A stretch of DNA of 17,538 nucleotides, taken from a virus (lineage: Duplodnaviria > Heunggongvirae > Uroviricota > Caudoviricetes). Location of the stretch: the IMG/VR virus record IMGVR_UViG_2690316152_000010, one strand, 5' to 3'. The position numbers were made by a program, and so were the translations under genes. Numbering within the stretch: the first letter of the stretch is position 1; the number at the start of each line of letters is the position of its first letter. The notes under the pieces were generated by a model. That model did no database searches and was not told where the DNA came from. It saw only the letters and a program-made list of their open reading frames with translations. Below, in pieces: positions 1 to 17,538 of the stretch.

Positions 1-141
1 TTACTGCTTACACTGTAAGAACGCCGCAAACTCCGCTCCCCAGAAGCTCATCCGTATTTCACACAGCGAACCGTGTAGCATCCAGATGATGAGGATTACC
101 GTCACGCAGAATGTGATGGCCGTAAGCGATTTTTGCGACAT
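1..141 (-). CDS. Hok/Gef-family small membrane toxin (type I toxin-antitoxin toxin), 46 aa
   Basis: Reverse-strand translation gives MSQKSLTAITFCVTVILIIWMLHGSLCEIRMSFWGAEFAAFLQCKQ: one hydrophobic helix followed by an SLCE(I/L) motif and an AAFL-C tail, as in Hok proteins. AGGAG Shine-Dalgarno 9 nt upstream of the ATG at 141. The stop codon is the first three bases of the window. Not in the supplied ORF track (below its size cutoff). Confidence 0.6.
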   Translation of the reverse strand: MSQKSLTAITFCVTVILIIWMLHGSLCEIRMSFWGAEFAAFLQCKQ

Positions 142-170
142 AGCGCTTGCTCCTTTGTTGGAGAGGCGCT
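142..170 (-). promoter_or_regulatory. Possible SD-sequestering stem-loop in the hok-like leader
   Basis: On the mRNA strand, AGCGCCTCTCC ... GGAGCAAGCGCT can pair (AGCGC/GCGCT plus CTCC/GGAG), burying the GGAG Shine-Dalgarno immediately upstream of the start codon. This is reminiscent of hok mRNA fold-back control. Pairing judged by eye only. Confidence 0.3.
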
Positions 171-332
171 AACCTATCACTTGCTTAAGGTAGATATGTT
201 AGGGCCTCGGTTAAACAGAAATGTTTTCCGGGGCCTTTCCACATCTGGCCTTCGGGTATTCCCTCCGACCATCAGCCGAAAGGCACCCGCGCGTAATCTA
301 TCGCTTTTTTGTTACTCCGGCAATTCTGCCTG

Positions 333-593
333 TTAATTCTGAGGTAAAGGCAAACTCATCTGATTGTTTCCCCTGTGTGAAGCTGGCAGCTCATGCCACG
401 GGATACCTTCTGAAGAGTGAACGCCGGAGGTGTGTTTTGATGTGAATTTATGGAAAGCTTCCAGTGTTGAGAAGCATACGCCGCATTCCAGGTTGTTACA
501 CTGGTAATACTTTTGCCGCACGGTGTTTGAATCATTTTCCGGACGACTGGTGCGGATACGGGCAGATGCGCCACAAAGCGGACAACGGAACAT
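333..593 (-). CDS. ogr: Ogr/Delta-family zinc-finger late-gene transcriptional activator
   Basis: N-terminus MFRCPLCGASARIRTSR...YYQCNNLECGVCF carries the CX2C-X(22-24)-CX4C arrangement and conserved RTSR motif of P2 Ogr / 186 B / P4 Delta. AAGGGAGG Shine-Dalgarno 7 nt upstream of the ATG at 593. Confidence 0.85.
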   Translation of the reverse strand: MFRCPLCGASARIRTSRPENDSNTVRQKYYQCNNLECGVCFSTLEAFHKFTSKHTSGVHSSEGIPWHELPASHRGNNQMSLPLPQN

Positions 594-635
594 AGCGACC
601 TCCCTTAACGTGGTGCTGCTGCTATTCTAAGTTGC

Positions 636-1745
636 TCACTCTGTTTCTGCTATCCATTCCGAGATTTTTGCCTCAAGCTCAAGCTGCGTGGTAAAGCCGC
701 TGTTATCGATGGTGTGCTCGGCTTTTGCAATAATCCAGTCCTGATTATCAATCTCGCTTTTAAATCCTGTTACCGTGCCATGCATTTCGGGGTAGAGTTC
801 TGCACGACCACATGCCAGCGTGATGGAGAATGATGCGGCTCCGCGTTGTAGCTGCTGCCACTTTGCCGCCGCTGCGCGTCTTGCTGCCTGCTCGTTCTGA
901 TAAGTCTTGCGTAACACAAACACATTGCCTTCCGCGCCTTCCATATAATCACCTTCACGGCTGCTGCTTTTCTCCTTTTTGGGTTTTGGCGGTTTGCGGT
1001 GTTTCACGCTGACTTTTTTCTTTTTCCCGTAATTAAGATCAAGCCAGTAAGCGCGTACCCCCGTATACGCTTCGCGGTCAGCAATGCGGAACTGATGGCG
1101 ATCGCCACTGCTGCGCGTGATGGCGAACGATGGCAACGGCTGGCCCTGTGCGTTCACGCCACCGCCTGGCATAATGAATAACAGATTACCGCTTTTTACC
1201 GTGGTGATTGCGCCCAGCATTTCCGCCATGCGCGTAAGGAAGGACATGTCGCTTTCTTCGGTCTGGTCGGCGTGGTCGATTTCGATATCCATCAGCATTT
1301 CGCTGATTTGCGGTTTCAGACCATACCGATGAGCGATGGCGGATACCACACGCTCAACGGTCACATCATGCCAGGACACCTCACGTTTAACGTTAAATTC
1401 ATCCCGAAAATCTGCGCTTCTGGCTGAAACAGTCAGCCTGTCCGGCGGTCCTTCGTGAGCGATTTCATCAACAATGTAAGTGCCTTTTTCTGTCAGCGGT
1501 TCTCCTTTCCAGCCAATGAGAACCGTCAGGCGCGCGCCCCGTGGCGGTAGCTGCAACTGACAATCCGCATCATCCAGCGTGATGGTGAGCTGGTCCGCGT
1601 CAAATCCCCGGTTGTCGGTCAGTGACAGGCTCATCAGGCGCTCTGCCACGCCTGACAGCGTTTTACCCTCCGCGAGAATATCAAAATCCGGCATTTTCAC
1701 GGGGTCTGTGCCCTGACTGAGCAATTGCATGGTGGTATCGGTCAT
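636..1745 (-). CDS. D: Tail protein D (P2 gpD family, 'late control D')
   Basis: 369-aa product starting MTDTTMQLLSQG. Contains the gpD-family blocks LSLTDNRGF.ADQL.I.LDD, RSADFR, SWHD, ESD..FL.R.AE, GDRHQF, REGDYMEGAEGNV, LQRGAASFS and SGFTT.LELE, plus a lysine-rich KKKKVSVKHRKPPKPKKEK linker. Start taken at the ATG at 1745, which has an AGGGAGG Shine-Dalgarno 6 nt upstream, not at the upstream in-frame start of the 413-aa ORF. Confidence 0.85.
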   Translation of the reverse strand: MTDTTMQLLSQGTDPVKMPDFDILAEGKTLSGVAERLMSLSLTDNRGFDADQLTITLDDADCQLQLPPRGARLTVLIGWKGEPLTEKGTYIVDEIAHEGPPDRLTVSARSADFRDEFNVKREVSWHDVTVERVVSAIAHRYGLKPQISEMLMDIEIDHADQTEESDMSFLTRMAEMLGAITTVKSGNLLFIMPGGGVNAQGQPLPSFAITRSSGDRHQFRIADREAYTGVRAYWLDLNYGKKKKVSVKHRKPPKPKKEKSSSREGDYMEGAEGNVFVLRKTYQNEQAARRAAAAKWQQLQRGAASFSITLACGRAELYPEMHGTVTGFKSEIDNQDWIIAKAEHTIDNSGFTTQLELEAKISEWIAETE

Positions 1746-1902
1746 CTGTTCCCTCCCTGTGCGGCATGGTCGCATGTGCGTGCGGAGGGGGTTACTGCTT
1801 TTTGTTGTCGCCGGATCGGGAGAACGGCACAGGGGTGAGATTACGCGCGTGGTGGGTGATGATTGTTGCCGAATCATTTAACGGATACAAGGGGCTAAAG
1901 CT

Positions 1903-3087
1903 ATGAGTGAAACTCGTTTTCATGGTGCCCGTGTTACGGAAAATACCGACCTGGTAACAGCGATTAACGATGTTGATTCCAGCGTTATCGGTATCGTGGC
2001 AACGGCGGATGATGCGGACGCGAAGCTGTTCCCGCTGAACAAGCCCACACTGCTGACCCGCGTCAATGACGTGCTGGGAAAATGCGGGACAACGGGGACG
2101 CTTTATCGTGCGCTTAAGGCCATCGCAGACCAGGTGAGCACAAAGGTGATCGTCGTTCGCGTGGCTGAACACAAAGAAGAAGACGGAAAGACGCAGGATC
2201 AACTGGTTATCGGTGGTTCTGAATCTGACGGCAGCTATACGGGGATGTATGCGCTGCTTGTTGCAGAGCAGGATGAAAGCATCGGATACCGTCCGCGTAT
2301 TCTGGCCGCGCCGGAGCTGGACACGGAGGCGGTGACAAAATCCCTGTGCGTGATTGCGGGTAAACTGCGCGCGTTTGTGTATGCCTCATGTCACGGCTGT
2401 AACACGATGGCTGAGGCGATTACCTACCGCCAGAAATTCAACGAACGTGAGGTGATGCTCTTATGGCCGGACTTCATCGCCTACAACCCGAAAAGTGGCA
2501 AAAACGAAACGTTCCCCGCGCCTGCCTATGCGTGCGGCCTTCGTGCGTACATTGACCATGAGCAGGGATGGCACAAATCACTGTCCAACGTTCCGGTTAA
2601 AAATGTGCTGGGGATGTCCAGGCATGTGTTCTGGTCGTTGCAGGCCGAAGACAGCGATGCCAATAGCCTCAACAACAAAGAAATCACGACCATTATTCGT
2701 CGCAACGGGTTCCGCTTCTGGGGCAACCGCACACCGGAAACGAACGCCTACATCTTTGAGGTGTATACCCGAACCGCACAGGTGCTGGCTGATTCAATTG
2801 CGGAAGCGCAGTTTGAAACCATCGACAGTCCACTGACGCCTGCGAACGTGAAAGATGTTATCAGTGCCATCAGGGCAAAACTGGATTCACTGGTTACTGC
2901 CGGGAAACTGATTGGGGCGTCGTGCTGGTATGACGTGGTGGATAACGGCACCACGAATTTACGTCAGGGGCGCGTGCGTATTCGCTACAAATATACGCCT
3001 GTTCCCCCGCTGGAAGACATGGAGCTTTACCAGTCGTTTACTGATGAATTCTTTGGTCCCGCATTTGCGGTGCTGGGAGGTGCCTGA
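1903..3087 (+). CDS. FI: Contractile tail sheath protein (P2 gpFI family)
   Basis: 394 aa, the size of P2 FI. Sits immediately upstream of the tube gene, with an AAGGGG Shine-Dalgarno before the ATG and a stop that overlaps the FII start (TGATG). Confidence 0.9.
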   Translation: MSETRFHGARVTENTDLVTAINDVDSSVIGIVATADDADAKLFPLNKPTLLTRVNDVLGKCGTTGTLYRALKAIADQVSTKVIVVRVAEHKEEDGKTQDQLVIGGSESDGSYTGMYALLVAEQDESIGYRPRILAAPELDTEAVTKSLCVIAGKLRAFVYASCHGCNTMAEAITYRQKFNEREVMLLWPDFIAYNPKSGKNETFPAPAYACGLRAYIDHEQGWHKSLSNVPVKNVLGMSRHVFWSLQAEDSDANSLNNKEITTIIRRNGFRFWGNRTPETNAYIFEVYTRTAQVLADSIAEAQFETIDSPLTPANVKDVISAIRAKLDSLVTAGKLIGASCWYDVVDNGTTNLRQGRVRIRYKYTPVPPLEDMELYQSFTDEFFGPAFAVLGGA

Positions 3088-3599
3088 TGGCTGTACCAAA
3101 ACATCTTCGCTTTTTTACGCTGTTTGTGGATGGTGAAAACGAAGTGGGTAAGGTGACGTCCGTCACGCCGCCCAAACTGACGCGCAAAACCGACAGCTAT
3201 CGTGGTGGTGGCATGATGGGGGCGGTAAGTATTGATCTCGGTCTGGACGACTCCGCGCTTGATGCGAGTTTTGTTATGGGGGGAGCTGTTCGTGCGCTGT
3301 TCCTTAAATATGGCGGCACGATTGACGGCACGCTGCTGCGTTTTGCGGGTGAATACTACACCGATGCAGAAAGCGATCTGTATGAAATCGAGATGCGCGG
3401 GCGTGTGACGGAAATTGATATGGGGGAGGCCAAACAGGGCGAAGCCACATCACACACTTACGCTGTCAAAAACACCTACTACAAGCTGAGCGTTAACGAT
3501 CGCCCGCTGTTGGAAATCGACCTGTTGAACCACATCTACCGGAAGGACGGCAAGGACATTGTGCCTGACCGCATTCGTTCCGCGCTTGGGCTTGGCTGA
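3087..3599 (+). CDS. FII: Tail tube protein (P2 gpFII family)
   Basis: 170 aa. Start overlaps the sheath stop. Position between sheath and the E/T chaperone and tape-measure genes matches the conserved sheath-tube-chaperone-tape measure order. Confidence 0.9.
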   Translation: MAVPKHLRFFTLFVDGENEVGKVTSVTPPKLTRKTDSYRGGGMMGAVSIDLGLDDSALDASFVMGGAVRALFLKYGGTIDGTLLRFAGEYYTDAESDLYEIEMRGRVTEIDMGEAKQGEATSHTYAVKNTYYKLSVNDRPLLEIDLLNHIYRKDGKDIVPDRIRSALGLG

Positions 3600-3654
3600 T
3601 AAGTAATATGCAGGCGGCGCAGTGCGTCGCCTCTGACTGAAAAGGAGACAACTG

Positions 3655-4029
3655 ATGAAAGATATCGATACTGAAACCCGGAATAACACCGTAGCGGATG
3701 ATGTGACGGCAGGTGAGGATATGGCTGTCGAACGTGGTGTAAAACTTTCCCGGCCAATTGAGCGTGGTGGCGAAAAAATCACATATGTGGAGATCACCGG
3801 GGCTATTGAGCAGGCGGGATCCCTGCGTGGTCTGTCGCTGTCTGATGTGCTGAATCTGAAAGCGGATACCATGTTCACGCTGTTGCCTCGCGTGACCTCG
3901 CCACGACTGGATGAAGTGATGATTAAAAAAATGTCGTCACGCGATTTTATTCGGTTGTGCGCTGTGGCTGTAAATTTTATGAGCGAGCCAGACTCTGGCG
4001 CGAAGAGCGTGCAGGAGACGGCAGCGTAA
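3655..4029 (+). CDS. E: Tail assembly chaperone E (P2 gpE family)
   Basis: Small acidic ORF directly upstream of the tape-measure gene, with an AAGGAG Shine-Dalgarno 8 nt before the ATG. A second frame stays open beyond its stop (see E'). Confidence 0.75.
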   Translation: MKDIDTETRNNTVADDVTAGEDMAVERGVKLSRPIERGGEKITYVEITGAIEQAGSLRGLSLSDVLNLKADTMFTLLPRVTSPRLDEVMIKKMSSRDFIRLCAVAVNFMSEPDSGAKSVQETAA

Positions 4030-4193
4030 TCACCCTGGTGTGCTTTGAGCACATCGAAGATCTGGTGGCGGATATTGCCGCCATTTTTAACTGGTCGCCC
4101 GCCGAAATCTTCATGATGACGCCCGGCGAAGTGGTTAGCTGGCGCGAGCGGGCGGCACTTCGCAGCGGGAATGCAGACAATGAAGACTCTTGA
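3655..4193 (+). CDS. E': Predicted E' (E+E') product made by a programmed -1 frameshift from E
   Basis: The -1 frame relative to E is open from 3927 to the TGA at 4191-4193 and has no credible start of its own. The heptamer A_AAT_TTT at 3972-3978 fits the X_XXY_YYZ slippery pattern in the E frame. The E' end overlaps the T start. Exact shift site is unverified. Confidence 0.45.
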
Positions 4194-6987
4194 TATCCGG
4201 GTCGCTTTCAGCGCCGTTGACAGGCTGACCCGGCCTGCCGAAAACGCCCGCCGCCTGATGGGGCAGTTTGGTGACTCCATCCAGCGAACGCAGGGGGCGA
4301 TCAAAAATCTCGAGCGTCAGGCGCGATCATTTGAGCGCGCCCGCGACGCTGTCAGTAAAGCGGATGCGGGTATCGTGAAAGCACGACGCCAGCTTAACGC
4401 CCTTAATCAGTTACAACGCACGGGTACAGTGCTCAGCGAAAAACAACAAAAGCTGATGCAGCAGTTAAGCACCCGGCTTGAACGCCTGAATGAATCGCGC
4501 ACACGGGAAATTCAGAAAATGCGGGAGCTTGGCGGAGAGCTGAAACGCCACGGCATTTCCCTGACAGGCAGCGATAACACCATCCAGCAGGCCATCAGAC
4601 GCACCGAACAGTACAACAACCAGCTTGAACGCGAACGGCAGGCGCTTGCGCGTGTAACGCGGGCGCGTGAGCGGTATTCGCGCGCGCAGGAAACCGCGGG
4701 AAAACTGAAAACAGGTGGTGCGCTGGCAATTGGTGCGGCAGCGGCGGGCGGCTATGCTGCCGGGCGTTTTTTGCAGCCTGCGATCGGGTTCGGCAAAGAG
4801 ATGTCCCGCGTTCAGGCACTGACGCGAATCGACAAAAACAGCCCGCAGTTTAAGGCGCTGCGTGAGCAGGCGTTAAAACTTGGCTCTGAAACACAGTTTA
4901 CTGCGAGTGATGCCGCCAGTGGGCAGAGCTTTCTGGCAATGGCTGGTTTTACTCCGCAGGCCATTCAGGCCGCATTGCCCGGTGTTCTTAATATGGCGCT
5001 GGCAGGTGGCGTCGAACTCGGCGAGACGGCGGATATAGGCTCCAATATCCTCACACAGTTCAACCTGACAGCCGATCAAATGGACCGGGTTGGCGATACG
5101 CTGACAGCGGCATTCACCCGGACCAATACTGATTTACGCGCGCTGGGCGAAACCATGAAGTATACCGGTCCGGTTGCCGCAAAACTTGGTATCAGTCTTG
5201 AAGAAGCGGCGGCCATGGCCGGGATGCTTGCCAATAATGGTCTTCGTGGAAGCGATGCTGGTACGGCCATGCGCGCAAGTCTGTCCCGCCTTGCATCACC
5301 GCCAAAAGCTGCGGCTGATGCGCTGAAAGAGCTGGGGGTGTCAGTTGCTGACGCCAGAGGCAAAATGCGCCCGATGGAGGATGTGCTGCTTGATCTCTAT
5401 AAGGCGACACAAAAATACGGACAGGTGGACCAGGTTTCCTTCTTCAAGGACATCGCCGGAGAAGAGGCGTTCGTTGGTTTGCAGACGCTTGTTGCTGCGG
5501 CTGGTTCAGGAGAGCTGCAAAAACTGACCAGAGAATTGCAGGGGGCAAGGGGAGAGGCCGATCGCGTCGCAAAAGTAATGGCCGATAATCTTGATGGGGA
5601 CCTGAAAAATCTCGACAGCGCATGGGAAGGTCTTCGTATTCGCATCAGTGATCTGGTTGACGGTCCGCTGCGTTCTGTCACGCAGTGGCTCACGCGGGTG
5701 CTTGAAAAAATCACCTCGCTGGCGCAGGCCCATCCGGTACTGACGCGCCAGCTACTGATAGCAGGCGGTGCGTTGCTGGCAATGACTGCAACGGTTGGCT
5801 CGTTGTCGCTGGCTATTGGTGTGCTTGCTGGCCCGCTGGCAAAACTGCGTCTTGGCTTTTCCCTCCTGACCGGTTCAATGAATGCTGTCAGACTCCTGCC
5901 AGCACTATGGGGAATGGTGACGGGTTCCGTTTCGTTACTGGGGGGCGCTATCGGGGCGTTGTTCAGTCCGGTCGGTCTTATCGTGGCTGCGCTTGCCGGA
6001 GCTGCCGTTCTCATCTGGAAATACTGGGATCCCATCAGGGCATTTTTTGCCGGGGTGTTCAGCGGGATTATGGAAAGGCTGACCCCGTTGCGCGAAACCT
6101 TTGAACGGTTTGGTCCTGTTTTTGACGCAATCGGAAGCGGGATCAGCCAGGTGTTTAACTGGTTTAAATCGCTGTTGTCACCGATGGAGTCCAGCAAGGA
6201 AACGCTGGATAAATGTACCAGTGCTGGCGAGATATTCGGTAACGTTCTTGGCGGTGCGTTACAACTTGTTCTGACACCTGCAAAAATGCTACTGGATACG
6301 CTGGCGTGGATACTTGAAAAACTTGGCGTCCTTCCGGATGAAGCGGAAAGGGCGCGCAAGAAAATCGAAGACGCACAGCGTGCGGCCATTCTTCAGGACA
6401 AGGTTGCCTTACTTCAGGGGGACCTGGCGAAAATCAATCCGCCGAAGCCTGTGGAAAATGGCAATGGCACCGGAGGTGATAAACCCAAAGACAACAAACC
6501 GCTCACAGACAGCAATACCGGGACGCTGCGCAGACTCAGCAAAATTGCTGATAACACAGGTAAGCTGGTTGATGAGACGAAAAAACGCATTGGCCCCGGC
6601 GATATTGTCTTTAAGAACCTGCCCCGCGCACTTGCTGTTCGTGGGGAGTGGCAGGAGCGGAAGATTGCGCAGGTCAGTAAGCCTGCCCCCGCAATTAATA
6701 TCACACCCGTGGTTCCGGCTCCGCTGCCTCCGGCGCTGGTCCCTGTTGTTGCGGCCAGCTCCCGCCCGGTGGCGGAGGCCATACGATCGCCAGTGGCATC
6801 AGCTCCTGCAACTTCCCGTAACCGGGAGCCTGTTGCCTCCGGATTTGGCGGTGAAATTCATGTTCATCTGCATAACATTGTTACACAGAATCCCCGCGAA
6901 CTGGCGAAACTGGTCGGTGAAATGGTTAGGGCAGAAATGGAACGGCGCGCCCGTGCCGGGCGTGGCAGTTTTTACGATAAAGATTGA
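4171..6987 (+). CDS. T: Tail tape-measure protein (P2 gpT family)
   Basis: 938 aa. N-terminal charged, coiled-coil-like region (many R/E/Q/L runs), central glycine/alanine-rich hydrophobic segments, Pro/Ala/Val-rich C-terminal region. Located after E/E'. The true start may be the second ATG at 4180, which has GGGAA 8 nt upstream. Confidence 0.9.
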   Translation: MQTMKTLDIRVAFSAVDRLTRPAENARRLMGQFGDSIQRTQGAIKNLERQARSFERARDAVSKADAGIVKARRQLNALNQLQRTGTVLSEKQQKLMQQLSTRLERLNESRTREIQKMRELGGELKRHGISLTGSDNTIQQAIRRTEQYNNQLERERQALARVTRARERYSRAQETAGKLKTGGALAIGAAAAGGYAAGRFLQPAIGFGKEMSRVQALTRIDKNSPQFKALREQALKLGSETQFTASDAASGQSFLAMAGFTPQAIQAALPGVLNMALAGGVELGETADIGSNILTQFNLTADQMDRVGDTLTAAFTRTNTDLRALGETMKYTGPVAAKLGISLEEAAAMAGMLANNGLRGSDAGTAMRASLSRLASPPKAAADALKELGVSVADARGKMRPMEDVLLDLYKATQKYGQVDQVSFFKDIAGEEAFVGLQTLVAAAGSGELQKLTRELQGARGEADRVAKVMADNLDGDLKNLDSAWEGLRIRISDLVDGPLRSVTQWLTRVLEKITSLAQAHPVLTRQLLIAGGALLAMTATVGSLSLAIGVLAGPLAKLRLGFSLLTGSMNAVRLLPALWGMVTGSVSLLGGAIGALFSPVGLIVAALAGAAVLIWKYWDPIRAFFAGVFSGIMERLTPLRETFERFGPVFDAIGSGISQVFNWFKSLLSPMESSKETLDKCTSAGEIFGNVLGGALQLVLTPAKMLLDTLAWILEKLGVLPDEAERARKKIEDAQRAAILQDKVALLQGDLAKINPPKPVENGNGTGGDKPKDNKPLTDSNTGTLRRLSKIADNTGKLVDETKKRIGPGDIVFKNLPRALAVRGEWQERKIAQVSKPAPAINITPVVPAPLPPALVPVVAASSRPVAEAIRSPVASAPATSRNREPVASGFGGEIHVHLHNIVTQNPRELAKLVGEMVRAEMERRARAGRGSFYDKD

Positions 6988-6993
6988 GGAGTC

Positions 6994-7488
6994 ATGGCCA
7001 TGATGATGATCTACGGCATGTTTGTTTTTGAGCTGCGCACGCTGCCGCATCAGCAGTTACAGCAAAACAAAAGCTGGCGGCATGTGAAAAATGAACGCGT
7101 TAACCGTTCAGCAGGCTGGCAGTATATCGGCGCAGGTGATGATCGCATTGTGCTTTCCGGCGTGCTTTATCCTGAAATTACAGGTGGCGAAGTGTCGCTT
7201 TCGTTGCTGACCACGCAGGCATATACAGGACGCCCCTGGCCTCTGATTGATGGTGTCGGGCAGATTTACGGCATGTATGTACTGACTGAAACGAATACGA
7301 CCCGTTCCGAGTTTGATCGCTATGGTAAGGCGAAAAAGATAGAATTTTCACTGACTCTTGAACGCTGTGATGAGGATTTGCGGGAGCGCCTGCAATCCTC
7401 ATCGTTCAGCGATATGCTGTCCGGCTTCAAAGATAAAGTGACATCATCTCTTAACAGCGCGGCCAGCTCCGTTAAAGGGCTGTTTTGA
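6994..7488 (+). CDS. U: Tail protein U (P2 gpU family)
   Basis: 164 aa beginning MAMMMIYGMFVFELRTLPHQ. Immediately downstream of T, with a GAGGAG Shine-Dalgarno. Size and position match gpU. Confidence 0.8.
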   Translation: MAMMMIYGMFVFELRTLPHQQLQQNKSWRHVKNERVNRSAGWQYIGAGDDRIVLSGVLYPEITGGEVSLSLLTTQAYTGRPWPLIDGVGQIYGMYVLTETNTTRSEFDRYGKAKKIEFSLTLERCDEDLRERLQSSSFSDMLSGFKDKVTSSLNSAASSVKGLF

Positions 7489-7495
7489 TTAACGC

Positions 7496-7525
7496 AAAAC
7501 CGCTAATGGTCAGATTAGCGGTTTT
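7496..7525. terminator. Bidirectional rho-independent terminator hairpin between U and the invertase
   Basis: Perfect 12-bp inverted repeat AAAACCGCTAAT / ATTAGCGGTTTT (7496-7507 and 7514-7525) with a 6-nt loop. A/T runs on both sides give a U-tract in either orientation. Sits 8 nt after the U stop and overlaps the invertase stop codon. Confidence 0.5.
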
Positions 7526-8114
7526 CATTTTCCTGAGTCTGTCTGGTTGTTTCTTCAGCCTGTATATCGCCTACAGGGTGATAACGATAAATCGTCGATA
7601 TGCCGATGTCGTAAATGATCGCCAGTTGTTTCCTGTCATGACCGTTTTTAATCAGCCTCGCTATTTGCTCGTGTTGTTCTTTTGTCAACTTCGGGCGACG
7701 TCCGCCAATGCGTCCTTGTGCGCGTGCTGCTGCCAGCCCGGCCAGTGTACGCTCTACAATTAATTCACGTTCCATTTCGGCTAAAGCCCCCATGACGTGA
7801 AAAAAGAAACGCCCCATGGGTGTTGACGTGTCAATGCTGTCCGTCAGACTACGGAAATTAACACCTTTTTCCCGCAATTCCTCAATAAGCGTGATCAGGT
7901 GTTTCATACTTCTGCCCAGTCTGTCCAGCTTCCAGACAACCAGCGTATCTCCTTCTGATAGCGTTCTGAGCAGTTTTTTCAATCCCGGTCTGGTTGATTT
8001 CGTTCCGCTGATTTTATCTTCAAAAATCAGTTCACATCCTGCGCAGTTCAGTGCATTGCGTTGTAAATCCGTGTTCTGGTCGTTTGTTGACACACGAATA
8101 TAGCCAATTTGCAT
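7515..8114 (-). CDS. Site-specific DNA invertase, serine recombinase of the Hin/Gin/Cin/Pin family
   Basis: Product starts MQIGYIRVSTNDQNTDLQRNAL and contains VVWKLDRLGRSMKHL, SLTDSIDTSTPMGRFFFHVMGALAEMERELI.ERT.AGLAAARA.GR.GGR.PKLT and a C-terminal helix-turn-helix region, all hallmark blocks of this family including the catalytic serine. AAAGAGGA Shine-Dalgarno upstream of the ATG at 8114. The track's 242-aa ORF is an upstream extension. Confidence 0.9.
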   Translation of the reverse strand: MQIGYIRVSTNDQNTDLQRNALNCAGCELIFEDKISGTKSTRPGLKKLLRTLSEGDTLVVWKLDRLGRSMKHLITLIEELREKGVNFRSLTDSIDTSTPMGRFFFHVMGALAEMERELIVERTLAGLAAARAQGRIGGRRPKLTKEQHEQIARLIKNGHDRKQLAIIYDIGISTIYRYHPVGDIQAEETTRQTQENENR

Positions 8115-8168
8115 AAAAAACATCCTCTTTGTTTCGTGAAAAATACAGAGTTGGTATAGGTAGGGATA

Positions 8169-8194
8169 AAAACGAAAACGTTGGTTTGGGGGAA
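8169..8194 (+). promoter_or_regulatory. Candidate invertase crossover site s1 at the 5' edge of cassette A
   Basis: AAAACGAAAACG-TT-GGTTTGGGGGAA. The right half and about 60 bp downstream are shared by every cassette junction. The AAACN-NN-GGTTT core resembles gix/hix/cix-type sites. The 26-bp boundaries are inferred, not demonstrated. Confidence 0.4.
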
Positions 8195-8647
8195 GGCTCT
8201 GCATTGCCTGTTGGTGTACCGGTTCCGTGGCCCACCGCCACACCGCCAGAAGGCTGGTTAAAGTGCGACGGGCGCGCCTTTACAAAAGAACAATATCCTG
8301 TTCTGGCCAGAGCCTACCCGACCCTCCGTCTTCCCGATTTACGCGGTGAATTTATTCGTGGCTGGGATGACGGACGTGGTGTGGATGCCGGGCGACAATT
8401 ATTATCTTCACAGGGGGATGCAATAAGAAATATTGAGGGATTCGCAGATGGCGGGATCGGTATGTCTTTTGATGCAATCAGAGGGGCTTTTTACGATGCA
8501 GGAACACGATCAGCGAGAATGCCGAATAACACAACTACTATAGACAAAACCGATGACCTTGGATTCGACGCCTCTCGTGTCGTGCCAACAGCTAATGAAA
8601 ACCGTCCTCGTAATATTGCCTTTAATTATATCGTAAGGGCGGCATAA
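8183..8647 (+). CDS. Promoterless tail-fibre C-terminal cassette A (alternative receptor-binding domain, tail-collar type)
   Basis: Open frame with no ATG start, beginning at the shared junction (GLGEGSALPVGVPVPWPTATPPEGWLKCDGRAFTKEQYPVLARAYPTL...LPDLRGEFIRGWDDGR) and ending ...RPRNIAFNYIVRAA*. Same N-terminal block and same end motif as the C-terminus of H. Confidence 0.75.
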   Translation, partial: GLGEGSALPVGVPVPWPTATPPEGWLKCDGRAFTKEQYPVLARAYPTLRLPDLRGEFIRGWDDGRGVDAGRQLLSSQGDAIRNIEGFADGGIGMSFDAIRGAFYDAGTRSARMPNNTTTIDKTDDLGFDASRVVPTANENRPRNIAFNYIVRAA

Positions 8648-8666
8648 AAACGTTGGTTTGGGGGAA
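8641..8666 (+). promoter_or_regulatory. Candidate invertase crossover site s2 at the 5' edge of cassette B
   Basis: GGCATAAAAACG-TT-GGTTTGGGGGAA, same core and downstream conserved block as s1 and s3. It overlaps the cassette A stop codon. Confidence 0.4.
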
Positions 8667-9131
8667 GGCTCTGCATTGCCTGTTGGTGTACCGGTTCCAT
8701 GGCCCACCGCCACACCGCCAGCAGGCTGGTTACAGTGCAACGGAGCTACGTTCACCAAAGAACAATATCCTGTTCTGGCCAGAGTCTACCCGACCCTCAG
8801 TCTTCCCGATTTACGCGGTGAGTTTATCCGTGGATGGGACGACGGGCGCAAGATTGACGAGGGGCGTAAGTTGCTTTCATGGCAGAAAGGTACACTGGTC
8901 GGCGGTCATGACGATAACGATTCTGCGCTTGATATCTCGTACATGAGTAACGGAAATAATATTGACTATGGCGGCGATAAGGTGTTTGCGGGGAATTACC
9001 GTAGCGATTATTTGTGGTACGCAATACTGGGTGGAACAAACAGTCGCGCAAAAGCCGAATTAAACGGAGCATTCTTTAACATAACCCGCCCCCGCAATAT
9101 CGCGTTTAACTATATCGTGAGGGCGGCGTGA
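8655..9131 (+). CDS. Promoterless tail-fibre C-terminal cassette B (alternative receptor-binding domain, tail-collar type)
   Basis: Starts with the shared junction block (GEGSALPVGVPVPWPTATPPAGWLQCNGATFTKEQYPVLARVYPTLSLPDLRGEFIRGWDDGRKIDEGRKLL), then a distinct distal domain, then ...RPRNIAFNYIVRAA*. No ATG start; the 'M' in the ORF track is a TTG. Confidence 0.75.
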   Translation, partial: GLGEGSALPVGVPVPWPTATPPAGWLQCNGATFTKEQYPVLARVYPTLSLPDLRGEFIRGWDDGRKIDEGRKLLSWQKGTLVGGHDDNDSALDISYMSNGNNIDYGGDKVFAGNYRSDYLWYAILGGTNSRAKAELNGAFFNITRPRNIAFNYIVRAA

Positions 9132-9137
9132 TACCGT

Positions 9138-9285
9138 TCAACTGGCAAGTGCCAGTGGCGCTTCCGGCCAGCTGATTTCAGGTGCCGTGCTGATATCCAG
9201 TGCGTTCAGCTCGTCGATATAATCCAGCACGGCGTTCAGTTTTGCCGTTTCTTCTGGTGTCAGACTGCGACCAGCACGCAGTTAA
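9138..9285 (-). pseudogene. 3' remnant of a tail-fibre assembly (tfa) gene: last ~48 codons only
   Basis: Exact reverse complement of the 3' end of the intact tfa (16430-16577). On its own strand the frame is closed by an in-frame TAA exactly where the homology ends, with no start codon. Confidence 0.7.
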
Positions 9286-9347
9286 CGCCGGGTGGGGCTG
9301 CCTGCAGATATAACGATATTATTCCGGCCGACCACTGCCTGCATGAT

Positions 9348-10826
9348 GTGCAGGATATGAGTACGCTGAATCATCCGAAGGCAGACCTGAGCAAAGGGCA
9401 GTACGGCTGTGTCGGCCAGGGCTTACATATTGCCAAAAAACTGCTCCCGTATATCCCGAATAACGCGGGGATCCTGCTGGTACCATGCTGTCGTGGTGGT
9501 TCGGCATTCACTCAGGGCGCGGAGGGAACATTCAGTACGACCACGGGGGCCAGCCAGGATTCGGCGCGCTGGGGTGTGGGTAAACCGTTATATCAGGACC
9601 TGATTGCGCGCACTAAAGCTGCATTACAGAAGAACCCGAAAAATGTGTTGCTGGCGGTGTGCTGGATGCAGGGCGAATTTGACATGAGCGCTGCCACCTA
9701 CGCACAGCAACCGGACCTGTTCACGGCCATGCTGAAGCAGTTCCGTACTGACCTTTCCGGATTTAACGCGCAGTGCCATGGCGGCAGTGCTGCAGTTGTA
9801 CCGTGGATTTGTGGCGACACGACGTATTACTGGAAAAACACATACGGCACACAGTATGACTCCGTCTACGGCGCGTACAAAAACAGGGAGAGCGACAACG
9901 TTTTCTTTGTGCCGTTCATGACCGACGGTAACGGCAACAACACGCCCACCAACTTACCGGCAGAAGACCCGGATATTGCTGATGCAGGTTATTACGGCGC
10001 GCAATCCCGTAGTAATGGTAATTGGGTATCGTCAAATCGTCCGACACATTTCAGTTCATGGGCGCGCAGGGGCATTATTTCGGATCGCCTGGCAACCGCT
10101 ATTCTGAACGCAGTTGGTCGAACCAGCGCCTTCATCAGCGGTACCGCACCGGAGATTAAACCCTCGCCCGGCGGCGACACTCCATCGGGGCCGTCTGATG
10201 GTGACACATCCGTTCGTACAGTCTCCCTGCTGCCGACAGCCGGAGAGGCTGCTGCGCAGGGCTGGACCATCACCGGCGGCAGTGTTGCGCTGGAAGATGG
10301 TGTGTTTAAGGTTACCAAGCAGAGCAATAAAACCTGGTCCCTGATGCATCCGGTGGATGACGCAGTCTCCCTGCTGACACGGGGTGGCAGACTGAGCTGT
10401 AAGTTTCGACTGTCAGGCGCACTGACCAACAACCAGTTCGGTCTGGGAATTTATCTGTATACCGATGTAGCGTTACCTGACGTCGTGGCGATGACCGGGA
10501 CTGGTAACCCGTTCCTGATGTCGTTCTTCACCCAGACCACAGACGGCAAACTGAATCTGATGCATCACAAGAAAGCCGGAAACACAAAGTTGGGCGAGTT
10601 CGGGAATTACAGTAACGACTGGCAGACGCTGGAGCTGGTGTTCACCGCCGGCAGTGCCACGGTTACTCCGAAACTGAATGGAGTGGCTGGCCCGGCATTC
10701 CAGGTCATAAAAGACAGTCTGACACTGGGGCTGAATGCGCTGACGTTAACTGATATCACTAAAAATGCCGCGTACGGCGTCGATATCGGCAGCCTGGTGC
10801 TGGAAATCAATAATCCCGCAGCATAA
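9348..10826 (+). CDS. Sialate O-acetylesterase-like protein (NanS/YjhS family, SASA/SGNH-hydrolase type); apparently 5'-truncated
   Basis: Contains NDIIP..HC.HDVQDM, GQ.LHIAKKLLPYIPNNAGILLVPCCRGGSAFT, CWMQGEFDM, CGDTTYYWK, AEDPD and FSSWARRGIISDR blocks that I recall from prophage and chromosomal 9-O-acetyl-sialate esterases. The reading frame is open upstream back to the repeat boundary at 9285 but has no ATG there. The expected N-terminal GQSN catalytic block is absent. Confidence 0.65.
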   Translation: MQDMSTLNHPKADLSKGQYGCVGQGLHIAKKLLPYIPNNAGILLVPCCRGGSAFTQGAEGTFSTTTGASQDSARWGVGKPLYQDLIARTKAALQKNPKNVLLAVCWMQGEFDMSAATYAQQPDLFTAMLKQFRTDLSGFNAQCHGGSAAVVPWICGDTTYYWKNTYGTQYDSVYGAYKNRESDNVFFVPFMTDGNGNNTPTNLPAEDPDIADAGYYGAQSRSNGNWVSSNRPTHFSSWARRGIISDRLATAILNAVGRTSAFISGTAPEIKPSPGGDTPSGPSDGDTSVRTVSLLPTAGEAAAQGWTITGGSVALEDGVFKVTKQSNKTWSLMHPVDDAVSLLTRGGRLSCKFRLSGALTNNQFGLGIYLYTDVALPDVVAMTGTGNPFLMSFFTQTTDGKLNLMHHKKAGNTKLGEFGNYSNDWQTLELVFTAGSATVTPKLNGVAGPAFQVIKDSLTLGLNALTLTDITKNAAYGVDIGSLVLEINNPAA

Positions 10827-10849
10827 GGAAGAGCAGGAGAGCAAAACAG

Positions 10850-11317
10850 ATGCTTAAGACAAACAGTCTGCGAGAGTCCATGCTTCATGGGTGTCGGTGG
10901 TGCCAGGCTAATCCCGAGAAATTCACCATTTTCGTGGAGAGCGGCAACATTGAAACGACCGGAGAAGCGCCCTCGTTTGTTTACCGCTATCAGATGGTGA
11001 TGTTTGTCATGGATTACGCCGGAGAGCTGGACGACCTCACGCTGCCGCTGCTGGCGTGGTTATCCGAAAATCAGCCACAGTTGTTGCTCAATCCGGAGCG
11101 TAATCAGGACATCAAATTTTCTGCCGTTATCAATGACGATGACAGCGCCGATCTCCTGTTTACGCTCCCCCTGCGGGAACGCGTTCGCATCACGCGCAAC
11201 AGTCAGGGCACACCGCAGGCAGAACACCTGCCGGAGCCAAAACCCCGTCTGCCCTCTTCCGAAGGCGACTGGTCGCATGTATTCCAGGATGTGACGTGGG
11301 GTGAAAGCGATGGATAA
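10850..11317 (+). CDS. R: Tail completion protein R (P2 gpR family)
   Basis: 155 aa, starting MLKTNSLRESM, with ...PLLAWLSENQP... in the middle, matching gpR in size and pattern. AGGAG Shine-Dalgarno upstream. Directly precedes the S/V/W/J/I/H block. Confidence 0.75.
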   Translation: MLKTNSLRESMLHGCRWCQANPEKFTIFVESGNIETTGEAPSFVYRYQMVMFVMDYAGELDDLTLPLLAWLSENQPQLLLNPERNQDIKFSAVINDDDSADLLFTLPLRERVRITRNSQGTPQAEHLPEPKPRLPSSEGDWSHVFQDVTWGESDG

Positions 11318-11945
11318 GGCATTCACCAGCGTGGATGAAACCTTTGAGGCTATCCGCGACAGCCTGAATCAGCAGGCCATCAATAACATCGCCAGAAAGC
11401 TGGCACAGGATTTACGTCGCGCCCAGCAGGCACGTATCCGATCACAAAAAGCGCCGGACGGGACCGAATGGACACCACGCAGACGCCGCGTAACCCGGAT
11501 ACAGGAGCGCATTCGCTTTATCTGGAATAACGAAGCACGCACGCTGAAAAACTGGCATCACGACACGGGGAAATACGGGCGAACCATTACCGGGTGGGAT
11601 GAGGATAAAAACAATATCCGCACGTTTTACCGGGATGACATCGACCGTTTTCTGGAAATACGCACCCGGCGCATCAACCAGGACAGCACAAAGCGCGTCC
11701 CCATGTTCGTAAAACTGCGCACCGCCCGCTACCTGAAAGCCCGTGCAGATGCCTCCGGTGTGACGGTGGGTTACAGCGGCGTGGCCGCACGTATTGCACG
11801 CGTTCATCAGTTCGGTGAGCGCGATCAGGTTGCGCCGGGCATTTTCACCGATTACCCGGTACGTGAGCTGTTGGGTATCAGCCAGGCAGATGAGCGCCTG
11901 ATTTATAACACGGTGCTGGGCCGGATTGCGGAGGCTGTACGGTGA
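11310..11945 (+). CDS. S: Virion morphogenesis / tail completion protein S (P2 gpS family)
   Basis: Position between R and V. Contains QKAPDGT.W.PRR and VHQFG motifs that I associate with gpS-type proteins. Overlaps the R stop. The alternative GTG start at 11301 is possible. Confidence 0.65.
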   Translation: MDKAFTSVDETFEAIRDSLNQQAINNIARKLAQDLRRAQQARIRSQKAPDGTEWTPRRRRVTRIQERIRFIWNNEARTLKNWHHDTGKYGRTITGWDEDKNNIRTFYRDDIDRFLEIRTRRINQDSTKRVPMFVKLRTARYLKARADASGVTVGYSGVAARIARVHQFGERDQVAPGIFTDYPVRELLGISQADERLIYNTVLGRIAEAVR

Positions 11946-12523
11946 GCGCAGAACTCATGCGACTGCTGAGCAACATCATCCGCACCGGGATCATCTCTGA
12001 AGTTGATGAGAAGTCCTGGCGCGTGCGCGTTCGCAGCGGCGAACTGGAAACAGGCTGGTTGCGCTGGAACACCACGCGCGCGGGAGCCTTCAATGTGTGG
12101 CTGCCGCCATCACCAGGCGAACAGGTGGTAATTGCCTGCATTGGCGGCAACCCGGAAACCGCCATGATAATTGGCAGCCTGTGGAGTGATGCCAGTCCGG
12201 CCCCCGGCAAAAGCCTGAAAGAAATCGTGGTCAGCGCGCCGGATGGCGCGGTGTTCCGCTACGACGCAGACGCTGGCGCACTGAGCGCCAGCGGCATGAA
12301 AACAGCCACCCTGCAGGCATCCGTCAGCGTGACACTGGATACGCCCGTCGTGGAATGCACAAACCTTCTGAGAACAGCGACGCTTGACGTCACAAAAGGG
12401 GGAAAGATGAGCGGCAATATCACGCACAGCGGCGGCAACTTCACCTCAAACGGCATCACAGTGCATACGCATAAACACGGTGGTGTGAAAGGCGGCAGCG
12501 ATTCGACAGGAGGCCCGCAGTGA
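11942..12523 (+). CDS. V: Baseplate spike/assembly protein V (P2 gpV family)
   Basis: N-terminal IRTGIISEVD...GWLRW..TRAG....W.PP.PGEQVV and C-terminal TLDTPVVECTN...KGGKMSGNITHSGGNFTSNGITVHTHKH are characteristic gpV blocks. GTG start overlaps the S stop, with GGAGG upstream. Confidence 0.9.
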   Translation: MSAELMRLLSNIIRTGIISEVDEKSWRVRVRSGELETGWLRWNTTRAGAFNVWLPPSPGEQVVIACIGGNPETAMIIGSLWSDASPAPGKSLKEIVVSAPDGAVFRYDADAGALSASGMKTATLQASVSVTLDTPVVECTNLLRTATLDVTKGGKMSGNITHSGGNFTSNGITVHTHKHGGVKGGSDSTGGPQ

Positions 12524-12870
12524 CAACCCGCTACACAGGAATGAATCCGGACGGGACGGGAAACCTGAATGATATGGAGCACCTGAAACAGTCAGCCAGG
12601 GACATCCTGACCACCCCGCTGGCCAGCCGGGTTATGCGACGGGAATATGGCAGCCTTGTACCTGATTTGATTGACGAACCCATGAATAACACCACGCGTC
12701 TGCAATGCATGAGTGCTGCCGTGATTGCGCTGACACGATGGGAACCCCGCATTGCCCTGGACGCCATCGACGTTGTCTGGAAAGCGGGAGGCCGCGCCGG
12801 GGTGACGCTGTCGGGCACTGTCATGCAGACCATGCAGAATGTTGAGTTAACCATCACGCTGAGGGAGTAA
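12520..12870 (+). CDS. W: Baseplate wedge protein W (P2 gpW / T4 gp25-like lysozyme fold family)
   Basis: MTTRYTGMN...DLEHL.QS..DIL.TP..SRVMRR.YGS start and 116-aa size match gpW. GTG start overlaps the V stop, with AGGAGG 7 nt upstream. Confidence 0.9.
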   Translation: MTTRYTGMNPDGTGNLNDMEHLKQSARDILTTPLASRVMRREYGSLVPDLIDEPMNNTTRLQCMSAAVIALTRWEPRIALDAIDVVWKAGGRAGVTLSGTVMQTMQNVELTITLRE

Positions 12871-12873
12871 ATC

Positions 12874-13770
12874 ATGCCTGCTGTTGACCTTTCCCAGTTA
12901 CCGGAACCCGCCATCATCGCGAAGCCTGATTTTGAGGCAATTCTGGCTGACACAAAGGCCATGATGATTGCGTCCTATCCTGCCGAACAGCGTGAAGCCG
13001 TCTCCGCCGCGCTGGAGCTGGAATCGGAACCCCTGAACGTTATCGCCCAGACAACAGCGTTTCGTGAAATGCTGTTACGCCAGCGGGTCAATGAGGGTGC
13101 ACGCGCCTGCATGTTAAGCCACAGCGCCGGGACAGACCTGGACAACCTCGCGGGCAATATGAACACAAAGCGCCTGGTTATCACTCCGGCAACGGATACC
13201 ACCGACGCGGTGATGGAAAGCGACACATCGCTGAGACTGCGGGCGCAACGGGCGTATGACGGTCTGAGTGTTGCTGGCCCGTCAGGCGCATACGAGTATT
13301 TTGCACGCAGCGCCAGCGGTCTGGTACGCGACGCGCGAGCCATCAGCCCGTCTCCGGCCAACGTGACGGTTTCCATCCTGTCCACTGAAGGCGACGGCAC
13401 AGCAACGGAGGCGTTGCTTAATACCGTTCGCGCCGTTCTGAATGCAGAGGATACCCGCCCGGTGGCCGACCGCCTGACCGTACAGAGCGCCAGAATCGTG
13501 ACATGGCGGCTGAATGCAAAACTGTACTTTTACCCCGGCCCGGAATCCGAACCTATTCTGGCCGCGGCTGAATCGTCGTTCAGGAAGTGGCTGGCTGAGC
13601 AGGGGCTTATCGGTCAGGACGTGGCGTTGTCCGCCATTGCTGCCGCACTGCATGTGCACGGTGTGCAACGCGTGGAGATAATCGAACCCACACAGAATAT
13701 GGCCATCAGCGACATACAGGCGGCGCGCTGTGAGTCATTCACCATCAGCGAAGGTGGACGCAATGAGTAA
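12874..13770 (+). CDS. J: Baseplate protein J (P2 gpJ family)
   Basis: 298 aa, in the position and of the size expected for gpJ between W and I. GAGGGAG Shine-Dalgarno upstream. Confidence 0.85.
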   Translation: MPAVDLSQLPEPAIIAKPDFEAILADTKAMMIASYPAEQREAVSAALELESEPLNVIAQTTAFREMLLRQRVNEGARACMLSHSAGTDLDNLAGNMNTKRLVITPATDTTDAVMESDTSLRLRAQRAYDGLSVAGPSGAYEYFARSASGLVRDARAISPSPANVTVSILSTEGDGTATEALLNTVRAVLNAEDTRPVADRLTVQSARIVTWRLNAKLYFYPGPESEPILAAAESSFRKWLAEQGLIGQDVALSAIAAALHVHGVQRVEIIEPTQNMAISDIQAARCESFTISEGGRNE

Positions 13771-14371
13771 TTCGTTGTTACCACCATCAGCCAGCAATTT
13801 CATGCGTTGTGCCGAAGCCGTCGGAACACGCATTACAGACATTCCGGTAGACCTCAACACGCTGTGGTCGCCGGACACCTGCCCGGTGCATCTGCTGCCT
13901 TATCTCGCCTGGGCGTTTTCCGTTGACCGCTGGGATCGCAACTGGCCGGAAGAGACAAAGCGACAGGTGATTCGTGATGCATGGCTGATACACCGACACA
14001 AAGGGACCATCAGCGCACTGCGAAGAGCCGTGGAGCCTCTCGGCTACCTGATTGAAGTAAAGGAGTGGTGGCAACTCAACGAGGAGCCGGGAACATTTCG
14101 CATTGTTGTCGGAGTACTTGATCAGGGCATCACCGATGAAATGTATCAGGAACTTGAGCGCCTTATTGCGGATGCAAAACCAGTAAGTCGCCATCTGACG
14201 GGGCTGGCGATCAGCCTGAGTGTGAACGGAAAGATTTTCGTTGGTACGGGATGCTATCACGGCGATGCCCTGACGGTTTATCCCTACACCCCGGAGTCCA
14301 TTATTGTCGAAGGGGATTATTTCCCTGCCCCGGCCATTCATTTAATTGATAATCTGAGAGTAAACGCATGA
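13763..14371 (+). CDS. I: Baseplate/tail protein I (P2 gpI family)
   Basis: MSNSLLPPSAS... with LW.PDTCP..LLPYLAWAFSVDRWD..WPEETKR.VIRDA, GTFR..VGVL..GITDEMYQELERLIADAKP.SRHL. Start taken at the ATG at 13763 (AAGGTGGA Shine-Dalgarno), overlapping the J stop, rather than the longer track ORF from 13730. Confidence 0.85.
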   Translation: MSNSLLPPSASNFMRCAEAVGTRITDIPVDLNTLWSPDTCPVHLLPYLAWAFSVDRWDRNWPEETKRQVIRDAWLIHRHKGTISALRRAVEPLGYLIEVKEWWQLNEEPGTFRIVVGVLDQGITDEMYQELERLIADAKPVSRHLTGLAISLSVNGKIFVGTGCYHGDALTVYPYTPESIIVEGDYFPAPAIHLIDNLRVNA

Positions 14372-15963
14372 CAGTGAAATACTACGCCATTCTGACTAAT
14401 CAGGGCGCGGCACGACTGGCTAACGCGACGATGCTCGGCAGTAAGCTGAATCTGACGCGAATGGCCGTTGGTGATGCAAATGGTGTGTTACCAACACCAG
14501 ACCCTGCACAAACAAAACTGATTAACCAGAAACGCATTGCACCGCTGAATCTTCTGAGTGTTGACCCTAACAATCAGAGCCAGATTATTGCGGAGCAAAT
14601 CATCCCTGAAAGCGAGGGTGGATTCTGGATCCGTGAGATTGGTCTTTATGATGATAAAGGTGTACTCATTGCGGTGGCAAACTGCCCGGAAACGTACAAA
14701 CCGCAGTTGCAGGAAGGCAGTGGACGCACCCAGACTATCCGCATGATTCTGGTTGTCACGAACACCGAAGCCATCACGCTGAAAATCGACCCGTCTGTGG
14801 TTCTGGCAACCCGCAAATATGTGGATGATAAAATCTCAAAGCACGAGCAGTCACGACGTCACCCGGACGCCTCGCTGACCGCAAAAGGCTTTGTTCAACT
14901 TAGCAGTGCCACGGACAGTCAATCAGAAACTGAGGCTGCCACGCCGAAGGCTGTGAAAATCGCGTATGATCTGGCCTGGGGAAAATACACAGCCCAGGAT
15001 GCAACAACGACCCGTAAAGGGATCGTACAACTGAGCAGTGCCACCAACAGCACCTCTGAAACGCTGGCCGCCACACCAAAAGCCGTCAAGGCGGCATACG
15101 ACCTTGCAGCCGGCAAGGCCCCCGTCAGCCACACTCACCCATGGAGTCAGATAACGGGAGTGCCTGCTGCCTCGCTGACGGCAAAAGGCACCGTACAACT
15201 GAGCAGTGCCATCAACAGCACGTCTGAAATACTGGCCGCCACACCGAAAGCGGTCAAGGATGCATACGATCTGGCAAACGGAAAACAACCGGCAGATGCC
15301 ACGCTCACTGCTCTGGCAGGACTTGCCACTGCAGCAGATCGGTTGCCTTATTTTACCGGAGCAGACCGCGCAGCGCTGGCAACCCTTACAGCTATTGGTC
15401 GCGCTATTATCGCTAAGGGCAGTATAAAAGATGTCCTCAATTACCTTGGTTTGGGGGAAGGCTCTGCATTGCCTGTTGGTGTACCGGTTCCGTGGCCCAC
15501 CGCCACACCGCCAGAAGGCTGGTTAAAGTGCGACGGGCGCGCCTTTACAAAAGAACAATATCCTGTTCTGGCCAGAGCCTACCCGACCCTCAGTCTTCCC
15601 GATTTACGCGGTGAGTTTATCCGTGGATGGGACGACGGGCGCAAAGTTGATACAGGACGTAAGTTGCTGTCCGCACAAGGGGCAACGCTGTTAAGAACAG
15701 CAATGCTGGATTATTATAACCAGGACACTACGGGAACCTCGGGGATAGTCGGCATGGGATTCAACAATGAAGATTCCATTACAGACCTTCGTGAGGGCAG
15801 CTTTAAAATGCCGGACGGGACAACATTCAGCGATCCTGTCGTGGCAATGTCAGACAATGGTATGCAGGCTACTATTCTGACCTCTATCAGAAGCGGGTAT
15901 GCGAAGGGTATCACTGTCAGACCCCGTAGCATTGCACTTAATTACATTGTGAGGGCAGTTTAA
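14368..15963 (+). CDS. H: Tail fibre protein H (P2 gpH family): constant N-terminal shaft (to ~15447) fused to the currently expressed variable C-terminal domain
   Basis: Strong gpH blocks: GGFWIREIGLYDD.G.LIAVAN, HEQSRRHPDASLTAKGFVQLSSAT, repeated SETLAATPKAVKAAYDLA units, KQP.DATLTALAGLATAADR.PYFTG. From the shared junction (LNYLGLGEGSALPVGVPVPWP...) onward it carries a third variant of the tail-collar C-terminal domain, ending ...RPRSIALNYIVRAV*. Confidence 0.9.
   Translation: MTVKYYAILTNQGAARLANATMLGSKLNLTRMAVGDANGVLPTPDPAQTKLINQKRIAPLNLLSVDPNNQSQIIAEQIIPESEGGFWIREIGLYDDKGVLIAVANCPETYKPQLQEGSGRTQTIRMILVVTNTEAITLKIDPSVVLATRKYVDDKISKHEQSRRHPDASLTAKGFVQLSSATDSQSETEAATPKAVKIAYDLAWGKYTAQDATTTRKGIVQLSSATNSTSETLAATPKAVKAAYDLAAGKAPVSHTHPWSQITGVPAASLTAKGTVQLSSAINSTSEILAATPKAVKDAYDLANGKQPADATLTALAGLATAADRLPYFTGADRAALATLTAIGRAIIAKGSIKDVLNYLGLGEGSALPVGVPVPWPTATPPEGWLKCDGRAFTKEQYPVLARAYPTLSLPDLRGEFIRGWDDGRKVDTGRKLLSAQGATLLRTAMLDYYNQDTTGTSGIVGMGFNNEDSITDLREGSFKMPDGTTFSDPVVAMSDNGMQATILTSIRSGYAKGITVRPRSIALNYIVRAV
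14869..15276 (+). repeat. Three in-frame tandem repeat units inside H
   Basis: Units at about 14869-14976, 15013-15108 and 15169-15276 encode near-identical (A)SLTAKG.VQLSSAT.S.SE.LAATPKAVK.AYDLA segments. The strong nucleotide similarity also produces the shadow ORFs on the opposite strand at 14919-15288. Confidence 0.8.
15434..15459 (+). promoter_or_regulatory. Candidate invertase crossover site s3 at the constant/variable junction of H
   Basis: TCCTCAATTACC-TT-GGTTTGGGGGAA. The left half is H-constant sequence; the right half and the following ~60 bp are identical to the cassette junctions at s1 and s2. Confidence 0.45.
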
Positions 15964-16577
15964 TGAGTAACACTGCAGTTCTGGATGAAAACGGTATCGC
16001 CACTGTAGCGGGCGATATCACTGTATATCACTATGACGAGGAAACCCGGGAATACACCTCATCCTCTGTGGAGTATCTCGCCCTTGGGGTGGGTACTCCG
16101 GCACATTCGTGCGCCGATGCACCGCCGGAGGCAATTTCGGGTTACGTGGTTTGCCGGACTGCCACGCTGAACGGGTGGGAGCATGTGCCTGATCACCGCG
16201 GCGAGACGGTATACAGCACGGAGAACGGTAACCCTGTTCTGATTACCCAACCGGGTGATTACCCGGCGGACACCACCACAAAACAGCCAGCCACGCCATG
16301 GGATACCTGGAACGGTGAGGCGTGGGTAACCGATACTGAACGGCAGCGAGCCGCAGAACTGGAGGTTGCCAGACAGCAACGCCAGCAACGGGTGAAACAG
16401 GCGATGGCGTCCGTCGATCTTATCAACCTCAAACTGCGTGCTGGTCGCAGTCTGACACCAGAAGAAACGGCAAAACTGAACGCCGTGCTGGATTATATCG
16501 ACGAGCTGAACGCACTGGATATCAGCACGGCACCTGAAATCAGCTGGCCGGAAGCGCCACTGGCACTTGCCAGTTGA
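15963..16577 (+). CDS. Tail fibre assembly chaperone (Tfa / P2 gpG / Mu U-like)
   Basis: 204 aa, directly after H with a TAATG stop/start overlap. C-terminal ...LTPEE.AKLNAVLDYIDELNALDISTAPEISWPE.P is typical of Tfa-family chaperones. Confidence 0.8.
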   Translation: MSNTAVLDENGIATVAGDITVYHYDEETREYTSSSVEYLALGVGTPAHSCADAPPEAISGYVVCRTATLNGWEHVPDHRGETVYSTENGNPVLITQPGDYPADTTTKQPATPWDTWNGEAWVTDTERQRAAELEVARQQRQQRVKQAMASVDLINLKLRAGRSLTPEETAKLNAVLDYIDELNALDISTAPEISWPEAPLALAS

Positions 16578-16583
16578 ACGGTA

Positions 16584-17060
16584 TCACGCCGCCCTCACGA
16601 TATAGTTAAACGCGATATTGCGGGGGCGGGTTATGTTAAAGAATGCTCCGTTTAATTCGGCTTTTGCGCGACTGTTTGTTCCACCCAGTATTGCGTACCA
16701 CAAATAATCGCTACGGTAATTCCCCGCAAACACCTTATCGCCGCCATAGTCAATATTATTTCCGTTACTCATGTACGAGATATCAAGCGCAGAATCGTTA
16801 TCGTCATGACCGCCGACCAGTGTACCTTTCTGCCATGAAAGCAACTTACGCCCCTCGTCAATCTTGCGCCCGTCGTCCCATCCACGGATAAACTCACCGC
16901 GTAAATCGGGAAGACTGAGGGTCGGGTAGACTCTGGCCAGAACAGGATATTGTTCTTTGGTGAACGTAGCTCCGTTGCACTGTAACCAGCCTGCTGGCGG
17001 TGTGGCGGTGGGCCATGGAACCGGTACACCAACAGGCAATGCAGAGCCTTCCCCCAAACC
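16584..17060 (-). CDS. Inverted copy of tail-fibre cassette B (promoterless variable C-terminal domain)
   Basis: Encoded 157-aa sequence is identical to 8658-9131. Converges on the tfa stop, 6 nt away. Confidence 0.75.
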   Translation of the reverse strand, partial: GLGEGSALPVGVPVPWPTATPPAGWLQCNGATFTKEQYPVLARVYPTLSLPDLRGEFIRGWDDGRKIDEGRKLLSWQKGTLVGGHDDNDSALDISYMSNGNNIDYGGDKVFAGNYRSDYLWYAILGGTNSRAKAELNGAFFNITRPRNIAFNYIVRAA

Positions 17061-17074
17061 AACGTTTTTATGCC
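17049..17074 (-). promoter_or_regulatory. Candidate invertase crossover site s4 (inverted copy of s2)
   Basis: Mirror image of 8641-8666 within the inverted repeat. Confidence 0.4.
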
Positions 17075-17532
17075 GCCCTTACGATATAATTAAAGGCAAT
17101 ATTACGAGGACGGTTTTCATTAGCTGTTGGCACGACACGAGAGGCGTCGAATCCAAGGTCATCGGTTTTGTCTATAGTAGTTGTGTTATTCGGCATTCTC
17201 GCTGATCGTGTTCCTGCATCGTAAAAAGCCCCTCTGATTGCATCAAAAGACATACCGATCCCGCCATCTGCGAATCCCTCAATATTTCTTATTGCATCCC
17301 CCTGTGAAGATAATAATTGTCGCCCGGCATCCACACCACGTCCGTCATCCCAGCCACGAATAAATTCACCGCGTAAATCGGGAAGACGGAGGGTCGGGTA
17401 GGCTCTGGCCAGAACAGGATATTGTTCTTTTGTAAAGGCGCGCCCGTCGCACTTTAACCAGCCTTCTGGCGGTGTGGCGGTGGGCCACGGAACCGGTACA
17501 CCAACAGGCAATGCAGAGCCTTCCCCCAAACC
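17068..17532 (-). CDS. Inverted copy of tail-fibre cassette A (promoterless variable C-terminal domain)
   Basis: Encoded sequence is identical to cassette A (8183-8647). Confidence 0.75.
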   Translation of the reverse strand, partial: GLGEGSALPVGVPVPWPTATPPEGWLKCDGRAFTKEQYPVLARAYPTLRLPDLRGEFIRGWDDGRGVDAGRQLLSSQGDAIRNIEGFADGGIGMSFDAIRGAFYDAGTRSARMPNNTTTIDKTDDLGFDASRVVPTANENRPRNIAFNYIVRAA

Positions 17533-17538
17533 AACGTT
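17521..17538 (-). promoter_or_regulatory. Candidate invertase crossover site s5 (inverted copy of s1), truncated by the window end
   Basis: Mirror image of 8177-8194. The outer half-site lies beyond the window. Confidence 0.3.

Follow-up and report, generated by a model that had tools for sequence, protein, structure and literature searches.

The window, by which we mean the whole 17,538-nt stretch of DNA analysed here, covers the tail-gene end of a P88-like E. coli prophage (Xuanwuvirus-type, related to P2) and comes from the end of a draft contig. Its gene order departs from that of P2, and the original prediction took this as a sign of recent rearrangement. No recent rearrangement was found: the odd order is probably in part a scaffolding error and in part the normal layout of P88-like prophages. 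The account that we favour with high confidence combines N-joined duplicate pieces of one P88-like prophage locus, an old and fixed inversion of the FI-U block, and a putative pair of D and FI promoters arranged around a shared activator dyad.

Orthologues of the P2 late genes R S V W J I H G FI FII E T U D and of the Ogr/Delta activator are all present in the window. The gene identities and their order had been read correctly from the sequence, as Pfam and tblastn with P2 proteins confirm (E 1e-11 to 1e-112; 25-60% amino-acid identity), and the P2 late order quoted for comparison agrees with the P2 record. An Rfam scan of the whole window gave no match. The features are as follows.

1-141, minus strand: hok/gef-family toxin gene at the prophage edge (weak PF01848 match; Hok/Gef annotation in relatives)
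333-593, minus: ogr/delta-type late activator (PF04606, E=5e-14; 41% identity to P2 Ogr)
636-1745, minus: D, tail/baseplate hub (PF05954; 50% identity to P2 D)
1746-1902, no strand: divergent control region between D and FI (alignment of 25 loci; conserved across genera)
1903-7488, plus: FI-U block, inverted relative to P2 (Pfam, gene calls, tblastn against P2; likewise its five members)
1903-3087, plus: FI
3087-3599, plus: FII
3655-4193, plus: E/E'
4180-6987, plus: T
7000-7488, plus: U
7515-8114, minus: Gin-like serine DNA invertase, 199 aa (PF00239 and PF02796)
8129-9131, plus: fibre C-terminal cassettes beside the invertase
8177-9283, plus: left repeat arm, which duplicates 16432-17538 and stops at the N
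9284, no strand: putative scaffold join, a single N of the public record that reads A in the window
9285-10826, plus: 5'-truncated SASA/DUF6645 (nanS-p-like esterase) gene (Pfam; intact in relatives)
10850-16577, plus: R, S, V, W, J, I, H, G (tail completion, baseplate, fibre, chaperone; Pfam, synteny)
16432-17538, minus: right arm of the inverted repeat, with the G 3' end and two silent cassettes; reaches the contig end
16584-17538, minus: fibre cassettes distal to G

How far can the order be trusted as written? The source is contig CYBG01000002.1 (353,633 bp) of the draft E. coli assembly GCA_001285145.1, for which a literature search by accession gave no match. The window is the final 17.5 kb of this contig, which ends 2 nt beyond the window end. 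At position 9284 the source record has N and the window A. This N falls exactly where the left repeat arm, at its inner end, meets the block that follows, and we assume it to be the mark of a scaffold join. The large inverted repeat that had been noticed is real in the window, where 8177-9283 and 16432-17538 are 100% complementary over 1,107 nt. The left arm holds two silent fibre C-terminal cassettes and the final 48 codons of G (minus strand, 9283 to 9138), and the right arm extends to the contig end, which lies inside crossover site s1, 6-8 nt beyond its core. Another inverted repeat of 26 nt (863/12413) is only 81% complementary and was taken as chance.

The join at 9284 connects this 3' fragment of G with the 5'-truncated nanS-p-like gene, and none of 5,426 complete E. 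coli genomes has this junction. The right-hand junction at 16431/16432, where the cassette runs into full-length G, is contiguous in 617 of the 5,426. Where intact in relatives, the nanS-p-like gene encodes 626 aa; the truncated product (489 aa) is on record in CYBG01000002.1 only. The first 100 nt of the gene after the N have the profile of a mosaic, being those of a paralogous lambdoid-prophage allele, and this mosaic was not found in any complete genome. A 68-aa gene call spans 9284, and it exists only because of the N in the record: an A there turns the codon into the stop TAA. A 30-mer across the join had no match in viral, genome, and metagenome contig collections; this search is uninformative because the query carried A where the source record has N. 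Gap filling and scaffolding are greedy procedures in which false joins are possible, and joins are written as N (PMC5320598, PMC3446322); the GapFiller paper does not state the meaning of a residual single N (PMC3446322).

From the N, the duplication, and the comparison with relatives, we infer a misjoin at 9284. Two assembly pieces, 1-9283 and 9285 to the contig end, would have been linked by the single N, both being one locus that was assembled twice, in opposite orientations, with 1.1 kb of the invertible fibre segment in common. The presence of this 1.1 kb in both pieces would thus produce the 'perfect inverted repeat' and place R-G on the FI-U strand. When overlapped through the repeat, the pieces would read (head, lysis, nanS-p-like) R S V W J I H G, silent cassettes, and Gin-like invertase, continuing with U T E' E FII FI on the other strand and then D ogr hok. 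Since the window is not a continuous read-supported sequence, the relative orientation of its halves is not an observation about a genome. The co-orientation of R-G with FI-U is best read as an assembly artefact, because the single-N join is found in no other genome.

Could the scaffold nevertheless be right? The 5 nt before the N (CAGTT) are the same 5 nt that naturally precede the first bases of the right piece in intact nanS-p genes, a match with odds of about 1 in 1,000 by chance. It could be a microhomology junction, either real or made in the library, and it counts against an artefact. A recent real rearrangement might have arisen by template switching or illegitimate recombination at this microhomology, leaving a defective prophage in which a 1.1-kb inverted duplication flanks an inverted 7.1-kb R-G block. 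Illegitimate recombination would give truncated genes on either side of the join, as seen here, and linking evidence presumably made the assembler put the pieces together. We consider such a rearrangement improbable, however: the junction is absent from all 5,426 complete genomes, the N is one extra position compared with a clean junction, the arms are 100% identical and the second halts at the contig end, and the N is followed by 100 nt of a paralogous allele, as is typical where a contig ends in a collapsed repeat. Moreover, a true perfect repeat of 1.1 kb would probably be unresolvable by short reads unless reads were re-used. If it were real, the structure could flip by homologous recombination, which would uncouple the fibre switch from the invertase.

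The perfect identity of the arms also fits a collapsed repeat from two near-identical P88-like prophages, or a prophage and a remnant, lying in opposite orientations, with the contig a collapsed or chimeric path through them. Complete E. coli genomes do carry up to 3 P88-like D/FI regions each. On the other hand, the window can be explained without a second copy, the left piece enters unique chromosome, and the right piece shows no additional divergent positions. We regard two prophages as quite improbable. The join would still be an artefact in that case, and the conclusion on gene order is therefore unchanged. It is extremely doubtful that the Gin-like invertase inverted the entire R-G block as a large programmed inversion. 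It is true that crossover site s1 lies at both outer arm ends, 8177 and the contig end. No core, however, is found within 600 nt of the inner break points, 9283/9284 and 16431/16432, and the idea was rejected on this ground. Conservative site-specific inversion neither duplicates 1.1 kb nor truncates genes, and no relative was found in such a state.

The misjoin of two pieces of a single prophage locus agrees with what is found in relatives. In a blastn comparison with strain AVS0542, both halves of the window are collinear with one prophage once the right half is reverse-complemented. In every relative, R-G and FI-U are encoded on opposite strands, as seen for R-H in P88, AVS0542, and FORC_069. 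As written, the window has R-H and FI-U co-oriented by way of the N join, and merging the 1.1-kb duplicate gives the P88 order. The earlier description of a sheath-to-U block that precedes the baseplate block, with the invertase between U and R, is accurate for the window as written, but it depends on the N join.

The closest named relatives form the P88 group (Xuanwuvirus, Peduoviridae), which includes Citrobacter phage PhiSM, 500465-2, and P884B11 and is 92-95% identical in nucleotide sequence to window 1-8108. P88 has hok, ogr, D(-), FI-U(+), invertase(-), and fibre cassettes in identical order, and its G H I J W V S R are encoded by the other strand, which would also hold here once the join is corrected. 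It differs in its fibre C-termini and the number of cassettes, and it is without the nanS-p-like esterase gene, which both the window and its closest E. coli relatives carry between lysis and R. The arrangement typical of P88, with ogr and D divergent from FI-U and the invertase just past U, is present at window 333-8114. This architecture is already known from sequenced functional phages; P88 and PhiSM are both functional temperate phages (PMC5285337, PMC6456863).

Is the inversion of FI-U recent? The P88-type inversion is found in 1,356 of 5,426 complete E. coli genomes, about a quarter, and each of the 43 informative loci, which come from over 20 Enterobacterales genera, has FI(-) D(+). The baseplate or fibre genes are convergent with U-FI in 31 loci of the scan of other genera, where the sole exception is another draft, with gaps of 1-2 N. 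Judged by this distribution, the FI-U inversion is ancient and stable, and the inverted FI-U block of P88-like phages is a real architecture that is widespread in enteric genera. A recent origin is contradicted by the same order in P88, in PhiSM, and in the E. coli genomes and other loci just counted. A synteny comparison with relatives had been proposed as the check on this point, and the shared order is the outcome that the original prediction itself had named as evidence against it.

Comparison with more distant phages suggests how the layout may have arisen. P2 (Peduovirus) resembles the window in having ogr after D, in the identical internal order of R-G, and in a similar geometry of activator sites. 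Unlike here, it has FI FII E T U D in a single operon that runs in the direction of V-G; in the window, FI-U is inverted, D is split from U, and the invertase and fibre cassettes lie where G and U converge. The P2 order, with V-G, FI-U-D, and ogr all co-oriented, was seen neither in the window nor in any relative. Salmonella phage Fels-2 (Felsduovirus) also has P2-type tail genes and an invertible fibre segment, with a Cin/Gin-like invertase after G, but FI-U-D-ogr follow the invertase, all collinear with P2. As the invertase of Fels-2 adjoins FI and the phage is collinear with P2, one inversion of FI-U explains the P88 type: it is the Fels-2 layout with FI-U inverted, and the invertase therefore abuts U. 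The single real departure from P2 and Fels-2 would then be the old, fixed inversion of the FI-U operon. Under such an inversion D-ogr stays in place, and consequently D and FI are transcribed away from each other, with about 157 bp between them.

The proposal of at least one large inversion was thus right, the inverted part being FI-U, while the rearrangement of R-G rests on the N join. D and ogr do diverge from FI, but it is FI-U that is inverted, and not D-ogr, which had been described as inverted and moved upstream of FI. The claim that D is monocistronic is not supported: ogr follows it after 42 nt on the same strand, and no terminator was predicted between them. There is a more general caution here. 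When a perfect inverted repeat is found at a contig end, beside a site-specific invertase and bounded by a single N, assembly should be suspected before biology.

The fibre region is a Din-family (Gin/Cin/Pin/Hin) tail-fibre switch, with a Gin-type invertase adjoining the invertible segment. The invertase matches PDB entries 4m6f and 3uj3 (E ~1e-91), both deposited as 'DNA-invertase', which we take to be Mu Gin. The crossover sites, whose sequence we take to resemble gix/hix, are located as follows.

8169-8194, plus: crossover site s1, with the core TTGGTTTGGGGGAAGG at 8181
8653 and 15446, plus: further crossover cores, exact copies of TTGGTTTGGGGGAAGG
17047 and 17519, minus: further crossover cores, exact copies of TTGGTTTGGGGGAAGG

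The window holds five exact copies of the core, against 0.01 expected by chance, and sequence identity between the copies of the site starts at the core. Once the duplicate is discounted, the distinct sites number three: two share an orientation, and the third, in H, is reversed. Din-family switches characteristically have such inverted sites where a fibre gene passes from its constant to its variable part. The sole difference between AVS0542 and the merged locus is a flip of this segment: window 15443-17065 is inverted relative to that strain, with collinear flanks and break points at the crossover cores. Both orientations are known from this comparison between strains, not from cells in one culture. 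As in the G segment of Mu and its Gin, the fibre has a constant N-terminus, its alternative C-termini are encoded on opposite strands, and the crossover sites lie where the constant and variable parts meet. In contrast to Mu, there are three sites and three alternative C-termini, and one chaperone gene only.

How might D be expressed after its separation from the F operon? The elements of interest in the D/FI spacer are these.

1806-1823, no strand: Ogr-type dyad TGTCGCCGGATCGGGAGA (TGT-N12-AGA), centre 1814.5
1766-1771, minus: predicted -10-like hexamer of the D promoter (GACCAT, preceded by TG-n; conserved block, geometry by analogy with P2 pP/pO)
1858-1863, plus: predicted -10-like hexamer of the FI promoter (GATGAT, GAnnAT in relatives; putatively assigned from a conserved block)

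No exact TGT-N12-ACA is present in 1746-1902, and the earlier statement that this region lacks a clean Ogr-type motif is literally true. It overlooks, however, a dyad with one mismatch at 1806-1823, the only site in the spacer with no more than one mismatch, and 17 relatives have a perfect TGT-N12-ACA at the homologous position. The perfect dyads of these relatives are centred 78-85 nt before the FI ATG, compared with 83 for P2 pF. The right half of the dyad in the window reads AGA instead of ACA, which is a point against the promoter model. The P2 pF and pO/pP sites read TGT-N12-CCA and are likewise one mismatch from the ideal dyad.

The D start codon (1743-1745) is kept in all aligned relatives. 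Both predicted -10-like hexamers are 46 nt from the dyad centre, and a sigma-70 promoter scan of the D/FI spacer found none; this spacing and the lack of a sigma-70-type match are consistent with Ogr/Delta-dependent promoters, in which the dyad is centred some 55 nt before the start and the -35 element is weak or missing. By analogy with P2 pP/pO, we infer a divergent pair of D and FI promoters around the dyad, in which a single Ogr-type site in the middle of the spacer would activate two mirror-image late promoters. In P2, one dyad also lies midway between two divergent late units, with its centre at 3071.5 and starts at 3016 and 3127, 55.5 nt to either side; it serves P and O rather than D and FI, and its right half is not the AGA of the window. 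If the model is correct, the FI-U inversion would have created, or come with, a second symmetric pair of divergent late promoters. The model is a modestly useful and testable by-product of the analysis, and it would explain the late control of D once the gene was parted from the F operon.

What part of this gene order belongs to the phage, and what part to the assembly? The ORF listing and Pfam agree with the gene assignments of the original prediction and give the following features.

333-593, minus strand, ogr
636-1745, minus strand, D
1903-3087, plus strand, FI
3087-3599, plus strand, FII
3655-4029, plus strand, E
ending at 6987, plus strand, T
ending at 7488, plus strand, U
7515-8114, minus strand, resolvase-type invertase
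8129-9131, plus strand, two 'Collar'-domain fibre C-terminal cassettes
9348-10826, plus strand, SASA/DUF6645 gene
10850-16577, plus strand, R, S, V, W, J, I, H and G
up to the window end, minus strand, two further fibre cassettes

With P2 proteins as tblastn queries, each tail gene was 25-60% identical to its P2 counterpart. The homologue of S (tail completion; 11301-11945) has 214 aa, compared with 150 aa in P2, and is 25% identical. H contains three copies of a ~101-nt direct repeat (14884-15284), spaced 132 and 168 nt, which correspond to Phage_fiber_2 repeats of the fibre shaft. The P2 order used for reference (R S / V W J I H G / FI FII E T U D / ogr) matches the P2 record, and the order reported for the window, not collinear with P2, is correct as a description. 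However, the window is a scaffold, and its R-G orientation is most likely an artefact.

Over its left 8.1 kb the window shares 92-95% identity with P88-group phages (Xuanwuvirus), Citrobacter phage PhiSM among them. P88 and PhiSM are functional phages, inducible or spontaneously released (PMC5285337; PMC6456863). In P88, hok and D (minus) are followed by FI FII E E' T U (plus), an invertase (minus) and a fibre cassette with chaperone (plus); next come G H I J W V S R, the lysis genes and X L M N O, all on the minus strand, and then P and Q (plus). The same layout is found in AVS0542, the closest complete E. coli genome (98% identity), where a 626-aa DUF6645 gene lies between lysis and R, and in E. 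coli FORC_069, except that an acetyltransferase replaces the invertase. By blastn, positions 1-8878 are collinear with AVS0542, while 9300-15284 match on the opposite strand. Thus, if X is the left block, A and A' the repeat arms and Y the stretch between them, the window reads X + A + Y + A' and its relatives X + A + the reverse complement of Y. In FORC_069, a serine O-acetyltransferase gene (L005 26325-26897) stands at the convergence of U and G in place of both invertase and cassettes; this point seems to be a cargo-exchange spot.

The large inverted repeat pointed out in the original prediction is present in the window but is most likely an assembly artefact. A repeat search gave 8177-9283 and 16432-17538, 1,107 nt with 100% complementarity, and the right arm reaches the window end. 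By exact-protein look-up, the window is the end of NCBI contig CYBG01000002.1 (GCA_001285145.1, 353,633 bp), which extends 2 nt further. These final bases are still complementary to 8175-8176, so the repeat stops only because the contig stops, 6-8 nt beyond the core of a repeated 16-mer, TTGGTTTGGGGGAAGG. A base-by-base comparison found a sole difference, at 9284, the base immediately after the left arm, which is N in the contig and A in the window. A 68-aa ORF across 9284 in the collection's gene calls depends on the N: an A at this position turns the codon into a TAA stop. At this join, the last 48 codons of G (minus) adjoin a nanS-p-like gene without ~130 N-terminal codons, whose 489-aa product is recorded in CYBG01000002.1 only. 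Contiguity across 9283/9284 (400-nt query) was found in none of 5,426 complete E. coli genomes, and the other inner junction, 16431/16432 (cassette to full-length G), is contiguous in 617 of them.

The two halves of the window are most likely two assembly pieces of one locus, sharing 1.1 kb of invertible segment; judged from sequence, they are joined by one N in an orientation without support from any relative. Merging both pieces through the common 1.1 kb would give the P88 gene order, and there is strong reason to regard the R-G orientation and the large inverted repeat as artefacts. Joins made by scaffolders and gap fillers appear as N in the sequence; these tools also lengthen contig ends with reads used a second time and may join pieces wrongly (PMC5320598; PMC3446322). 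Such a step may be the source of the join in CYBG01000002.1.

The start of the right piece is itself a mosaic. Positions 9285-9384 are identical to a lambdoid-prophage esterase allele (100/100) and match the P88-like allele at 83/100; 9385-9484 are identical to both, and from ~9485 on the gene is P88-like. The allele switch in the truncated nanS-p-like gene thus falls across a ~100-nt stretch common to both copies. No complete E. coli genome contains 9285-9884 at 99% identity or above, although either half by itself is common at this threshold. This looks like a path switch between paralogous copies and fits a contig end inside a multi-copy gene. Could the junction at 9284 instead be a microhomology junction, real or library-made? 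In its favour, within 9279-9285 the N is preceded by CAGTT, which belongs to G, and the same 5 nt stand ahead of ACGCC in intact nanS-p-like genes; compared with these, the N adds one extra position. Chance could account for the match (odds of about 1 in 1,000), as could a gap closer's overlap step or a chimera formed at a microhomology. Together, the match and the extra position leave such a junction a small probability beside the preferred misjoin of two assembly pieces.

Is the inversion of FI-U a different matter? Apart from the invertible fibre segment and invertase that follow its G gene, Fels-2 is collinear with P2. In the P88 type, compared with Fels-2, FI-U alone is inverted, which brings the invertase next to U and turns FI towards D. 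Of the 5,426 complete E. coli genomes, 1,356 contain the D/FI junction (1300-2500) at 95% identity or above. A D protein scan, one genome per species, gave 47 loci in more than 20 genera; the order FI (minus), D (plus), ogr (plus) holds in all 43 loci that include FI, and in 31 of the 43 baseplate or fibre genes converge with U-FI. The single exception is a Trabulsiella odontotermitis draft (L051, 1-21009) with seven 1-2-N gaps in 21 kb; nowhere else among the loci do I and H run in the direction of FI-U, its D is fragmented, and here too a scaffold misjoin may have occurred in a similar region. Two Firmicutes assemblies (L008, Vagococcus sp. WN89Y; L049, Planococcaceae bacterium UBA3378) carry a D protein 97% identical to that of the window and are probably contaminated with enterobacterial DNA. 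The frequency in E. coli and the uniform order in the 43 loci indicate an old, stable architecture. On this comparative evidence, the FI-U inversion and divergent D/FI region are real and lineage-wide, and they are already represented by sequenced phages. A recent rearrangement had been proposed; widespread relatives with the same D/FI-U order are the finding named at the time as one that would refute it.

D had also been called monocistronic. It probably is not, since ogr begins 42 nt after D on the same strand and no terminator is predicted in the gap; in P2, a single terminator after ogr serves ogr and the F operon. Just past ogr, at the prophage edge, lies a hok/gef-family toxin gene (1-141, minus), by which no antisense Sok-type RNA matched Rfam at the gathering threshold.

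The D/FI control region (1746-1902) had been described as lacking a clean motif for the late activator Ogr. It indeed holds no exact TGT-N12-ACA, nor any predicted sigma-70-type promoter, but it has one single-mismatch site, TGTCGCCGGATCGGGAGA at 1806-1823, which falls in a conserved block of the 25-locus alignment, TTTGTTGTC...A.A.C. At the homologous position 17 relatives carry a perfect TGT-N12-ACA, centred 78-85 nt ahead of the FI start codon (83 nt for P2 pF). The site in the window has AGA instead, as do Salmonella, Serratia, Erwinia, Pantoea and Enterobacter loci, and the annotated P2 pF and pO/pP sites are TGT-N12-CCA. Two more conserved blocks resemble -10 hexamers in that their second base is A and their sixth is T.

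1858-1863, plus strand, GATGAT on the FI side
1771 to 1766, minus strand (D strand), GACCAT preceded by TG-n

Each hexamer lies 46 nt from the dyad centre, 1814.5. The P2 pP and pO starts (3016 and 3127) each lie 55.5 nt from the centre of one common site. We infer that D and FI form a symmetric promoter pair around one Ogr-type dyad; this would be a second late-promoter pair of the P2 pP/pO kind, with predicted starts near 1759 and 1870.

The 16-mer TTGGTTTGGGGGAAGG occurs in five copies (0.01 expected by chance) and marks the point where identity between fibre cassettes starts. Structures matching the invertase (E about 1e-91) are PDB chains 4m6f and 3uj3, both labelled 'DNA-invertase', which we take to be phage Mu Gin; the 16-mers are read as putative cores of the invertase crossover sites. 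By blastn, the cassette region matches AVS0542 after one flip of the segment between two crossover sites, with break points at the 16-mer cores. The fibre switch (8129-9131 and 15443-17538; L001 23129-25272) comprises three crossover sites, three alternative H C-termini and one chaperone gene (G); with one chaperone gene and a flipping segment, some states would leave H without a co-oriented chaperone after it.

Follow-up and report, generated by a model that had tools for sequence, protein, structure and literature searches.

The start of the window, by which we mean the whole 17,538-nt stretch of tailed-phage DNA analysed here (IMG/VR record IMGVR_UViG_2690316152_000010), raises the question of whether a short minus-strand reading frame beside ogr encodes a Hok toxin and how the synthesis of such a toxin would be controlled. 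A first-pass annotation had proposed a 46-codon Hok/Gef-like gene with a strong Shine-Dalgarno (SD) sequence and a hairpin sequestering it, had found neither a mok frame nor a sok promoter, and had suggested that regulation may differ from that of canonical hok/sok systems. The frame and its neighbour are located as follows.

Positions 1-141, minus strand: hok coding sequence, 46 aa, MSQKSLTAITFCVTVILIIWMLHGSLCEIRMSFWGAEFAAFLQCKQ; ATG start at 141-139, stop codon at 3-1, the edge of the window.
Positions 333-593, minus strand: ogr, late-gene activator (Pfam Ogr_Delta, 52.4 bits, and RefSeq); next gene after hok and followed by gpD, its stop 10 nt from the hok −35.

The 46-codon frame was present in the ORF list, and its product scored 30.1 bits against PF01848 (HOK_GEF; gathering cut-off 22), with residues 7-44 aligned on profile positions 5-42 of 42. 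Hok/Gef peptides are recognized by a length of about 50 aa, an N-terminal hydrophobic helix and a C-terminal L-C-E ... E-x-A-A motif, and these features were found in the 46-aa peptide. The peptide also matched PHROG 251 ('MokW-like host killing', moron category) with 82.8 bits. Over 31 residues it shared 39% identity, and the SLCEIR and AAF motifs, with R1-type Hok; it was 38% identical to a HokA-like sequence, and it aligned with both across SLCE.R ... E.AAF. A database search brought up 68 relatives, almost all of 46 aa, in E. coli, Shigella, Salmonella and Klebsiella; their source records call them 'Hok/Gef family protein'. Residues G24, C27, E28, E37, A39 and A40 were invariant in 25 members of the subfamily, across which the median dN/dS of the peptide was 0.21 (example pair against L076: dN 0.009, dS 0.40). 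Judged by these comparisons, the peptide is a member of the Hok/Gef toxin family under purifying selection; the family search that had been named as a check on the first assignment placed it in Hok/Gef by Pfam, PHROG 251 and RefSeq alike.

Within that family, orthology to HokA was rejected, as the score against NCBIfam NF007290 was 35.8 bits (equivalog cut-off 89). The generic Hok model NF007279 gave 23.6 bits (cut-off 73). Since both scores fell far below their cut-offs, the peptide represents a distinct Hok subfamily rather than HokA. Identity with HokW was likewise rejected despite the 'MokW-like' label in RefSeq and PHROG, HokW being a different, 51-aa peptide (MKQQKAM...). No family model in PADLOC-DB matched the peptide at E ≤ 0.1, and a sequence search of the PDB with the peptide gave no matches. 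The exact peptide is sequence 1628, in cluster 72, of a survey of Hok peptides in which 42 of 45 tested peptides were toxic (Escalera-Maurer et al., bioRxiv 10.1101/2025.08.07.668861). The tested set included 72_1621, which differs from the window peptide by V16A, and 72_1589, the Stx-phage variant, and neither is among the three peptides named as non-toxic; the evidence for toxicity thus comes from near neighbours, the window's exact 46-aa peptide lying outside the tested set. The same survey reports that hok is enriched in prophages, and places mok, Sok and mRNA ends expressly outside its analysis.

The gene had been described as unannotated, which was accurate for the ORF track then consulted but not for RefSeq: in E. 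coli FORC_069, where a 340-bp region is 100% identical, PGAP annotates the identical gene as WP_000078920.1, 'Hok/Gef family protein', adjoining ogr. Matches to the locus were found in 1544 of 5426 complete E. coli genomes. The locus is 99.1% identical in phage P88 (Xuanwuvirus, Peduoviridae), many Stx2a phages carry a copy that is ~85% identical, and P88-like phages share 92-95% identity with the first 8.1 kb of the window. The reported position of hok next to ogr is confirmed, and the prophage is P2-like. The cassette is flanked by ogr and the prophage end, with the tRNA-Gly/Cys/Leu cluster of FORC_069 ~1 kb further out, and a second, clearly decayed hok copy lies ~700 nt away in the identical genome. 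The ogr-hok adjacency recurs in a Salmonella P2-like prophage whose Hok is only 61% identical. Other members of the subfamily occur at the tail-fibre end of another prophage, in Stx phages and near a relaxase gene, some as tandem pairs and some adjoining other toxin-antitoxin (TA) genes; such varied settings are the pattern of a mobile moron cassette. No P2 late-promoter dyad (TGT-N12-ACA) that would place hok under Ogr control was found near 280-420, and the four matches elsewhere in the window compare with 4.5 expected.

Overall, the locus is an ordinary type I TA locus of the Hok/Sok type, already annotated and catalogued. It is very probably a hok/sok-family cassette (cluster 72, PHROG 251), a moron of a P88-like (Xuanwuvirus, P2-family) prophage, in which it lies between ogr and the attachment site. 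As to its existence the finding adds little, since prophage Hok toxins have been annotated, catalogued and partly tested. What the locus adds concerns the leader, the elements of which on the hok strand are listed here.

Positions 295-323, minus strand: predicted hok promoter; −35 TTGCCG at 323-318, 17-nt spacer, −10 TAGATT at 300-295, then 6 nt to G288.
Positions 142-288, minus strand: hok mRNA 5′ leader, 147 nt, with predicted 5′ end G288 and tac at ~274-288 (GGGUGCCUUUCGGCU).
Positions 141-171, minus strand: SD-sequestering hairpin; outer stem UAGCGC/GCGCUA, anti-SD CUCC at 163-160 pairing with GGAG at 153-150.
Positions 150-155, minus strand: hok SD, AAGGAG, spaced 8 nt from the ATG; R1-type hok, hokB and hokC have AAGGAG at the aligned place.

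The leader had been put at ~190 bp. The transcribed leader is predicted to be 147 nt (288 to 142), positions 289-332 being occupied by the hok promoter and the 10-nt gap after the ogr stop. The −10 region GATAGAT(T/A) is retained in most relatives, and the flanks further upstream are unrelated. Both this promoter and the Sok promoter described below were placed by homology with R1, each agreeing with consensus at only 6-8 of 12 positions, and a generic sigma-70 scan called neither the hok promoter nor the Sok promoter on the plus strand of the leader. Rfam RF01794 ('sok') matched positions 288-131 of the minus strand over the full model (1-157) with 47.9 bits (E 1.9e-9), below the gathering score of 59; relatives scored 38-57 bits and the R1-type locus 87 bits. 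In the R1-type locus the match falls on the sense strand of hok and runs from the 5′ end of the mRNA as far as the ATG. RF01794 therefore really models the hok leader containing the Sok target.

The window breaks off at the hok stop codon, which put the fbi element and the terminator out of sight of the first-pass annotation. The 125 nt that follow in the identical genome (L002) include a stable hairpin (GACGGGGGAGCAAUCCCCCGUC), then the sequence GGCUGAAGUGGCACCC and an intrinsic terminator, which the generic scan called outside the window. The full-length mRNA of ~409 nt had a predicted folding energy of −174.6 kcal/mol (z −8.1), and 15 pairs close it by joining the 5′ end to fbi. In both the MFE and the centroid folds, the 5′ end (GGGUGCCUUUCGGCU) pairs with GGCUGAAGUGGCACCC as a tac/fbi fold-back, the 3′ half of which was read from L002.

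We aligned 39 non-redundant mRNAs of the subfamily, from loci in E. coli, E. albertii, Salmonella, Citrobacter and Klebsiella, and RNAalifold recovered the same long-range helix. A structure made up of tac/fbi, the 5′ hairpin, the Sok-target hairpin, the SD hairpin and the 3′ hairpin was then scored for covariation. According to this analysis, 98.3% of alignment cells were paired, as against 34-49% when the partners were slid by 1-3 columns; double changes occurred in eleven pairs, and the covariation score was reached by 0 of 500 shuffles. The tac/fbi pairing comprised seven invariant or wobble pairs and four with compensatory changes. In its inner helix (helix 2), all four pairs switch (UA/CG, CG/GC, GC/AU) between the E. 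coli and Salmonella clades. This clade structure means that the independent covariation events are few; the slid-partner control, which keeps relatedness, still collapses. The hok mRNA (~410 nt) is thus predicted to close on itself through a tac/fbi helix kept by compensatory changes.

The leader can be aligned element by element with those of R1 (parB) and of hokB/mokB/sokB and hokC/mokC/sokC of E. coli K-12. Common to all are the 5′ GGGUGCC of tac, the mok-SD region AACCGAGGCC, the GCCUCU anti-SD and AAGGAG. The fold-back of the 5′ end on the 3′ end, the 3′ hairpin followed by fbi and the terminator, and the placing of a predicted Sok promoter across the complement of the hok SD are shared as well. 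Unlike in these systems, the peptide is short (46 versus 50-52 aa) and mok is missing, with AUA in place of their AUG at −57/−58. At the protein level, nothing distinguishes the gene from cluster 72, PHROG 251 or WP_000078920.1; the mok-less layout is not covered by the survey. The antisense side of the leader was as follows.

Positions 147-175, plus strand: predicted Sok promoter; −35 TTGCTC at 147-152, 17-nt spacer, −10 TAACCT at 170-175, laid out as in R1.
Positions 183-240, plus strand: predicted Sok RNA, ~56-64 nt with putative ends; start near G183, stem-loop 201-237, short U tail 236-238.

In the R1-type locus (L003), the Sok promoter reads TTGCGC-17-TATCCT, with its −35 on the complement of the hok SD region. 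The complement of the predicted −10, AGGTTAG, was invariant or near-invariant among the 39 sequences, and some alleles carried exactly TATCCT. The predicted Sok has an ~18-nt single-stranded 5′ tail and a 10-bp stem with an inner hairpin (201-237), folding at −22.7 kcal/mol (z −3.6). Its stem was more stable than the corresponding hok-strand stem in every one of the 39 relatives (median −21.5 versus −14.2 kcal/mol), because what is an invariant C.A mismatch in the hok-strand stem reads as a U.G pair in its antisense counterpart. Measured from the start codon of hok, the predicted Sok would span −42 to ~−100, as compared with −48 to ~−105 for the annotated sokB and sokC.

From this evidence we strongly infer a cis-antisense Sok RNA gene in the hok leader. 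The first-pass annotation had missed it, and the search it proposed for an antisense promoter and terminator on the plus strand was negative by generic scan, but by position it yielded a predicted homologue of the R1 promoter and the stem-loop at 201-237. With this Sok homologue and the tac/fbi fold-back, regulation is therefore probably largely canonical; the different scheme that had been suggested is not called for. Plus-strand ORFs over the leader (133-336 and 221-445) were regarded as chance ORFs.

The two features of the hok start that had been noted both held. The SD is AAGGAG at 155-150 with a spacing of 8 nt, and leader folding extended the hairpin, first drawn at 142-170, to 171-141. 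This hairpin folded at −14.2 kcal/mol (z = −2.55), which 3 of 200 shuffles equalled. Its outer stem was 99.5% paired among the 39 relatives, but the changes in it were only one-sided, from G-C to G-U. By partition-function folding, the probability that the SD is unpaired was at most 0.016; accessibility was computed in the full-length mRNA, two 3′-truncated forms, the nascent leader and an mRNA with its Sok target blocked. As the SD is buried in every predicted conformer, the hairpin must be opened by something.

In R1, that role falls to the ribosome translating mok; translation of mok up to at least the hok SD is mandatory for Hok synthesis and stop codons placed in mok upstream of the hok start abolish toxicity (PMC9841398). 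The region of the leader in which mok would start is given here.

Positions 195-208, minus strand: vestigial mok initiation region; GAGG at 208-205, 7-nt spacer, AUA at 197-195 at the mok-AUG site, the frame stopping at UGA 179-177.

Run with the same script as positive controls, the R1-type, hokC and hokB leaders each had an ATG at −57/−58, 7-8 nt after GAGG, and mok frames of 55-71 codons that cross the hok start; the K-12 hokA leader, disrupted by IS150, was unusable as a control. By contrast, AUA stands at −56 in the window, and each of the three frames is closed before the hok SD, by stops at −46, −35 and −30. This confirms the reported absence of a classical overlapping mok frame. ATG, GTG or TTG was found at the mok-start site in none of the 39 relatives, and 23 of them have no canonical-start ORF that reaches the hok SD. 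In the remaining 16 alleles, such an ORF reaches the hok SD or beyond from starts that are not homologous, mostly upstream ATGs at −130 or −103 and otherwise assorted GTGs and TTGs, in a frame opened largely by 1-nt indels. A 31-codon ORF at 272-177 of the minus strand and ATGs at −131 and −103 were considered as mok candidates and rejected: their conservation does not extend to the Salmonella clade, and 1-nt indels switch the frame that they take relative to hok. As far as the alignment goes, mok is not conserved across the subfamily. By analogy with the R1 requirement, a mok-less copy could be poorly translatable. The mok-less layout is a minor regulatory variant, apparently undescribed, and the only mildly novel point of the locus.

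Three short frames begin at or near the vestigial site, and bear on how the hairpin might be opened.

Positions 197-195, minus strand: AUA, candidate mini-ORF start, 6 codons, stop UGA 179-177.
Positions 195-193, minus strand: AUC, candidate mini-ORF start, 8 codons.
Positions 180-178, minus strand: GUG, candidate mini-ORF start, 3 codons.

The AUC and GUG frames both stop at UAG 171-169, the first bases of the hairpin. A more far-reaching reading, which we put forward tentatively and would not call probable, is that the whole cluster-72 subfamily (from E. coli, Shigella, Salmonella, Citrobacter and Klebsiella; in P2-like and lambdoid prophages and a relaxase-bearing element) works without mok, that Sok still targets the vestigial mok initiation region, and that Hok is made from its own hairpin-buried SD by way of standby ribosomes or a near-cognate mini-ORF. 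By homology with R1, the full-length hok mRNA would be inert, and slow 3′ trimming would remove fbi and refold the 5′ end. Sok (~60 nt), made from TTGCTC-17-TAACCT on the plus strand, would pair with leader nt 49-106, again by homology, and its pairing with the trimmed mRNA would lead to decay by RNase III. Should sok transcription stop, because the prophage is lost or an infecting phage shuts off the host, Sok, being unstable, would be the first to decay; Hok would then be made and would depolarise the inner membrane. We infer the hok 5′ end, the Sok ends and the 3′ processing in this scheme.

The route to Hok synthesis without mok that completes the scheme is speculative. Our best guess, and one of low confidence, is that the hairpin is opened by ribosomes that load at the vestigial mok start region, so that hok is initiated at a low level. 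They might do so as standby ribosomes or by translating a near-cognate mini-ORF of 6-8 codons that ends at or just before the hairpin; a ribosome ending at 179-177 or 171-169 would melt the anti-SD arm with its footprint. In either mode, Sok covering 183-240 would block ribosome loading. Neither AUA nor AUC, the near-cognate codons, is conserved across the subfamily, which counts against this route.

It is also conceivable, though we consider it unlikely, that mok has been kept in miniature, a short upstream ORF being translated so that the terminating ribosome melts the anti-SD arm. This explanation overlaps the last step of the scheme above. It draws support from the GAGG and 7-nt spacer that precede AUA at the site of the mok AUG in R1, hokB and hokC, from stops located 6 nt before the hairpin or inside its base, and from alleles with AUU at the site and a 44-61 codon frame running through hok. 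Against it, AUA and AUC are very weak start codons, such a near-cognate codon (AUA or AUC) is missing in about half of the representatives, and GUG 180-178 has been lost in several. The R1 data cut both ways: mok translation is needed there only as far as the hok SD, but stops in mok upstream of the hok start abolish toxicity (PMC9841398).

An improbable alternative is that hok is decaying or silenced, in which case Hok would essentially never be made after the loss of mok and the cassette would hitch-hike on the prophage. The requirement for mok in R1 (PMC9841398) would fit this, as would a mok frame made polymorphic by 1-nt indels, with a canonical-start ORF reaching the hok SD in only 16 of 39 sequences, and the clearly decayed copy nearby. 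However, the dN/dS of 0.21, and dN of 0.009 beside a dS of 0.40 against L076, are those of a peptide under selection, and the promoters, tac/fbi, SD hairpin and 3′ hairpin are all intact and covary. Purifying selection together with the integrity of every RNA element argues against a dead locus. Moreover, loci in E. coli, Salmonella, Klebsiella and Citrobacter retain the mok-less layout in differing genomic surroundings.

Least credible of all is the suggestion of the first-pass annotation, taken to mean control without Sok, by mRNA folding alone (SD hairpin and fold-back) or by a trans-acting RNA encoded elsewhere: the generic sigma-70 scan left the plus strand of the leader without a promoter, the hexamers predicted for Sok are weak and a U tail of just 3 nt follows the stem, but the R1 Sok promoter TTGCGC-17-TATCCT is equally weak by consensus and yet functional, the hexamers are conserved to the point of exact TATCCT in some alleles, the change from C.A to U.G favours the antisense stem in all 39 relatives, and the leader is homologous throughout to those of loci with annotated Sok RNAs.

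Were the reading of a subfamily working without mok true, the rule that Hok synthesis requires mok translation would have a natural exception. The subfamily keeps the canonical mRNA elements except mok, and its peptide is selected, so that it offers a natural test of obligatory mok coupling, a question left open by the recent survey (bioRxiv 10.1101/2025.08.07.668861). In this window, as in many IMG/VR contigs, prophage-boundary callers end the locus at the stop codon of hok and thereby lose fbi and the terminator; regulation is unreadable from windows cut in this way.

A working type I TA system borne by a prophage has been described in hokW-sokW of the Stx2 prophage Sp5 (Takada et al. 2021, PMC8621323). 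Its Sok is complementary to the 5′ UTR of hok and requires RNase III and Hfq, and after induction the system helps the cell to lyse and phage to be released. This system resembles the present locus as a prophage-borne hok/sok system, but HokW has 51 aa and its phage is lambdoid, whereas the phage of the window is P2-like. Roles in prophage stabilisation or abortive infection, as first proposed for the window, are plausible; help in lysis, as for hokW-sokW in Sp5, would be another possible role.

A possible functional analogy for mok-less hok is the standby control of tisB by IstR-1. In tisB/istR-1, structure hides the SD of the toxin gene, and ribosomes first load far upstream of it, at the place to which the antitoxin RNA binds (reviewed in PMC4147584). 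The two systems have no sequence relationship, and IstR-1 is divergently encoded rather than cis-antisense. Further, tisB is activated by 5′ processing and hok by 3′ processing. With respect to the latter, the stable 3′ hairpin upstream of fbi, which covaries among the relatives, could halt exonucleolytic trimming.

Many IMG/VR viral contigs end, like the window, exactly 3 nt past the hok stop codon. These include L016, L021, L024, L025, L034, L037 and others (length 1641). The shared end indicates that prophage-boundary calls systematically remove the hok 3′ UTR, which contains the 3′ fold-back element of the mRNA (fbi) and the terminator. In phage P88, both of these elements are located within the phage genome.

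At the other end of the hok locus, the predicted −35 sequence of hok (323-318) lies only 10 nt from the stop codon of ogr (335-333). No terminator-like site was found between these two features (window 318-335). Given this short gap and the lack of a terminator-like site, ogr transcripts may read through into the hok leader. Read-through from Sok, in turn, would be antisense to the 3′ end of ogr.

We also compared the mok reading frame among canonical loci. In an R1-type plasmid variant (L003, 444-659) and in hokC (mokC of K-12), the mok ATG is at −57 and in frame with hok. In these loci, mok therefore encodes Hok with an N-terminal extension, instead of forming an ORF that overlaps hok in another frame. 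By contrast, mok of hokB is out of frame with hok. Thus, the frame of mok is loosely constrained even in canonical loci.

Further hok copies, and an sRNA gene adjacent to a related prophage, were identified in the following E. coli and Salmonella loci:

L002 (E. coli FORC_069), ~3040-3345, minus strand: second, decayed hok locus, lying outside the window and flanked by tRNA-Leu and the hok locus
L097 (Salmonella), 1501-1641 and 1991-2131: tandem pair of hok genes of cluster 72, the subfamily of the window's peptide
L098 (Salmonella), 1501-1641 and 1995-2135: tandem cluster-72 hok pair
L095 (Salmonella), 1795-1992, minus strand: STnc540, an enterobacterial sRNA (Rfam RF02082, 171.6 bits)

The decayed FORC_069 copy retains a −10-like sequence, GATAGATTA, a degenerate 5′ end, a degenerate Sok-target hairpin and the C-terminal ..GSLCEIRR.. 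portion of Hok. The Sok promoter, the SD of hok and the part of the gene encoding the N-terminal half of the toxin have been lost through an internal deletion of ~130 nt. This copy is probably the relic of an earlier prophage that occupied the same attachment site. In the Salmonella tandem pairs, the two copies are spaced by ~490 nt, each with a complete leader of its own, and a YafO-type toxin gene adjoins the pair in L098. STnc540 occurs directly past the end of the Salmonella ogr-hok prophage, where it neighbours an HU/IHF-like gene and one that contains domains of the phenylalanyl-tRNA synthetase beta subunit.

Elsewhere, the window contains a 1107-nt inverted repeat whose arms (8177-9283 and 16432-17538) are 100% complementary, the second arm reaching the window's final base. 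Both arms carry fragments of a tail-collar (PF07484) gene, and the first is abutted by an invertase gene:

7515-8243, minus strand: serine invertase (Resolvase + HTH_7)

The repeat represents either an invertible tail-fibre segment that was assembled in both orientations where the contig ends, or a large segment that is a true substrate for inversion.

Follow-up and report, generated by a model that had tools for sequence, protein, structure and literature searches.

The region 7515-9131 is very probably the invertase-proximal end of a three-site tail-fibre switch carried by a P88-like (Peduoviridae) E. coli prophage, with the five crossover sites of the window (the whole stretch of 17,538 nucleotides analysed) arising from a fold-back of the contig. 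The switch consists of a Gin-family serine invertase, the tail-fibre gene H, divided into a constant part (Hc) and a variable C-terminus (Hv), the chaperone gene G, and two silent tail-fibre C-termini, cassettes A and B. This three-tip inversion switch is real, functional-looking, ordinary and already described.

The backbone surrounding the switch is that of P88-like phages of the P2 family (Peduoviridae, Xuanwuvirus/Gemsvirus), with the arrangement D(-) / FI FII E E' T U(+) / invertase(-) / fibre and baseplate(-). From D to the invertase, nucleotide identity with P88, 500465-2, P884B11 and the Citrobacter phage Shae_phiSM amounts to 92-95%. After the esterase gene come R, S, V, W, J and I, then H (14368-15963) and G.

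Table 1. Features of the window, by position.
Feature	Position	Strand	Remarks
D	ORF 636-1877; gene as called ends ~1745	-
FI, FII, E, T, U	1903-7488	+
Hairpin, likely bidirectional terminator	7496..7525	.	12-bp stem, T-run; between convergent U (stop 7488) and invertase (stop 7515)
Gin-family serine DNA invertase	7515..8114	-	199 aa; Pfam and Gin-structure matches
Putative Fis-dependent enhancer	8030..8093	-	in the 5'-terminal part of the invertase gene; alignment to Mu gin
Cassette A crossover site	8169..8194	+	beside the invertase; AAAACGAAAACG-TT-GGTTTGGGGGAA, core 8181-8182
Cassette A, silent tail-fibre C-terminus	8183..8647	+	collar domain, variable insert, then RPRNIAFNYIVRAA
Cassette B crossover site	8641..8666	+	GGCATAAAAACG-TT-GGTTTGGGGGAA, core 8653-8654
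Cassette B, silent tail-fibre C-terminus	8655..9131	+	Pfam Collar domain
Copy of the last 146 nt of G	9138..9283	-	left arm of the inverted duplication ends here
Fold-back junction	9279..9284	.	G-internal to esterase-internal sequence; CAGTT common to both sides
SASA/DUF6645 esterase gene, 5'-truncated	9284..10826 (ORF 9348-10826)	+
Hc, constant part of tail-fibre gene H	14368..15447	+	360 residues
Crossover site inside H	15434..15459	+	TCCTCAATTACC-TT-GGTTTGGGGGAA, core 15446-15447
Hv, variable C-terminus now fused to H	15448..15963	+
G, Caudo_TAP tail-fibre assembly chaperone	15963..16577	+	sole chaperone of the module, always paired with Hv
Cassette B' and crossover site	16584..17074	-	core AA 17061-17062; identical to 8641-9131
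Cassette A' and crossover site	17068..17538	-	core AA 17533-17534; identical to 8177-8647

Fold-back of the contig and the number of sites

A repeat search of the window identifies positions 8177-9283 as the 100% reverse complement of 16432-17538, over 1107 nt. Because this inverted repeat is perfect, cassettes A and B and the pair of inverted cassettes on the downstream side of G represent one and the same DNA. By BLAST, the window corresponds to positions 7103-16384 of the E. coli DA33135 prophage, followed by the reverse complement of its positions 15278-23505. The change to the reverse complement falls inside G, and the alignment resumes from inside the esterase, running back via H, G, B and A. 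DA33135, a complete genome, contains the same prophage, 98-99% identical to the window, with a single three-site locus in the order ogr, D(-), FI-U(+), invertase(-), A(+), B(+), G(-), H(-), I, J, W, V, S, R(-), esterase(-), lysis and head genes. In the reference prophage the esterase gene is intact, encoding 626 aa.

In the complete genomes, A and B occupy the interval from the invertase to G, in the orientation opposite to that of H; a direct orientation of A and B relative to H occurs only across the fold-back junction of the draft contig. The window ends where the contig ends, 4 nt past the core of A', cutting the fifth site. Five site copies are thus present in the window, two of them exact fold-back copies and one of these cut by the contig end. 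A sequence-only reading of the window had proposed five junction sites, three direct and two inverted; this count takes one locus twice, the complete genomes having three sites. A five-site architecture is probably not part of the switch; the fold-back is better explained as an artefact of the assembly or the sample, or as a private rearrangement.

The main alternative is that the inverted duplication is real, which appears unlikely but deserves to be kept in view. Two inverted copies of A, B and the 3' part of G, perhaps also of the invertase, would then flank the baseplate and fibre operon and provide five usable sites. The invertase could in that case flip the whole operon of ~9.3 kb (A with A' or B with B') besides the tips, adding an on/off layer to the host-range switch. 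The 5-nt overlap at the junction (CAGTT) is more in keeping with illegitimate recombination or template switching than with a graph misjoin driven by repeats. Since it is too short for the k-mer overlap of a graph assembler, the junction may exist in the real DNA of the isolate, which weakens the reading as a pure artefact. Duplication of a cassette also occurs naturally, as in OZ040015, where cassette A is present twice together with four sites. Several observations nevertheless oppose a real duplication. None of 5,426 complete E. coli genomes contains the junction 9283/9284, and its 34-mer has no match in three contig collections, covering viruses, genomes and metagenomes. In its exact form, the truncated esterase protein occurs in no independent assembly, only in the NCBI contig; likewise, the exact H protein is found on one record only, contig CYBG01000002.1 of draft assembly GCA_001285145.1. 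Moreover, the second arm stops at the end of the draft contig, right at a crossover site, the esterase is truncated, and the lysis and head genes expected next are missing from the contig. A single three-site locus, read twice, remains the preferred interpretation. Formation of the junction by the invertase at a pseudo-site was also considered and rejected, as neither side of the junction is gix-like when judged by eye.

Crossover sites and isomers of the native locus

The crossover sites are 26-bp imperfect dyads of 12-2-12 organization with a TT core, and the right half-site GGTTTGGGGGAA is common to all three. The left half of the cassette B site overlaps the 3' end and stop codon of cassette A. 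The site within H is inverted relative to those of B' and A', so that the three sites show the 26-bp dyads, the common 2-bp core and the inverted placement around a segment that characterize Din systems. They resemble Mu gixR (TTCCTGTAAACC-GA-GGTTTTGGATAA), and the distance between site and invertase gene is the same as for gixR.

In complete genomes the native order is V W J I Hc / Hv G / B'(-) / A'(-) / invertase, and the convergent FI-U operon comes next. Comparison of complete-genome prophages that share the same invertase protein, and whose I and J are identical or nearly so, distinguishes four isomers of the locus: Hc-Hv G/B'/A'; Hc-B/G' Hv'/A'; Hc-A B/G' Hv'; and Hc-A/Hv G/B'. DA33135 represents the first (Hc-Hv, S0), AVS0542 the second (Hc-B, S1) and AVS0225 the third (Hc-A-B, S2), with OZ040015 resembling the fourth (S3-like); M1/5 carries a two-cassette version of the locus. 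The proposal of three alternative tips, more than the two-state G or C segment offers, is thereby borne out, with three cassettes and three sites in the native locus.

The isomers differ in which of the three left flanks precedes which cassette, the flanks being permuted, and every cassette retains all its own head polymorphisms. The exchange is consequently bounded between base -1 and base +46 of the core, which fits cleavage by the invertase at or near the 2-bp core. Inversion of the segment with exchange at the core is thus supported by comparison among relatives of the window's isolate, rather than by the isolate itself.

The same cassette heads, homologous over ~220-240 bp at 83-90% identity, would be long enough for RecA, and inverted repeats of 215 bp at 92% identity have been described by Goldberg et al. 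(PMC4272514). Inversion by RecA-mediated homologous recombination between the heads, with a dispensable invertase, is nonetheless very unlikely: the natural isomers contain no chimeric cassette head, every exchange mapping within the bounds of -1 and +46 of the core; an intact invertase is 99% conserved together with the spacer and sites; and the high flipping rates within single colonies (PMC4272514) fit an invertase. Inversion by the invertase at the core sites is therefore favoured.

The invertase gene and its putative enhancer

The assignment of the gene at 7515-8114 to the Hin/Gin/Cin/Pin family of serine invertases is confirmed by its domains, its structural matches and its active site. 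Pfam Resolvase (PF00239) is matched at 2.4e-51 and HTH_7 (PF02796) at 1.4e-12, and the Mu Gin structures 4m6f/3uj3 match residues 2-186 with an E of about 1e-91 (2.5e-91). With 199 aa, an N-terminal catalytic domain and a C-terminal HTH, the protein has the build of a small serine recombinase (~190 aa). The catalytic Ser9 is intact within the motif YIRVSTNDQ. Residues K46, K47 and R50, numbered one below Hin, correspond to the invertase-specific basic residues of helix B in Hin, K47, K/R48 and K/R51 (PMC3798978). The ORF listed as reaching 8243 represents a GTG extension upstream of the start of the 199-aa protein.

Within the 5' end of the gene, two 15-mers of the form G-N13-C are located at gene nt 22-36 and 71-85, 49 bp apart, with ATTTA and CAATG between them. 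Both occupy positions equivalent to those in Mu gin and lie ~90-150 bp from the nearest crossover site. The features compared are those of the Hin enhancer (PMC3798978), and a Fis-dependent enhancer may accordingly be placed here on the strength of the alignment. The pair appears conserved with Mu gin, which coding constraint alone could account for.

The silent cassettes

The two cassettes had been described as lacking a start codon, opening with the sequence of the constant/variable junction of H, and sharing an end motif; each of these points stands. Neither A nor B has a credible start, the annotated TTG of A (8129) lying opposite the start and leader region of the invertase. Alignment of the three copies (H junction, A and B) gives 46 identical nt from the TT core onward in all three, within homologous heads of ~220-240 nt. 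The encoded proteins have ~77 N-terminal residues in common, forming the collar, followed by ~80 divergent residues and the common end RPRxIAxNYIVRA. Both cassettes contain the Pfam Collar domain, and the collar head is similar to the T4 gp37 tip and to a short-tail-fibre structure. The repeats of H resemble Mu S. An NCBIfam search assigns a specific name neither to H and G nor to the cassettes.

After exchange at the core, both A and B are in frame with Hc, and other genomes contain the predicted Hc-A and Hc-B junctions, each as a single match over the full length. That A and B are independent small genes rather than silent cassettes, in line with their RefSeq entries as 'phage tail protein' (172 and 151 aa), is hardly credible: both contain in-frame TTG codons and are annotated by gene callers, but the TTG of A is placed opposite the invertase start as noted, the same cassettes are joined in frame to Hc in other genomes, and the cassette heads begin exactly at the crossover site.

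Proposed switch mechanism and the chaperone gene

By homology to Gin and Hin, the invertase, aided by host Fis at the enhancer in its own gene, would cut the 2-bp core and rotate the DNA half-sites. The four isomers would then arise from inversion of [Hv G B'], 1,616 bp long, or of [Hv G B' A'], 2,088 bp long, and would set Hv, B or A in frame behind the 360 constant residues of H. Progeny phage would accordingly carry one of three receptor-binding tips.

The three tips are served by one chaperone gene, G, which accompanies only one of them and, when Hc is joined to A or B, faces away from the late operon. Expression of G in the flipped states by read-through from the FI-U operon was considered and rejected; such read-through is unlikely, given that U and the invertase gene are separated by a strong hairpin that has a T-run. 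The single chaperone counts against the three-tip model, which does not account for the folding of the A and B fibres.

Comparison with known invertible systems

In Mu (G/Gin), P1 (C/Cin) and e14 (P/Pin), as in the window, a 26-bp site is located just upstream of the invertase gene and the tail-fibre C-terminus is exchanged. These three systems have two sites, two states and a chaperone for each variable part (S-U, S'-U'), whereas the present locus has three sites, four states and a single chaperone paired with one tip. The classical two-state segment, Sv'-U'/U-S, is found in P88 and 500465-2 on the same backbone.

The sequence-only reading had likened the system to the Min system of p15B or to a shufflon. 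The likeness to Min is apt in kind: in p15B (P1-related) and here, a serine invertase of the Din family shuffles tail-fibre C-termini via more than two crossover sites, the native locus having three sites and four isomers. Min itself has six sites and many more isomers, so that the present locus is the smaller. Invertases and tail-fibre genes of the p15B Min type have been reported in P1-like plasmids (PMC6906374). The R64-type shufflon, in which multiple inversions determine the one C-terminus, out of several, that a surface adhesin carries, is an analogy only. It employs the tyrosine recombinase Rci, acting on sfx sites, and the pilus adhesin pilV; a shufflon in the strict sense is ruled out, the enzyme of the window being a serine recombinase.

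The closest known system is in enteropathogenic E. coli (EPEC) E2348/69, where a P2-like prophage, located at 1.89 Mb by the coordinates of Table S1, carries three inverted repeats homologous to one another and three alternative C-termini (Goldberg et al. 2014, PMC4272514). Four variants coexist there in single-colony cultures, as established by sequencing and PCR (PMC4272514). The window's system does not go beyond known ones, the three-site, four-variant architecture having already been demonstrated with an invertase gene 99.2% identical to that of the window. The two loci are alike in the P88-like backbone, the gene order, the three sites, the one G and the three C-termini. They have an identical spacer between invertase and site, the same TT core and the same cassette-side half-site. 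The inversions span ~2.0 and 1.6 kb in E2348/69 and 2.09 and 1.62 kb here. The cassettes of E2348/69 represent other alleles, with collar heads ~75% identical and unrelated variable inserts.

Annotation and distribution of the module

Beyond annotation the locus has little significance. RefSeq treats the cassettes as free-standing genes. It also carries a warning that draft assemblies can show invertible loci duplicated and in misleading orientation. Among E. coli strains the three-tip, four-state switch is a common one: 254 of the 5,426 complete genomes, including a P1-like phage-plasmid, contain 80% or more of the module. The module moves as a unit among P2-like prophages, P1-like plasmids and a further tail cluster: Hv-G-B', together with another cassette and a cin/min-like recombinase, is found on a 92.5-kb P1-like plasmid and also in a tail cluster of D-V-W-J-I-H order beside cps genes.

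Fold-back junction and the locus in OZ040015

The segment at 8177-9283 is repeated in inverted orientation at 16432-17538, a perfect duplication of 1107 nt that reaches the end of draft contig CYBG01000002.1. At the fold-back junction (9283/9284), where sequence internal to the chaperone gene G meets sequence internal to the esterase gene, 5 nt are common to both sides. A 68-aa ORF at 9138-9344(-) is a product of this junction and is spurious. In the complete genome NZ_OZ040015.1, four crossover sites are present between positions 4900 and 7060 (locus L002). This locus carries two copies of the silent tail-fibre cassette A in inverted orientation, retains only a 45-nt head remnant of the second silent cassette, B, and lacks the last 30 nt of G. 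Therefore, either cassettes do get duplicated and deleted, or this locus is likewise a mixed-population assembly.

Tail fibre, chaperone and esterase genes

The three alternative fibre tips are accompanied by a single Caudo_TAP chaperone gene (15963-16577; also in the related loci L003, L006, L010 and L013). This gene always adjoins one particular tip, and cassettes A and B are without a chaperone gene. Within the fibre gene H, the units of about 100 nt match Pfam Phage_fiber_2 repeats. The homologous esterase gene is called yjhS, a 9-O-acetyl-N-acetylneuraminic acid deacetylase, in annotated Stx1a-phage records. The 5′ region of the window's esterase gene is mosaic, with 98% identity to esterase genes of O55:H7 and O157:H7 genomes, and the first ~30 nt diverge from DA33135.

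Coordinates of features in the window and, for the esterase, in the reference prophage
Feature	Window	L001 (DA33135)	Context
Hairpin, 12-bp stem, flanking A/T runs	7496-7525		between convergent U and invertase genes
Small GpE-family ORF	4038-4193		overlaps T start, downstream of E (3655-4029)
SASA/DUF6645 esterase	9284-10826	21990-23870	between lysis genes and gpR of P2-like prophage
~100-nt unit, three tandem-like copies, 66-85% identical	14884-15284		inside H

The reversed FI-U operon and the prophage end

Compared with the gene order of P2, the FI-FII-E-E'-T-U operon (1903-7488), flanked by 636-1877 and 7515-8114, is reversed, and it is convergent with the invertase gene; the hairpin separating them is probably a bidirectional terminator. 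P88-like phages (L001, L004, L005 and L013) share the reversal as a fixed trait; it did not arise by rearrangement in the window. The GpE-family ORF and E are arranged as is usual for the E/E' tail-chaperone frameshift of P2. The prophage end carries a toxin gene of the hok/gef type and a late activator of the ogr/delta zinc-finger type (1-141 and 333-593), and the window starts exactly at the boundary of the hok gene.

Follow-up and report, generated by a model that had tools for sequence, protein, structure and literature searches.

The perfect inverted repeat that appears to enclose the baseplate and tail-fibre genes of this prophage is very probably a scaffolding artefact of a draft short-read assembly and not a feature of the genome. 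The DNA analysed here (the window, 17,538 nt in full) belongs to a P88-like (Xuanwuvirus, Peduoviridae) prophage of E. coli. The original prediction, made from the letters of the window, described a perfect inverted repeat of at least 1.1 kb around the whole module. As far as the window goes, this was borne out: a repeat search returned arms of 1,107 nt (8177-9283 and 16432-17538) that are 100% complementary and spaced 7,148 nt apart, and the base-by-base comparison proposed at that time found them identical, with no divergence. The match of the two arms is far beyond what chance would give. When the 2 nt of the source contig past the window are included, the arms reach 1,109 identical nt (8175-9283 and 16432-17540). 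Two of the predicted limits, 8177 and 17538, were right, and the other two, 9285 and 16431, overshoot by 1-2 nt. Each arm contains two tail-fibre C-terminus cassettes with a Collar domain and the final 144 nt of tfa. Between the arms lie the esterase open reading frame, gpR, S, V, W, J, I, H and tfa. The gene names given at the outset (invertase, cassettes A and B, tfa 3′ end, esterase and R-S-V-W-J-I-H-tfa) are correct. Coordinates are collected in Table 1.

Table 1. Features of the window, with positions counted from its first nucleotide.
Feature	Position	Strand	Remarks
Scaffold piece a	1..9283		Collinear, on the + strand, with DA33135 (98.3%), AVS0542 and P88
Serine DNA invertase, 199 aa, Gin/Cin/Pin/Hin type, single copy	7515..8114	-	Pfam and Gin structure matches
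Crossover site s1 (AAAACGAAAACG-TT-GGTTTGGGGGAA)	8169..8194	+	Between invertase and cassette A
Left arm	8177..9283	+	Cassette A, s2, cassette B and tfa 3′ end as in piece a
Silent fibre C-terminus cassette A	8183..8647	+	Collar domain (Pfam)
Crossover site s2	8641..8666	+	Between cassettes A and B; AVS0542 inversion breakpoint (8650)
Silent fibre C-terminus cassette B	8658..9131	+	Collar domain (Pfam)
Scaffold gap, one base	9284		N in CYBG01000002.1, A in the window; very probably marks the misjoin
Scaffold piece b, reversed	9285..17538		Reverse complement is one block in DA33135 (99.3%)
SASA/DUF6645 carbohydrate esterase, 3′ 1,542 nt	9285..10826	+	Pfam; first 339 nt missing
Tail fibre H, 531 aa	14368..15963	+	Pfam Phage_tail_fib, Phage_fiber_2 x3, Collar; repeat family D1
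Crossover site s3	15434..15459	+	Inside H, at the constant/variable boundary; AVS0542 inversion breakpoint (15443)
Tail fibre assembly protein tfa, 204 aa, intact	15963..16577	+	Pfam Caudo_TAP 3.5e-28
Right arm	16432..17538	-	Left-arm DNA very probably read again, in piece b; contig end 2 nt past the window

The source contig was found by exact protein look-ups, in which H and the truncated esterase product led to a single source. The window is the terminal 17.5 kb of the draft contig CYBG01000002.1 (353,633 nt; GCA_001285145.1, E. coli). The truncated esterase product is present on this contig only, and its look-up turned up no independent re-assembly of the isolate. A literature search found no papers mentioning GCA_001285145.1. 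Alignment of the window with the contig revealed one difference in 17,538 nt: the record gives N at position 9284, the window A. This is the single base between the left arm and the esterase fragment. Because it is an N, the two arms, and with them the two halves of the window, are not linked by sequenced DNA. A 68-aa gene call spans the junction, and the A in place of the N gives it an internal stop in the window translation. No N occurs anywhere in the window; ambiguous bases were seemingly replaced beforehand, which hides scaffold gaps.

The outer ends of the repeat also bear on its origin. The left arm starts in crossover site s1, and the right arm is cut inside the equivalent of s1 by the end of the contig, not merely by that of the window. 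A second invertase gene had been suggested beyond the right arm. Only 2 nt (TT) of contig are left past 17538, and since the arm is ended by the contig end, no second invertase can be inferred there.

The N separates two pieces. Piece a reads, in order, hok/gef, ogr and gpD (-); sheath, tube, E/E′, tape measure and U (+); then the invertase (-), s1, cassette A, s2, cassette B and the last 144 nt of tfa (-). Piece b reads the 5′-truncated esterase, R, S, V, W, J, I, H and tfa, followed by cassettes B and A on the opposite strand, with s1 at the contig end. We compared this arrangement with phage P88 and with two E. coli prophages, those of AVS0542 and of DA33135, the latter strain having a closed chromosome. 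In all three comparators the module of sheath, tube, E/E′, tape measure and U is convergent with the baseplate/fibre module, the invertase and the fibre cassettes sit between these two modules, and the lysis and head genes lie beyond the baseplate module, on its strand. The window has its baseplate module on the opposite strand relative to the comparators. The path of the window is canonical to 9283, jumps 7 kb ahead and then runs backwards to the start of the repeat, which amounts to a fold-back. The canonical order is regained when positions 1-8176 are followed by the reverse complement of 9285-17538.

We merged piece a and the reverse complement of piece b across their overlap, which gave an unfolded sequence of 16,430 nt. 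Its alignment with the closed DA33135 chromosome is a single block (16,404-16,415 nt, 98.7% identity), whereas the window as given splits into a plus-strand block (1-9283) and a minus-strand block (9311-17538). Both of these blocks overlap on 1,107 nt of the same single-copy DA33135 interval (locus positions 11001-12107). Like the prophage in the window, that of DA33135 adjoins serS; it has one copy of each element, and its cassettes (172 and 151 aa), tfa (204 aa) and H (531 aa) have the same sizes. No long inverted repeat was found in the DA33135 prophage locus, where the sole inverted repeats are the cassette heads (196-228 nt, 89-93% identity). Two physical copies of the repeat on one molecule were thus not found: the arms share a single DA33135 interval and an N stands between them. 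Judged by the comparison with relatives and by the N, this isolate probably has no second physical copy.

These results change how the repeat had been interpreted. The original prediction took the repeat to be real and attributed the identity of its arms to recent duplication or ongoing gene conversion, and the closest closed genome has each arm sequence once. It further proposed that the 7.1-kb baseplate/fibre module flips as a unit, and the junction that gives rise to the second arm turned out to be a scaffold gap. An assembly chimera of two orientations of an invertible segment had been named as the alternative. An artefact it most likely is, but of another kind: the two pieces overlap, and one of them (8.25 kb) is mis-oriented. 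This mis-oriented piece b takes in baseplate genes that are not invertible.

A misjoin of the following kind would explain the layout. At the end of the record, a single N connects piece a (to 9283) with piece b (from 9285). The two share a terminal stretch of 1,109 nt, very probably single-copy, which they read on opposite strands, and they thus overlap tail to tail. The correct merge would then be piece a plus the reverse complement of piece b. This would yield the P88-like order of sheath, tube, tape measure and U (+), invertase (-) and fibre cassettes, and then tfa-H-I-J-W-V-S-R-esterase followed by lysis and head genes (-). Piece b, if joined by its wrong end, would produce a fold-back with a seemingly perfect inverted repeat. 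Five points are directly observed, namely the N, the overlap, the collinearity of the unfolded sequence, the presence of one copy only in closed genomes and the lack of this junction in other records; how a scaffolder or gap filler arrived at this layout is inferred.

The ends of piece b are of the type at which assemblies break. Its right end, equivalent to 8175, is the first base of a 52-nt exact stretch common to s1 and s2, and the start of this repeat is a classic branch point for a graph assembler. Its left end (9285) falls inside a multi-copy esterase gene family. Over its first 100 nt (9285-9384) the esterase fragment matches a lambdoid-prophage DUF6645 gene of O157:H7 at 100% and the P88-like copy at 82%; beyond about 9685, identity is 100% to the P88-like copy and 77-88% to the lambdoid genes. 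The mosaic 5′ part stems either from gene conversion among paralogous prophage genes or from the end of a contig having wandered into a paralogous copy.

The end of piece a is less readily accounted for. We found no repeat boundary at 9283 that would explain it, and tfa is mostly single-copy at this position in complete genomes. This leaves the exact route unexplained and speaks against an artefact, as does the fact that the scaffolder linked the pieces in this order on some evidence, presumably read pairs. Possibly, piece a first ended at s1 and a gap filler added 1,109 nt of true sequence; such an extension into a mis-oriented gap would run until one N remained. GapFiller lengthens both edges of a gap one base at a time and joins them only on overlap (PMC3446322), and edge extension of this type could place true sequence in a mis-oriented gap. 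The GapFiller paper does not state a one-N convention (PMC3446322). Overall, the locus resembles misjoins from scaffolding and gap filling (e.g. of the SSPACE/GapFiller type) in its residual N, in the redundant sequence at the joined edges, in the piece ends at repeats (the s1/s2 52-mer and the paralogous esterase) and in that re-orienting one piece restores the layout. It is unlike them in that piece a ends at 9283 without a repeat explanation.

The junction itself proved to be unique to this record among the collections searched. A 301-nt query across 9284 detected it in 0 of 5,426 complete E. coli genomes, 1,608 of which matched one side or the other. A 34-nt exact pattern likewise gave no occurrence in viral, genome and metagenome contig collections. 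Two genes are cut short at this point, the esterase and tfa, of which the 3′ end alone is kept. In the esterase fragment the reading frame stays open as far as the junction, and the alignment of the fragment begins at nt 340 of the 1,881-nt DA33135 gene; the preceding 339 nt are missing because piece b begins at 9285. In both DA33135 and AVS0542 the esterase (DUF6645) lies between lysC and gpR at its full length of 626 aa (1,881 nt; 17713-19593 of locus L006). Across the equivalent of 16431/16432, tfa is unbroken in 619 complete genomes. The esterase is an accessory gene in these P88-like prophages, and phage P88 has none at that position.

Both truncations count against a real, isolate-specific inverted duplication, in which two physical 1.1-kb cassette blocks would flank an inverted baseplate/fibre module, the N would be a tiny gap at a true junction and the block could flip by RecA-dependent or invertase-mediated recombination. 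Such a duplication would wreck the esterase gene and leave a tfa fragment behind, and the lysis and head genes, which in every relative lie next to the baseplate module, would be cut off from it. The deposited scaffold does have this very order, and scaffolders normally require linking read pairs. In addition, for a real inverted repeat a graph assembler would output an Eulerian walk L-rep-M-rep′ that ends where the outer repeat ends, and site s1, where the contig breaks off, is such a boundary; yet the s1/s2 repeat by itself would make a break there just as much to be expected. Moreover, the junction is unsequenced (N) and occurs in no other genome, and in a closed genome a near-identical prophage occupies the same site with single-copy elements in canonical order. 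We therefore consider a real duplication very improbable. It is hard to credit that the GCA_001285145.1 isolate truly has the fold-back, that is, a 9.4-kb block of baseplate and fibre genes with perfect 1.1-kb repeats that end at crossover sites and could be flipped by the Gin-like invertase or RecA. If true, the fold-back would be a much enlarged version of the P1 C-segment architecture, derived from a recent rearrangement.

The coexistence of a 9283-9285 link with an intact tfa across 16431/16432 could also be accounted for by a mixed culture. A subpopulation would carry a non-homologous inversion of the baseplate genes, with break points in tfa and the esterase, and rearranged and canonical edges would have been threaded into one path. 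When the junction was aligned with intact tfa and the intact esterase gene, the short sequence CAGTT (5 nt) was indeed common to both break points. However, these shared 5 nt cannot give the observed join without an extra base, which is the N, and neither break point has a sequence like an invertase site. A mixed culture would require two coincident events and is superfluous once the N is known, and we give it hardly any weight. Two specific mechanisms were tried and rejected. A microhomology-mediated template switch at CAGTT is moot, as the join needs the one extra base that is the N, and invertase action at quasi-sites was dismissed because both break points lack any likeness to the AAACC-NN-GGTTT-type sites of s1-s3.

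Unfolded, the locus shows a tail-fibre switch of the conventional Gin type, with a single invertase, three crossover sites and a choice of three C-termini for H. The invertase matches the Pfam families Resolvase (PF00239, 2.4e-51, 174 bits at a cut-off of 23.3) and HTH_7 (PF02796, 1.4e-12), and over residues 1-185 it matches the Gin crystal-structure sequences 4m6f and 3uj3 (E about 1e-91). Its N-terminus, MQIGYIRVSTNDQ, contains the conserved catalytic serine motif, and by homology this serine would have the catalytic role. All of s1, s2 and s3 carry TT-GGTTTGGGGGAA with an identical central dinucleotide, and this sequence codes for the start of the variable fibre part (GLGEG...). The half-site consensus, and by inference the 26-bp extent of the sites, follow what is established for crossover sites of the Gin family.

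H has a constant part that extends to about 15442, followed by the expressed variable C-terminus with its Collar domain (15443-15963). The head of cassette A is 90% identical to the variable region of H. Since s3 is inverted relative to s1 and s2 in the unfolded layout, three C-termini are available to H, the one it now carries and those of A and B. Several elements of the switch are read twice in the window. Site s2 recurs at 17049-17074(-), and the two extra crossover sites named in the original prediction, s4 and s5, are physically identical to s2 and s1. The tfa 3′ end at 9140-9283(-) is the same tfa gene, read in piece a. Within H, positions 14884-15284 hold three copies of a unit of roughly 101 nt, 66-85% identical, which are the three Phage_fiber_2 repeats. 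The length of H varies, from 531 aa here to 574 aa in AVS0542 and 764 aa in P88.

The comparison with AVS0542 captured the switch in another state. There, the s2-s3 segment (1,623 nt; 20650-22272 of locus L001) is inverted, with 99.0% identity and collinear flanks. In the window this segment corresponds to 8650-9283 plus 15443-16431 in the unfolded order, and DA33135 has it in the same orientation as the window. We take the AVS0542 inversion, read from aligned genomes, as direct comparative evidence that the segment flips in nature, which is a mildly useful by-product of the analysis. What the switch inverts is 1.6 kb (s2 x s3) or 2.1 kb (s1 x s3) of DNA and not a block of 7-9 kb. With the segment turned as in AVS0542, tfa lies next to a silent cassette (20658-21784 of the same locus) and points away from H. 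A single tfa gene accompanies the three alternative fibre C-termini.

The underlying switch biology is already known. As in the Mu G segment with Gin, the P1 C segment with Cin, the e14 P segment with Pin and the Min system of p15B, a Gin-like serine invertase adjoins the segment, the crossover sites share their central dinucleotide, alternative tail-fibre C-termini and tfa lie within the invertible DNA, and natural inversion is seen between isolates. With p15B Min, the locus also shares the presence of more than two sites and hence of several states. It differs from these systems in residing in a P2-like (Peduoviridae, Xuanwuvirus P88-like) prophage and in having three Collar-domain cassettes and only one tfa. 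In the P1 C segment, inverted repeats of about 0.6 kb flank a unique region, with cix sites at their outer ends. The window as drawn resembles this arrangement in that a long perfect inverted repeat flanks a unique region and the left arm has a crossover site at its outer end. Unlike in P1, the second arm here is, by all indications, not a second physical copy, and the 'unique region' would hold eight essential structural genes and a broken esterase.

The main value of these results is as a caution: an N silently turned into a base made a scaffold join look like a seamless 1.1-kb repeat. In scans of draft assemblies, Ns should be kept visible, and perfect inverted repeats that reach a contig end should be suspected. 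The locus itself is an ordinary Gin-type host-range switch of the tail fibre in a P88-like prophage. The left part of the window, positions 1-1877 (1-2389 of locus L005), is the prophage end adjoining serS and carries the hok/gef toxin gene, ogr and gpD on the minus strand; gpD has 413 aa in the open-reading-frame list and 369 aa as a called gene. In the related P88-like prophages H7 and H13 (Escherichia phages 520873 and 503458), IS100 insertions are present in or near the tape-measure region.

Follow-up and report, generated by a model that had tools for sequence, protein, structure and literature searches.

Based on its sequence matches, the open reading frame (ORF) at 9348..10826 on the plus strand of the window (the whole stretch of 17,538 nt of viral DNA analysed here) is the 3' 82% of nanS-p, a prophage-borne SGNH/SASA hydrolase gene, from a P2-like prophage of Escherichia coli. 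The nanS-p gene itself is most likely intact, and we attribute with high confidence both its truncation and its adjacency to tail-fibre cassettes to mis-oriented pieces joined across an unclosed gap, the right piece (9285 to the end) being inverted. As judged from other E. coli genomes, the true gene would most likely be an intact nanS-p of 626 aa (DUF1737-SASA-DUF6645) that closes the lysis cassette, with lysC before it and gpR behind it. In short, nanS-p is here an already known family member in a context common among E. coli prophages, and the anomaly is an artefact.

The ORF as called mechanically has 492 aa, starting with GTG at 9348 and ending with the stop codon at 10826. Its reading frame is open back to 9132, and only two start codons, GTG 9348 and ATG 9357 (the latter being the start chosen by the gene caller), are found before 9576; the nanS-p part present in the window occupies 9285..10826 (plus strand) and comprises codons 114-626 plus the stop. 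Pfam recognised SASA (PF03629, E = 3.6e-11), matched at profile positions 57-157 of 226 only, and DUF6645 (PF20350, E = 1.6e-19), the lectin-like jelly-roll C-terminal domain of NanS-p, at 10374..10706 (plus strand). Among PDB structures, residues 1-254 of the ORF matched chain residues 83-332 of NanS/YjhS (3PT5, E = 2.3e-89), and residues 297-489 matched the C-terminal domain of NanS-p (6YP6, E = 2.6e-30). Both parts that characterise NanS-p, namely a SASA/SGNH catalytic domain homologous to NanS (PF03629, 3PT5) and a C-terminal lectin-like jelly roll (PF20350, 6YP6), are present in the ORF, and a resemblance far beyond chance marks it, at the level of sequence, as a homologue of the NanS/NanS-p sialate O-acetylesterases with a lectin-like C-terminal domain. 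These four matches bear out the original prediction of a NanS-like esterase, and the domain search that it had proposed (SASA/DUF303, SGNH) yielded SASA together with DUF6645.

The alternative that the ORF encodes a tail-fibre or tail-spike receptor-binding protein, and not an esterase, is suggested by the tail genes nearby and by the lectin-like jelly-roll fold of the C-terminal domain, which is shared with many receptor-binding domains. However, the esterase alignment to 3PT5 (E = 2.3e-89) extends over residues 1-254 of the ORF with blocks II, III and V conserved, the full-length homologues of the ORF carry GQSNA, and Pfam gave the ORF no match to any tail-fibre family. On these grounds the receptor-binding reading was rejected as having next to no chance of being correct. 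An assignment to an unrelated tail-fibre or tail-spike family lacking the esterase fold, which had been named beforehand as the outcome that would overturn the esterase call, was looked for and not found.

According to a survey of SGNH hydrolases, the conserved blocks of NanS are 17-GQSNA-21, 120-RGGSAF-125, 178-MQGEFD-183 and SHFS-303, and every catalytic block could be placed from the 3PT5 alignment. The alignment, the survey and a motif search together located three retained blocks on the plus strand: block II (RGGSAF, with the oxyanion-hole Gly) at 9492..9509, block III (MQGEFD) at 9666..9683, and block V (THFS, with the catalytic His equivalent to His301 of NanS) at 10044..10055. GQSN, the core of block I, was found in no frame of the window. 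In full-length homologues GQSNA occupies residues 80-84 and the window fragment begins at residue 114; the place of block I, with the nucleophile Ser (Ser19 in NanS), is before the break and not after it. Because block I is missing, the ORF as written in the window would be catalytically inactive. So, for the ORF as written, the expectation that its product is probably inactive unless a catalytic serine lies downstream proved right. Block I is missing at a point where the source record has an N, and its absence thus reflects the assembly, not necessarily the gene.

The window represents the last 17.5 kb of contig CYBG01000002.1 (353,633 nt) of GCA_001285145.1, and the 489-aa product read from ATG 9357 is on record in this contig only. 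The sole difference between window and record is at position 9284 (L004 position 9928), an unclosed scaffold gap that is 'N' in CYBG01000002.1 and 'A' in the window. An ambiguity code was turned into an ordinary base during preparation of the window, and the scaffold gap was thereby hidden from readers of the raw sequence. Homology to nanS-p starts at 9285, directly after the N, at codon 114. Because the deposited record has N there, the junction 9283/9285 was never sequenced, and because the truncation coincides with the N, it represents an assembly gap and is not biological. The original prediction of a truncated gene is therefore correct in one respect, since the 5' end is indeed missing from the ORF as written (SASA is matched from profile position 57, 3PT5 from residue 83 and the 626-aa homologues from residue 114), but the truncation sits at the N of the deposited contig and does not describe a biological event. 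A 121-nt probe across the junction reached a coverage of at least 80% in none of 5,426 complete E. coli genomes.

The sequence to the left of the gap is present twice in the same scaffold. The left arm of a perfect inverted duplication occupies 8175..9283 (plus strand). Collar cassette 1 falls within it for the most part and cassette 2 in full, as do the 146 nt at the 3' end of the tail-fibre assembly gene G (9138..9283 on the minus strand). The right arm (16432..17538, minus strand) runs to the contig end, 2 nt past the window. Within the window the inverted repeat (8177-9283 versus 16432-17538) measures 1,107 nt, is 100% complementary and touches the window end; against the full contig it is a perfect repeat of 1,109 nt reaching the last base, so that the contig end, and not sequence divergence, limits it. 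As given, the window matches the complete genome DA33135 as two opposite-strand blocks overlapping by 1.1 kb. When it is unfolded (1-9283 followed by the reverse complement of 9285-16431), however, one block of 16,405 nt results, with 98.7% identity to DA33135, and the region becomes collinear with the prophages of DA33135, strain 300444 and O104:H4. The part at 7400-9283, comprising the end of U, the minus-strand serine recombinase, the two collar cassettes and the 3' 146 nt of G, is contiguous in DA33135 at 99.9%. The signs of a mis-join are thus found together: an N exactly at the junction, a flank duplicated in the same scaffold, and collinearity restored by flipping one piece.

To the right of the gap, two alleles of nanS-p follow each other. 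The first 81 nt (9285..9365, plus strand) are of the lambdoid (Stx1-phage) type: they agree with the Stx1 phage allele (L002) throughout and depart from the P2-type allele (L001) in 17 places. From 9366 to the stop codon (10826) the nucleotide identity to the 626-aa P2-type allele of strain 300444 is 100%. Mismatch positions further delimit a 143-nt stretch (9366..9508, plus strand) that is identical in P2-type and lambdoid nanS-p and forms a repeat node for a contig break or paralogue switch. At this length, the common stretch can break short-read assemblies or lead them astray, and prophages could recombine through it. From 9308 on, the window shares 99.5% identity with a gene of 1,881 nt that carries the annotation 'DUF6645 domain-containing protein'; the best matches in complete genomes start at window positions 9308-9311, with mismatches clustered at the 5' end. 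E. coli genomes with nanS-p have a median of 3 matching places. The segment 9285..9365 was most likely added in gap filling, with reads that belong to a paralogue, and an allele switch such as that at 9365/9366 is expected when a contig edge in a multi-copy gene is extended with paralogue reads. A natural hybrid allele, with a lambdoid 5' part and a P2-type 3' part, was found in none of the 5,426 complete genomes.

The serine DNA invertase of tail-fibre switching (Resolvase plus HTH_7) is encoded at 7515..8114 on the minus strand, and crossover-like cores are recognised at 8176-8187 and 8648-8659. The contig end, when reverse-complemented, equals window position 8175, one base before the core AAACGTTGGTTT, and the homology among three alternative C-terminal fibre cassettes begins at this same core. 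By its letters, the core looks like a crossover site of the Gin/Cin/Pin type served by the recombinase of 7515..8114, and the crossover sites of this invertase probably account for both the contig break and the mis-scaffolding. As a whole, the invertible tail-fibre system (7515-9131 and 15437-17538) consists of the serine recombinase and three alternative C-terminal cassettes for H, with a single tail-fibre assembly gene (15963..16577). The three H cassettes have about 240 nt in common (8178-8417, 8650-8889 and 15443-15682), and their crossover-like core is AAACGTTGGTTT in two cassettes and TACCTTGGTTT in H.

These observations can be combined into a possible history of the record. Contigs of short reads would have broken at two repeats, namely the 143-nt stretch that nanS-p paralogues have in common and the crossover site of the invertase with which collar cassette 1 begins. 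A scaffolder would then have joined the pieces with the second one the wrong way round, perhaps because read pairs from inversion isomers of the fibre segment misled it. At the left edge, a gap filler would have extended the sequence by 1.1 kb that truly lies next to it, so that the end of the other piece came to be present twice; at the right edge, it would have added 81 nt from reads of the lambdoid paralogue. The two edges would never have overlapped, leaving a single N. The N, the duplication, the allele switch and the collinearity are seen directly in the sequences; we infer the history of the assembly pipeline from this pattern, and the software is a guess.

If the junction were real, illegitimate recombination or a fold-back event in the P2-like prophage would have turned round the segment between nanS-p and G and produced a second copy of the collar cassettes. 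This would leave a dead, 5'-truncated nanS-p, with gpR and gpS cut off from the late promoter, in a defective prophage. E. coli prophages do rearrange, the frame is open across the join, and the scaffolder did link the two pieces; since such linking needs some read pairs, a rearranged sub-population is conceivable. However, the record has N and no junction base was sequenced, a simple inversion would not keep G intact at 16431/16432 while duplicating 1.1 kb, the 81 nt beside the N belong to a different paralogue, the junction is missing from the 5,426 complete genomes, and the break points match neither invertase sites nor microhomology. At the junction itself, the only microhomology was a shifted 'CAGT', and a clean overlap merge does not fit. 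A real rearrangement, which would need an inverted duplication together with an exchange between paralogues within 81 nt, is without sequence support, and we consider it very improbable.

Particular routes to the junction were also tried and rejected. The question of a chimera arising by inversion, fold-back or amplification was made moot by the N in the record. Inversion by the invertase at a pseudo-site was discarded, as the break points (nucleotide ~470 of G and codon 114 of nanS-p) are unlike the AAACNNNGGTTT-type cores at the 5' ends of the cassettes, and inversions between true crossover sites cannot flip the segment from constant H to nanS-p relative to the recombinase. The false join of two pieces remains by far the preferred explanation.

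Directly downstream of the ORF lie the tail completion gene gpR (10850..11317, plus strand; Pfam PF06891, E = 1.4e-38) and then gpS, and gpR is a genuine neighbour, the same adjacency being found in other prophages. The ORFs upstream in the window (8129..8647 and 8658..9131) are two 'Collar' cassettes according to Pfam. Intact homologues stand between lysC and gpR in strain 300444, DA33135 and O104:H4 FDAARGOS_349. A location between fibre cassettes and baseplate genes, as originally described, was thus created by the false join; the true gene is most likely flanked by lysC on its upstream side and by gpR on its downstream side.

When searched with a 561-nt probe across the nanS-p/gpR boundary (coverage of at least 80%), 375 of the 5,426 complete E. 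coli genomes (~7%), O104:H4 included, were found to carry nanS-p directly upstream of gpR. In deposited phages, by contrast, in none of the 49 matching records (50,697 searched) did a probe across this boundary reach a coverage of at least 80%. The statement that P2-like phages normally have no such gene therefore applies to deposited phage genomes but not to the prophages of complete E. coli genomes. Among species-representative genomes, relatives were found at five loci: two in E. albertii and one each in Escherichia sp., Proteus faecis and a MAG. Among the papers searched, a single one names both nanS-p and 'P2-like', and it uses the latter term for cytolethal-distending-toxin prophages only. 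The P2-like lysC-gpR context of a well-conserved nanS-p allele is little discussed there, and pointing it out is modestly useful. In phage 434 (OL657226), an esterase of the SASA family is annotated within the 'approximate region of 434B nonhomology'.

The P2 late set was identified by Pfam as gpR, S, V, W, J, I, H, G, FI, FII, E, T, U, D and ogr. The prophage end carries a toxin gene of the hok/gef family at about 1-141 on the minus strand (window 1-593 corresponding to L004 645-1237), followed by the gene for the ogr/delta zinc-finger late activator (333..593, minus strand) beside gpD (636..1745, minus strand; 369 aa as called). In canonical P2, all these late blocks run in one direction. 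In the window, however, the FI-FII-E-T-U block (1903-7488) is on the strand opposite to D/ogr (636-1745), as it is in the L003 and L001 prophages, and after unfolding it is opposite to the R-S-V-W-J-I-H-G block (10850-16577) as well. The slot between G and the U-T block contains a serine acetyltransferase gene in strain 300444 (L001 17758-18330) and the invertase with its cassettes in the prophage of the window, and it thus looks like a position of variable cargo.

As described in the literature, the NanS-p proteins of EDL933 and O104:H4 prophages are active esterases for Neu5,9Ac2 that remove O-acetyl groups from the sialoglycans of mucin and make growth on Neu5,9Ac2 possible. According to a review, five NanS-p alleles of O104:H4 give active esterases, and the P2-prophage allele may or may not be among them. 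The C-terminal domain of NanS-p is a lectin-like jelly roll that has been proposed to bind carbohydrate. By analogy, the intact enzyme of the P2-like prophage would deacetylate Neu5,9Ac2 and mucin sialoglycans by means of the Ser nucleophile (in GQSNA) and a His base, which would allow the lysogen to grow on acetylated sialic acid.

A different role is suggested by a preprint of 2026, in which gp84 (NanS-p) of phi24B is described as a processed, capsid-decorating protein anchored on capsid hexons via DUF1737 hexamers. The intact P2-type NanS-p might likewise be mainly a virion component, docking on capsid hexons by DUF1737, rather than an enzyme of lysogenic conversion. The N-terminal DUF1737 of the full-length P2-type protein (PF08410, 30.5 bits), which lies upstream of the gap and outside the window, the DUF1737 hexamers reported for gp84 on the hexons, and the location of nanS-p among late lysis and morphogenesis genes are consistent with such a role. 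However, lambdoid alleles match DUF1737 much more strongly (57.7 bits, against 30.5 for the P2-type protein), P2-type capsids are unlike the T=9 capsid of phi24B, and deposited P2-like phage genomes do not carry nanS-p next to gpR. We therefore regard a mainly virion-associated function as rather unlikely. That the protein would decorate the P2-like capsid structurally, with a diverged DUF1737 docking as in gp84 of the podovirus phi24B, we regard as distinctly unlikely; the window, being without the DUF1737 part, itself bears nothing on this idea. If capsid decoration were true, the virions of a myovirus family would have a surface able to bind mucin and to deacetylate sialoglycans, and the presence of nanS-p inside the late lysis/morphogenesis block in 7% of complete E. 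coli genomes would be explained.

The main value of the present case is one of caution: the report of a 'truncated esterase in tail cluster' would be false, being the product of a draft scaffold with a hidden N. The established biology is that nanS-p alleles let E. coli lysogens use the O-acetylated sialic acids of mucin, and that pathogenic strains carry several copies.

In comparison with chromosomal NanS (YjhS, 3PT5), the ORF has the same SASA/SGNH domain with RGGSAF, MQGEFD and S/T-HFS conserved. However, NanS is a single-domain enzyme without DUF1737 or a lectin domain, and the window ORF has no equivalent of residues 1-82 of the NanS chain, which include GQSNA and Ser19. The closest counterparts are the NanS-p proteins of P2-like prophages, WP_032207317.1 of strain 300444 and WP_000202135.1 of O104:H4 FDAARGOS_349 (RefSeq name 'DUF6645 domain-containing protein'), which differ from each other at two positions. 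The window protein is 99% identical to that of strain 300444 over the shared residues, and its gene has the same downstream neighbours (gpR, gpS, V, W, J, I and H). It differs from them in starting at codon 114 after the N, without DUF1737 and block I, and in residues 118, 121, 122 and 140 (full-length numbering), which are of the lambdoid type.

The NanS-p proteins of lambdoid Stx phages are represented by z1466/L0105 of 933W, vb_24B_21/gp84 of phi24B and the product of a Stx1a phage gene annotated as 'yjhS'. The identity to these lambdoid forms is about 88% in nucleotides and 81% in amino acids. The lambdoid gene is located between stx/Q and the holin gene S, upstream of the lysis genes, whereas the gene of P2-like prophages follows lysC and precedes gpR. 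Nevertheless, the full-length P2-type protein (626 aa) and the Stx-phage NanS-p have their domains in the same order, DUF1737-SASA-DUF6645, and, according to the literature, the enzymology is common to both.

Follow-up and report, generated by a model that had tools for sequence, protein, structure and literature searches.

Retargeting a phage or tailocin means exchanging its tail-fiber tips and their chaperones, and each tip is usually expected to travel with its own Tfa. The p15B Min system (Sandmeier, Iida, and Arber, 1990 to 1992) reportedly combines a Din-family invertase with more than two sites and several fiber-gene 3′ ends, as does the locus described here, but is said to differ from it in having six crossover sites, more cassettes, and a phage-plasmid backbone. 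In the P2-like prophage of enteropathogenic E. coli (EPEC) E2348/69, a three-site, four-variant fiber locus was demonstrated by PCR (Goldberg et al. 2014, PMC4272514). Here we analyze a 17,538-nt stretch of viral DNA, referred to below as the window, in which a P2-like E. coli prophage carries, in its tail-fiber gene H, a multiple-inversion switch of the Gin/Pin/Min type whose invertible part spans positions 15448 to 17532. Whereas the G segment of Mu, the C segment of P1, and the P segment of e14 have two sites and two tips with a tfa gene behind each (S-U, S′-U′), the window has three sites, three tips, and one tfa, and so departs from the plan of two sites with a private tfa for each tip.

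Results

Gene H spans 14368 to 15963 (plus strand; 531 amino acids [aa]), and Pfam places in it a Phage_tail_fib domain, three Phage_fiber_2 repeats, and a Collar domain. Its constant part up to the crossover core, Hc (14368 to 15447, plus strand), holds the Phage_tail_fib domain and the three repeats and is 99% identical to a "phage tail protein" of E. coli DA33135. Hc is now fused to Hv (15448 to 15963, plus strand), a Collar tip with the C terminus RPRSIALNYIVRAV. The stop codon of H overlaps the ATG of tfa (15963 to 16577, plus strand; 204 aa), a predicted tail-fiber assembly gene that has its own GAGG ribosome-binding site, as read from the sequence, and is the only intact copy. Caudo_TAP spans Tfa residues 79 to 199 (E = 3.5e-28, Pfam), and homologues of this gene encode Caudo_TAP_N plus Caudo_TAP. 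Two promoterless collar tips lie beyond on the minus strand: B′ (16584 to 17057), convergent on tfa with 6 nt between the stop codons, and A′ (17068 to 17529), for which natural Hc-A fusions are known. A′ ends at a crossover site and B′ at the tfa stop codon, neither with a tfa of its own.

All three tips have a Collar domain (E = 1e-15 to 1e-16, Pfam); no NCBIfam family matched the fiber, the tips, or tfa. The tips resemble one another in size and domain plan, have the collar part and a C-terminal motif in common, and begin with a shared 5′ block of 229 to 240 nt at 83 to 90% identity. Among PDB structures Hv matches the T4 gp37 tip (2XGF, E = 9e-14), with the C-terminal motif IAFNYIVR aligned. 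No HxH iron-binding needle repeats are visible in the translations of Hv, A, or B, where the inserts are only ∼80 to 100 aa. The C terminus of Hv is deviant, reading RPRSIALNYIVRAV versus RPRNIAFNYIVRAA in every tfa-less tip.

Three 26-bp crossover sites in inverted orientation, each with a 2-bp core, lie at the constant/variable boundary of H. Junction alignment showed that s1, s2, and s3 have AAACC-AA-like half-sites and a TT core in common, and exact-match positions place an identical 16-mer, TTGGTTTGGGGGAAGG, at each. Site s1 (15434 to 15459, plus strand; TCCTCAATTACC-TT-GGTTTGGGGGAA, core 15446-15447) was located by alignment, by the 16-mer, and by the inversion end-points of natural isomers; s2 (17049 to 17074, minus strand), which reads GGCATAAAAACG-TT-GGTTTGGGGGAA on that strand with its core at 17061-17062, overlaps the A′ stop codon; and s3 (17521 to 17538, minus strand; core 17533-17534) is cut by the window end, with a full copy at 8169 to 8194. 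The invertible region is exactly the DNA lying between the outer cores.

Between the sites lie two segments: X, which comprises the Hv tip, tfa, and B′, and Y, which consists of A′. A Gin-like invertase encoded next door would flip X plus Y or X alone (nested inversions of 2088 and 1616 bp), yielding four isomers: XY, with Hv on and tfa in sense; X′Y, with B on and tfa antisense; Y′X′, with A on and tfa antisense; and Y′X, reached by two successive inversions, with A on and Hv-tfa following in sense. The predicted outcome is a single shaft that can carry any of three T4-gp37-like collar tips. With three sites and four isomers, one fiber gene has more than two alternative C termini, three tips in all, and the Hc-B and Hc-A fusions are in frame in silico. 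Modeling the gene order after inversion also corrects the first-pass annotation, which had tfa antisense to the fiber after any inversion: this holds for B and for one A isomer, whereas in Y′X the order Hc-A, Hv-tfa is restored to sense. Under the four-isomer geometry only B can never share an orientation with tfa.

Three of these isomers were each found in a different complete genome, on DNA of at least 99% identity and with the inversions breaking at the cores: XY in E. coli DA33135, X′Y in RIVM_C036569 (1620 nt inverted, 99.2% identity), and Y′X′ in AVS0225 (2092 nt inverted, 99.2% identity). A clean Y′X isomer was not found among the complete genomes inspected, which counts against the explanation that we favor below; Y′X junction queries there returned X′Y arrays, two-tip arrays, and one rearranged array. 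In OZ040015 the Hc-A, Hv-tfa junction stands in sense within a rearranged array. Intact fusion genes of both kinds, Hc-B and Hc-A, are seen in many complete genomes, with Hc-B present in ∼200.

For B, dN/dS against a Salmonella homologue is 0.065, with synonymous sites saturated, and for A it is 0.17 to 0.18; B is under purifying selection. Some of the selection recorded in these ratios may have acted before the cassettes lost tfa genes of their own. The idea that A and B are relics, already raised in the first-pass annotation, or that the B-on and A-on states are nonproductive, draws on the cassettes' lack of a chaperone gene and on arrays that are visibly rearranged in OZ040015, strain 4/0, and S. 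Typhi. We regard it as most unlikely, since the isomers occur naturally and B is under selection; the dN/dS values, the intact reading frames and in-frame fusions of both cassettes, and the spread of the module at high identity (below) all argue against it.

The Gin-like serine DNA invertase (7515 to 8114, minus strand; Resolvase plus HTH_7) is found in the window only beside a duplicated copy of part of the switch. It matches Mu Gin (3UJ3/4M6F) with E = 1e-90 over 185 aa, is ∼75 to 80% identical to it, and conserves Ser9. The gene adjoins s3 both in the left copy and in DA33135, the closest complete genome (99.1% identity), where the invertase and then tail genes U and T come after A′; by synteny, the same invertase gene probably follows s3 beyond position 17538. 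There is no second tfa beyond the corresponding point in DA33135.

The duplicated copy (8177 to 9283, mapped onto DA33135) repeats A, B, and the final 146 nt of tfa in inverted orientation, and forms with 16432 to 17538 the inverted repeat I1, 1107 nt at 100% identity. The stretch at 9138 to 9285 that had been taken for a separate 48-codon tfa remnant lies inside this repeat and is a copy of the 3′ end of that tfa. At a chimeric junction (9279 to 9284), the interior of tfa (reverse complement) is joined to the interior of a SASA/DUF6645 gene, with the microhomology CAGTT. No exact match to this junction occurs in 5426 complete E. coli genomes or in viral, genome, and metagenome contig collections, and phage record 503046 was ruled out as its source. 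The window is chimeric or inverted-duplicated at this position, so other findings that rest on 7515 to 9285 need re-reading. A real fold-back inverted duplication, as opposed to an assembly or amplification chimera, is improbable: the 5-nt microhomology also fits replication template switching, but the copies are 100% identical over 1107 nt although the element differs by 1 to 2% from its nearest relatives, tfa and the SASA gene are both cut short at the junction, which recurs in none of the genomes or three contig collections, and s3, inside which the window stops, is a typical place for an assembly to break.

The arrangement of three tips with one intact tfa, placed in cis only behind the currently expressed H tip and faced by a convergent B′, was correctly recognized in the first-pass annotation and proves to be real and general. 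Among complete E. coli genomes, ∼11% have a tfa solely behind Hv with one or two tfa-less tips; the module occurs there on three backbones, across which it is at least 99% identical, and one tfa with two or three tips is also found in Salmonella. The same Hv-tfa-B′ module, together with a third tip, is found on a P1/D6-like phage-plasmid. Arrays differ in their tips, of which there are at least six types, and as many as three tips share one tfa. This layout is a conserved mobile module and no accident of the window.

Relatives in which the cassettes do carry their own tfa, for which the first-pass annotation had proposed to look, exist. The variable part of A is 100% identical in phage SKA5 and 95% identical in E. 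coli 025542-1. Both have a symmetric array, in which A has behind it a tfa of its own (197 aa, 52% identity with that of the window) and a further tfa-tip pair lies opposite. By contrast, A is bare in the window, and its homology to the symmetric arrays stops at the A stop codon, where s2 begins. Strain 025542-1 carries the same invertase protein (WP_000904922.1), and its backbone is that of the EE72d prophage (L002), which holds a tfa-poor array. In Logan contig L008 a B-like tip (62% identity) likewise has a tfa of its own behind it, and HK97 Stf has an A-like tip (52% identity). The tfa genes of A and of the B-like tip belong to the same subfamily as that of the window over their full length (52% and 42% identity; 34 to 49% in the N-terminal parts), unlike the tip variable parts, which barely align.

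We favor a shared, class-level chaperone, an inferred step: Tfa would serve collar tips as a class and would not be private to Hv. It would act in cis and in sense for Hv and for one A isomer, and in trans, from putative transcripts, in the remaining isomers. The common subfamily of the tfa genes that accompany A and B-like tips points this way, as do the collar part and C-terminal motif common to all tips and the GAGG site of tfa. Lambda Tfa is also said, in work from 1996 by Hashemolhosseini, to be able to replace T4 gp38. T4 gp37, itself a collar-type tip, needs a chaperone (PMC9608196).

Several observations fit a different reading, in which Tfa serves only Hv, perhaps staying bound in the Hv adhesin as in Mu, and the bare tips trimerize alone, so that the orientation of tfa is irrelevant to them. 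Of the 5426 complete E. coli genomes, 620 have the N-terminal part of tfa, which is contiguous with Hv in 597 of them; in these arrays tfa never follows another tip, and its alleles do not change with the partner tips. Hv alone has the deviant C terminus, which together with the linkage suits a private Hv-Tfa pair. B has been conserved and is frequently joined to Hc even though it invariably converges on tfa, and the searches described below gave no expression route for an inverted tfa. North et al. 2019, cited via PMC9608196, further hold that the Tfa N-terminal domain confers fiber specificity. Against such a private pair stand the same-subfamily tfa genes behind A in SKA5 and 025542-1 and behind the B-like tip in L008, the requirement of the structural relative T4 gp37 for gp38 (PMC9608196), and the likeness of the three tips in size and domain plan. 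We consider a private chaperone possible, though tentative.

For Tfa to reach B and one A isomer, the shared-chaperone reading would call for expression of an inverted tfa. Sigma-70-like promoter and terminator scans for an independent tfa promoter gave results at chance level, and no promoter or activator site that would drive the inverted gene exceeded chance. A P2 Ogr-type dyad (TGT-N12-ACA) at 8130 to 8147 beside s3 was rejected, with 4 matches against 4.5 expected, no −10 element at the right distance, and no conservation in the EE72d flank. A start codon supplied from outside s3 (172-aa open reading frame, 8129 to 8647) was discarded, as a stop codon lies in frame in the EE72d flank. Transcription entering from the convergent FI-U operon is blocked by a strong bidirectional terminator at 7496 to 7525 (12-bp stem), which weighs against a shared chaperone, and the other backbones lack the operon. 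A hidden 109-aa open reading frame antisense to tfa that might serve B was also dismissed; synonymous-codon shuffles reproduce its open length in every homologue.

Tfa for B-on and A-on particles could in principle come from tfa genes of other resident prophages. Several fiber/tfa loci are common in E. coli genomes, and array queries matched a median of two to three places per genome. The window's own tfa, though, is present in a median of one copy per carrier genome, so a second copy cannot generally supply Tfa (a point that also counts against the shared chaperone), and other tfa subfamilies share only the C-terminal 40 to 80 residues with it. A phage relying on helper prophages would, moreover, fail in new hosts, and we judge such supply very unlikely.

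Discussion

A multiple-inversion switch together with a class-level Tfa for whichever collar tip is fused has, as a joint explanation, about an even chance of being correct. The stronger proposition, that one Tfa encoded on the invertible segment chaperones at least six unrelated-looking collar tips in any orientation, or that otherwise the RPRNIAFNYIVRAA tips are chaperone independent, is doubtful but worth stating. A generalist Tfa would imply orientation-independent expression of tfa, for example, from a promoter inside the conserved 5′ block of the cassettes, and would make retargeting of collar-type fibers simpler. Were the bare tips chaperone free, comparison with Hv should reveal what creates dependence. 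On either reading, the arrays would be a natural system for studying Tfa recognition. Roughly one complete E. coli genome in nine has a module that breaks the rule that a tip travels with its own Tfa, and in it B is always on the strand opposite tfa.

The tips resemble those of T4 gp37 and lambda Stf in combining a Collar domain with an IAFNYIVR strand, and those tips depend on a chaperone (PMC9608196). T4 gp37 differs in its HxH needle and gp38-type chaperone (with gp57A), whereas the window has much shorter inserts and a chaperone of the Tfa type. As in the Mu G, P1 C, and e14 P segments, a site lies at the boundary between the constant and variable parts of the fiber, and tfa lies directly 3′ of the expressed tip. 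EPEC E2348/69, likened to the window here by description, also has three partly homologous inverted repeats, two nested inversions (∼2200 and 1800 bp versus 2088 and 1616 bp), and three C termini, and its four variants coexist; the portion of that account describing the locus makes no mention of a chaperone asymmetry like that of the window (PMC4272514). With a Gin-like invertase beside s3, 26-bp inverted sites, and natural isomers, the locus has these features of the Din family, and its invertible three-tip fiber switch is an already known kind of DNA-flipping switch.

Organization of the fiber locus

A tail fiber locus of the P2 type occupies the right end of the window. Gene H (14368-15963, plus strand; 531 aa) carries a Phage_tail_fib N terminus, three Phage_fiber_2 repeats, and a C-terminal Collar domain, and its stop codon overlaps the ATG of tfa (15963-16577, plus strand), whose 204-aa product matches Caudo_TAP (E = 3.5e-28). 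Two promoterless cassettes, B′ (16584-17057) and A′ (17068-17529), lie on the strand opposite to H, each encoding an alternative tip with a Collar domain; the tip of H itself (Hv) comprises its final 171 codons, following the constant part (Hc). Hv, B′, and A′ share a 5′ block of 229 to 240 nt (83 to 90% identity) and the C-terminal motif RPR(N/S)IA(F/L)NYIVRA, and each block starts with a Gin/Cin/Pin-type 26-bp crossover site. Site s1 (TCCTCAATTACC-TT-GGTTTGGGGGAA, core 15446-7) is in (+) orientation, while s2 (core 17061-2), whose left half overlaps the A′ stop codon, and s3 (core 17533-4), which is cut by the window end, are inverted (-). Because the outer cores lie at s1 and s3, the region singled out by the first-pass annotation (15448-17532) is exactly the DNA between them. 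Each of the three tips aligns with the T4 gp37 tip (2XGF; E = 9e-14) across its collar domain and through the returning C-terminal strand (IAFNYIVR), and each also matches 9CUY, a "short tail fiber" chain; they differ from gp37 in that the HxH needle motif is absent from Hv, A, and B alike. The collar 5′ blocks (window 15448-15690, 16830-17066, and 17300-17532; also loci L004 and L005) look homogenized within an array: the collar residues of window A are those of Hv, but where this A variable part occurs in phage SKA5 and strain 025542-1 it is joined to another collar version, a pattern that suggests concerted evolution.

The closest complete Escherichia coli genome, DA33135, is 99.1% identical to the window over 14368-17538. 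There, a recombinase gene comes next after A′, with U, T, E, FII, and FI beyond it on the opposite strand, as in the left copy within the window, and the flank beyond A′ contains no second tfa. The earlier count of three tips to one intact tfa, which a second tfa just beyond the window would have overturned, therefore stands. A distance of 66 bp separates the s3 core from the start of the invertase gene (7515-8114, minus strand), whose product matches Mu Gin (E = 1e-90) with Ser9 conserved. The FI-FII-E-T-U tail operon (window 1903-7525; L001 21860-27445) is reversed compared with the canonical gene order of P2 and converges on the invertase gene; since D and ogr keep their original orientation, D is divergent from FI. 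A hairpin at 7496-7525 (12-bp stem, flanked by an A-run and a T-run) separates this operon from the invertase gene and is likely a bidirectional terminator. Nothing resembling a terminator follows tfa on the plus strand (15963-17538), so that late transcription of H may continue across the antisense cassettes and into the downstream invertase gene.

A probably chimeric window

The two arms of an inverted repeat, 8177-9283 and 16432-17538, are 100% identical over 1,107 nt. On DA33135, positions 1-9283 of the window map in reverse complement to hok-ogr-D-FI-FII-E-T-U-invertase-A-B-tfa(3′), and positions 9308-17538 map in forward orientation to SASA/DUF6645(3′)-R-S-V-W-J-I-H-tfa-B′-A′; as these segments overlap, one prophage piece is present twice. 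At the junction (9279-9284), internal tfa sequence meets internal sequence of an esterase gene at a CAGTT microhomology. None of the complete E. coli genomes searched spans the junction, and exact matches were absent from the viral, genome, and metagenome collections. The duplication is most likely an assembly or amplification chimera; a real fold-back duplication, with 8177-9283 as a genuine second copy, is improbable. The 48-codon tfa "remnant" reported at 9138-9285 is accordingly not a separate gene: it duplicates the 3′ end of the intact tfa. The esterase gene (SASA family, DUF6645; 9348-10826) is flanked by the lysis genes and tail gene R, is 5′ truncated in the window by the chimeric junction (626 aa in DA33135), and has similar genes in many STEC and EPEC prophages. 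At the left, the window start coincides exactly with the end of a hok/gef-family gene (1-141), which in DA33135 is the last prophage gene before serS, so that this end falls at a prophage boundary.

Four isomers and their occurrence in natural genomes

With segments X (Hv, tfa, B′) and Y (A′), modeling of the post-inversion order gives four isomers reachable from s1, s2, and s3 (a prime marks an inverted segment). XY places Hv on Hc with tfa in sense; X′Y and Y′X′ place B and A, respectively, on Hc with tfa antisense; and Y′X places A on Hc, followed by Hv-tfa in sense. The Hc-A and Hc-B fusions are both in frame in silico. The proposal that any inversion leaves tfa antisense thus holds for X′Y and Y′X′ but fails for the A-on isomer Y′X, while B is never co-oriented with tfa because the two converge on the same segment.

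An in silico query joining the Hc-B junction to antisense tfa found uninterrupted matches at ≥99% identity, with roughly 200 complete genomes covering at least 80% of it. As the B variable part occurs in 197 genomes, most B carriers were assembled B-on, a predominance that clonal descent may explain. RIVM_C036569 carries the three-tip array as X′Y (1,620 nt inverted, 99.2%), and AVS0225 carries Y′X′ on the same P2-like backbone (2,092 nt inverted, 99.2%). Junction queries against complete genomes found no clean Y′X isomer; OZ040015 has Hc-A and then Hv-tfa in sense, in a rearranged array with A twice and B deleted. At this locus (NZ_OZ040015 3089094-3097911), tfa lacks its final 30 nt, B is largely deleted, and a second A′ follows; either the deletion and duplication are genuine or a population of mixed orientation was misassembled. 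E. coli 4/0 (NZ_CP023849 952173-960455) has an A-Hv-tfa-B′ array without the constant H part, lying between two invertase genes that derive from different backbones, which suggests recombination between prophages via their arrays.

One tfa among many tips

The unit Hv-tfa-B′ forms a two-tip array by itself in the EE72d prophage and, on a P2-like backbone, in 266917_2, OZ040035, and TUM13770. It is joined by A as the third tip in the window and by other third tips in EC21GDE043 and the phage-plasmid p1_000533; in Ecol_276, Hv-tfa faces yet another tip type, and a Salmonella array likewise has a single tfa. At least six collar-tip types take part in arrays, with tfa directly after Hv only. The N-terminal part of tfa was found in 620 of 5,426 complete genomes (mostly ≥99% identical; median copy number per genome, 1), and in 597 of the 620 Hv directly adjoins it. 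The asymmetry noted at first pass is far beyond chance, real, and general across arrays, a conserved design; we found no discussion of it in the portions of the literature accessible to us. Hits H163 to H165 (266917_2, OZ040035, and TUM13770) mark the A cassette as a presence/absence polymorphism, and these two-tip arrays directly adjoin the same invertase, with junctions 99.5 to 99.8% identical.

The first-pass annotation had suggested looking for related cassettes with their own tfa, and such cassettes exist for both tip types. The variable part of A is 100% identical in SKA5 and 95% identical in 025542-1, and in both a 197-aa tfa begins with an ATG that overlaps the A stop codon. In a Logan contig, a tip resembling B (62% identity) precedes a 196-aa tfa. 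The A-linked and B-like-linked tfa genes are homologous to the window tfa over their full length (52% and 42% identity; N-terminal parts, 34 to 49%), whereas Tfa proteins of other fiber classes have only the C-terminal 40 to 80 residues in common with it. Homology between the window and SKA5 ends at the A stop codon, which is the start of s2. In SKA5, sequence at the 5′ end of the tfa linked to A (L005 3740-3775, GAAACC-TG-TTTTTGATGAAAA), compared with window 17049-17074, loosely resembles a crossover site and hints that pseudo-site recombination could have separated A from its chaperone.

The first-pass annotation also raised the possibility that A and B are nonfunctional relics. B has a dN/dS of 0.065 against a Salmonella homolog (79% amino acid identity; pS 0.72, with synonymous sites saturated) and 0.15 to 0.22 against the 62% homolog, and A has 0.17 to 0.18 against the 025542-1 allele, although some of this constraint may have accrued before the cassettes lost chaperones of their own. 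These values make the relic reading unlikely.

Discussion

Our results show the switch and its four isomers, and they show the bare cassettes to be a widespread, selected design. Of the initial observation, the three tips and single tfa were upheld, but not the separate remnant or the universal antisense state; of its interpretation, the real and general asymmetry survives and the relic option is disfavored.

For the folding of the bare tips we favor, at roughly even confidence, a class-level Tfa that would serve whichever collar tip is fused to Hc, because A-type and B-type tips elsewhere keep a Tfa of the same subfamily, the collar and C-terminal strand are common to all tips, and their structural relative gp37 needs a chaperone. 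According to Hashemolhosseini and colleagues in 1996, gp38 is reportedly replaceable by lambda Tfa. Folding of gp37 requires gp57A and gp38 (PMC9608196, PMC7289586), and Mu Tfa, according to the same sources, is retained on the virion, its variable N-terminal domain binding the distal fiber and its conserved C-terminal domain trimerizing.

The weak point of the class-level model is expression of tfa when inverted. In sequence scans, candidate promoters and Ogr-type sites were no more frequent than chance predicts, the DNA flanking the array does not consistently provide a start codon, and a second tfa copy is usually absent from genomes with the window-type tfa; the strong bidirectional terminator predicted between the convergent FI-U operon and the invertase gene counts against read-in. 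A candidate hidden antisense gene was also rejected. The main rival, that Tfa is private to Hv and bare tips fold without help, draws on the 96% Hv-tfa linkage and on the deviant C terminus found in Hv alone, and we consider it possible but the less probable reading. The asymmetry has a bearing on the specificity of Tfa and on fiber engineering.

The window system is a Din-family multiple-inversion fiber switch, and it belongs to the class known from p15B Min, likewise a Din-family multiple-inversion fiber switch, and from the P2-like prophage of EPEC E2348/69. For the latter, sequencing and PCR demonstrated three repeats with nested inversions of ∼2.2 and ∼1.8 kb and four coexisting variants with three C termini (PMC4272514), the same layout as in the window, where the inversion distances are 2,088 and 1,616 bp.
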